A DNA stretch of 32,000 nucleotides from Acidothermus cellulolyticus 11B. Its GTDB lineage: Bacteria > Actinomycetota > Actinomycetes > Acidothermales > Acidothermaceae. A program made the translations under genes and the position numbers. Positions 1 to 32,000 of the stretch are shown here, piece after piece. The notes beneath the pieces were generated by a model. The model did not search any database. It saw nothing but the letters and a program-made list of their open reading frames with translations, and was not told where the DNA came from. The stretch covers positions 420,001-452,000 of the forward strand of contig NC_008578.1 of NCBI RefSeq assembly GCF_000015025.1, in the 5' to 3' direction. The first letter of the stretch is position 1. The number at the start of each line of letters is the position of its first letter.

Positions 1-1
1 C

Positions 2-568
2 AAGGGCGGCGTTCTCTTTGTGGACTCTGCTGACAAGGCGACCCGGTTCATCAACCTCTGCGATGCATTCAACGTACCGTTGCTCTTCCTTGCCGACGTG
101 CCGGGTTTCATGGTCGGCACCGCCGTGGAGAAGCAGGGAATCATCCGGCACGGCGCGAAAATGCTGACGGCGGTCGCCGAAGCGACCGTGCCGAAATTCT
201 GTGTCGTCGTCCGCAAAGCGTACGGCGCCGGGCTGTACGCCATGGCCGGACCCGGCTTCGCACCCGACGCGACGTTGGCTTTGCCTACGGCAAAAATCGC
301 GGTGATGGGCGCGGAGGCGGCGGTGAACGCTGTCCATGCCCGGCGGCTCGCGGCCATCGCGGACGAGGCCGAGCGGGCGCGGGTGGCGGCACAACTTCGC
401 GCCGACTATGCCGCGGATATTGACATCGTCCGGCTCGCATCCGAGTTGGTCGTCGACGACATCGTGGAGCCGGCGGCATTACGAATGCAGCTCATCGAGC
501 GGCTGGCCCGCACCCGCGGCAAGAATCGAGCGTTTGCCGACCGCCGGCACGGCGTCGCCCCGGTGTAG
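2..568 (+). CDS. Acyl-CoA carboxylase carboxyltransferase (beta) subunit, C-terminal fragment; the 5' end lies outside the window
   Basis: The frame is open back to base 2 (KGGVLF precedes the tracked GTG at 20). GGVLFVDSADKATRFINLCDAFNVPLLFLADVPGFMVG...RKAYGAGLYAM matches the conserved carboxyltransferase core of PccB/AccD-type enzymes. TAG at 566-568. Confidence 0.85.
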   Translation, partial: KGGVLFVDSADKATRFINLCDAFNVPLLFLADVPGFMVGTAVEKQGIIRHGAKMLTAVAEATVPKFCVVVRKAYGAGLYAMAGPGFAPDATLALPTAKIAVMGAEAAVNAVHARRLAAIADEAERARVAAQLRADYAADIDIVRLASELVVDDIVEPAALRMQLIERLARTRGKNRAFADRRHGVAPV

Positions 569-634
569 CCGAGTGCGGTACCGACCGCAGGTGGCACTCC
601 CGGTTGGTGACGTGATGTCTCGGTGCAGCCGGGT

Positions 635-653
635 GCGGCGTGCACCGCGCCGC
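635..653. terminator. Candidate stem-loop between convergent genes (GCGGCG-tgcaccg-CGCCGC)
   Basis: A 6-bp GC stem with a 7-nt loop, extendable by two G:U pairs, sits in the 95-bp gap between the carboxylase stop (568) and the GtrA stop (664). There is no U-tract. Confidence 0.25.
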
Positions 654-663
654 GTGCACCTGC

Positions 664-1209
664 TCAGACGACGGCCGCACCCGCGGCCTGCTCGGACCGT
701 TCCGGTTCGTCGAGCGCGAGGAACACCCAGCGTCGATACGACCAGAACCGGAAGAGTGTGCCGAGCACCAGGCCGATTCCGTTCGCCGAGATGTTGTCGG
801 CGAGTTTGCTGTGAAAACCGAGCCCGTAATGCGAAATAGCCAGGCAGGCTTCGGCGATCGCTAAACCGATCCCGTTGAACACGAAGAACAACACGTACTC
901 GCGCCGGATCCCGGTGCGGGCCCGATGCCGCCACGTCCAATGGCGGTTGGCGAAGTACGCGAACGTTGCCGCCGCCGCCGTCGAGATTGCCTTGGCCGTG
1001 ATGACCTTGTTGTGCAACGGACCGCCGTCGCCCCGGAGCACATTGAACAAGCCGACGTCCACGACGAAGGCGAGCAGCCCGACGACGCCGAATTTGGCCA
1101 CTTCATGGACGAGCTGCGCGAAACGACGGTAGAGGGCGGGGATGACGTTCACAGCACCACCTTGGCAATCGGCATTGTCGATGTGCCTACCGATCGTGGT
1201 CGCCGACAC
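664..1209 (-). CDS. GtrA-family small integral membrane protein
   Basis: About 4 predicted TM segments. GtrA-like motifs are FAQLVHEVAKFGVVGLLAFVVDVGLFNVL, NRHWTWRHR and FRFWSYRRWVF. The longest ORF starts at GTG 1209. An alternative GTG at 1152, preceded by AAGGTGG, may be the real start. Confidence 0.8.
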   Translation of the reverse strand: MSATTIGRHIDNADCQGGAVNVIPALYRRFAQLVHEVAKFGVVGLLAFVVDVGLFNVLRGDGGPLHNKVITAKAISTAAAATFAYFANRHWTWRHRARTGIRREYVLFFVFNGIGLAIAEACLAISHYGLGFHSKLADNISANGIGLVLGTLFRFWSYRRWVFLALDEPERSEQAAGAAVV

Positions 1210-1310
1210 CGCGCCGTCGACTCGCTGACGCCCAGAGTATCGGCATCCGGTGCGACGATGTGAGCGGGGACGGCGATCCCGGCCCGCCGACGATCGGAAA
1301 GGGGCATACC

Positions 1311-2477
1311 ATGCGCTCCTCGCGATACGACTACTTCTTGGACGACCACTACGCCGCGCTGCGTTCCCTTGTCGAAGAATTCGCCCATGATGAAGTGGCG
1401 CCGAAGGCGGCGGCGCTTGATGCGGCCGAGGAGTTCCCGTACGAGCTCGTCGCTCAGATGGCCCGGCTTGGCCTCTTCGGCCTCCCGTTCCCGGAGGAGT
1501 ACGGCGGGTCCGGCGGTGATTACTTCGCGCTCTGTCTTGCCGTCGAGGAGCTGGCCCGCGTTGATTCGTCGCTTGCCATCACCCTCGAAGCTGCAGTGAG
1601 CCTCGGTGCCATGCCGATCTACCGCTTCGGCACGGAGGAGCAGCGCCGTCGCTGGCTGCCGCCGTTGGCGCGCGGCGAACGGCTCGGTGCGTTCGGGCTC
1701 ACCGAACCGGGCGGGGGAAGCGACGCGGGTGCGACCGCGACCCGGGCGGTTCCGGACGGCGACGGGTGGCGGATTCGCGGCACGAAAGCGTTCATCACCA
1801 ACGCCGGCACAGAGATAACCAGTGTGATCACTGTGACCGCGATCACCGGGCAGCGGGATGGGGAGAAAGAAATCTCCTCGTTCATCGTTCCGGTGCCGAG
1901 TTCCGGCCTGACCGTGAGCCCGCCGTACTCCAAGGTGGGGTGGCACGCCTCCGACACCCGGCAGGTGTTCTTGGACGACGTCTACGTCCCGGCCGATCAT
2001 CTGCTTGGCGACCGGGGCCGCGGTTATGCGAACTTCCTCGCCATCCTCGACGAGGGCCGGATCGCCATCGCCGCGTTGGCTGTCGGTCTTGCCCAGGGAT
2101 GCCTCGACGAGGCACTCCGGTACGCCGGCGAACGACACGCGTTCGGCCGGCCGATCGGCGCGTTCCAAGCGATCCAGTTCAAACTCGCCGACATGGCGGC
2201 CCGGGTGCATACCGCCCGCCTTGCCTACTACGACGCGGCACGCCGCATGCTCGCGGGAAAACCGTTCAAAGACCAGGCGGCGATCGCCAAGCTGTACGCC
2301 TCGGACGTCGCGGTGTGCAACGCCCGGGACGCCACCCAGATCTTCGGGGGTGCGGGATTCATCAACGAAACGCCGGTCGCCCGGTTCTGGCGGGACGCAA
2401 AGATTCTCGAAATCGGTGAGGGTACCAGCGAGGTGCAGCGCATGGTGATCGCGCGTGGCCTCGGCCTGCCCACGTAG
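1311..2477 (+). CDS. Acyl-CoA dehydrogenase (short/branched-chain type)
   Basis: FGLTEPGGGSDAGA, KAFITNAG, QIFGGAGFINETPVARFWRDAKILEIGEGTSEVQR are canonical ACAD motifs. ATG 1311 is preceded by GGAAAGGGG. The tracked GTG at 1260 adds an unlikely Gly/Pro leader. Confidence 0.9.
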   Translation: MRSSRYDYFLDDHYAALRSLVEEFAHDEVAPKAAALDAAEEFPYELVAQMARLGLFGLPFPEEYGGSGGDYFALCLAVEELARVDSSLAITLEAAVSLGAMPIYRFGTEEQRRRWLPPLARGERLGAFGLTEPGGGSDAGATATRAVPDGDGWRIRGTKAFITNAGTEITSVITVTAITGQRDGEKEISSFIVPVPSSGLTVSPPYSKVGWHASDTRQVFLDDVYVPADHLLGDRGRGYANFLAILDEGRIAIAALAVGLAQGCLDEALRYAGERHAFGRPIGAFQAIQFKLADMAARVHTARLAYYDAARRMLAGKPFKDQAAIAKLYASDVAVCNARDATQIFGGAGFINETPVARFWRDAKILEIGEGTSEVQRMVIARGLGLPT

Positions 2478-2530
2478 TCGTGGCGTCCTGAGGTACGAGA
2501 TCGCCGTGTCGGACCGCTAGGCTGCGGTTC

Positions 2531-3730
2531 GTGTCCGCGCCCCCGCTCGCCGCGCCGCAACTACCGCCGGGTGTGCCGGTCGTCGGGATGGTCGGAGCCG
2601 GTCAACTGGCGCGCATGACCCAGCAGGCGGCGATCGCCCTTGGGGTTCACCTGCGGGTGCTCGCCGTCGGTGCCGCCGACTGCGCCGCCGGTGTCTGTTC
2701 CGACGTCCGGCTGGGCGGCCCCCGTGACCTCGCGGCTGTGCAGGACTTCGCCCGTGGGGTCGACGTCCTCACCTTCGACCACGAACACGTCCCGGCGGCT
2801 CTGGTCGCCGATCTTGAGCGCGGCGGCGTCGTCGCCCGGCCGGGCTCACACGCGTTGCCCTACGTGCAGGACAAACTCCAGATGCGCCAGCGGCTCGCGG
2901 CGAGTGGTTTTCCCGTGCCGCACTGGGCAGTTCCCCGTCCGGGCCATGAACTGGAGGATCTCCGTGCCTTCGCGGCGGACCATCACTGGCCCGTAGTCGT
3001 CAAGGCCGTCTCGGGGGGGTACGACGGCCGTGGTGTCTGGGTGGTCGAGGACGAGACGGCCGCGGCCCGGCTGGTCGACGCTCTTGCCGACCTGCGCTGG
3101 TTCGTCGAAACGCACGTCGCGTTCCGCCGGGAGGTGGCGGTTCAAGTCGCGCGGTCCGCGACCGGGGAAATCCGCGCCTGGCCGCTCGTGCAGACCGTGC
3201 AGGAGAACGGCATATGCACGTTGGTGATTGCACCGGCGCCGCAGACGGATCCGGAACACGCGGCGCACGCGCGGACGTTGGCCGAGAATATTGCGAAGGA
3301 ATTGGATGTCGTCGGTCTGCTCGCGGTGGAAATGTTCGACACCGGCGGTGATGAACCGTTCGTCGTCAACGAATTGGCGATGCGTCCGCATAACAGCGGC
3401 CACTGGACGATGGACGGTTCGGTGACCTCCCAATTCGAGCAGCACCTGCGGGCTGTTCTCGGCTGGCCGCTCGGCGACACCTCGCTGCGCGCTCCGGTGA
3501 CGGTGATGGCGAATCTGCTCGGCGGCAGCGGCGTCGAGGCGGCTGCGGTGCATTCCCGCATCCCGGCGGCGCTCGCGGATCCGGGCGTGCGCCTGCACCT
3601 GTACAACAAGCAGGTCAAGCCCGGCCGGAAAATCGGTCACGTCAACGTGTGTGACGCCGAGGTGGACGCCGCGGTGCAGCGGGCTGGGACGGCGGTCCGC
3701 ATTCTGCGCGGGGAGGATGGGTCGCGATGA
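2531..3730 (+). CDS. purK: N5-carboxyaminoimidazole ribonucleotide synthase (ATP-grasp)
   Basis: The N-terminal [12 protein letters not shown] nucleotide loop, ATP-grasp core ([21 protein letters not shown]) and [13 protein letters not shown] motif are present. Its stop overlaps the purE start (ATGA at 3727-3730). Confidence 0.9.
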
Positions 3731-4257
3731 CCGCGTTCGGGCCGACCGACGCGCTGGTCGGCGTCATCATGGGCAGCGACAGCGACTGGGCGACGATGCA
3801 GCACGCGGCCGGCGCGCTCCGCGAATTCGACGTGCCGCACGAGGTACACGTGGTCTCCGCCCACCGGACGCCGCAGCGCATGCTCGACTATGCCGAAACC
3901 GCTGCGGACCGCGGACTGCGCGTCATCATCGCCGGCGCGGGTGGGGCGGCCCATCTGCCCGGCATGGTCGCCTCGGCGACCCTCCTGCCGGTGATTGGTG
4001 TTCCCGTGCCGCTCGCTTACCTAGACGGCCTGGATTCCTTGCTGTCGATCGTTCAGATGCCGGCAGGCGTCCCGGTGGCCACCGTCGGCGTCGGTGCGGC
4101 CCGGAACGCCGGGCTCCTCGCCGTCCGGATTCTTGCCGCCACCGACGACGCGCTCCGCGCGCGGTACCGCGAATTCCAACGGACGCTGGCCGAGCAGGTG
4201 GTCGCGAAAGACCACGCCTTGGGACGCCGCGTCGCCGGTGATGTCGCCGAGGTGTGA
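3727..4257 (+). CDS. purE: N5-carboxyaminoimidazole ribonucleotide mutase
   Basis: [11 protein letters not shown]...VVSAHRTP...[17 protein letters not shown]...PVIGVPV are class I PurE signature blocks. The gene is translationally coupled to purK. Confidence 0.95.
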
Positions 4258-4260
4258 CCG

Positions 4261-5580
4261 TCAGGGCCGTCCGAGAGCCCGGTAGGTCCAACCGGCAGCC
4301 CGCCATCGCTCGGGATCCAGCGCATTGCGGCCGTCGACGATGCGACGGCGACGCACGACGGCGCCGAGTGCCACTGGGTCAAGGTCGCGGAATTCCCGCC
4401 ACTCGGTGAGGTGGAGCACGACGTCTGCTCCCTCGCAGGCCGCGAACGCCGAATCGGCGTAGCTCAATTCGGGGTAGCGGACCGCCGCGTTCGGCATTGC
4501 CTCCGGGTCATACACCGTGACGGCGGCACCGGCGCGGCGGATCGTGTCTGCGACCTCCAGGGCGGGCGAATCGCGGATGTCATCGCTGTTCGGTTTGAAA
4601 GCCGCGCCGAGGACGCCGACCCGCTTCCCATCGAATGCGCCGTCGCACTGCTCTTTCGCCAGCTCGACCATCCGGTGCCGGCGGCGGAGGTTGATGGCGT
4701 CGACATCGCGGAGGAACGCCACCGCGTCACCGGCGCCTAATTCCTCAGCCCACGCGATGAAAGCGCGGATGTCCTTCGGGAGGCAGCCGCCGCCGAAACC
4801 GAGTCCGGCCTGCAGGAACCGCCCGCCGATCCGTGGATCCAGCGCGAGTGCTTCGGCGAGGCGGACAACGTCTGCTCCGGTGGCCTCGCATATTTCCGCC
4901 ATCGCATTGATAAAGGAAATCTTCGTGGCCAGGAAGGAATTTGCTGCCACCTTGACAAGTTCGGCGGTGGCGAAATCAGCGACCAGGAAAGGCACTCCGG
5001 CGCTGATGAGGGGGGCGTAGACGGACCGCAATGCCTGCTCGGCCCGGCTGGATCGCACGCCGACGACGATGCGGTCGGGATGAAGGGTGTCTGCGACGGC
5101 GAAACCTTCCCGCAGGAACTCCGGATTCCAGGCAAGCTCGACCGCCGTCCCGGCGGGCGCGGACGCCGTGAGCCGCTCCGCGAGTCTGGCCGCCGTCCCG
5201 GCCGGTACAGTGGATTTTCCGACGACGAGGCATGGACGGCGGAGCAGCGGGGCAAGGTTGTCGACGGCGTCGAAGAGATAGCGGAGATCCGCGGCGTACC
5301 CGTCCGGCCGCTGCGGCGTCCCGACGCAGAGGAAATGAATGTCGCCGGCCTCTGCGATTTCCTGGATATCGGTGGTGAAGCTTAGACGTCCAGCGGCGAC
5401 GTGACGCGCCAGCAACTCCGGCAGCTCCGGCTCGTAAAACGGAACTTTTCCCGCCTGCAGTGCGGCAATCTTTGCTTCGTCCACGTCGAAACCGATGACG
5501 TCGTATCCCAATTCGGCCATGCAGGCCGCATGGGTGGCGCCCAAATATCCCGTCCCGACGACAGTCAGTCGCGGCGTCAC
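4261..5580 (-). CDS. ugd: UDP-glucose 6-dehydrogenase
   Basis: Rossmann start VVGTGYLGATHAACMAELGYDV, NPEFLREG, catalytic GFGGGCLPKD and C-terminal GAAFKPNSDDIRDSPA are present. I place the start at GTG 5580, preceded by GGGGAGGAA. The tracked ATG at 5652 adds an Arg-rich extension. Confidence 0.9.
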   Translation of the reverse strand: MTPRLTVVGTGYLGATHAACMAELGYDVIGFDVDEAKIAALQAGKVPFYEPELPELLARHVAAGRLSFTTDIQEIAEAGDIHFLCVGTPQRPDGYAADLRYLFDAVDNLAPLLRRPCLVVGKSTVPAGTAARLAERLTASAPAGTAVELAWNPEFLREGFAVADTLHPDRIVVGVRSSRAEQALRSVYAPLISAGVPFLVADFATAELVKVAANSFLATKISFINAMAEICEATGADVVRLAEALALDPRIGGRFLQAGLGFGGGCLPKDIRAFIAWAEELGAGDAVAFLRDVDAINLRRRHRMVELAKEQCDGAFDGKRVGVLGAAFKPNSDDIRDSPALEVADTIRRAGAAVTVYDPEAMPNAAVRYPELSYADSAFAACEGADVVLHLTEWREFRDLDPVALGAVVRRRRIVDGRNALDPERWRAAGWTYRALGRP

Positions 5581-5687
5581 GCAGATTCCTCCCCGCAGGT
5601 GCGATCGCCGATGGTCCCTCGATCCTAGCGCGCGCCGCGCTGCTGCGTCCAAACATGCGCCGTAGCATCGAACCGTCGGAGGTGGCC

Positions 5688-6875
5688 ATGGACCCGGGGA
5701 GCGGACCGTTTCTCCTGCCTGCCGAGTACGCGGCGGTCCGGGACGCCGTCCGGCGGCTTGCCGAGGAGCGAATCGCGCCGCGCGCTGCGGAGATCGACCG
5801 TACCGGGGAATTCCCCTGGGACGTCCATGACGTGTTGGCCCGTTCCGGTTTCCATGCGCCGCGCATCCCCGAGCAGTACGGCGGAAGCGGAGCGGACGCG
5901 TTGGCGACCGCCGTCATCATCGAGGAAATCGCGCGGGTCTGTGCGGCGTCCTCGCTGATTCCCGCGGTCAACACGCTCGGCACCCTGCCGTTGCTGCTCG
6001 CCGGGGCGCATGAGCTCTGCGCACGTTATTTGCCGCTCGTCGCCAAGGGCGACGCCATGTTCTCGTATGCGCTGAGCGAGCCGGAGGCGGGAAGCGATGC
6101 CGCCGCGATGACGACGCGGGCGGTGCGTGACGGTGAGTGGTGGGTGCTTGACGGCGTCAAACGGTGGATCAGCAACGCCGGGGAATCCCGTTTCTACACC
6201 GTCTTCGCGGTCACCGATCCCGACGCTGGAACCCACGGCATCTCGGCCTTTGTCGTGGAAGCGGACGATCCGGGGCTCTCGTTTGGCCCTAAGGAGCGCA
6301 AGCTCGGCATCCGTGGTTCGCCGACCCGGGAGATGTCCTTCGCCGGCTGTCGTATCCCCGAGTGGCGGATCATCGGTGCGCCGGGGGACGGTTTCTCCCT
6401 TGCGATGCGCACGCTCGACCACACCCGGGTGACCATTGCCGCGCAGGCCGTCGGCATCGCGCAAGGGGCGTTGGATGCAGCCGTCGGCTATACGAGCCGC
6501 CGGGAGCAGTTCGGTCAGCCGGTCGCGGAATTCCAAGGCGTGCGGTTCACCCTTGCCGACATGGCCATGCGTATTGAGGCGGCGCGGGCGCTCACCTATG
6601 TTGCCGCGGCTCACTCCGAACGGGGAAACGGCGACCTCGGATATTTCGGCGCCGCGGCGAAATGTTTTGCCTCCGACGTCGCGATGGCCGTCACGACGGA
6701 CGCCGTCCAACTCTTCGGCGGCTACGGCTATACCCAGGACTACCCGGTCGAACGGATGATGCGGGACGCGAAAATCACCCAGATTTACGAGGGGACCAAT
6801 CAGATCCAGCGGGTTGTGATCGGTCGTGAGGTGCTCCGCCGGGCCGCCTCGGGGTCCAGCGGTCCCGTGCGATGA
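5688..6875 (+). CDS. Acyl-CoA dehydrogenase (FadE25-like position next to purE/purK)
   Basis: FSYALSEPEAGSDAAAM, KRWISNAG, QLFGGYGYTQDYPVERMMRDAKITQIYEGTNQIQR match ACAD motifs. ATG 5688 is preceded by GGAGG at 5679-5683. Confidence 0.9.
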   Translation: MDPGSGPFLLPAEYAAVRDAVRRLAEERIAPRAAEIDRTGEFPWDVHDVLARSGFHAPRIPEQYGGSGADALATAVIIEEIARVCAASSLIPAVNTLGTLPLLLAGAHELCARYLPLVAKGDAMFSYALSEPEAGSDAAAMTTRAVRDGEWWVLDGVKRWISNAGESRFYTVFAVTDPDAGTHGISAFVVEADDPGLSFGPKERKLGIRGSPTREMSFAGCRIPEWRIIGAPGDGFSLAMRTLDHTRVTIAAQAVGIAQGALDAAVGYTSRREQFGQPVAEFQGVRFTLADMAMRIEAARALTYVAAAHSERGNGDLGYFGAAAKCFASDVAMAVTTDAVQLFGGYGYTQDYPVERMMRDAKITQIYEGTNQIQRVVIGREVLRRAASGSSGPVR

Positions 6876-6882
6876 TCGGGTC

Positions 6883-7398
6883 ATGACGGAGCTGCGCGGC
6901 GTCCCGGTCAGCGCGTCCCGGCTCAGCCTGAGCCGGATCGCGACCGTACTCGACGCGAACCTGTACGGCATTGTCCACGGCGGAACGGTCATGCGGATGA
7001 TCGACGAAACCGCCGGGGCGGTTGCGTCGCGGCACTGCGGCGGCCGGGCGGTCACCGTGGCGGTGGACGAGATGGTCTTCCTCGTGCCCGTGCATATCGG
7101 CGACATCATCACCTGCCAGGCGCAGGTGAACTGGACCGGCCGAACCTCTTGTGAGATCGGGGTGCGGGTGACGGCTCAGCCGTGGGACCGCGCGGACGAG
7201 GAGCCGCGGCACGTGGCCTCCGCCTACCTGGTGTTCGTGGCAATCGACGAGAACGAGCGGCCCCGGGCGATTCCACCGGTCATCCCGGAGACCGAAGACG
7301 ATCACCGGCGCTTTCATGAAGCCGAGATTCGCCGGGGCACCCGGTTGGCCCGCCGGGAGGCGATCCTGCGCTCGCGGGAACGCGCCCGCCCTCGCTGA
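6883..7398 (+). CDS. Acyl-CoA thioesterase (hotdog fold, acyl-CoA hydrolase family)
   Basis: NLYGIVHGGTVMRMIDETAGAVASRH...VDEMVFLVPVHIGDIITCQAQVNWTGRTSCEIGVRV is the typical hotdog thioesterase core. ATG 6883 follows the upstream stop by 8 nt. Confidence 0.8.
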   Translation: MTELRGVPVSASRLSLSRIATVLDANLYGIVHGGTVMRMIDETAGAVASRHCGGRAVTVAVDEMVFLVPVHIGDIITCQAQVNWTGRTSCEIGVRVTAQPWDRADEEPRHVASAYLVFVAIDENERPRAIPPVIPETEDDHRRFHEAEIRRGTRLARREAILRSRERARPR

Positions 7399-7402
7399 CG
7401 CG

Positions 7403-8965
7403 TCAGCCTTGCACGCACTGGGTGTCGGCGGCGTTGGTCGTCGGCACGCCGAGCGGCCCGAGCGACGGCGTAGCGGACGGGGAGCCGGGTGACGCGGACA
7501 GCGCAGGGGACGGGGTCGGCGAGCTGGCGGCGAGCCCGGCCCAGTCCGTTCCGATGGTCAGCACGAGGACATTGCTTGCGCTGGTGTCGAGGGTCTCCTG
7601 CGGGGTGACGGCAAGAGCCCCGGCGAGGGTCTTCATCGAATCCGTCCGGCTGGCGGGGTACGAAATTGTTGTCTTCGCCACTGGGATCGAGCTGGCGTTG
7701 CCGACACCGGCGATGCGGAACCCTTCGGCGGCGAGCTGGTCGGCCACTTGGCGGGCCAGGCCGTTGGTCGCCGTCCCGTTCAGAACTTCGACCGTCACCT
7801 CGGACGGCGGCACGGTGATTGTCGCGACGTTGTGGCCGCCGGACGGTGTTGCGTTGAGCGGCTGGTCATCGCGGATGTAACGGAAGAGCAGGTCCGCTTC
7901 GTCGGTACTCCAGTACAGGTGGTAGTACCACTTGTCTCCCTTCGGTGCCGGATATGTCGGCACCGTCGCGAACACGATGTTCTGGGTGTTGATGTGGCGG
8001 TAGCGCATCGCAAGGTTGATGAGCTGGGAGCTGCTCATGTCCGTGGTGATGGAGCCGGCGACGGCTGAGTAGAACTCGTACATGTGAACGGGATCGAAGA
8101 AATTCGACGTACTCAGCGCTTTGCGCACCATCGCGGCCATGAATTGCTGCTGCCGCTGGATCCGGTGCAGGTCATCCCCGCCGGTCAGACCGTACCGGGC
8201 CCGGACGAAGGCCAGCGCTTGCTGTCCTTTCAGCAGCACGGGCCCGGCGGGCAGGTTCAGGCCGGTGTGCGCGTCGTGAATCGGTGAGCATATCGTCAAC
8301 GGCACGCCGCCGAGGGCATTGGACATTTTGATGACGCCCTCGAAATCAATCTCCAAATAGTGGTCGATGTAGATGCCGGTGAGCGTTTCGAGCGTCTTGA
8401 CCGAGCAGGCCGGTCCGCCGAGCTGGATCGCTTCATTGAAGAGCGCCTGCACGGGCTTGGTATAGAGCGGATTTCCCGCGGAGTCGCTCAGCGGTTGGCC
8501 GTTGGCATCGACCCGGCGGCAGGACGGAATATTCACCACCGAGTCACGTGGGATGCTCACCAACGTGACATGTTTGCCGTCGGCTGACAGGTGCACGAGG
8601 ATCGCGGTGTCGGAGAGGGTTTCCGTCTGCGCCGGGCCGGTGGTCGGTTGGAAGCTGGAGTTCTCACCCAGCCGGCTGTCGACACCCAGGACGAGGATGT
8701 TCTCCGGGCTGCCGCCGCTCGCCGGCGGTGGGGCTTTGCTGGGCCGAGCGGTTGCGCCGATCACGGTGTCGAGGCTGGGCTGATGCCGCACCTTGCTCAG
8801 GATGTTGTGGATACCGGCCGCGGCGACGGCGCCGGCGAGGACGACGAGCGCCAGGAAACCGACGAGGACCCGTCCCGCGATCCGCCGGCGTCGCATCGAC
8901 CGCTGGTACGCGGCCTCCTCGCCCAACGGATCCAGAAGGGAGCGAGGAGAGGCGGGACGCTTCAT
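7403..8965 (-). CDS. LCP (LytR-CpsA-Psr) family cell-wall glycopolymer ligase with C-terminal LytR_C domain
   Basis: It has an N-terminal TM anchor (RVLVGFLALVVLAGAVAAAGI). The LCP core is ENILVLGVDSR...SDTAILVHLSADGKHVTLVSIPRDS...AFVRARYGLTGGDDLHRIQRQQQF. The LytR_C block is VEVLNGTATNGLARQVADQLAAEGF. GAAGGAG lies 5 nt upstream of ATG 8965. Confidence 0.9.
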   Translation of the reverse strand: MKRPASPRSLLDPLGEEAAYQRSMRRRRIAGRVLVGFLALVVLAGAVAAAGIHNILSKVRHQPSLDTVIGATARPSKAPPPASGGSPENILVLGVDSRLGENSSFQPTTGPAQTETLSDTAILVHLSADGKHVTLVSIPRDSVVNIPSCRRVDANGQPLSDSAGNPLYTKPVQALFNEAIQLGGPACSVKTLETLTGIYIDHYLEIDFEGVIKMSNALGGVPLTICSPIHDAHTGLNLPAGPVLLKGQQALAFVRARYGLTGGDDLHRIQRQQQFMAAMVRKALSTSNFFDPVHMYEFYSAVAGSITTDMSSSQLINLAMRYRHINTQNIVFATVPTYPAPKGDKWYYHLYWSTDEADLLFRYIRDDQPLNATPSGGHNVATITVPPSEVTVEVLNGTATNGLARQVADQLAAEGFRIAGVGNASSIPVAKTTISYPASRTDSMKTLAGALAVTPQETLDTSASNVLVLTIGTDWAGLAASSPTPSPALSASPGSPSATPSLGPLGVPTTNAADTQCVQG

Positions 8966-9093
8966 TCAGCTCCTTCGGCAGGCAGGCCGGTCCGACACTG
9001 CCAGGGACGAAGCACCGGGCCCTGAGGTTGTCCGCCGGACCGTCATCAGCGGCCGTCCAGCGACACCGATGGACGGAACGCGCAAGGCTCGCG

Positions 9094-9135
9094 GCTGGTT
9101 CCCCGGCGGGCGGTGCTGGTTCCCCGGCGGGCGCT
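9094..9135. repeat. Intergenic 21-nt tandem direct repeat (2 copies) between the two LCP genes
   Basis: gctggttccccggcgggcggt / gctggttccccggcgggcgct, with 20 of 21 positions identical. It lies downstream of the LCP-2 stop and upstream of the LCP-1 start on the minus strand. Confidence 0.9.
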
Positions 9136-9155
9136 GCCTGCTGGTGTCCACCAGC

Positions 9156-10706
9156 TCACGCGGTGCAGGACGCCGTTGCCGCTGTTGTCGCCGATCCGGT
9201 CAGGCCTCCGCCGGTCGATCCTGCGGCTCCAGAGCCGCCGGAGCCTCGGTTCGGCGTCCCGGTGGTGCTTGGGCTCGACGAAGTGGCGAGGCCATGGTAA
9301 TCAGACCCAAGGAGGAGATCGATTTCCCCGGAGAGTTGGTCATTCGGTCGCAACACGGCGCCGGGAATCACCGCCGCGAGGGTATGCGCCGCTGCAGCCT
9401 CAGCGGGCGGGTATTCGATCACCGTTGTTGTTGCGCCGGAGCCCCGGTTGGCCGGCGTGCCAATGACGTCGAATCCCGCTTGGGCGAGTTCCGCCGACGC
9501 CCGGGCGGCGAGGCCATTGATTCCCGCTGCGTTGAAGACCCGGACGTGCACCTGACTGCGCGGCAGCGTGCTCGGCTGGGCGGAGGGGGAGAGCACGGAT
9601 TGGTCGGCGGCGAGAGCGGCGAAGAGCTGCTGGGCCTTGGCGGTGTCGACGATGTCGACGGATTCGCCATTCCGGGTGCCGAACCCGGCAATGGGCATCG
9701 TGGTGAGGACGACGTTCCCGGTGCTCAAACCACGGAGACTGACGGCCAGTTTCTCCATGTCCGCGGTGCTCATCCCCGCGTCGACGGTCACCGATTTCGT
9801 GAACGCGTCGAGGAACGCGTTGAGTTTCAGCGGATTGGTGAGCGTGCCGGCGCTCTCCACCTTGCGCATCATCGCGGCGAGGAATTGCTGCTGCCGTTTG
9901 ATCCGGTCCAAGTCGCCGAGCGGCAGCCCATACCGCTGCCGGACAAAGGCCAATGCCTGTGCGCCGTTCAGATGGTGCCATCCTGCGCTGAGATTGATCC
10001 CGGTGTTCACATCATGCGCGGGGCGGCTCAGACACACATCAACGCCGCCGAGCGCATCGACCATGCGCTGGAATCCGGCGAAGTCGATTTCCACGTAGTG
10101 GTCGATGTGCAGCCCGGTGAGTTCCTGCACTGTCTTGACGAGCAGGGCGGCGCCGCCAAGGGCGAATGCGGCGTTGAGTTTGTCTTGATGGGCGGGGTGC
10201 AGGACGCCGTTGGCGTCGGTGTACGCCGGGATGGTGACCCAGGAGTCCCGCGGAAGCGACACCAGGGTCGCCCTGCCGTGCCCCTTGGCCAGGTGCGCGA
10301 GGATGACGGTGTCGGAGCGTTGCCCGAGCACCTGCGTCTGGCCCTTCGGTGCTTGGGCGAATTGGTCACCCGCCCCGGTGCGGGTGTCCGACCCGACGAG
10401 GAGGACGTTCTCCGCCCCACCGGTCGCCTTCGTTCCACCAGGTGTGATCACACCCGTCGCCCGGTTGAGGTTTCCGTTGTAGTGCACGTAGCGGCCGTAG
10501 AGGAGACCGCTGGTCAGGAGAATCCCGACGGCGACGACGGCGGCGAACCGCCGGAGGCCTCGCCGCTCGGTTCCCGGTGCGGGACCGCGCGGATCGAGCT
10601 CCGGCGGTAATGTCAGGGGCGGCGTGGTCACTTTGCTGAGAGTAGCGGTTCGCGGTCCGGGGACGGGGTATTCGACGGGGACGGGGTATTCGATGGTCGC
10701 CTGCAT
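9156..10706 (-). CDS. Second LCP (LytR-CpsA-Psr) family ligase with LytR_C domain
   Basis: It has a TM anchor (FAAVVAVGILLTSGLLYG). The LCP core is ENVLLVGSDTR...SDTVILAHLAKGHGRATLVSLPRDS...AFVRQRYGLPLGDLDRIKRQQQF. The LytR_C block is VRVFNAAGINGLAARASAELAQAGF. I chose ATG 10706 because the tracked TTG at 10802 would overlap rmlA by 72 nt. No clear RBS, so the start is uncertain. Confidence 0.85.
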   Translation of the reverse strand: MQATIEYPVPVEYPVPGPRTATLSKVTTPPLTLPPELDPRGPAPGTERRGLRRFAAVVAVGILLTSGLLYGRYVHYNGNLNRATGVITPGGTKATGGAENVLLVGSDTRTGAGDQFAQAPKGQTQVLGQRSDTVILAHLAKGHGRATLVSLPRDSWVTIPAYTDANGVLHPAHQDKLNAAFALGGAALLVKTVQELTGLHIDHYVEIDFAGFQRMVDALGGVDVCLSRPAHDVNTGINLSAGWHHLNGAQALAFVRQRYGLPLGDLDRIKRQQQFLAAMMRKVESAGTLTNPLKLNAFLDAFTKSVTVDAGMSTADMEKLAVSLRGLSTGNVVLTTMPIAGFGTRNGESVDIVDTAKAQQLFAALAADQSVLSPSAQPSTLPRSQVHVRVFNAAGINGLAARASAELAQAGFDVIGTPANRGSGATTTVIEYPPAEAAAAHTLAAVIPGAVLRPNDQLSGEIDLLLGSDYHGLATSSSPSTTGTPNRGSGGSGAAGSTGGGLTGSATTAATASCTA

Positions 10707-10730
10707 GGTGATTGGGTAGCGTGGGCCGAC

Positions 10731-11798
10731 ATGAAGGCACTCGTGCTCTCCGGGGGAGCGGGCACCCGGCTCCGTCCGATCACCCACACCTCCGCCAAGC
10801 AACTCGTCCCGGTGGCGAACAAGCCGGTGTTGTTCTACGGCCTGGAGGCGATCCGGGACGCCGGGATCACCGACGTCGGCATCATCGTCGGCGACACGCG
10901 CGCCGAGATCGAGGCCGCGGTGGGCGACGGCTCAGCGCTGGGCATCAAGGCGACGTACATCCATCAGGAGGCGCCGCTCGGCCTCGCCCACTGTGTGCTG
11001 ATTGCGCGGGATTTTCTCGGCGATGACGACTTCGTCATGTACCTCGGGGACAACTTCATCATCGGCGGCATTACCGATCTCGTTCAGGAATTCGTCCGGT
11101 GCGGCGCGGATGCGCAAATTCTGCTCACCAAGGTGGACAACCCTCAACAATTCGGGATTGCCGAGCTTGACGAGGAGGGGCGCGTCGTCCGCCTGGTGGA
11201 GAAACCGGCCCAGCCTCGCAGCGACCTCGCTTTGGTCGGCGTCTACATGTTCAAACCGGCGATTCACCAGGCGGTGCGTGCGATCCGCCCGAGCGCCCGG
11301 GGTGAATTAGAAATCACTGATGCCATCCAGTGGCTGGTCGACAACGGGTACAACGTTCGGTCCCACTTTGTCAACGGTTACTGGAAAGACACCGGGCGGC
11401 TCGAGGACATGCTGGAGTGCAATCGGAAAGTGCTCGAGACGATCGAGCCGGCCTGCCGCGGGCGGGTCGACGCCGAGAGCCGCATCATCGGACGGGTGGT
11501 GATTGAGGACGGCGCTGTCATCGAGCGGTCCACGGTTCGCGGCCCGGCGATTATCGGCAAGGGCACGAAAATCATCGAGAGTTACGTCGGACCCTTCACG
11601 TCGATTTACCACGACTGCGTCATCGAGCGCACCGAGATCGAACACTCCATCATCTTGGAAGCCACGAAGATCATCGGAGTGAGCCGCATCGAGGACTCGT
11701 TGATCGGCAAAGAAGTGGAGGTGGCGCCGTCCACCGCGCTGCCTCGGGCGCACCGGCTCATGCTCGGCGATCACAGTAAGGTCTCGATCGCGTACTGA
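10731..11798 (+). CDS. rmlA: Glucose-1-phosphate thymidylyltransferase, long (about 355 aa) form with C-terminal left-handed beta-helix
   Basis: MKALVLSGGAGTRLRPITHTSAKQLVPVANKP is the nucleotidyltransferase signature. The hexapeptide-repeat-like tail is GRVVIEDGAVIERSTVRGPAIIGKGTKIIESYVGP. Confidence 0.88.
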   Translation: MKALVLSGGAGTRLRPITHTSAKQLVPVANKPVLFYGLEAIRDAGITDVGIIVGDTRAEIEAAVGDGSALGIKATYIHQEAPLGLAHCVLIARDFLGDDDFVMYLGDNFIIGGITDLVQEFVRCGADAQILLTKVDNPQQFGIAELDEEGRVVRLVEKPAQPRSDLALVGVYMFKPAIHQAVRAIRPSARGELEITDAIQWLVDNGYNVRSHFVNGYWKDTGRLEDMLECNRKVLETIEPACRGRVDAESRIIGRVVIEDGAVIERSTVRGPAIIGKGTKIIESYVGPFTSIYHDCVIERTEIEHSIILEATKIIGVSRIEDSLIGKEVEVAPSTALPRAHRLMLGDHSKVSIAY

Positions 11799-12063
11799 CG
11801 TACCGTCCCGCCGGGCAATGCCGTACTGACGCACCACCGCCGGGCGTAAGGCACCCTCCCGCCCGAACAGGGCTCCCGCACCGCCGCCCGGCGTCCGGCG
11901 CCGCTCGCGGCCGGGTCCGTCGTCCTGCGCCGCCGGGCATCCGGCCCGGCTCGCGGCCGACTGACCGCCGGAACCTTCCCGGGTCATCAGGCGTCCATAC
12001 TCCGGACCCTTGATCAACCACTGACGCTACGGTGCATGGCGACGGTCACCAAGGGGGAGCGGC

Positions 12064-13464
12064 GTGCAAGGCCTCGTGTCGCAGGTGCCCTCACCGCCGT
12101 CGGGCGCACGGTCGCCGCGGCGGCGCGAGGCGTTGGCTGCGTCACTCTTCCCACCGGCGCCGGCGGCTCGGGGCGCCCGGTCGGTCGCCGTCGTCGGCTA
12201 TCTGGCCGCCGCGGTGGTCGGCTTCTTCGTCGATCTGCGGTGGGCGGGCGCCCAGCGCACCGGCTGGCTGTGGGCCGAGGACGGCGCGGTTTTCCTGCGG
12301 GACGCCCTCCGCGGCCCGATCTGGCACACCCTCGCGCATCCCTACGCGGGGTACATGCACCTGGTACCGCGGCTTGTCGCCGCGACGGTATCGGCATTCC
12401 CGGTTCAACAGGCGGCTCGGCTGACCGCCGCGGCAGCGGCGCTGCTCCGGGTTGGGGTGGCGCTCTTCGTGTTCCGGGCGAGCAGCGGGCACCTCCGATC
12501 GCCGATCGTCCGGTTCTTCCTCGCCGCACTCGTCGTCGTCCTCCCGGCGGCTGGATTCGAGGCGCTCGACAATCTGGCGAACATTCATTGGTTCTTGACC
12601 TTCGCGGCCTTCTGGGCGATTCTCTGGCAACCAGCCCGCTGGTGGGAGTCGGCGCTGGCCGGGGTGGTGGTCCTCACGGCGGCGCTGACCAACCCGCTCT
12701 CGGCCGTGTTCCTCCCGCTGGTCGTGCTGCGAGCGTTCACCGGTCGCGGCTGGCGCGACCAGGTGGTGCCCGGCTGCTACCTCATCGGCGTCGTCGGCCA
12801 GCTTCTGGTCGCGGCGACCACCCATCGTCCGGCCCACCAGTCCTTCGGCGTGCTCGACGGGCTCGAGTTCTTCGCCAACCGTGTGATCCTCGGGACGCTT
12901 GCCGGCTACCGGGCAACGGTATGGGCGTGGCAGATCGCCGGCTGGGGTGCGGTCGGGGTGGCGGGGGTGGTCGTAATCGGAATCGTGCTCGCGGCGCTCC
13001 GGACGCCAGGTCCGCGCCGCTGGCTCGCGGTCTCGGCCCTGGCAGCGACCGTGGTCGCCTTCGCCGTGATGTTCGCCGAGCCTGCGGTGACCCCGGGCAC
13101 GCGGTTTCAGCTGGCCGGGTTGCAGCTCTCCCGCTACCAGGTACTGCCGTCGCTGCTGCTCTTCAGCGCGATCGCGGCGGGTCTGGACGCGCTGCGCCGG
13201 TGGTCGGCTGTCGGCGTCCGGGCCGGGCTCTTCGTGCTCGTCGCGGTCACCGTGCTGCTCGACCTACCGGCGACGCACCGGGTCTGGGTAGCGCGCGAAG
13301 GGCGCATTCTACCGTGGCGGAGCGAGGTCGTCGTCGCGGGGGTGCAGTGCCAGGTCCGCGGCGCAACGACGGCGTACCTGAACGAACTGCCCGCTGGCTG
13401 GCACGTGCCGGTGCCCTGCGGCGTCCTGGAGGCGTCCTTGCGAGAATCGAAGAGCGGCGGCTGA
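12064..13464 (+). CDS. Polytopic integral membrane protein (about 11 TM); candidate GT-C-type glycosyltransferase or polymer-processing protein
   Basis: This frame gives many hydrophobic helices (VAVVGYLAAAVVGFFV, IVRFFLAALVVVLPAAGF, NIHWFLTFAAFWAILW, GAVGVAGVVVIGIVLAAL and others). An acidic loop motif WLWAEDGAVFLRD follows TM1, and the soluble C-terminal tail has 2 Cys. GTG 12064 is preceded by GGGGGAG. No family recognised from memory. Confidence 0.6.
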   Translation: MQGLVSQVPSPPSGARSPRRREALAASLFPPAPAARGARSVAVVGYLAAAVVGFFVDLRWAGAQRTGWLWAEDGAVFLRDALRGPIWHTLAHPYAGYMHLVPRLVAATVSAFPVQQAARLTAAAAALLRVGVALFVFRASSGHLRSPIVRFFLAALVVVLPAAGFEALDNLANIHWFLTFAAFWAILWQPARWWESALAGVVVLTAALTNPLSAVFLPLVVLRAFTGRGWRDQVVPGCYLIGVVGQLLVAATTHRPAHQSFGVLDGLEFFANRVILGTLAGYRATVWAWQIAGWGAVGVAGVVVIGIVLAALRTPGPRRWLAVSALAATVVAFAVMFAEPAVTPGTRFQLAGLQLSRYQVLPSLLLFSAIAAGLDALRRWSAVGVRAGLFVLVAVTVLLDLPATHRVWVAREGRILPWRSEVVVAGVQCQVRGATTAYLNELPAGWHVPVPCGVLEASLRESKSGG

Positions 13465-13516
13465 CGCCGTGGTCTCACGTGATCCCGGCAGTTGACGAAG
13501 GTAAGGGACGGCGTCC

Positions 13517-14503
13517 ATGCGTGTTTTCGTGACCGGGGGAGCCGGTTTCATCGGTTCGCATTACGTGCGGACCATGCTCTCCGGCGGGTACGCCGGTTAC
13601 GAGGACGCTGAAGTGACGGTCTACGACAAGCTCACCTACGCGGGAAATCTGGCCAATCTCGCTCCGGTGGCCGACAGTCCCCGGTACCGCTTCATCCAAG
13701 GCGACATCTGTGACGGCCGGCTCCTTGCCGAGGTCTTGCCGGGCCACGACCTCGTGGTGAATTTCGCCGCCGAATCGCACGTCGACCGGTCGATTTACGG
13801 CGCCGCGGAATTCGTCGTCACCAACGTGCTCGGCGCCCAGACCCTCTTCGAGGCCTGCGTCCAGGCGGGGATTCCCCGCGTCGTGCACGTCTCCACCGAC
13901 GAGGTGTACGGCTCGATCCTCGAGGGGTCATGGACCGAAGACCACATTCTGGAACCGAATTCGCCCTATTCGGCCAGCAAGGCGGGCGCTGACCTGCTCG
14001 CCCGCGCGTACGCGGGGACGTACGGGTTGAATATCTCGGTGACCCGCTGCACGAACAACTACGGTCCGTATCAATTTCCGGAGAAAGTCATTCCGCTCTT
14101 CATCACGAATCTCATCGACGGCAAGAAGGTTCCGCTGTACGGCGACGGGCTCAACGTGCGCGACTGGCTGCATGTCGACGACCACTGCCGCGGCATCCAA
14201 ATCGTTGCGGAGAAAGGCCGGCCCGGCGAGTACTACAACATCGGCGGCGGACTGGAATTGACGAACCGGGAGCTGACCCAGAAGCTGCTCGACGCGTGCG
14301 GGGCGACCTGGGACTCGGTGGAATTCGTCGAAGACCGCAAGAATCACGACCGGCGGTATTCGCTGGACGACACCAAGATCCGTGCTCTGGGGTATGAACC
14401 GCGGGTGAGCTTCGACGAAGGGCTCGCCCAGACCATCCGCTGGTATCACGAGAACGAATGGTGGTGGCGGCCGCTCAAGGAGAAGGCGGCGCTGCCGCGA
14501 TGA
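13517..14503 (+). CDS. rmlB: dTDP-glucose 4,6-dehydratase
   Basis: VFVTGGAGFIGSHYV Rossmann motif, STDEVYG, catalytic YSASKAGADLL, and DGLNVRDWLHVDDH. Confidence 0.95.
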   Translation: MRVFVTGGAGFIGSHYVRTMLSGGYAGYEDAEVTVYDKLTYAGNLANLAPVADSPRYRFIQGDICDGRLLAEVLPGHDLVVNFAAESHVDRSIYGAAEFVVTNVLGAQTLFEACVQAGIPRVVHVSTDEVYGSILEGSWTEDHILEPNSPYSASKAGADLLARAYAGTYGLNISVTRCTNNYGPYQFPEKVIPLFITNLIDGKKVPLYGDGLNVRDWLHVDDHCRGIQIVAEKGRPGEYYNIGGGLELTNRELTQKLLDACGATWDSVEFVEDRKNHDRRYSLDDTKIRALGYEPRVSFDEGLAQTIRWYHENEWWWRPLKEKAALPR

Positions 14504-15381
14504 CGCGTTGGCTGGTCACCGGCGCCGGCGGTCAACTGGGCAGTGATCTCGTCGATCTGCTCCAGCGTTCCGGGGCGGAGGTCGTCGGTCTGGCCCGCGC
14601 CGAGCTGGACATCACCGACGCCGACGCCGTGCTCGCCGCGTGCGAGCGGTTCCACCCGGACGTCGTCATCAACGCCGCCGCCTACACCGCGGTGGACGCC
14701 GCTGAATCCGATCCCGCCACGGCCTTTGCCGTGAACGCCGAGGGTGCCGGTCACGTCGCCGCCGCGACGGCCAAGCTGGGTGCCCGGCTCGTGCACGTCT
14801 CCACCGACTACGTCTTCGCCGGGGACGCGACCTCGCCGTACGACGAGGAGGCGCCGGTTGCGCCGCGGAGCGTGTACGGCCGGAGCAAGGCGGCGGGCGA
14901 GCGTGCCGTCCTGGAGGCGCATCCAGGCGCTTACGTCGTGCGGACCGCCTGGGTGTACGGAGCAGTGGGGCAGAACTTCGTCAAGACCATGGCCCGGCTG
15001 GAGCGGGAGAAGGAGACCGTCACTGTCGTCGATGATCAACGCGGTTCGCCGACCTGGTCCCGGGACCTTGCTGATGCGCTGATCACTCTGGCCCGGTCGG
15101 ATGCGCCGCCCGGGGTGTACCACTGCACGAACGCCGGCGAGACGACCTGGTTCGGCTTCGCTCGAGCGATCTTTGAGGAGCTTGGCGCCGACCCGACCCG
15201 CGTCCGGCCGACCACGACCGCGGCGTTTCCGCGGCCGGCGCCGCGTCCCGCCTACTCCGTCCTGGGGCACCGCCGGTGGCAGCAGGCCGGCTTGCCGGCG
15301 ATGCGGCCGTGGCGGGACGCACTCCGCGCGGCGTTCGCCTTCTGCGGCCCGGCGTTGCGCGGTGATCCGACCGGGGCCTAG
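14500..15381 (+). CDS. rmlD: dTDP-4-dehydrorhamnose reductase
   Basis: WLVTGAGGQLGSDL, INAAAYTAVDAAESD, STDYVF, YGRSKAAGE, VRTAWVYG are RmlD signatures. ATG 14500 overlaps the rmlB stop (ATGA). Confidence 0.9.
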   Translation: MTRWLVTGAGGQLGSDLVDLLQRSGAEVVGLARAELDITDADAVLAACERFHPDVVINAAAYTAVDAAESDPATAFAVNAEGAGHVAAATAKLGARLVHVSTDYVFAGDATSPYDEEAPVAPRSVYGRSKAAGERAVLEAHPGAYVVRTAWVYGAVGQNFVKTMARLEREKETVTVVDDQRGSPTWSRDLADALITLARSDAPPGVYHCTNAGETTWFGFARAIFEELGADPTRVRPTTTAAFPRPAPRPAYSVLGHRRWQQAGLPAMRPWRDALRAAFAFCGPALRGDPTGA

Positions 15382-15450
15382 CGGAGATCTTCCTCACTCC
15401 GGCACGCCCCGCCGCGCCGGGGTCGGCCGCCACGGCGCCGCGACCGCCAG

Positions 15451-15482
15451 CGGAGATCTTCCTCTCGCTGCTCAGATCTCCG
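15451..15482 (+). terminator. 9-bp-stem hairpin (CGGAGATCT-14 nt-AGATCTCCG) downstream of rmlD; terminator or regulatory RNA element
   Basis: A perfect inverted repeat is read directly at 15451-15459 and 15474-15482. No U-tract follows. It overlaps one copy of a 16-nt dispersed repeat. Confidence 0.35.
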
Positions 15483-15573
15483 GTCGTTGGTGCCGAGAAA
15501 AACCCCGTCCGCATCACCACTAATTCGGAGAAATTGCCACGATCTCCAGCGAAAGGGTGCTTAGGTATAGAGA

Positions 15574-15599
15574 GTCACAACTGTCGCTCTAGTTCACAG
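15574..15599. promoter_or_regulatory. Candidate operator upstream of the amidase: GTCACAACTGTC plus a second TCACA 19 nt downstream, overlapping the RBS
   Basis: GTCACAACTGTC (15574-15585) is the exact reverse complement of GACAGTTGTGAC at 27138-27149, upstream of the SpoIID gene. A second TCACA lies at 15594-15598. Confidence 0.4.
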
Positions 15600-15610
15600 G
15601 AGTAACGGTC

Positions 15611-18328
15611 TTGCGTCGCGCCCTCATCCTCCCCGCACTGCTCGCGCTTCCGATTGGTCTTCTCGTCGCTCCTGTCATCTCTGCACCCACTCCCACGCCG
15701 CACGCGGTGGCGCCGCGCGTCTACCACCACTCGCTCAACGTCCCGCCGCAACCGGTAACGAGCGGCGGCCTGGTCACGACCGGCGAGTTGGCGACCAAGC
15801 CGTTCCGCGCGGTGGGGCTGAGTTGGCGACACGATCCGGCGATCACCAATCTCAAAGCCGAGATTCGCGTGCGCACCGACGGGCGCTGGACGTCGTGGCA
15901 GGACGTCGAGGCCAGTGACATCGGTGCGGATCGGTCCACGGACTCCGGGCGGGTGGCACCGCGGGACGCGACCGAGCCGCTCTGGGTCGATCACGCGGAC
16001 GGCGTCCAGGTGCGGCTGATCGCATATACCGGGGACGAGCCGAAGGATCTCCGGATCGAGCTCATCGACCCCGGCACTTCCGCAGCCGATGCGCATCCGG
16101 GCCCGCCGCATCCGCTGCAAACAGCCGTGGCTGCCGCTGCGCAACCGCAGATCTACACCCGTGCCCAGTGGGGCGCGGACGAGTCGCTGCGGCTCTCGGC
16201 ATGTCCGGACGGTCCGCAGTACACCGGGCCGGCCAAGGTGGGGTTCGTCCACCACACGGTGACCGGGAACTCGTACACGCCTGCCGACGTACCCGCCATC
16301 ATCCGGTCGATCTACGCCTATCACGTGCAAGGCGAAGGCTGGTGCGACATCGGATACAACTTCCTCGTCGACCAGTTCGGCCGGATCTGGGAAGGCCGGT
16401 ACGGCGGTGTCGACAAGAACGTGCTCGGCGCGCATACCGGCGGGTTCAACACCAACAGTTTCGGCGTCGCGATGATTGGGACGTTCACCACCGCCGTGCC
16501 GCCGACCGCGATGGTCAATGCAGTCGCCGCACTGATGGCGTGGAAATTCACCATCAACTACGACAATCCCCTCGGCACCGCGACTCTCGTCGCTGCATCT
16601 TTCAGCGGATCGCGATACCCGGCAGGGACGCCGGTGACCCTCAACGTCGTCTCCGGCCACCGTGACGTCGACCTCACCGACTGTCCCGGCGACGGCGGGT
16701 ATTCGGTCCTTCCGGCAATCCGCCAGCTTGCCGCGCAGGACATGGGGAATTCCGGCCTCGTCCAGCCGTCGGCCGTGGTCACCCAGCGCACCGTCTCGGG
16801 CAACGGCAGCGTTCGTGTCACCGCCGGCATGATGAGCCCCGGGGATTGGACGCTCGCGGTGCAGAATTCCGCTGGCGCCACGGTCCGGACGGTGTCCGGC
16901 TCCGGTTCGACCGTCGACGTCACGTGGGACATGACCGATGACTCGGGCGTTCCGGTTCCGCCCGGCCCGTACACCCTGACGTTGTCGAGCGTGCAGAACG
17001 GCAATGCGGCATATCCGTGGTCGACGACGGTTGTGGTTGGCGCGCCGTTCGGTTCATTGGACGGCGCAACGGCCCCTGCCCTGAACACTGTTGAGGTGCG
17101 CGGCTGGGCCCTGTCGGGGTTGAGCGACGATCCGGTGACCGTCCGGGTCACCGTTTCCGGGGCGACCGTCGGCACGACGACGGCCACCGCTCCGCGGCCT
17201 GATGTGGCTGCAGTGTTTCCGGGTTATTCCATCAACCATGGTTATGACGCCACTTTTTCCGCGAGCCCTGGTTATCACACGGTGTGCACGTTCGGCGTCA
17301 GTACCATCGGCGGCCCGGACACTCTGCTCGGCTGCCAAGGGGTGACCGTGCCTGGCCCGTCCATGACCGGGAATCCGCAAGGGAATTTCGAGACGATTCG
17401 CGGCGGACCCGGCGTCGTTGAAGTAACCGGCTGGGCACTTGACCCCGATACGGTCAATCCGATCACCGTGCATGTCTATGTCGACGGCGCATTTGCGACG
17501 GCGATCACGGCGGACGGCAACCGTCCGGACGTCGCCGCGGTCTTCCCGCAGTACGGCCCCGCGCACGGCTTCGACGGCTTTGTCACCGGCCTGTACGGCG
17601 GCACGCACACGGTGTGCGTATACGCGATAAACGTCGGCCCGGGCACGGTCAATCCCGTTCTCGGGTGCAAGCAGGTGAGTCTGCCGGGCGGGAATCCATT
17701 TGGGAATTTCGAAGCGGCGCAGGGTCTTCCCGGTGCTGCGCGGGTGACCGGCTGGACGATCGATCCCGACACGGCGAATCCGATTCTCGTACACGTGTAT
17801 GTGGACGGCCGGTTTGCCGGCCTCGGCCGGGCGGACGGCAACCGGCCGGATGTGGCCGCGGCGTTTCCCGGATACGGTGCGGCGCACGGCTTTGACGTGA
17901 CCGTGCCGGTCAGCTACGGCGGTCGTCACCAGGTCTGCGTGTACTCGATTAACGTCGGTGTCGGTTCGGTGAATCCGCTGCTCGGTTGCCGGACGGTGAC
18001 GCTGCCTACCGGGGTGCCGTTTGGTTCACTGGACACTGCGGTCGGCGGTTCGGGAACCATCCACGTCACCGGTTGGGCGATTGATCCGGACGTCGTCACC
18101 CCGATTGTGGTGCACATTTATGTGGACGGCCGCGGCGCCGTAGCGCTCACCGCGAACGGCTATCGCCCGGATGTTGCAGCGGCATTTACCGGATACGGAT
18201 CCGCGCATGGTTTTGCCGGCGACGTCGGCGCTTCGCCGGGTACTCACCTGGTGTGCGCGTACGGCATCAATGTCGGGCCGGGTAACGTGAATCCGCTGTT
18301 CCGGTGCCTGCGGGTGACCGTGCGCTGA
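15611..18328 (+). CDS. Secreted N-acetylmuramoyl-L-alanine amidase (Amidase_2/PGRP domain) + Ig-like domain + 4 copies of the ~105-aa repeat
   Basis: TTG start with AGGAG 8 nt upstream, followed by signal peptide MRRALILPALLALPIGLLVAPVISAP. The Amidase_2 core spans about 16151-16690 (YTRAQWGADE...VHHTV...GWCDIGYNFLVD...GAHTGGFNTNSFGVAMIG...GHRDV..TDCPG). A FlgD-Ig-like stretch (GDWTLAVQNSAG...PPGPYTLTLSS) lies at about 16835-16990. Confidence 0.9.
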   Translation: MRRALILPALLALPIGLLVAPVISAPTPTPHAVAPRVYHHSLNVPPQPVTSGGLVTTGELATKPFRAVGLSWRHDPAITNLKAEIRVRTDGRWTSWQDVEASDIGADRSTDSGRVAPRDATEPLWVDHADGVQVRLIAYTGDEPKDLRIELIDPGTSAADAHPGPPHPLQTAVAAAAQPQIYTRAQWGADESLRLSACPDGPQYTGPAKVGFVHHTVTGNSYTPADVPAIIRSIYAYHVQGEGWCDIGYNFLVDQFGRIWEGRYGGVDKNVLGAHTGGFNTNSFGVAMIGTFTTAVPPTAMVNAVAALMAWKFTINYDNPLGTATLVAASFSGSRYPAGTPVTLNVVSGHRDVDLTDCPGDGGYSVLPAIRQLAAQDMGNSGLVQPSAVVTQRTVSGNGSVRVTAGMMSPGDWTLAVQNSAGATVRTVSGSGSTVDVTWDMTDDSGVPVPPGPYTLTLSSVQNGNAAYPWSTTVVVGAPFGSLDGATAPALNTVEVRGWALSGLSDDPVTVRVTVSGATVGTTTATAPRPDVAAVFPGYSINHGYDATFSASPGYHTVCTFGVSTIGGPDTLLGCQGVTVPGPSMTGNPQGNFETIRGGPGVVEVTGWALDPDTVNPITVHVYVDGAFATAITADGNRPDVAAVFPQYGPAHGFDGFVTGLYGGTHTVCVYAINVGPGTVNPVLGCKQVSLPGGNPFGNFEAAQGLPGAARVTGWTIDPDTANPILVHVYVDGRFAGLGRADGNRPDVAAAFPGYGAAHGFDVTVPVSYGGRHQVCVYSINVGVGSVNPLLGCRTVTLPTGVPFGSLDTAVGGSGTIHVTGWAIDPDVVTPIVVHIYVDGRGAVALTANGYRPDVAAAFTGYGSAHGFAGDVGASPGTHLVCAYGINVGPGNVNPLFRCLRVTVR
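17042..18325 (+). repeat. Array of 4 tandem ~105-aa protein repeats (amidase C-terminus): 17042-17353, 17369-17686, 17687-18007, 18008-18325
   Basis: The units align on NPxGNFE / GWAxDPD / PIxVHVYVDG / RPDVAAAFPGYGxAHGF / GxHxVCVYxINVGxGxxNPxLGC. Copy 1 is degenerate. Confidence 0.9.
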
Positions 18329-18419
18329 CCGGCTTCGCCGGCTGCCGGTGCGGCCGCGGCCCGCCGCGCTGATTGCCGGTAAGATGCCGCCCTGGACACC
18401 GTCAGGCGGCGAGGAGCGG

Positions 18420-19808
18420 ATGAGCGCAACCGGAGGTCCACGACGGCGTGTGCTCGTCGTGACGAGCGACCCGCTGCAGGTGAAAATGGCCGGGCCGGGA
18501 ATTCGTGCCTGGCACATCGCGAAAATCCTCGGCGCCGAACACGACGTGAAACTCCGGAGCACCTCGGGCTGCTCCTTGTCCGGTGAGGGTTTCGACGCGG
18601 GCGCGACAGCGACGGCGGCCGAGGTGCGCGCCCTCGTCGAGTGGGCGGACATTCTCGTCGTCCACGGTGACGCCGTGCATGCCTACCCGTTCATCCGGGA
18701 GAGCGGGAAAATCCTGGTCGCCGACTTGTACGACCCGTTCCACCTCGAACAACTGGAACAGACCCGATGGCACGACCGGCCGGGGCGTGACCATCTCATC
18801 GCCGCGGCGACGGCCGTCATCGATGAGCTGTGCCTCCGCGGCGATTTCTTTCTCTGCGCGAGTGAACGGCAGCGCGCGTTCTGGCTGGGACATCTCGCCG
18901 CGCTCGGCCGGGTCAACGTGGCGTCGTACGACGCGGACGCCACGCTGCACACGTTGTTCGGAATCGTGCCGTTCGGTATTCCGGAGCAGCCGCCGGTCCG
19001 CCGGCGCCGGGCGTTGAAAGGGACTCATCCCGGCATCGGCCCGGACGACACGGTCATTCTCTGGGGCGGTGGCATTTACGAATGGTTCGACCCGCTCACC
19101 GTGATCCGCGCGGTCGGTGAGCTCGCACCCACGCATCCGGCGGTCCGATTGTTCTTCCTCGGCATGCGCCATCCGCATCCCGGCGTACCCGAAATGCCGA
19201 AGGCCCGGCAGGCCCGCGAACTCGCCGATGCTCTCGGGCTTACCGGGTCGCACGTTTTCTTCAATGATTCCTGGGTGGATTACGCCGACCGCGCCGATTA
19301 TCTGCTCGACGCCGATATCGGGGTGAGCTGCCACCTGGAATCGGTGGAAACAGAATTCTCGTTCCGCACCCGGATGCTGGATTACCTGTGGGCCGGGCTG
19401 CCGATGGTCGCGACCCGCGGCGACGTTTTCGCCGATTTGATTGAGAAACACCGTCTTGGGGCGACGGTCGCCCCGGGCGACGTCCGCGGTTTCACCGAGG
19501 CGCTGCGCCGGCTGATCGACGACGTCCAGTACCGGCGCGAATGCCGGGAGCGGACCGCAGGGGTCGCGGATCAGTACCGGTGGCCGGCGGTCCTTCAACC
19601 GCTGGTCGCATTCTGTCGTTCTCCCCGGCGCGCACCCGACCTCGTCGATCCGCTCACCGCCCGGCGCCTTGCCCGGGCATCGCGCCGGGTGGCGCGCGAG
19701 GTGGAGGGCTGGCGTCGTGACCTTGATGTGCTCACCGCGCACTACCAGCTCGGCGGCCTCCGCCGGCTGGCCGCCCGGGTGCGGCGCCGGATCACGGACC
19801 GGCGGTAG
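18420..19808 (+). CDS. Glycosyltransferase, GT-B fold (group 1 / GT4-like)
   Basis: RRVLVVTSDPLQVKMAGPGIRAWHIAKIL N-domain. The C-domain has VILWGGGIYEWFDP...RLFFLGMRHP and an EX7E-like ETEFSFRTRMLDYLWAGLPMV. ATG 18420 is preceded by GAGGAG; alternative starts are 18348 and 18384. Confidence 0.75.
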   Translation: MSATGGPRRRVLVVTSDPLQVKMAGPGIRAWHIAKILGAEHDVKLRSTSGCSLSGEGFDAGATATAAEVRALVEWADILVVHGDAVHAYPFIRESGKILVADLYDPFHLEQLEQTRWHDRPGRDHLIAAATAVIDELCLRGDFFLCASERQRAFWLGHLAALGRVNVASYDADATLHTLFGIVPFGIPEQPPVRRRRALKGTHPGIGPDDTVILWGGGIYEWFDPLTVIRAVGELAPTHPAVRLFFLGMRHPHPGVPEMPKARQARELADALGLTGSHVFFNDSWVDYADRADYLLDADIGVSCHLESVETEFSFRTRMLDYLWAGLPMVATRGDVFADLIEKHRLGATVAPGDVRGFTEALRRLIDDVQYRRECRERTAGVADQYRWPAVLQPLVAFCRSPRRAPDLVDPLTARRLARASRRVAREVEGWRRDLDVLTAHYQLGGLRRLAARVRRRITDRR

Positions 19809-19833
19809 GTCGGATCACGGACGGGCGTTAGGT
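19788..19833. repeat. 23-nt tandem duplication spanning the 3' end of the + strand GT gene and the convergent intergenic gap
   Basis: cggatcacggaccggcggtaggt / cggatcacggacgggcgttaggt, with 21 of 23 positions identical. The first copy contains the TAG stop (19806-19808). The second copy ends on the first base (19833) of the minus-strand GT stop codon. Confidence 0.9.
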
Positions 19834-20945
19834 CAGCCCGCGCAGGCCTGCCGGTAGGCGGCGACGGTCAGGTCGGCGCATCGGTCCCAGGTGAAGGTCG
19901 CGGCCCACGTCCGCCGGGCGGACCGGCCGGCGTCGTCAGCCGCGTCGTCCGAGATCGCGCAGAGCGCCTCCGCGAGCGCTTCGGCGTCCGAGACCGGGAC
20001 GTACCGGGCCAGCCCGCCGGTGACTTCGCGCAGCGCCGGGATGTCGCTCGCCACCACCGGCGTGCCGCAGGCGAACGCCTCGAGCGCCGGCAGTCCGAAA
20101 CCCTCGTACCGGGACGGAATCACCACGGCAGCCGCACCGGCGGTCAGCGAGCGGACGACGTCGTGCGGCAGGTAGCCGGTGCGCACCACTGATCCGTCGT
20201 CGGCGGTGTCCACCGGCACGTCACCCCACCCGGCGGCGCCGACCACGACGAGCGGCGGCACCTGCGGGTTGCCGGCCCGGGCGAGCCGGTGCGCCTGGAG
20301 GAGGACGGGCAGATTTTTGCGGGGTTCAAGGGTGCCGATGAAGAGCACATATCTAGCCGGGATCCGGTAACGCTCCCGCAGTTCGCGGCCCGGCGGGGTC
20401 GCGGTGAACCACGCGGCGTCCACCCCGAGCGGCGTGACCACCACGCGGTCACGCGGAAACCCATAGGCGGCCGTGAGGTCGTCGGCGATCGCCCGCGAGG
20501 GGACGACGACCACCCGGGCGCGTTGCAGGGCGCGCGGGACGAGCACCCGGTACTCCCGCGACTTCGCGTCGACGGTGTCGGGATACAGGAGGAAGGCCAG
20601 GTCGTGAATGGTGACGACTCCGGCGGCGGACCGGGCCGGCGGCAGCACGAAGTTGGTGCCGTGGAAGACGTCGGCCCGCCCGCAGATCCGTTCGACTGGT
20701 GGAAGATTGCTGAGCCGCCACGCGAGGCGGAGCGCTCGGGCCGGTGCCCGGCGCGCGCGCACGGCAGCTCCCGGCGGCAGGTCAGGCAGGCGGTTCAGCC
20801 GGCCCCGCCAGGTGAAGGCGGTGAGGGTGAGGCGGACGTCGTCCCGCGCGGCGAGGGCGGCGGCGAGCTGAGCGACGTAATGCCCGACGCCGGTGCGGAT
20901 GCCGAGCAGCGGGGTGGCGTCCAGCGTGACATGCACGCTCGGCAT
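19833..20945 (-). CDS. Glycosyltransferase family 4 (GT-B, group 1)
   Basis: VHVTLDATPLLGIRTGVGHYV N-terminus; C-domain FIGTLEPRKNLPVLL...IPSRYEGFGLPALEAFACGTPVVASD (EX7E). I chose ATG 20945; the tracked start at 21038 adds a non-homologous leader. Confidence 0.85.
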   Translation of the reverse strand: MPSVHVTLDATPLLGIRTGVGHYVAQLAAALAARDDVRLTLTAFTWRGRLNRLPDLPPGAAVRARRAPARALRLAWRLSNLPPVERICGRADVFHGTNFVLPPARSAAGVVTIHDLAFLLYPDTVDAKSREYRVLVPRALQRARVVVVPSRAIADDLTAAYGFPRDRVVVTPLGVDAAWFTATPPGRELRERYRIPARYVLFIGTLEPRKNLPVLLQAHRLARAGNPQVPPLVVVGAAGWGDVPVDTADDGSVVRTGYLPHDVVRSLTAGAAAVVIPSRYEGFGLPALEAFACGTPVVASDIPALREVTGGLARYVPVSDAEALAEALCAISDDAADDAGRSARRTWAATFTWDRCADLTVAAYRQACAG

Positions 20946-21055
20946 CGTGTCACGGGCGCTGGTCGGACGGCGCGGTGGTGTGCCGTAGCATGGGGAAACG
21001 ACCGACAAGATCGTACCCGCACGAATGGTGCGCCGCACGAAGCCGGAGTCCCACG

Positions 21056-21862
21056 GTGACCCAGGTGGCCGAGTTGTGGCGTTACCGCGGTTTGATCGGC
21101 AATTTCGCCAGCCGCGAGCTGAAATCGAAGTACAAGCACAGTGTGCTCGGCTGGGCCTGGTCGCTGATCAATCCTGCGGCGACGCTTGCGATCTATACCG
21201 TGGTTTTTTCGACGATATTCCGGGCGACGCCGCCTCCCGCGCACAACGGCATGACGACCTACGTCGTCTATCTGTTCATCGGCCTGGTCGCGTGGAACTT
21301 CTTCAGCAATGTGGTCAACGGCAGCATGGCGGCGCTGATCGGCGCCGGCGCGTTGCTCAAGAAGATTTACTTTCCGCCGTACGCACCGGTCCTCGGCACC
21401 GCGGCTTCGGCGCTGGTGCAGACGAGCATCGAGTTCGGCGTCCTGTTGCTCGTGCTCGTCGGCGTGGAGAACGTCTCCTGGTCGCTCTTCCTGACGCCGC
21501 TCGTCTTGGCGCTGCTGCTCATCTTCGCCTCGGGGATCGGTCTCCTCTTCGCGCTGTTCAACGTCTTTTACCGGGACATCAGCTACTTGGTCGGCGTGGT
21601 GTTGCAGCTCATTTTCTATGCGACACCGGTCATTTGGGCGCCGCAGCAGCTGCTCGGGCACGCGCACGGCCACCTCGCGGTGCGGGTACTTGCCATCAAT
21701 CCGCTGTACCAATTCGTCGAGGGTTTCCGCGACGTGCTCTGGACCGGAACGGTTCCGTCAGCAAGCCGGTGGGGGTGGATGATTCTCGCCGCGGCGATCA
21801 GCATCGGTGTCGGGCTGACCGTGTTCATTCGCGGGTCGCGTGACGTGAGCGAGGAACTATGA
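21056..21862 (+). CDS. wzm: ABC-2 type polysaccharide export permease (Wzm/RfbD/TagG-like)
   Basis: LWRYRGLIGNFASRELKSKYKHSVLGWAWSLINP is the classic ABC-2 N-terminal motif, followed by about 6 TM segments. GTG 21056 has GGAG 7 nt upstream. The stop overlaps the next start (ATGA). Confidence 0.85.
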   Translation: MTQVAELWRYRGLIGNFASRELKSKYKHSVLGWAWSLINPAATLAIYTVVFSTIFRATPPPAHNGMTTYVVYLFIGLVAWNFFSNVVNGSMAALIGAGALLKKIYFPPYAPVLGTAASALVQTSIEFGVLLLVLVGVENVSWSLFLTPLVLALLLIFASGIGLLFALFNVFYRDISYLVGVVLQLIFYATPVIWAPQQLLGHAHGHLAVRVLAINPLYQFVEGFRDVLWTGTVPSASRWGWMILAAAISIGVGLTVFIRGSRDVSEEL

Positions 21863-23133
21863 CGCAAACCGCTACGTCCGATCGTCCACCGGCGGTCATC
21901 GTCGACCACGTCACGAAGGATTTCAAGCTGTACCGGGAACGCCGGACCAGCCTCAAGGAGCGGCTGACGACTCGGCGGCCGAGCCGTTACGAGTTGTACC
22001 GCGCGCTTAACGACGTCAGTCTCGTCGTGCCTGCGGGATCGACGTACGGCCTGATCGGAGCCAACGGATCCGGCAAGAGCACGTTGCTGAAGTTGATGGC
22101 GAACATCCACCGCCCGACCAGCGGCACTATCACGCACAACGGCAGGATCACCGCGCTGCTGGAGCTGGGTGCGGGCTTTCACCCGGAACTTTCCGGCCGC
22201 GACAACGTCTACCTCAATGGGTCGATTCTGGGACTGAGCCGGAAGCAGGTGGCCGCGGCGATGGATGACATCATCGAGTTCAGCGGCCTCCGTGACTTCA
22301 TTGACGCACCGGTCAAGGTCTATTCGTCCGGAATGTACGTGCGTCTCGGCTTCTCGGTCGCGGTCAACCTCGACCCGGAAATTCTCATCATCGATGAGGT
22401 CATTGCGGTGGGTGACGAGGAGTTTCAGCGCCGTTGCTTCGACCACCTGGCGAAGCTGCGCCGGCGCGGCGTCACCATCATTTTCGTCTCGCACAGCATG
22501 CCGCTCGTGCAGACGCTCTGCGATCGAGTGGCCTGGATCGACCGGGGAGTGCTGCGGGCCGAAGGGGATCCGAGCGAGGTCGTCGACGCGTACCTCGCGG
22601 TGGTGAACGCCGCCGAGCGGGAACGTCTCGCCGCGCAGGGGGAAGCCGCGGCGTCCGGTGAGGCCGTGCGGCGCGGCAGCCGGGAGATTGTCGTGAGCAA
22701 CGTGAGTTTTCTCGACGGCAACGGGGAACCGACGCTCGCCGCCGTCGCCGGCGAGCGGCTCGTCGTCCGGGTGCACTACGCCGCCGCACAACCGGTCACC
22801 GCACCGGTCTTTGGCCTTGCCTTCCATACCGAAGGCGGCGTGCTCGTCAGCAGCCCGAATACCGAATATGCCGGCGTGCGATTCGGCACCCTGCACGGTG
22901 AGGGTTACGTCGAGTACGTGCTCGACCACCTTCCCCTCACCCCGGGGACGTATCTCGTCTCGGCATCCATCACGGACACGTCGTTGCTGCACGTGTACGA
23001 CCAGCGCGACCGGGCGTTCACCTTGACCGTGCAACCTGGGCATTCCCTCGATCGCGGCGGGGTGGTGACCCTCGGTGGACGCTGGTCGGTTGTCGGATCA
23101 ACGGTGGGCGAGCGGGTGGAGGCAATGTCGTGA
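21859..23133 (+). CDS. wzt: Polysaccharide ABC exporter ATP-binding protein (Wzt/TagH-like) with C-terminal Wzt_C-type beta-sandwich domain
   Basis: Walker A GANGSGKST, signature YSSGMYVRLGF and Walker B ILIIDE are present. The extra ~150-aa C-terminal domain (22681-23130; EIVVSNVSFLDGNGEP...LVVRVHY...GTYLVSASI) resembles the O-antigen-cap-binding domain of Wzt. Confidence 0.85.
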   Translation: MTQTATSDRPPAVIVDHVTKDFKLYRERRTSLKERLTTRRPSRYELYRALNDVSLVVPAGSTYGLIGANGSGKSTLLKLMANIHRPTSGTITHNGRITALLELGAGFHPELSGRDNVYLNGSILGLSRKQVAAAMDDIIEFSGLRDFIDAPVKVYSSGMYVRLGFSVAVNLDPEILIIDEVIAVGDEEFQRRCFDHLAKLRRRGVTIIFVSHSMPLVQTLCDRVAWIDRGVLRAEGDPSEVVDAYLAVVNAAERERLAAQGEAAASGEAVRRGSREIVVSNVSFLDGNGEPTLAAVAGERLVVRVHYAAAQPVTAPVFGLAFHTEGGVLVSSPNTEYAGVRFGTLHGEGYVEYVLDHLPLTPGTYLVSASITDTSLLHVYDQRDRAFTLTVQPGHSLDRGGVVTLGGRWSVVGSTVGERVEAMS

Positions 23134-26100
23134 AGGTCAACCTCGGGTGCCGCGGCGGCTATTTCGACGGTTGGACCAACGTGGATGCGGACGCCGGAGT
23201 CCGCGCGGACATTCATCTCGATCCGCTCGATTTTCTCCGCCGGTACGCCGACGACATTGACACGTTGTACGTCGGTGCGCTGCTGGAGCAGCATCCGGTC
23301 GAGTACGCCTTGTCGTTGCTGCGCCTCGCCAATGACCGGCTGTGTCCCGGCACGGTCGTCGTGGCGGTGACGCACGACGTCAAGGCGATTTTGCGCGCCG
23401 CCGTCACCGGCGCCCTGACTGCCGCAGAATCGGCGGCTGCGGATGTGTCCCGGTATGTGGAGCAACCGGAGAACGTGTCGTACTACGACACACACTCGCT
23501 CGCGGCCCTGTTCCACCGCGCCGGTTTTGCCGATGTGACGCCGATTGGCGACCTGGACGCCGAACTGTCTGCGCTCGGCGTCGGTCCGGTCGATGCCCGG
23601 TGGCGCTGCGCGGTGCGCGGTGTCGCGGTAGGCCGGCGCTATCGCAGCGTCGATGCCATTGTCGAAGCCGTTACCGAGGACACCGCCGGTGAAACCGCCA
23701 GGGAAGCGGCTGAGCCGGCAGCCGAGGAAACGGCTGGTGTTTCCCGGGCTGGTGTGTCCCGGGCGGCAGGCGGTGCTGACGCGGGCAGACCGCTGCGGCC
23801 TGAGGTGCTCACCGAGGCGCATTCCGCGTTGCGTGAGGTGCAGAAGCTGCGCAGCGCGCTGATTCGTGAGCATGAGCGGCGGGTGCTTGCCGAGCAGTAC
23901 CTGGAGGAGCTGACCGAGCGGACTGGCGAGGACACCGCGCGACGCGACGAGCCGGTGGAACGCGTTCCCGAAGTGGGCGGTCGTGAACCCGACACCGCCG
24001 CTGCGGAGAACGCCGCGGCCCTCACCTGGCGGGAACGGGCCAAGCGTTTCGCCAAGACTGTGCTCCCTCCCGGATCCCGTGGACGTATTGCGGCGCTGGG
24101 CGCGCTCCACCTGTACCGCGAAGGGCGGACCGTGCTGCGGAGCCTCCGGCAGGTCGCGGCGGAAGCGGGATTTGCCCGGCCGCCGAGTTATTCGCGGTGG
24201 TACCGATATCACGACGCGACACCGCATCACCTGAGACTCCAGCGGCGTGCGTCCGAGCGCGCGACGATGCCGCCGACGTTTCTCGTCTGCGTCCTGGCCG
24301 ACACCGCCGACCGCCAGCCGATCGCAACGACCATTGCGAGCATTCGCAGTCAATCCTGGCAGCACGCGAAGCTGGTCATTTGCGCTGCGGAACCGATCGC
24401 GCGTGCGCTCCAGGGGGTTTTCTCTGACGTCGACGTCATCGGCGCGCCGACGGTCGCGGACGCCGTGATGCGGGCGGTGGATGGCAGCGACCGGGATTTT
24501 GTGCTGCTGCCGGACGCCGGGGACGTGCTTGCCGCGGACTGCCTCTATCGCGTGGCACAGGCGGCGTGGCGAAATCCCTTGCTTGACCTCACCTACTGGG
24601 ACGACGACCAGCTCGGTGCCGACGGACGCCGGCATGACCCGCTCTTCCGCCCGTCCTGGTCGCCCGAGATGCTCTTCAGCGTCAACTATCTCGCCCAGTC
24701 CTTCGCCGTCCGGCGCCGGCGGATCCGTGCCATTGGGTCGCTCCACGGTGATTCCGCGGAGGTCATGCGCTGGGATCTCCTGCTGCGCGGCAATTTCACC
24801 GGCGAGCAGGTGGAACGACTCGCGCACGTCCTTGGGCACGTGCGTCGCCGTGTCTTCGGCGTGACTGAGGCCGGCCGGCAGGTTGTGCAGGCCGAACTGG
24901 CGCGTCGCGGTCTTCCGGCGGCTGCGGAACTCGATGCGCACGGCGTACGGCTGCGCTGGCAGCTTCCGGAGTGGCCGACGGTCAGCATCATCATCCCCAC
25001 CCGGCACAACCGCCGACTGCTCTCCACTGTGCTCGACGGGCTGCGGGCCACGGATTATCCGTCGTTCGAGGTGAGAATCGTCGACAACGGCGGCTACTCA
25101 ACGGAGAACGAGGCGTGGTACGCCGAACAGCTGCGCGGGCTGGACGCGCACGTCACGTGGTGGACCGAGGAGCCGTTCAACTACTCGCGGGTCAACAATG
25201 CCGGCGCCGCTGACGCCCGCGGTGACGTGCTGGTTTTTCTCAACGACGACATCGAACTGACCGATCCGTCCTGGCTGCGTGAACTCGTCGGATGGACCTC
25301 GGTGTCCGACATCGGGCTCGTCGGCCTGCAATTGCTTGACGGCAACGGACGCATCCAGCACGGCGGTGTCATCCTCGGTCTCGGCGGTTTCGCCGACCAT
25401 CTCTTCCAGGGCATGGCGCCCGGCACCATGACGATGTTCGGCCACACCGGGTGGTATCGCAACCTCTTGTCGGTGACCGGGGCGTGTGTCGCGGTACGCC
25501 GTGAGGTGTTTCGCACGATCGGCGGCTTCGACGAACGGTTCATCCTCTGCGGCAGTGACGTCGCGTTGGGACTCGACCTCGTCGAAGCCGGTTACCGGAA
25601 CATCTGCTCGCCGTACGGCGGGGTTCGGCATTTGGAGTCAGCCACCCGCGGCACCGACATTCCGCGGCAGGATTTCTTCACCAGCTACTGGCGCTACAAC
25701 ACGTGGCTCTTCGGTGGTGACCCGTACTTCTCACCGAATCTCTCGCTGTACAGCCGGGAGCCGCGGTTGCGGAATCCGTTCGATCCGCCGATTTTGAAGC
25801 GGGTGTCAGCGGTTCTCGGCCGTGAGCTTCGGGTGTTCCGGCAAAAGAGCGATGCATCCGAGGCGGCTGGACTCGCCGCGGTGTCCCGGGCGGACGACGT
25901 CGACGTCGCCGCGGTCCGCTCATTGCACGAGCGCAATCAGGGTCACATCGACGTCCGGACCATCAACTGGTACATCCCGGAAATTGATTCACCGTTTTAC
26001 GGCGGCATCAACACCGCATTCCGGATGGCCGACTACCTCGCGCGTCGGCACGGAGTGCAGAACCGCTTTGTCGTGTGGGCAAAACCGGCTGAGGAGTTCA

Positions 26101-27023
26101 TGCGCTCGGCACTTGCCGCTGCGTTTCCCACGCTGGCCGACTCCGAGATCGTATTCTTCGATGCGGTCGACAGCGGTGCCGCCGAGCAGATCCCACCTGC
26201 CGACGTCGCGATCGCCACGCTCTGGCTGACGGCGTACGCGGTCTTGCACGCGCGTAACGTGCGCCGGAAGTTCTACCTCGTGCAGGATTTCGAGCCGATG
26301 TTCTATCCCGCGGGCACGTTGTATGCCGTGGCCGAGGAGACGTACCGGTTCGGCTTGTACGGCCTGTGCAACACCGACAACCTTCGCCGCATGTATGTCG
26401 AGGAGTACGGCGGAAAGGCGATGGCGTTCACTCCGGCGGTGGATCCGGCGGTCTTCCACGCCGTCGGGCGGTCCTGGCGGAGTGAGGACGATCCGGTGAC
26501 CGTGTTCGTCTACGCCCGTCCCGGTCACTGGCGCAATTGCTGGGAAGTCGCGTCGCTCGCGTTGCGGGAGTTGAAGAACCGGCTGGGTGACCGGGTGCGC
26601 ATCGTCACCGCTGGATCGTGGGCCATCGACCCGGCTGCCGCCGACAGCATGCAGCAGCTCGGTCTGCTGAGCTATAAGGGCACCGGGAATCTCTACCGCA
26701 CCTGCGATGTCGGGCTGGCGCTGACGGTCTCCAAGCATCCGTCGTACCTGCCGCTGGAGCTGATGGCCTGCGGCGTTCCGGTGGTCGCCTTCGATAATCC
26801 CTGGGGGTACTGGATTCTTCGCGACGGCGAGAATGCGCTGCTCGCCCGGCGTACCGTCGATGGTCTGGCGGATGCGCTCGAGCGGCTCTGCACCGACCAT
26901 TTGCTGCGCGAGAAGCTCGCGCAGAATGCCCTGGCGACCATCGCCGAGGGGTATACGAACTGGGATCACGCGTTTCGCGACATCTACCGGTATCTGTGCG
27001 ATCCGGAGGCCGGGTCGGCCTGA
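23130..27023 (+). CDS. 1297-aa multidomain glycopolymer synthase: methyltransferase-like domain, coiled-coil linker, degenerate GT2, canonical GT2, C-terminal GT-B (WsaF-like?) domain
   Basis: GTG 23130 overlaps the wzt stop (GTGA). Residues 1-165 are VNLGCRGGYFDGWTNVDAD...LYVGALLEQH (class I MTase-like). A heptad-like charged helix covers about 23802-23940 (LTEAHSALREVQKLRSALIREHERRVLAEQYLEELTERT). GT2-like domain 1 starts about 24267 (FLVCVLAD...LLPDAGD). GT2 domain 2 starts at 24975 (VSIIIPTRHN...VDNGG...VLVFLNDDIEL). The GT-B domain starts about 25950 (INWYIPEIDSPFYGGINTAF...ELMACGVPVVAFD). Confidence 0.8.
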   Translation: MKVNLGCRGGYFDGWTNVDADAGVRADIHLDPLDFLRRYADDIDTLYVGALLEQHPVEYALSLLRLANDRLCPGTVVVAVTHDVKAILRAAVTGALTAAESAAADVSRYVEQPENVSYYDTHSLAALFHRAGFADVTPIGDLDAELSALGVGPVDARWRCAVRGVAVGRRYRSVDAIVEAVTEDTAGETAREAAEPAAEETAGVSRAGVSRAAGGADAGRPLRPEVLTEAHSALREVQKLRSALIREHERRVLAEQYLEELTERTGEDTARRDEPVERVPEVGGREPDTAAAENAAALTWRERAKRFAKTVLPPGSRGRIAALGALHLYREGRTVLRSLRQVAAEAGFARPPSYSRWYRYHDATPHHLRLQRRASERATMPPTFLVCVLADTADRQPIATTIASIRSQSWQHAKLVICAAEPIARALQGVFSDVDVIGAPTVADAVMRAVDGSDRDFVLLPDAGDVLAADCLYRVAQAAWRNPLLDLTYWDDDQLGADGRRHDPLFRPSWSPEMLFSVNYLAQSFAVRRRRIRAIGSLHGDSAEVMRWDLLLRGNFTGEQVERLAHVLGHVRRRVFGVTEAGRQVVQAELARRGLPAAAELDAHGVRLRWQLPEWPTVSIIIPTRHNRRLLSTVLDGLRATDYPSFEVRIVDNGGYSTENEAWYAEQLRGLDAHVTWWTEEPFNYSRVNNAGAADARGDVLVFLNDDIELTDPSWLRELVGWTSVSDIGLVGLQLLDGNGRIQHGGVILGLGGFADHLFQGMAPGTMTMFGHTGWYRNLLSVTGACVAVRREVFRTIGGFDERFILCGSDVALGLDLVEAGYRNICSPYGGVRHLESATRGTDIPRQDFFTSYWRYNTWLFGGDPYFSPNLSLYSREPRLRNPFDPPILKRVSAVLGRELRVFRQKSDASEAAGLAAVSRADDVDVAAVRSLHERNQGHIDVRTINWYIPEIDSPFYGGINTAFRMADYLARRHGVQNRFVVWAKPAEEFMRSALAAAFPTLADSEIVFFDAVDSGAAEQIPPADVAIATLWLTAYAVLHARNVRRKFYLVQDFEPMFYPAGTLYAVAEETYRFGLYGLCNTDNLRRMYVEEYGGKAMAFTPAVDPAVFHAVGRSWRSEDDPVTVFVYARPGHWRNCWEVASLALRELKNRLGDRVRIVTAGSWAIDPAAADSMQQLGLLSYKGTGNLYRTCDVGLALTVSKHPSYLPLELMACGVPVVAFDNPWGYWILRDGENALLARRTVDGLADALERLCTDHLLREKLAQNALATIAEGYTNWDHAFRDIYRYLCDPEAGSA

Positions 27024-27095
27024 GCCCGACCCTGAGCCCGAATGAGCCTGTCCGGGCCGGCCTGGGCAGTGTCCAGCCGGTCACCGAAGATCGGG

Positions 27096-27170
27096 CTCCG
27101 CCGTTGTGACAGCTGACTCCGCCGTTGTGACAGCTGAGACAGTTGTGACCGGTTAAGGGATTTGTGAGAC
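27096..27170 (+). promoter_or_regulatory. Candidate operator/promoter array upstream of the SpoIID gene: 21-nt tandem repeat x2 plus two further TTGTGA boxes
   Basis: ctccgccgttgtgacagctga occurs at 27096-27116 and 27117-27137 and the two copies are identical. Next come gacagttgtgac (27138-27149) and tttgtgagac (27161-27170). TGTGA starts at 27105, 27126, 27144 and 27163, giving spacings of 21, 18 and 19. Confidence 0.45.
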
Positions 27171-27252
27171 ATGCCGAAGTTTCGGCCATGTGGGGGGACC
27201 GCGCCGGTTGACGGGTTACGGTACGGAGGCCGATATCGCGAAGGGAGACGGG

Positions 27253-29901
27253 ATGGCGGAGCGCCACGCGCCGGGCATGGCTCACGACAGATCTCCGGTG
27301 CCGCATCGGAGCTGTTCCGCGCGGAGCCGGTCCGCACAGCTCGGTGGTGGCCGCCGGTGCCTGGCGCGGAACCGGTACCACGTCCTTCGCGCCGCTCTCG
27401 TGGTATTGCTGGCCGCTGGTCTCACTGGCGTCGGGCTCGCTCCCGGTGCACTCCGGGCTGCATCGGCCGAAGAGTTCGTCCCGGTGAGTGCGGACGGAAC
27501 GTTCACCGTCACCGGCCACGGGTACGGCCACGGCATCGGCATGAGCCAGTACGGTGCACTCGGCGCGGCGAAGCAAGGTCTATCCGCCGGCCAGATTCTC
27601 GCCTTCTACTACCCCGGCACCGTCCAGCAGAACGTCGGAAACCCGCAAATCCGGGTGCATCTGACGGCGTATGACGGTACGGGCATCACCGTAGGGACGC
27701 CGCCGGGCCAGCAGCAGATGACGGTGACCGACGTCGCGTCCGGCAAGTCTGCCACGGGTCCCGCGACGATGTACAAGGTGACGGTGGATCCAAGCGCGTT
27801 GCACGTCTGGTATCTGAACCCGTCGACCAAGTCGTGGCAACCGTTTCCCCTCGGCGGCTCCGCGGACACCACCGGCCCAGTGACGTTCGCCACCGGCGCC
27901 GGCGTACGGATCTACTCCGGCGACGGCAGCTCCCGGCAATATCGCGGAACGATGCGCATAACGCGCATCGGCAGCCAGACGATCGCCGCGGTCAATGACG
28001 TCGACCTTCAGTCTTACCTGTACGGCGTCGTGCCCCGGGAAATGCCGGACTGGTGGGGAAGTTCCGCGCCGGCCGCCCTGCAGGCACAGGCGATTGCCGC
28101 CCGCTCCTACGTGCTCGCGGTCGCCAATCCGAGCGCCACCTGGGACATTTGCGATACGGCGGCCTGCCAGGTGTACGGCGGCCAGCAGCTCATCACCGCG
28201 CAGGGCGCGGTGACCAATCTGGAAGGAAGTTACTCCCGCGCCGCTGTCGACGCGACCAGCGGGATCGCGTTGTTCTACAACGGTGCGCCGGCGTTCACCC
28301 AATTCTCGGCGTCCAACGGCGGTCAGGTCGCGCCCGGCAGCAAGCCGTACCTGGTGGCCAAACCCGATCCGTACGACACCGCCGATGTCGACCCGAACGT
28401 CACTTGGACGGTCAAGCTCTCGGCATCGTCGTTGCAGAGCGCGTACCCGCAGGTGGGCACTCTGCAAGGCATCGACGTCGTCTCCCGCGACGGTTACGGT
28501 GATTTCGGCGGCCGCATCACCTCGTTGCAACTTGTCGGCACCGGCGGCACCGTTTCGGTCGGCACGTATCTCGGCCTGAAGTCGAATTACTGGACCGCGC
28601 AGGGTGGCCCGAGCCCGCAGCCGGTCATTCTCAACCGTGGCACGGCGGTCGGCAATTTCGAAGCGGCGACGGCCGCAGGGCCCGGCCTCATTGCGGTGCA
28701 GGGATGGTCCTTCAACAAGGCGAACACGTCGGTCGCGGACTATGTCGACGTGTATGTCGACGGTGTCGGTGCGGGGCGGTTGGTCGCGAATCAGGTTCGG
28801 CCTGATGTGGCACAGGCGTTCAACGGGGCGGGGCCGTATCACGGGTTCTCCGCGGTCGTTGCGTCAACGGGAGGGCCGCATCGGGTCTGCGTGTACGGCA
28901 TCGACGGCGTGACGAATCCACAGCTGGGTTGCCGATCCGTGACGCTGCCGGCGGGTAATCCGCGCGGTAATTTCGAGACGCTGGCGGACGTCGGCACCGG
29001 TGTGCAGCTGAGTGGTTGGGCGCTGGATCCCGATGTGGCCGCCTCGATTGCCGTGCACGCCTATGTGGACCGCACGATAGCCGCCGTCGCGACCGCCGAC
29101 CAGCCGCGGCCCGATGTTGCCGCCGTATTTCCCGGCTACGGGCCGGCGCACGGCTTCTCCCTTGTGCTGCCGGCATTGCAGGGCACGCATAGCTACTGTG
29201 TGTACGGGATAAACGTCGGGATCGGAACGACGAATCCGCAACTGGGCTGCCGCACGATAACCCTCAACCGCAACCCACGCGGCGCCATGACAATCGCCGG
29301 ATACCAGCACGGCACGGTGACGGTGGCCGGGTGGGTGGTCGACCCTGACACGCAGGGACCGATCACCGTGCACGTCTACATCGACGGCAGGTGGGCCGGT
29401 CAGGCGACGGCGAACCTCGATGGTGCGACTGATGCGGCCAATCAGTTCCCCGGTTACGGTACACAGCACGCTTTCTCCGCGTCGCTGCCGCTGAGCGCCG
29501 GGCCGCACCAGATTTGCGTGTACGGCATCAACGTCGGCCAGGGTAACCAGAATCCACTGCTCGGCTGTGCCCTGATGACCGGCGACGGCAATCCGATCGG
29601 TCATCTCGACAACGTTGCGCAGGTGAACGGTGTCTGGACGGCGCAGGGCTGGGCGCTCGATCCGGACGTGACCACTCCCATTCCGGTGGACATTTACGTG
29701 GATCAGCAGAAGGTCGCGCGGGTCATGACCGGATCTCCGCGGCCTGATGTTGCGGTGTACTACGCCGGCTGGGGTTCCGCCACCGGTTTCCAGGCGCCGT
29801 TAACGCTGGCTGGCGGAACGCATAAAATTTGCGCCTATGCCGTCAATCAGCCGGCTGGTAACGTCAGTACCGCGTTAGGCTGCGTCACGATCCGCCTCTG
29901 A
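27253..29901 (+). CDS. Secreted SpoIID/LytB-domain protein (lytic-transglycosylase-type) + 4 copies of the ~105-aa repeat
   Basis: The SpoIID core spans about 27490-28400 (GHGYGHGIGMSQYGALGAA...YRGTMRI...LQSYLYGVVPREMP...ALQAQAIAARSY...CDTAACQVYGG...FSASNGGQ). The hydrophobic signal or anchor is VLRAALVVLLAAGLTGVGLAPGALRAASA. I chose ATG 27253 (GGGAG upstream); ATG 27190 and ATG 27277 are alternatives. Confidence 0.85.
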   Translation: MAERHAPGMAHDRSPVPHRSCSARSRSAQLGGGRRCLARNRYHVLRAALVVLLAAGLTGVGLAPGALRAASAEEFVPVSADGTFTVTGHGYGHGIGMSQYGALGAAKQGLSAGQILAFYYPGTVQQNVGNPQIRVHLTAYDGTGITVGTPPGQQQMTVTDVASGKSATGPATMYKVTVDPSALHVWYLNPSTKSWQPFPLGGSADTTGPVTFATGAGVRIYSGDGSSRQYRGTMRITRIGSQTIAAVNDVDLQSYLYGVVPREMPDWWGSSAPAALQAQAIAARSYVLAVANPSATWDICDTAACQVYGGQQLITAQGAVTNLEGSYSRAAVDATSGIALFYNGAPAFTQFSASNGGQVAPGSKPYLVAKPDPYDTADVDPNVTWTVKLSASSLQSAYPQVGTLQGIDVVSRDGYGDFGGRITSLQLVGTGGTVSVGTYLGLKSNYWTAQGGPSPQPVILNRGTAVGNFEAATAAGPGLIAVQGWSFNKANTSVADYVDVYVDGVGAGRLVANQVRPDVAQAFNGAGPYHGFSAVVASTGGPHRVCVYGIDGVTNPQLGCRSVTLPAGNPRGNFETLADVGTGVQLSGWALDPDVAASIAVHAYVDRTIAAVATADQPRPDVAAVFPGYGPAHGFSLVLPALQGTHSYCVYGINVGIGTTNPQLGCRTITLNRNPRGAMTIAGYQHGTVTVAGWVVDPDTQGPITVHVYIDGRWAGQATANLDGATDAANQFPGYGTQHAFSASLPLSAGPHQICVYGINVGQGNQNPLLGCALMTGDGNPIGHLDNVAQVNGVWTAQGWALDPDVTTPIPVDIYVDQQKVARVMTGSPRPDVAVYYAGWGSATGFQAPLTLAGGTHKICAYAVNQPAGNVSTALGCVTIRL
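28639..29898 (+). repeat. Array of 4 tandem ~105-aa protein repeats (SpoIID protein C-terminus): 28639-28950, 28951-29265, 29266-29580, 29581-29898
   Basis: Same consensus as the amidase array. Copy 2 is canonical (NPRGNFE..GWALDPD..RPDVAAVFPGYGPAHGF..YCVYGINVGIGTTNPQLGC). Copies 1, 3 and 4 each lack some motifs. Confidence 0.9.
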
Positions 29902-29973
29902 ACGGTCCGGCACACCGATGCCGTGTGGCGTGGTCATGCATCACGGATCCGCCGACGGTTGAAGGAGTATGTC

Positions 29974-32000
29974 ATGTTCCACCGGGCTACCCTTCGGCGT
30001 CCCTCCGCGCTTGCCGGGATCGTCGCAACCGTTGCGGGCAGCCTGATCGCAACGGTTGGTCATCCGGCGACCGCGCATGCCGCGACGCCGCAGCGGCAAG
30101 CCTCTGGTTGGATCACCTATTGGCAGACCGGTTCGACGACCCAGGTCGCCAACAACGGGGATCTTTTCTCGGACGTGTCCGTCTTCTGGTTTCACGCGGC
30201 CAGTGCCACGTCGATCGTGCCGTCGGGAAGTACGCCGGACAGCGTGCTGCAATCCACGATCGCTGCTGTACGGTCCCGCGGCGTGCCGGTGACGATTACT
30301 GTGACGGACGGCACCGGCAGCGGTGTGATGGCCTCGATTCTCTCCAATCCGACGACCCGCACGCAGCACGAGCAAGCGCTGCTGGCGCTCGCCACACGTT
30401 ATGGGGCGAGCGGTATTGACCTGGACTACGAAAACATGGCGGTGTACGCCAACTCCAATCCGGCGCTCGTGCAACCGACCCGGACGGGTTTCGATGCGCT
30501 GGTGCAGGAGCTGTCGACGTTGCTGCACCAGCACGGGATGATTCTTGCCGTTGATGTCATGTCGAAGACCAGCGAACCGGGCGCGACCCCGGCCGGCCAG
30601 GTGTACGACTACCCGACAATCGGCCGGTGGGCGGACCGGGTGCGCATCATGACCTACGACCAGCATTCCGCCGGTTCGGCGTACCCGGGCGGGCCGATCA
30701 GCTCGATCTCCTGGGTGCAGACCATCTTGAATTTCGCGGTCACCGTCATCCCGCCGCGGAAGATTTTCATGGGGGTGCCGCTGTATGGCTACGACTGGGC
30801 CAGTACCGGCGGCCGGGCGAAGGCCGTCACCTACCCGCAGGTGGTGAACCTGGTCGCTCAGTATCACGCGACGCCGCGGTGGTCAGCGCCGGACGGGGAA
30901 CCGTATGTCACGTACACGGACGCCAGCGGTGTCCAGCATTCGGTCTGGTACAACGACGCCAATGCGTTGCAGGCGCGGCTTCCGCTGGTCGGCAAGTACG
31001 GGCTCGGCGGGGTTGCCTTCTGGTCGTTCGGCGATGAAGATCCCGGCATCTGGTCGATACTTCGTGCCGCGACATATGGGCCGAATCCGTTCGGCAATTT
31101 CGAACAGGCAGTGCTCTGGCCGGGTGGGGTGCGGTTGACCGGCTGGGCGATCGACCCGAACACGGCGTCGTCCATCAACGTCGACGTGTACGTCGACCGC
31201 GTGATGGTGCAACGCGTTCTGGCGTCTGGAAACAGGCCGGACGTCGGCACCTTCTACTACGTGTACGGCAGCGCGCACGGTTTCGACACGGTGATCCCGC
31301 TGCACGCCGGGACGTACACGATCTGCGTGTATGGCATCAATGTCGGGCTGGGGGATACGAATTCGCAGCTCGGCTGCCGGACGGTGACGATGCCCACGAA
31401 CAATCCGGTTGGCAATTTCGAAGCCGCCGGCGGTGCGTACGGCGTCCTCACCGTCTCCGGTTGGACGCTCGACCCGGACACCGCTGACCCGATTTTCGCC
31501 CACGTATATGTCGACGGACAGTTGCGTACGATCACCCTGGCGAACGGGAACCGGCCGGACGTCGCCGCTGCGTTTCCCGGATGGGGCGCGGCCCACGGAT
31601 TTTCCGCGTCGGTGACCGTGACCGGCGGCACGCACACGGTCTGTGTGTACGGCATCAACGTCGGCTTCGGAACGGTGAATCCGCAGCTGGGGTGCAAGAC
31701 CGTATCGGTGAGTTCCGGCAATCCGGTCGGCAATTTTGAGTCCGTCACCGGCGGGTTGGGGACGCTCACCGTAAGTGGCTGGACGATTGATCCGAATACA
31801 CCGGCGCCGATCGACGTGCACGTGTATGTCGACGGCCGATTCGCCGGCAGCGGAACCGCGAACGCGAATCGGCCGGACGTCGGAGCGGCGTTCCCGTCGT
31901 ACGGTCCGGATCACGGTTTTGCGGTCACCGTGGGTGCGCCGAGCGGAACCCATACGGTCTGTGTGTACGCCATCAATGTCGGCCCGGGTGAAGCGAATCC
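29974..32000 (+). CDS. Secreted glycoside hydrolase family 18-type protein + at least 3 copies of the ~105-aa repeat; the 3' end lies outside the window
   Basis: This ORF is absent from the track because there is no in-window stop; I translated it by hand in frame 1. GAAGGAG lies 6 nt upstream of ATG 29974. The signal peptide is MFHRATLRRPSALAGIVATVAGSLIATVGHPATAHA. The GH18 catalytic motif is YGASGIDLDYE, followed by MTYDQH and GVAFWSFGDED. Confidence 0.85.
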   Translation, partial: MFHRATLRRPSALAGIVATVAGSLIATVGHPATAHAATPQRQASGWITYWQTGSTTQVANNGDLFSDVSVFWFHAASATSIVPSGSTPDSVLQSTIAAVRSRGVPVTITVTDGTGSGVMASILSNPTTRTQHEQALLALATRYGASGIDLDYENMAVYANSNPALVQPTRTGFDALVQELSTLLHQHGMILAVDVMSKTSEPGATPAGQVYDYPTIGRWADRVRIMTYDQHSAGSAYPGGPISSISWVQTILNFAVTVIPPRKIFMGVPLYGYDWASTGGRAKAVTYPQVVNLVAQYHATPRWSAPDGEPYVTYTDASGVQHSVWYNDANALQARLPLVGKYGLGGVAFWSFGDEDPGIWSILRAATYGPNPFGNFEQAVLWPGGVRLTGWAIDPNTASSINVDVYVDRVMVQRVLASGNRPDVGTFYYVYGSAHGFDTVIPLHAGTYTICVYGINVGLGDTNSQLGCRTVTMPTNNPVGNFEAAGGAYGVLTVSGWTLDPDTADPIFAHVYVDGQLRTITLANGNRPDVAAAFPGWGAAHGFSASVTVTGGTHTVCVYGINVGFGTVNPQLGCKTVSVSSGNPVGNFESVTGGLGTLTVSGWTIDPNTPAPIDVHVYVDGRFAGSGTANANRPDVGAAFPSYGPDHGFAVTVGAPSGTHTVCVYAINVGPGEAN
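31081..32000 (+). repeat. Array of at least 3 tandem ~105-aa protein repeats (GH18 protein): 31081-31395, 31396-31710, 31711 to beyond 32000
   Basis: NPFGNFEQ..GWAIDPN..VDVYVDR..NRPDVG; NPVGNFEA..GWTLDPD..AHVYVDG..NRPDVAAAFPGWGAAHGF..VCVYGINVGFGTVNPQLGC; NPVGNFES..GWTIDPN..VHVYVDG..NRPDVGAAFPSYGPDHGF..VCVYAINVG. Confidence 0.9.

What the first reader, a model, noticed from the sequence alone, without database searches (positions are those of the whole stretch)
17042..32000. Unassigned ~105-aa Cys-pair repeat present in at least 11 copies across three different cell-wall hydrolase-type proteins
The amidase (4 copies), the SpoIID-domain protein (4) and the GH18 protein (at least 3, truncated by the window edge) all end in tandem arrays of one module. 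The consensus is G-N-P-x-G-N-F-E-x(5-7)-G-x-h-x-V-x-G-W-A-h-D-P-D-x3-P-I-x-V-H-V-Y-V-D-G-x7-A-x3-R-P-D-V-A-A-A-F-P-G-Y-G-x-A-H-G-F-x8-G-x-H-x-V-C-V-Y-G-I-N-V-G-x-G-x2-N-P-x-L-G-C. Two invariant Cys residues about 15-17 positions apart suggest a disulfide in a secreted beta-rich fold. By eye, copies are strongly conserved at protein level but clearly diverged at synonymous sites, so the arrays look old and selected rather than recently duplicated. I cannot place the module in a named family (not SLH, LysM, PG_binding_1, choline-binding, GW or CW_7). The GW..D...V.VDG...RPDV...HGF core loosely recalls short modules I remember at the ends of some polysaccharide-modifying enzymes, but that is memory only. 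Attachment to three unrelated catalytic domains is the hallmark of a targeting or wall-binding module.
Basis: partly seen in the sequence, partly recalled or inferred. Interest (0 to 1): 0.85.

Follow-up and report, generated by a model that had tools for sequence, protein, structure and literature searches.

The report
Undescribed Ig-like cell-wall-targeting repeat
Three secreted cell-wall enzymes of an Acidothermus-like actinobacterium each end in about four copies of one unnamed, disulfide-stapled Ig-like module that is very common in Actinomycetota, is distantly related to the unnamed tail domain of Enterococcus phage lysins, and most likely holds enzymes on the cell wall.

Summary
Three + strand genes (Amidase_2, SpoIID, GH18) end in 4, 4 and at least 3 copies of a ~106-aa module. 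Copies are 29-67% identical as protein, with scrambled synonymous codons and no DNA-level tandem repeat.

No Pfam-A or NCBIfam model reaches the window's copies. AlphaFold2 gives a confident fold (pLDDT 94): a seven-strand Ig-like sandwich plus one short helix (RPDV). The two Cys sit opposite each other in the last hairpin.

The family is large: 10,389 clusters at 50% identity match, usually with 4-5 copies ending 3-7 residues before the stop. Partners are mostly peptidoglycan hydrolases (GH25, amidase, SpoIID, M23, glucosaminidase), with some proteases, esterases and CAP proteins.

Two new links emerged:
- The module is homologous to the "unknown cell-wall-binding" C-terminal domain of Enterococcus phage amidases (EfAmi1 type).
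- Carrier genes sit beside dTDP-rhamnose and wall-polysaccharide genes in 26 of 75 loci, including Acidimicrobiia.

Best reading: a multivalent, non-covalent wall-retention module, possibly specific for a rhamnose-containing wall polysaccharide. Binding is inferred, not shown. I rate it a new variant of a known kind, of moderate interest.

The parts
15611..18328 (+). Secreted N-acetylmuramoyl-L-alanine amidase gene (905 aa): signal peptide, Amidase_2 (aa 207-360), FlgD_ig (aa 407-462), then 4 repeat units
17033..17353 (+). Amidase unit 1, the diverged copy (29-42% identity to the others; lacks DPD and VHVYVDG)
17354..17686 (+). Amidase unit 2
17687..18007 (+). Amidase unit 3, the unit modelled by AlphaFold2 (pLDDT 94.3)
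18008..18325 (+). Amidase unit 4; the protein ends 6 residues after the second Cys
27190..29901 (+). Secreted SpoIID/LytB-domain protein gene (up to 903 aa; the true start is probably downstream of 27190), then 4 repeat units
28624..28950 (+). SpoIID protein unit 1
28951..29268 (+). SpoIID protein unit 2
29269..29586 (+). SpoIID protein unit 3 (RPDV replaced by ATDA)
29587..29898 (+). SpoIID protein unit 4; the protein ends 5 residues after the second Cys
29974..32000 (+). Secreted GH18 protein gene, cut by the window edge (signal peptide, Glyco_hydro_18 aa 98-353, at least 3 units)
31060..31395 (+). GH18 protein unit 1
31396..31713 (+). GH18 protein unit 2
31714..32000 (+). GH18 protein unit 3, cut before its second Cys; orthologues carry a fourth unit
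7403..10802 (-). Context: two LytR-CpsA-Psr (LCP) genes, the enzyme family that attaches wall glycopolymers to peptidoglycan
10731..15381 (+). Context: rmlA, a 466-aa membrane protein with no Pfam hit, rmlB and rmlD (dTDP-rhamnose synthesis), directly upstream of the amidase
18348..27023 (.). Context: two GT4 glycosyltransferases, Wzm and Wzt (with the Wzt_C domain) ABC exporter, and a 1297-aa GT2 plus WsaF-like glycosyltransferase, lying between the amidase and the SpoIID gene

Best explanation
Each ~106-aa unit is an independently folded Ig-like (E-set) beta-sandwich. It has seven strands and one short helix carrying RPDV, and a disulfide staples the last hairpin. The protein is exported, and four or five units form a C-terminal array with short linkers.

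The array most likely acts as a multivalent, non-covalent retention and targeting module. It would hold the N-terminal enzyme (here amidase, SpoIID-type or GH18) on the producer's own cell wall.

The most likely ligand is the rhamnose-containing wall polysaccharide made by the surrounding rml / glycosyltransferase / Wzm-Wzt / LCP locus, or that polymer together with peptidoglycan. Avidity would come from the repeated weak sites.

Shown here: the repeats, the fold, the size of the family, the domain partners, the homology to phage-lysin tail domains, and the gene linkage. Inferred: export-dependent disulfide formation, wall binding, and the identity of the ligand.
For: Fold:
- One unit gives pLDDT 94.3 and pTM 0.85.
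- The four-unit array gives pLDDT 94.1 and pTM 0.73.
- The best PDB fold match is the Ig-like N-terminal domain of Serratia chitinase A, a chitin-binding domain by my own recollection. E is about 1e-4 and TM 0.52-0.56.

Disulfide:
- C90 and C107 are register partners in the strand 85-93 / 104-112 hairpin.
- All 1,075 units aligned at both columns have both Cys, and 1,208 of 1,219 units have no other Cys.

Anchor-like architecture:
- In nearly all of the 150 best representatives the array ends 3-7 residues before the stop, so no anchor follows it.
- The modal copy number is 4, then 5.
- All three window proteins start with signal-peptide-like sequences (read by eye).

Partners (67 carriers scanned): GH25 10, Amidase_2 5, SpoIID 4, M23 2, glucosaminidase 2, VanY, deacetylase, GH18, plus S8, CAP, esterases and GH43. 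More were seen.

Homology to endolysin tail domains:
- The best PDB sequence match is EfAmi1 residues 204-289 (E=0.009). That stretch lies in its C-terminal domain, which is absent from the crystal.
- hhalign gives probability 78.5% and E=1.7e-5.
- An HMM built from 8 such phage domains hits 239 of 260 actinobacterial carriers and 0 of 520 decoys.
- The literature treats these domains as putative or unknown cell-wall-binding domains (PMC10167349, PMC10630273).

Linkage to wall-polysaccharide genes:
- In the window the three genes are interleaved with rmlABD, glycosyltransferases, Wzm/Wzt and two LCP genes.
- Among 75 genomic loci (6 kb either side), 26 carry rml genes and 51 carry a homologue of one of the window's polysaccharide genes.
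- In Acidimicrobiia, carriers with other N-terminal domains flank rmlA directly.

Precedent: Streptococcus mutans AtlA binds wall rhamnan through its Bsp repeats (PMC9574508).
Against: - There is no binding experiment for this module or for its phage relatives.
- The fold is a generic Ig-like sandwich. The array resembles tandem Ig/FnIII rods, and the profile weakly matches the RII extender repeats of the Marinomonas ice-binding adhesin (E=0.017). A structural or spacer role is therefore possible.
- Some partners are not wall enzymes: S8 protease, CAP, lipase/PETase-like and GH43.
- The rml linkage may only reflect general clustering of envelope genes. Many of the 26 loci are orthologous to one another, so independent lineages number about four.
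- No relative was found in 50,697 phage genomes or 2.9 million viral contigs.
- The published AlphaFold description of the EfAmi1 C-terminal domain is an eight-stranded barrel with three helices (PMC10167349). That is not obviously the same topology.
Confidence: 0.6

Rival explanations
1. The array binds peptidoglycan itself (glycan strand or stem peptide) rather than a secondary wall polysaccharide, as LysM or SH3b domains do.
For: Most identified partners cleave peptidoglycan: GH25, Amidase_2, SpoIID, M23, glucosaminidase and VanY. The relatives sit on phage amidases.
Against: Carriers are repeatedly embedded in rhamnose and polysaccharide loci across two classes. Non-peptidoglycan enzymes also carry the array. 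There is no similarity to any known peptidoglycan-binding family.
Confidence: 0.2
2. The array is a rigid spacer or stabilising stalk with no specific ligand, like the Ig-like extender repeats of large adhesins.
For: The fold is a generic Ig-like sandwich. The array's pTM of 0.73 suggests defined inter-unit geometry. Foldseek returns tandem FnIII/Ig rods, including the extender region of a large adhesin (6xi3). There is a weak profile match to the MpAFP RII tetra-tandemer.
Against: A spacer needs an anchor at its far end, but the proteins stop 3-7 residues after the last unit and have no sortase signal or membrane segment there. Polar and aromatic residues (GW, D, RPD, HGF) are 90-99% conserved over 1,219 units, which is more than fold maintenance usually needs. 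Homologous single copies form the C-terminal domain of phage endolysins, where a spacer has no purpose.
Confidence: 0.1
3. The array targets foreign material, either competitors' walls or environmental polysaccharides such as chitin. The carriers would then be secreted bacteriolytic or scavenging enzymes.
For: The nearest fold is the Ig-like N-terminal domain of chitinase A, chitin-binding by my own recollection. Partners include GH18, GH43, S8 proteases, esterases and many lysozymes.
Against: SpoIID-type proteins and LCP-linked amidases usually serve the cell's own wall remodelling (established knowledge). Linkage to the cell's own rhamnose-polysaccharide genes is conserved. No known CBM family is matched.
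Confidence: 0.08

Closest known systems
C-terminal 'unknown CWB' domain of Enterococcus phage Amidase_2 endolysins (EfAmi1, PDB 8C4D construct; IME-EFm1/EFm5, phiSHEF14, 9181/9184 types)
   Same: Homologous by sequence, with shared motifs in the same order: G-x-[LF]-[DE], V-x-G-W, RPDV-x-x-A-[YF] and G-[FY]-[DH]. It also follows an Amidase_2 domain at the C-terminus and is also absent from Pfam.
   Different: It occurs as one copy (two in VRE9/EF1-type lysins) rather than 4-8. It has no Cys pair. It is about 120 aa with a longer, divergent C-terminal half. It comes from phages of Firmicutes. Its structure is unsolved because the domain was lost from the crystal, and its function is only presumed (PMC10167349, PMC10630273).
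Pfam Big_7 (PF17957, bacterial Ig domain; E-set)
   Same: The fold is an Ig-like sandwich. On some homologues the summed weak hits over the repeats pass the Big_7 cut-off, at 28-34 bits against 24.1.
   Different: No single repeat passes on its own. The window's proteins give no Big_7 hit at E<=1, nor do single units at E<=10. The RPDV helix, the HGF strand and the Cys pair fall outside the parts of the Big_7 profile that aligned (positions 14-68 of 70 at most, 14-48 on three of four homologues).
N-terminal Ig/FnIII-like domain of Serratia marcescens chitinase A (e.g. 1EDQ)
   Same: It is the best structural match (E about 1e-4, TM 0.52-0.56). It is a glycan-binding accessory domain on a GH18 enzyme, by my own recollection.
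   Different: Sequence identity is 12-17% and there is no sequence-level hit. It is a single N-terminal copy, and TM near 0.5 shows only a shared fold class.
GBS Bsp-like repeats of streptococcal autolysin AtlA
   Same: This is a functional analogy. Tandem repeats on a wall hydrolase bind the rhamnan backbone of the wall polysaccharide and position the enzyme (PMC9574508).
   Different: No sequence relationship was detected. The hosts are Firmicutes. The function is shown experimentally there and only inferred here.
SLH and CWB2 triple repeats
   Same: This is a functional analogy. One module, repeated, anchors many unrelated secreted enzymes non-covalently to a secondary wall polysaccharide. 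It is often encoded near the genes for that polymer (established knowledge).
   Different: The folds differ (helical SLH; toprim-like CWB2), the copy number is three, and no sequence hit was found.

Membership tests
Pfam Big_7 (PF17957) | The profile HMM scores at or above the gathering cut-off (24.1 bits) on the protein | tested here: not met
   The three window proteins give no hit at E<=1. The 11 single units give none at E<=10. Four homologues (P0174, P0275, P0125, P0287) reach 28-34 bits, but only by summing stretches that do not pass individually. This indicates a distant E-set relative, not a member.
Ig-like / E-set beta-sandwich fold class | A seven-strand two-sheet sandwich that is structurally superposable on known E-set domains | tested here: met
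   The AlphaFold2 model has pLDDT 94.3 and seven strands. Foldseek matches the ChiA N-terminal domain, the sulfite oxidase dimerisation domain, CARDB and FnIII at E 1e-4 to 1e-2 and TM 0.45-0.58.
EfAmi1-type endolysin C-terminal domain (unnamed family) | Significant reciprocal profile similarity over the core of the domain | tested here: met
EfAmi1-type endolysin C-terminal domain (unnamed family) | The same three-dimensional topology | not testable with these tools
   Structure prediction was restricted to window sequences and their search hits. The crystal 8C4D lacks this domain. The paper describes its AlphaFold model as an eight-stranded barrel with three helices (PMC10167349).
Named wall-binding modules (SLH, LysM, PG_binding_1, choline-binding CW_binding_1, CW_binding_2, GW/SH3_8, SH3b, CW_7, GBS_Bsp-like, LGFP, SPOR) | A Pfam profile match | tested here: not met
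   hmmscan of each of the 11 units against all of Pfam-A at E<=10 returned only 5 chance-level families, and none of these modules. Whole proteins at E<=1 returned only the catalytic domains and FlgD_ig.
Non-covalent cell-wall-binding module (functional class) | The isolated module binds cell walls or a wall polymer | not testable with these tools
   Only indirect evidence is available: C-terminal position, partner spectrum, homology to endolysin tail domains and gene linkage.
Non-covalent cell-wall-binding module (functional class) | It is fused to many unrelated exported catalytic domains, mostly wall hydrolases | tested here: met
   32 Pfam families were found among 67 carriers, led by GH25, Amidase_2 and SpoIID. 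Further partners appear.

The most novel reading that the evidence does not exclude
The module is the founding member of a rhamnan-specific wall-anchor family. On this reading, Acidothermales, Acidimicrobiia, Micrococcales and relatives use arrays of it as a general surface-display system, the actinobacterial counterpart of SLH or CWB2. The homologous 'unknown' tail domains of Enterococcus phage lysins would recognise the rhamnose backbone of the enterococcal polysaccharide antigen by the same site.
Probability: 0.3. Interest if true: 0.75.

Novelty: new variant of a known kind. Interest (0 to 1): 0.55.

Why it matters
How non-mycolate Actinomycetota keep secreted enzymes on their walls is poorly described. 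No curated domain model at hand covers this module, although it occurs in more than ten thousand protein clusters and on most classes of wall hydrolase.

If binding is confirmed, four things follow:
- It would name a large domain family.
- It would give a handle for surface display or for labelling the walls of uncultured Acidimicrobiia and Acidothermaceae.
- It would link hydrolase placement to a rhamnose wall polysaccharide outside the Firmicutes.
- It would explain the 'unknown' binding domains of Enterococcus faecium phage lysins that are being developed as antibacterials.

Tried and rejected
- DNA-level repeat search over 15000-32000 found no array at the repeats, because the copies are too diverged.
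- The search for related loci with all 11 units failed because no stretch was conserved enough. The six closest units worked.
- tblastn of one unit against 50,697 phage genomes found nothing.
- PHROGs gave nothing below E=0.03.
- The scan of 2.9 million viral contigs found no relative.
- Foldseek against BFVD, and of the four-unit array against PDB, returned only generic Ig/FnIII matches.
- Weak Pfam hits to Glucodextran_B, Laminin_G_3 and PA-IIL on homologues are below cut-off and short. I treated them as noise.
- Literature searches for a description of the module in Acidothermus, Acidimicrobiia or Actinobacteria found none. This covers only the held open-access library.
- The first homologous-protein run with a single-unit profile listed only proteins under 200 aa among its best 120, most on short contigs, so it said nothing about architectures.
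- Model coordinates are not exposed. I therefore could not measure the Cys-Cys distance or map conserved residues onto the surface.
Full report
**What is in the sequence**

The window has about 66% G+C. Its RmlB protein is identical to one in assembly GCA_023512095.1, and the nearest loci are Acidothermus and Acidothermaceae genomes assembled from metagenomes.

Three + strand genes carry the feature:
- 15611-18328 has Amidase_2 (aa 207-360) and FlgD_ig (aa 407-462).
- 27190-29901 has SpoIID/LytB.
- 29974 to beyond 32000 has Glyco_hydro_18 and is cut by the window edge.

All three begin with signal-peptide-like segments (read from the translations). They end in 4, 4 and 3 tandem copies of one module. 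A six-frame HMM scan finds no other copy in the window. Orthologues of the GH18 protein have four copies, so a fourth probably lies beyond the edge.

**Age of the copies**

- Protein identity between copies is 29-67%, with a mean of 46%.
- DNA identity averages 55%.
- Only 47% of identical residues share a codon.
- Tandem Repeats Finder detects nothing at DNA level.

**Database status**

Pfam-A (24,736 models) and NCBIfam give no hit on the repeats. This holds at E<=1 for the whole proteins and at E<=10 for single units. PHROGs gives none either.

A search with the four-unit array returned 120 carriers with Pfam annotation precomputed from a newer release. Most have no annotation over the repeats. 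Two accessions that are absent from the library at hand (PF27111, PF26571) appear on only four of them, so they cannot be a general model of the repeat.

On some homologues Pfam Big_7 passes its cut-off, but only by adding weak stretches over several repeats. This places the module as a distant E-set relative, not a Big_7 member.

**Fold**

- AlphaFold2 on unit 3 of the amidase, with a 56-sequence alignment, gives pLDDT 94.3 and pTM 0.85. The model has seven strands and one short helix formed by PDVAAA.
- The strand after the second Cys belongs to the same unit. This explains why carrier proteins end 3-7 residues after their last Cys.
- C90 lies in strand 85-93 and C107 in strand 104-112. They are register partners in the hairpin (90+107 = 93+104). 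This is inferred from the DSSP string, because coordinates are not exposed.
- Across 1,219 units from 260 proteins, every unit aligned at both columns has both Cys, and 1,208 units have no other Cys.
- GW, the D two residues after it, R and D of RPDV, and HG are 90-99% conserved.
- The four-unit array of the SpoIID protein gives pLDDT 94.1 and pTM 0.73. A disordered spacer is therefore excluded.
- Foldseek finds only fold-class relatives. The best is the N-terminal Ig-like domain of Serratia chitinase A (E about 1e-4, TM 0.52-0.56). Others are the sulfite oxidase dimerisation domain, CARDB and FnIII, generic Ig-like viral proteins and tandem Ig/FnIII rods for the array.

**Size and architecture of the family**

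A profile of the 11 units was scored against 1.84 billion representatives clustered at 50% identity. It matches 10,389 proteins at E<=1e-3 and 2,041 at E<=1e-30.

In the 150 best, arrays have 4-8 copies and are almost always C-terminal. In genomic loci the modal copy number is 4 (40 ORFs), then 5 (27 ORFs).

Among 67 carriers scanned against Pfam, the partners were:
- GH25 (10), Amidase_2 (5), SpoIID (4).
- Peptidase_S8, CAP and chlorophyllase/PETase-like esterases (3 each).
- M23 and glucosaminidase (2 each).
- GH43, polysaccharide deacetylase, GH18, VanY, GDSL lipase and others.

Rv2525c-like hydrolases and further deacetylases, M23 and GH25 proteins appear.

A pattern scan of one genome per species found 496 encoding stretches. 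The 75 best lie almost entirely in Actinomycetota: Acidothermaceae, Acidimicrobiales/Iamiaceae, Gaiellales, Micromonospora, Modestobacter, Leifsonia, Microbacterium, Agromyces, Herbiconiux, Actinotalea and Pseudonocardia.

**A relative in phage lysins**

The best sequence match in the PDB is 8C4D chain A, residues 204-289 (E=0.009). This is EfAmi1, a prophage amidase of Enterococcus faecium.

The matched stretch lies in its C-terminal domain. The authors could not classify that domain, it was missing from the crystal, and they proposed it as a new carbohydrate-binding module (PMC10167349).

The same domain ends the endolysins of 57 phage records, 52 of them Enterococcus phages. It has no Pfam model and is called an 'unknown CWB domain' in a survey of enterococcal lysis cassettes (PMC10630273).

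- Profile-profile comparison gives probability 78.5% and E=1.7e-5 over 75 columns, with the motifs in register.

I take the homology as established. The phage domains lack the Cys pair. That fits the known avoidance of exported cysteines in Firmicutes and the oxidative folding of exported proteins in Actinobacteria (established knowledge, not tested here).

**Genomic context**

In the window the three genes are interleaved with:
- two LCP ligase genes,
- rmlA, rmlB and rmlD,
- a 466-aa membrane protein with no Pfam hit,
- two GT4 genes,
- Wzm and Wzt (with the Wzt_C domain),
- a 1297-aa GT2 plus WsaF-like protein.

This is the gene set of an ABC-transporter-dependent, rhamnose-containing wall polysaccharide.

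Of the 75 loci (6 kb on either side of a repeat), 26 contain rml genes and 51 contain a homologue of at least one of the window's polysaccharide genes.

The link is not confined to orthologues of the window. In Acidimicrobiia, carriers with a glucosaminidase or an unassigned N-terminal domain lie directly next to rmlA, often one on each side. A Microbacterium carrier is adjacent to rmlD, and a Modestobacter locus also has the link.

By a rough estimate, not computed on whole genomes, a 12-kb neighbourhood in a 2-4 Mb genome would contain the rml genes well under 1% of the time by chance. Many loci are orthologous to each other, so the number of independent lineages is about four.

**Interpretation**

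The proteins are exported and have no anchor after the array. The array is conserved at polar and aromatic positions, fused to many enzymes, homologous to the tail domain of phage lysins, and linked to wall-polysaccharide genes.

The best reading is a multivalent, non-covalent wall-retention module (confidence about 0.6). Within that, my confidence that the ligand is the rhamnose polysaccharide is about 0.35-0.4.

A precedent for hydrolase positioning through rhamnan binding is AtlA of Streptococcus mutans with its unrelated Bsp repeats (PMC9574508).

Rival readings are direct peptidoglycan binding, a ligand-free rigid stalk, and targeting of foreign polysaccharides or walls. Evidence for and against each is listed in the rival-explanations section.

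**Limits**

- No binding data exist.
- The taxonomy of the 10,389 matches is unknown.
- The literature search covers only the held open-access library.
- The module was not found in phage genomes or viral contigs.

**Verdict**

The module is an undescribed but very common Ig-like family, best classed as a new variant of the known kind 'tandem cell-wall-targeting repeat'. Interest is moderate (0.55): useful and testable, but not surprising in kind.

Noticed in passing
window 7403-27023: This is a complete-looking locus for an ABC-transporter-dependent rhamnose-containing wall polysaccharide. It holds two LCP ligases, rmlA/B/D, two GT4 genes, Wzm, Wzt with a Wzt_C domain, and a 1297-aa GT2 plus WsaF-like fusion. 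The first ~600 residues of that fusion have no Pfam hit.
   Followed up: partly
window 12064-13464 (+): A 466-aa ORF lies between rmlA and rmlB, with strong third-position GC, many hydrophobic segments and no Pfam hit. It may be an unclassified membrane glycosyltransferase or polymerase of the locus. The 12001-14000 bin also has the window's most negative AT skew (-0.23).
   Followed up: partly
window 27096-27137: There is a perfect 21-bp direct duplication (CTCCGCCGTTGTGACAGCTGA x2), followed by a third GTTGTGAC, in the intergenic region upstream of the SpoIID gene. It could be an operator. No sigma-70-like promoter or terminator was found nearby.
   Followed up: partly
window 19788-19834: A 23-bp unit is repeated twice (91% match) across the 3' end of one GT4 gene (stop at 19808) and the short gap before the convergent GT4 gene.
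   Followed up: no
L047 826-4656 and L042 4351-8184: Proteins from Gaiellales and 'Bacterium BMS3Abin01' show the reverse architecture: seven repeat copies at the N-terminal side and SpoIID at the C-terminus. The array is therefore not obligatorily C-terminal.
   Followed up: partly
L025 5590-7230 and L050 (Micromonospora): One or two repeat copies lie near the N-terminus, followed by an fn3 domain and about 300 further residues. This is an atypical, low-copy architecture.
   Followed up: no
P0174, P0338, P0310, P0339: Precomputed Pfam accessions PF27111.1 and PF26571.1, from a newer release, appear on four carriers. They are absent from the Pfam copy at hand, so their identity and location in the proteins are unknown.
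   Followed up: partly
L003, L017, L027, L031, L053, L068, L073: In several metagenome-assembled genomes, most from the MFD series, the repeat genes are split into overlapping ORFs in different frames. These are most likely assembly frameshifts rather than real pseudogenes.
   Followed up: no
L078 versus L080: The 'Listeria phage LM 4-14-1' lysin tail is nearly identical to that of Enterococcus phage 4995_1, and both records are flagged UNVERIFIED_ORG. The Listeria host assignment of this domain should not be relied on.
   Followed up: no
L081 352-1578 (Enterococcus phage VRE9_4 endolysin): This lysin carries two tandem, diverged copies of the EfAmi1-type C-terminal domain. Tandem duplication of the module therefore also occurs in phages.
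   Followed up: partly

What the first reader, a model, noticed from the sequence alone, without database searches (positions are those of the whole stretch)
15611..32000. Three repeat-bearing peptidoglycan enzymes physically bracket an ABC-transporter glycopolymer locus: a possible polymer plus polymer-anchored autolysin system
The gene order is amidase, GT, GT (minus strand), Wzm, Wzt, 1297-aa synthase, SpoIID protein, GH18 protein, with only short gaps. Upstream lie the dTDP-sugar genes and two LCP ligases that would attach such a polymer to peptidoglycan. By analogy with SLH domains and pyruvylated SCWP, choline-binding proteins and teichoic acid, or GW domains and LTA, the shared repeat may recognise the polymer encoded between the hydrolase genes. 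The enzyme set cleaves three different bond types (amidase; SpoIID-type lytic transglycosylase; GH18 glycosidase acting on GlcNAc-containing glycans). In Bacillus, SpoIID works with an amidase (SpoIIP), so this could be a co-localised peptidoglycan-remodelling machine in a non-sporulating-type context.
Basis: inference. Interest (0 to 1): 0.75.

Follow-up and report, generated by a model that had tools for sequence, protein, structure and literature searches.

The report
Autolysins sharing an undescribed wall-targeting repeat
In the Acidothermus cellulolyticus genome, three secreted cell-wall-cutting enzymes sit inside a gene cluster for a rhamnose-containing wall polysaccharide, and each ends in four copies of the same unannotated 106-residue Ig-like repeat; this repeat lies next to such clusters across the Actinomycetota, so it is probably a new wall-anchoring module, perhaps one that binds the polysaccharide.

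Summary
The window is Acidothermus cellulolyticus 11B. Positions 15611-32000 encode Amidase_2, GT1, GT4 (minus strand), Wzm, Wzt (with Wzt_C), a 1297-aa GT2+WsaF-like synthase, a SpoIID protein and a GH18 protein. RmlA, RmlB, RmlD and two LCP ligases lie upstream. Each hydrolase ends in four copies of a ~106-aa repeat (30-68% identity) with no Pfam, NCBIfam or PDB match. AlphaFold gives a confident but generic Ig-like sandwich.

The repeat family is large: 10,158 cluster representatives. It is always C-terminal, in 2-7 copies, mostly on peptidoglycan hydrolases (GH25, SpoIID, GH18, Amidase_2, M23), and also on S8 proteases and CAP proteins.

In 77 genomic loci from several actinobacterial classes, 50 have wzm/wzt, rml genes, the GT1 or the synthase within 10 kb of a repeat gene, although the catalytic domains differ between lineages. 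The reverse does not hold. Only 1 of 8 GT1-anchored clusters has the repeat nearby, and two have CWB2 proteins instead.

"Bracketing" is loose, because more glycosyltransferase genes follow the GH18 gene.

Verdict: a new member of a known kind, namely non-covalent wall-targeting modules encoded beside wall-polymer loci. The ligand is probably the rhamnose polymer, but this is unproven.

The parts
7403..8965 (-). LCP (LytR_cpsA_psr plus LytR_C) glycopolymer-to-peptidoglycan ligase, copy 1
   Evidence: Pfam 144 bits. TIGR00350, 140 bits against a cutoff of 62.
9156..10802 (-). LCP (LytR_cpsA_psr plus LytR_C) ligase, copy 2
   Evidence: Pfam 173 bits. TIGR00350, 165 bits.
10731..11798 (+). RmlA, long form (glucose-1-phosphate thymidylyltransferase)
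   Evidence: TIGR01208, 473.5 bits against a cutoff of 320. Pfam NTP_transferase.
12064..13464 (+). 466-aa polytopic membrane protein with no assignable family; its role in the locus is unknown
   Evidence: Hydrophobic translation. No Pfam or NCBIfam hit. No homologue in the 77 loci.
13517..14503 (+). RmlB (dTDP-glucose 4,6-dehydratase)
   Evidence: TIGR01181, 432 bits against a cutoff of 365.
14500..15381 (+). RmlD (dTDP-4-dehydrorhamnose reductase)
   Evidence: TIGR01214, 338 bits against a cutoff of 224. Gene call.
15611..17041 (+). Amidase protein, N-terminal part: signal peptide, Rv3811_N-like region, Amidase_2/PGRP catalytic domain (HHT, H-x-D and CPG zinc-site motifs), FlgD_ig domain
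   Evidence: Pfam. Precomputed PF27503 hit. PGRP and T7 lysozyme matches in the PDB. Motifs at aa 213-216 and 349-360.
17042..18325 (+). Four copies of the 106-aa repeat at the C-terminus of the amidase
   Evidence: No Pfam hit at E<=1.
18420..19808 (+). 462-aa GT1-type glycosyltransferase, the cluster gene most specifically conserved next to the repeat
   Evidence: Pfam Glyco_trans_1_4. Homologues of 120-590 bits in 29 of 77 repeat loci. Gene call.
19833..20945 (-). GT4 glycosyltransferase
   Evidence: Pfam Glyco_transf_4 plus Glycos_transf_1. Gene call.
21056..21862 (+). Wzm, ABC-2 permease
   Evidence: PF01061, 62.9 bits. Family-level NCBIfam match to the galactan Wzm.
21859..23133 (+). Wzt, ABC ATPase with a C-terminal Wzt_C glycan-cap-binding domain
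   Evidence: PF00005, 70.7 bits; PF14524, 88.5 bits against a cutoff of 30.4.
23130..27023 (+). 1297-aa multidomain synthase: weak methyltransferase-like N-terminus, charged helical linker, GT2 domain, WsaF-like (rhamnosyltransferase-type) GT domain
   Evidence: Pfam. PDB 2x0d WsaF, E=2e-17. The same parts occur as separate genes in L081 and L086.
27253..28644 (+). SpoIID protein, N-terminal part: signal or anchor sequence plus SpoIID/LytB catalytic domain
   Evidence: PF08486, 75.8 bits. TIGR02669, 157.8 bits against a cutoff of 83.3. PDB SpoIID 4rwr.
28645..29898 (+). Four copies of the repeat at the C-terminus of the SpoIID protein
29974..31083 (+). GH18 protein, N-terminal part: signal peptide plus GH18 domain of the YdhD/SleL/YaaH type, with a DLDYE catalytic motif
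   Evidence: PF00704, 96.6 bits. PDB 5jh8, 3cz8 and 4s3j. Motif at aa 149.
31084..32000 (+). Repeats 1-3 of the GH18 protein. The gene runs 355 bp past the window and ends after a fourth repeat (793 aa in total).

Best explanation
This is part of a cell-wall glycopolymer locus of Acidothermus cellulolyticus that works by the ABC-transporter-dependent route.

Proposed pathway (inferred from the known properties of these families):
1. RmlA, RmlB and RmlD supply dTDP-rhamnose.
2. The GT4, the GT1 and the GT2/WsaF-like synthase build a rhamnose-containing chain on a lipid carrier in the cytoplasm.
3. Wzm/Wzt exports the chain. Its Wzt_C domain implies that a chain-end cap is recognised.
4. The LCP enzymes attach the chain to peptidoglycan.

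Three secreted peptidoglycan hydrolases are interleaved with these genes: an Amidase_2, a SpoIID-type lytic transglycosylase and a SleL/YdhD-type GH18. Each carries four C-terminal copies of an unannotated 106-residue, disulfide-containing Ig-like repeat.

The repeat is a non-covalent cell-wall-targeting module. Its most likely ligand is the rhamnose-containing polymer made by this kind of locus, so the polymer decides where and how strongly the autolysins act.

The amidase probably strips stem peptides. SpoIID and the GH18 enzyme then cut the denuded glycan.

Shown here: the genes, the domains, the repeat, its family size, its fusion partners and its genomic linkage. Inferred: the polymer's composition, wall binding, the ligand and the enzyme order.
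For: Domains and order.

Rhamnose chemistry: RmlA, RmlB and RmlD score above their equivalog cutoffs, and the synthase matches the WsaF rhamnosyltransferase structure at E=2e-17.

Repeat: 12 copies at 30-68% identity, with W21, R51-P52-D53-V54, H65-G66-F67 and two Cys conserved. AlphaFold model pLDDT is 90.9.

A targeting module rather than a spacer:
- The repeat is always C-terminal and is followed directly by the stop codon, with no LPXTG motif or membrane anchor.
- It occurs in 2-7 copies.
- It is fused to many unrelated secreted enzymes, most of them peptidoglycan hydrolases. In the 99 locus proteins: GH25 14, SpoIID 10, GH18 9, S8 5, CAP 3, Amidase_2 3, M23 2. The 55 database representatives give a similar picture.

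Family size: 10,158 cluster representatives at E<=1e-3.

Linkage:
- 50 of 77 loci have ABC, Rml, GT1 or synthase genes within 10 kb of the repeat gene, often under 100 bp away.
- Control genes from the same window are linked in only 0-7 of 77 loci.
- The linkage holds in Acidothermaceae, Geodermatophilaceae, Microbacteriaceae, Cellulomonadaceae, Gaiellales and Acidimicrobiia, even though the fused catalytic domain differs.
- In Acidimicrobiia the repeat genes alternate with rmlA, rmlB and rmlD.

Other points:
- The repeat regions are net acidic (24 D + 4 E against 16 R + 1 K in the amidase), which fits a neutral glycan ligand better than a teichoic-acid-type polyanion.
- Homologous clusters without the repeat carry CWB2 proteins nearby, as expected if wall-anchoring modules are interchangeable at such loci.
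Against: - There is no direct binding evidence.
- The fold is a generic Ig-like/E-set sandwich. The best PDB matches are the ChiA N-terminal domain and the sulfite oxidase dimerisation domain, at TM about 0.57. Viral matches are also generic Ig domains. Structure therefore neither identifies a sugar site nor excludes one.
- The reverse linkage is weak: only 1 of 8 GT1-anchored clusters has the repeat within 10 kb.
- 27 of 77 repeat loci show no cluster gene nearby.
- Part of the linkage is old synteny of an actinobacterial wall region, since PurK/PurE are also nearby in 7 Microbacterium loci.
- The 77 loci are the best-scoring of 375 matches and are not a random sample.
- No phage endolysin carries the repeat in INPHARED or IMG/VR, so the usual independent support for a cell-wall-binding domain is missing.
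- The polymer's composition is unknown, and rmlC was not seen in the window.
Confidence: 0.5

Rival explanations
1. The repeat is a wall-targeting module, but its ligand is peptidoglycan itself, for example the glycan backbone. Its genes sit next to the polymer locus only because cell-wall genes tend to cluster and that synteny is old.
For: - Most fusion partners act on peptidoglycan.
- The closest structural analogue, the ChiA N-terminal domain, lies along a GlcNAc polymer.
- PurK/PurE co-occur in 7 Microbacterium loci, which shows some inherited synteny.
- The cluster often lacks the repeat.
- 27 of 77 repeat loci are not cluster-linked.
Against: - The linkage is specific to rml, wzm/wzt, GT1 and synthase genes. 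These are 4-5 times more frequent than any other neighbour of the window, and LCP genes are nearby in only 3 of 77 loci.
- The linkage survives changes of gene order, orientation and fused enzyme across classes.
- Carriers include Microbacteriaceae, whose peptidoglycan is of the B type according to general knowledge. Only the glycan backbone would then be a shared ligand.
Confidence: 0.27
2. The repeats are passive Ig-like spacers or oligomerisation domains, for example forming a surface array, and have no specific wall ligand.
For: The fold matches are generic Ig, FnIII and Big-type domains. Some family members get weak partial Big_7 hits.
Against: - The repeats are at the free C-terminus with nothing to space from, since there is no anchor or sorting signal.
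- For an Ig domain, an unusual number of polar and aromatic residues are nearly invariant: W21, D38, R51, D53, H65, F67, H79.
- Specific linkage to polysaccharide genes is not expected for a spacer.
Confidence: 0.1
3. The repeat proteins are substrates of the locus rather than binders of its product. The rhamnan would be transferred onto them as a protein glycan, as in the Geobacillus stearothermophilus S-layer glycosylation cluster, which also has WsaF, Wzm/Wzt and rml genes.
For: WsaF-like domain. The same pathway type sits next to genes for secreted proteins. An uncharacterised polytopic membrane protein at 12064-13464 could in principle be a transferase.
Against: - No Wzy_C/O-antigen-ligase-type oligosaccharyltransferase was detected among the proteins scanned.
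- Two LCP ligases point to attachment to peptidoglycan.
- The 466-aa membrane protein is not conserved in any of the 77 loci.
- The repeats have no Ser/Thr-rich linkers.
Confidence: 0.05
4. The hydrolases serve the polymer pathway mechanically, by opening peptidoglycan for insertion of new polymer, or they trim the polymer itself. The repeat would then dock them to the export or ligation machinery.
For: The genes are tightly interleaved. For example, the repeat gene starts 10-39 bp after the synthase gene in L049 and L039. GH18 and GH25 folds can act on non-peptidoglycan glycans.
Against: Amidase_2, SpoIID and M23 are peptidoglycan-specific families. S8 proteases, CAP proteins and a patatin-like lipase carry the same repeat, and many repeat genes lie far from any cluster. 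Both facts fit general surface display better than a dedicated machine.
Confidence: 0.08

Closest known systems
CWB2 (CW_binding_2, PF04122) proteins and the PSII polymer of Clostridioides difficile
   Same: Tandem ~90-100-aa modules on amidases, proteases and other surface proteins that hold them non-covalently on a peptidoglycan-linked wall polysaccharide (review PMC5817068). In two clusters homologous to this one (L082, L083), CWB2 proteins sit where the repeat proteins sit here.
   Different: There is no sequence relationship: no Pfam hit at E<=1. The fold differs, being an Ig-like beta sandwich. The copy number is 2-7 rather than a fixed triplet. The ligand is untested.
SLH domains with pyruvylated secondary cell-wall polymer; choline-binding repeats (CWB1) with teichoic acid
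   Same: The general logic is the same: a polymer-specific module directs autolysins and surface proteins, and the polymer-modification genes lie close to the genes for the anchored proteins.
   Different: The sequence and fold are unrelated. The repeat here is net acidic, and the linked genes make a rhamnose polymer rather than a pyruvylated or choline-decorated one.
Mycobacterial Ami3 (Rv3811), an Amidase_2 protein with C-terminal LGFP repeats
   Same: The amidase's N-terminal region carries the Rv3811_N family in the precomputed Pfam hits, followed by Amidase_2. Rv3811 is listed as the amidase_2-type Ami3 (PMC3987819). From my own knowledge, Rv3811 lies near the arabinogalactan gene cluster and ends in LGFP repeats that are thought to anchor it to the wall.
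   Different: In Acidothermus the C-terminal module is the new repeat, not LGFP. Only 1 of the 55 repeat proteins scanned also had an LGFP domain.
ABC-transporter-dependent glycan pathways with capped chains: the Geobacillus stearothermophilus S-layer rhamnan cluster (WsaE/WsaF, Wzm/Wzt, rml) and E. coli O9a (WbdD, Wzt C-terminal domain)
   Same: Wzm, Wzt with Wzt_C, a WsaF-like GT, a multidomain synthase with a methyltransferase-like N-terminus, and rml genes.
   Different: The methyltransferase hit is weak (E=0.007, below cutoff). Here LCP ligases rather than a protein O-oligosaccharyltransferase are adjacent. The polymer structure is unknown.
SpoIID/SpoIIP engulfment hydrolases and the SleL/YdhD/YaaH cortex GH18 enzymes of Bacillus
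   Same: The SpoIID/LytB domain scores above cutoff. The GH18 domain is closest to YdhD, SleL and YaaH. From general knowledge, both enzyme types act on glycan strands that lack stem peptides, so an adjacent amidase makes functional sense.
   Different: The organism does not sporulate. The amidase is of the Amidase_2/PGRP type rather than SpoIIP. All three carry the new repeat instead of LysM or membrane anchors.
Pfam Big_7 (PF17957) and other E-set Ig-like domains, such as the N-terminal domain of Serratia ChiA
   Same: An Ig-like beta sandwich. ChiA 1eib is the top Foldseek match, at TMq 0.57. Some family members collect weak partial Big_7 scores.
   Different: The window's repeats give no Big_7 hit even at E<=1. 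In relatives, only about 30 of 70 Big_7 profile positions match, and no single stretch is significant.
C-terminal domain of the Enterococcus faecium prophage amidase EfAmi1 (PDB entry 8C4D sequence)
   Same: The only PDB sequence match with the same motif order (N-x-G, GW, RPDV, GFD). It lies in an unclassified C-terminal domain that the authors propose to be carbohydrate-binding.
   Different: E=0.26, which is not significant. That domain is absent from the crystal structure and is described as a beta barrel with helices. Treat this as a lead only.

Membership tests
ABC-transporter-dependent (Wzm/Wzt) wall-glycopolymer pathway | ABC-2 permease plus ABC ATPase encoded together | tested here: met
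   PF01061, 62.9 bits; PF00005, 70.7 bits; the genes overlap by 4 bp.
ABC-transporter-dependent (Wzm/Wzt) wall-glycopolymer pathway | Wzt C-terminal carbohydrate-binding domain, together with a chain-terminating modifier | tested here: inconclusive
   Wzt_C is clearly present (88.5 bits against a cutoff of 30.4). The methyltransferase-like N-terminus of the synthase scores only E=0.007, below cutoff. Separate methyltransferase genes occupy that position in L081 and L086.
ABC-transporter-dependent (Wzm/Wzt) wall-glycopolymer pathway | Cytoplasmic glycosyltransferases and sugar-nucleotide supply in the same locus | tested here: met
   GT1, GT4 and GT2+WsaF. RmlA, RmlB and RmlD score above equivalog cutoffs. 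rmlC and an initiating phosphoglycosyltransferase were not seen in the window.
ABC-transporter-dependent (Wzm/Wzt) wall-glycopolymer pathway | LCP ligase for attachment to peptidoglycan | tested here: met
   Two LCP plus LytR_C genes lie 5-8 kb upstream. That they act on this polymer is not testable here.
Known non-covalent wall-binding modules (LysM, SH3b, SPOR, CW_7, PG_binding_1/2, CW_binding_1, CW_binding_2, SLH, ChW, LGFP) | Sequence match to the family profile | tested here: not met
   The repeat regions of all three proteins give no Pfam hit to any of these at E<=1, and no NCBIfam hit.
Wall-targeting modules as a functional kind | Terminal tandem copies on secreted proteins with many different catalytic domains, chiefly peptidoglycan hydrolases | tested here: met
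Wall-targeting modules as a functional kind | Demonstrated binding to the wall or to a wall polymer | not testable with these tools
   This needs wall pull-downs, localisation of fusion proteins, or ITC with purified polymer.
Wall-targeting modules as a functional kind | Use of the same module by phage endolysins of the host group | tested here: not met
   No match by tblastn in 50,697 phage records or in IMG/VR.
Amidase_2 / PGRP N-acetylmuramoyl-L-alanine amidases | Domain match and zinc-site residues | tested here: met
   PF01510, 48.5 bits against a cutoff of 26. PGRP and T7 lysozyme matches in the PDB. HHT, GHRD and DCPG motifs are present. Activity was not tested.
SpoIID/LytB lytic transglycosylases | Domain match above the curated cutoff | tested here: met
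   PF08486, 75.8 bits against 23. TIGR02669, 157.8 against 83.3. It falls below the sporulation-specific equivalog TIGR02870 (89.6 against 234.75), so it is a SpoIID-domain protein and not SpoIID proper.
GH18, YdhD/SleL/YaaH subgroup | GH18 domain with the DxDxE catalytic motif and closest relatives among the cortex-lytic enzymes | tested here: met
   PF00704, 96.6 bits. DLDYE at aa 149; the first Asp of the full DxxDxDxE motif is Ser. Best PDB hits are 5jh8, 3cz8 (YdhD), 4s3j (SleL) and 4s3k (YaaH). The substrate was not tested.
Pfam Big_7 Ig-like domain | Profile match above the gathering score | tested here: not met
   No hit for the window's repeats at E<=1. Relatives reach the whole-protein cutoff only by summing partial matches that are not individually significant.

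The most novel reading that the evidence does not exclude
The 106-residue repeat is the founding member of a large, unannotated family of rhamnose-glycopolymer-binding modules. There are more than 10,000 representative proteins, in Acidothermaceae, Frankiales-like lineages, Geodermatophilaceae, Microbacteriaceae, Cellulomonadaceae, Gaiellales and Acidimicrobiia. The module tethers autolysins, proteases and other exoenzymes to a conserved Wzm/Wzt-exported wall rhamnan. On this reading it is the actinobacterial counterpart of SLH/SCWP and CWB2/PSII, and the polymer acts as the spatial regulator of wall hydrolysis in these bacteria.
Probability: 0.42. Interest if true: 0.75.

Novelty: new member of a known kind. 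Interest (0 to 1): 0.6.

Why it matters
How non-mycolate Actinomycetota place and restrain their autolysins is poorly known. The catalogue of wall-anchoring modules (LysM, SH3b, SLH, CWB1, CWB2, GW and others) comes almost entirely from Firmicutes.

A very large module family that is absent from Pfam and NCBIfam and is consistently encoded beside rhamnose-polymer export clusters would:
- give these phyla their own anchoring system;
- provide a handle for surface display and for finding the ligand polymer;
- offer a concrete genetic test, polymer-null mutants against repeat localisation, in tractable genera such as Microbacterium or Leifsonia.

It also brings to light three uncharacterised catalytic-domain families that ride on the same module. 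If the ligand turns out to be peptidoglycan, the result is still a new peptidoglycan-binding domain, but the link to the polymer becomes incidental.

Tried and rejected
- Pfam and NCBIfam on the repeat regions, even at E<=1, gave nothing usable.
- A PDB sequence-profile search gave only a non-significant match to the EfAmi1 C-terminal domain (E=0.26) and to antifreeze-protein Ig repeats. I kept the first as a lead and rejected both as evidence.
- Foldseek against the PDB and BFVD returned only generic Ig-like matches at TM about 0.5-0.67, which give no functional assignment.
- A search for the repeat in phages (INPHARED tblastn) and in IMG/VR found nothing, so there is no endolysin support.
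- The first genome scan, with the full 11-repeat alignment, failed for lack of a conserved block. I repeated it with the four closest repeats.
- The promoter and terminator scan of 15000-32000 was at chance level. Rfam and tRNA scans were empty.
- Literature searches on Acidothermus wall chemistry, on guessed locus tags (Acel_0416-0418 and Acel_0423-0425) and on actinobacterial wall-binding modules found no description of this repeat.
- A PDB profile search for the unknown 'C1' N-terminal domain gave nothing.
- The idea that the whole window is simply syntenic everywhere is rejected. Control genes from the window are absent or rare in the 77 loci.
- I could not list other repeat proteins in the Acidothermus genome itself, because the protein searches returned only hits shorter than about 1.75 times the query.

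Full report
**Source and gene map**

The window is Acidothermus cellulolyticus 11B. The 905-aa amidase, the 1297-aa glycosyltransferase and the Wzt protein are identical to ABK52191.1, ABK52196.1 and ABK52195.1. Base composition is about 67% G+C throughout. I chose coding frames by codon-position G+C and checked them against gene calls on identical DNA from another assembly. That locus, L078, has 1 mismatch in 18,871 bp.

The left third of the window holds a carboxyltransferase fragment, two acyl-CoA dehydrogenases, PurK, PurE, a UDP-glucose dehydrogenase and a thioesterase. The wall-related region follows:

| Window position | Strand | Product |
|---|---|---|
| 7403-8965 | - | LCP plus LytR_C ligase |
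| 9156-10802 | - | LCP plus LytR_C ligase |
| 10731-11798 | + | RmlA, long form |
| 12064-13464 | + | 466-aa polytopic membrane protein, no family |
| 13517-14503 | + | RmlB |
| 14500-15381 | + | RmlD |
| 15611-18328 | + | Amidase_2 protein |
| 18420-19808 | + | GT1 |
| 19833-20945 | - | GT4 |
| 21056-21862 | + | Wzm |
| 21859-23133 | + | Wzt with Wzt_C |
| 23130-27023 | + | 1297-aa GT2 plus WsaF-like synthase |
| 27253-29901 | + | SpoIID protein |
| 29974 onward | + | GH18 protein, runs off the window |

No RNA genes were found. The promoter and terminator scan was at chance level.

**Checking the observation**

The shared repeat is real. The amidase carries four copies (aa 478-905), the SpoIID protein four and the GH18 protein three inside the window. 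Each is about 106 aa, and pairwise identity is 30-68%.
- Invariant positions: G4, G20, W21, D53, G77, C82 and G91.
- Nearly invariant: Y36, V37, D38, R51, P52, V54, H65, G66, F67, H79, Y84 and C99.

The GH18 gene continues 355 bp beyond the window and ends after a fourth repeat. That copy was not in the profile, yet it scores E = 2.4e-33.

Two adjustments are needed. First, after the GH18 gene come BrkB, GT2 and two GT4 genes, so the hydrolase genes are interleaved in a longer glycopolymer locus rather than bracketing it. Second, the GH18 domain is closest to the YdhD, SleL and YaaH spore-cortex enzymes, which by general knowledge act on peptidoglycan rather than chitin.

**The enzymes**

- The amidase has a signal peptide, a region that the precomputed Pfam hits assign to Rv3811_N, an Amidase_2/PGRP domain with the HHT, GHRD and DCPG motifs and a FlgD_ig domain.
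- The SpoIID protein exceeds the SpoIID_LytB domain cutoff but not the sporulation-specific equivalog. It is therefore a SpoIID-domain enzyme in a non-sporulating organism.
- GH18 has DLDYE at residue 149.
- None of the three ends in a sorting signal or membrane anchor. The last repeat runs to the stop codon.

**The polymer pathway**

RmlA, RmlB and RmlD all exceed their equivalog cutoffs. The C-terminal third of the synthase matches the solved rhamnosyltransferase WsaF at E = 2e-17. Wzt carries Wzt_C.

The synthase N-terminus gives only a sub-threshold methyltransferase hit. In related clusters, however, a separate methyltransferase gene occupies that place.

From the established behaviour of such pathways I infer four steps: a rhamnose-containing chain is built in the cytoplasm, capped, exported by Wzm/Wzt, and ligated to peptidoglycan by LCP enzymes. 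The composition and the cap are inference. rmlC and an initiating transferase were not seen in the window.

**What the repeat is**

It matches nothing in Pfam or NCBIfam, even at E<=1. The PDB profile search gave only non-significant matches. The best-ordered of these is to the unclassified C-terminal domain of the enterococcal prophage amidase EfAmi1 (E = 0.26), which its authors suggest binds carbohydrate. I treat that as a lead only.

AlphaFold2, using the 11-repeat alignment, gives a confident seven-strand beta sandwich (pLDDT 90.9). Foldseek finds only generic Ig-like/E-set relatives: the ChiA N-terminal domain and the sulfite oxidase dimerisation domain at TM about 0.57, and viral Ig-like domains. 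Some family members collect weak, partial Big_7 scores. The repeat is therefore a divergent Ig-like domain without a described family.

**Distribution and fusion partners**

A profile search of 1.84 billion cluster representatives found 10,158 proteins at E<=1e-3 and 2,109 at E<=1e-30. A scan of one genome per species found 375 relatives. I studied the best 77 loci. They come from Acidothermaceae, Acidimicrobiia (many Iamiaceae), Microbacteriaceae, Modestobacter, Actinotalea, Gaiellales and Pseudonocardia.

In these loci 129 reading frames carry the repeat. Some are fragments split by frameshifts in draft assemblies, which is why a few frames show only one copy. In the intact proteins it is always C-terminal, in 2-7 copies.

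| N-terminal domain (99 proteins) | Count |
|---|---|
| GH25 | 14 |
| SpoIID | 10 |
| GH18 | 9 |
| Peptidase_S8 | 5 |
| CAP | 3 |
| Amidase_2 | 3 |
| M23 | 2 |
| Unassigned group, Microbacteriaceae and others | 22 |
| Unassigned group, Acidimicrobiia | 11 |
| Unassigned group, Acidimicrobiia | 10 |

Single cases include an Rv2525c-like hydrolase, GH43, a glucosaminidase and a patatin-like protein. A further 55 full-length representatives add a polysaccharide deacetylase, VanY, reprolysin-like proteases and others.

A free C-terminal tandem module on many unrelated secreted enzymes, most of them peptidoglycan hydrolases, is the signature of a wall-targeting module. The known catalogue is reviewed in PMC5817068.

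**The linkage test**

I searched the 77 loci with the window's own proteins.

| Gene found in the locus | Loci out of 77 |
|---|---|
| Wzm | 34 |
| Wzt | 29 |
| 462-aa GT1 | 29 |
| Synthase GT2 domain | 29 |
| RmlB | 28 |
| RmlA-type nucleotidyltransferase | 27 |
| RmlD | 26 |

With score thresholds and distances measured from the repeat gene, 50 of 77 loci have at least one of ABC, Rml, GT1 or synthase within 10 kb. Of the 41 loci with complete flanks, 28 do, and 23 of those include the ABC transporter.

Control genes from the same window are linked far less often:
- UGDH, the thioesterase and the 466-aa membrane protein: 0 of 77.
- The acyl-CoA dehydrogenases: 2 of 77.
- LCP: 3 of 77.
- PurK and PurE: 7 of 77, all in Microbacterium. 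This shows that a minor part of the linkage is inherited synteny.

The 77 loci total 1.28 Mb. If a genome of 3-4 Mb has one to three wzm/wzt pairs (my assumption), about one such pair would be expected by chance, against 35 observed.

The arrangement varies by lineage:
- Acidothermaceae: synthase, SpoIID-repeat, GH18-repeat.
- Modestobacter: rmlB, rmlD, amidase-repeat, unknown-domain-repeat, GT4, synthase, GT1.
- Herbiconiux and Agromyces: the repeat gene starts 10-39 bp after the synthase gene.
- Acidimicrobiia: unknown-domain-repeat, rmlA, GH25-repeat, rmlB, rmlD.

The constant feature is the repeat, not the enzyme it is attached to. Among the seven genomes that contributed two or more loci, six have at least one locus beside rml or ABC genes, while their other repeat genes are dispersed.

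**The reverse test**

Starting from homologues of the GT1 (2,829 at E<=1e-20), I examined eight contexts:
- One, a Frankiales-like contig (L081), has repeat-bearing SpoIID and GH18 genes downstream, as in the window.
- Two (L082, L083) have CW_binding_2 proteins nearby, including an S8 protease.
- One (L084) has a ricin-type lectin and a PG_binding_1 lysozyme.
- Four have nothing of the kind.

The polymer pathway is therefore much more widespread than the repeat. Other anchoring modules appear at equivalent loci.

**Interpretation**

The best-supported reading is a wall glycopolymer locus with interleaved autolysins, each carrying a new wall-targeting module.
- That the module targets the wall I rate at about 0.75-0.8.
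- That its ligand is the rhamnose-containing polymer I rate at about 0.5. This rests on the specific, lineage-independent linkage to rml, wzm/wzt and glycosyltransferase genes, and on the net acidic character of the repeat region, which fits a neutral glycan.

The main rival is binding to the peptidoglycan glycan backbone, with clustering explained by shared wall function. Passive spacer, glycosylation-substrate and export-machine readings are less likely, for the reasons given under each rival.

The proposed enzyme order is that the amidase denudes the glycan and SpoIID and the SleL-type GH18 then cut it. This follows from general knowledge of those families and was not tested.

**Novelty**

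The principle, polymer plus polymer-anchored hydrolases, is well established for SLH, CWB2 and choline-binding proteins. What is new is the module itself and its consistent association with rhamnose-polymer export clusters in Actinomycetota. It is a large family absent from the curated libraries used here, and my literature searches found no description of it. I therefore file it as a new member of a known kind, of moderate to good interest, with clear experiments that would settle the ligand.

Noticed in passing
L031:9113-10000, L015:7667-9055 and 20 further loci (alignment A6); absent from the window: An unknown Cys-rich N-terminal domain of about 300 aa, with conserved LQKEQ, CPD, YTPY and GNRNF motifs, precedes 4-7 copies of the repeat in 22 loci (Microbacteriaceae, Modestobacter and two MAGs). 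It usually sits directly beside the GT1, the synthase or the rml genes. It has no Pfam or PDB match and may be a new wall hydrolase.
   Followed up: partly
L004:6025-7005 and 10 others; L010:8171-9064 and 9 others: Two more families of unassigned N-terminal domains occur on repeat proteins of Acidimicrobiia. One is always next to the GH25-repeat gene and rmlA. The other is in loci without cluster genes.
   Followed up: partly
L082 (13452-21635) and L083 (11830-16319): Clusters with a close homologue of the window's GT1 (55-57% identity) have CW_binding_2 proteins, including an S8 protease, nearby instead of the repeat proteins. This looks like a swap of anchoring module at equivalent loci.
   Followed up: partly
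window 12064-13464 (+): A 466-aa polytopic membrane protein lies between rmlA and rmlB. It has no Pfam or NCBIfam family and no homologue in any of the 77 related loci. It might be a lineage-specific transferase or polymer-modifying enzyme.
   Followed up: partly
window 23130-24930 (synthase aa 1-600): The synthase begins with a degenerate methyltransferase-like motif (VNLGCRGG) and a charged helical stretch before the GT2 domain. In L081 and L086 a separate methyltransferase gene takes this place. Together with Wzt_C, this suggests chain capping and length control, as in the WbdD or WsaE systems.
   Followed up: partly
window 2-11800, compared with L040, L054, L057, L059, L067, L069 and L076: PurK and PurE, and in four of these loci the carboxyltransferase, also lie within 10 kb of the repeat gene in Microbacterium. 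The acc-purK-purE-LCP-rml region is therefore an old syntenic block of actinobacterial wall genes. From memory, it resembles the accD5-purK-purE-Lcp1-rmlD region of Mycobacterium tuberculosis.
   Followed up: partly
L027:8279-12163 and L033:763-4656: Proteins of about 1295 aa carry the unknown N-terminal domain, seven repeats in the middle and a further ~300 aa of unassigned C-terminal sequence. This is the only case seen where the repeats are not at the very end.
   Followed up: no
window 10731-10802: The longest reading frame of the second LCP gene (minus strand) overlaps the start of rmlA (plus strand) by 72 bp. The true LCP start is probably further in, which would leave a short divergent promoter region.
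   Followed up: no
PDB entry 8C4D sequence, residues 207-289, compared with the repeat profile A1: The unclassified C-terminal domain of the Enterococcus faecium prophage amidase EfAmi1 aligns with the repeat's N-x-G, GW, RPDV and GFD motifs in order, at E=0.26. Enterococci carry a rhamnopolysaccharide (general knowledge), so a distant relationship would be interesting, but the match is not significant.
   Followed up: partly
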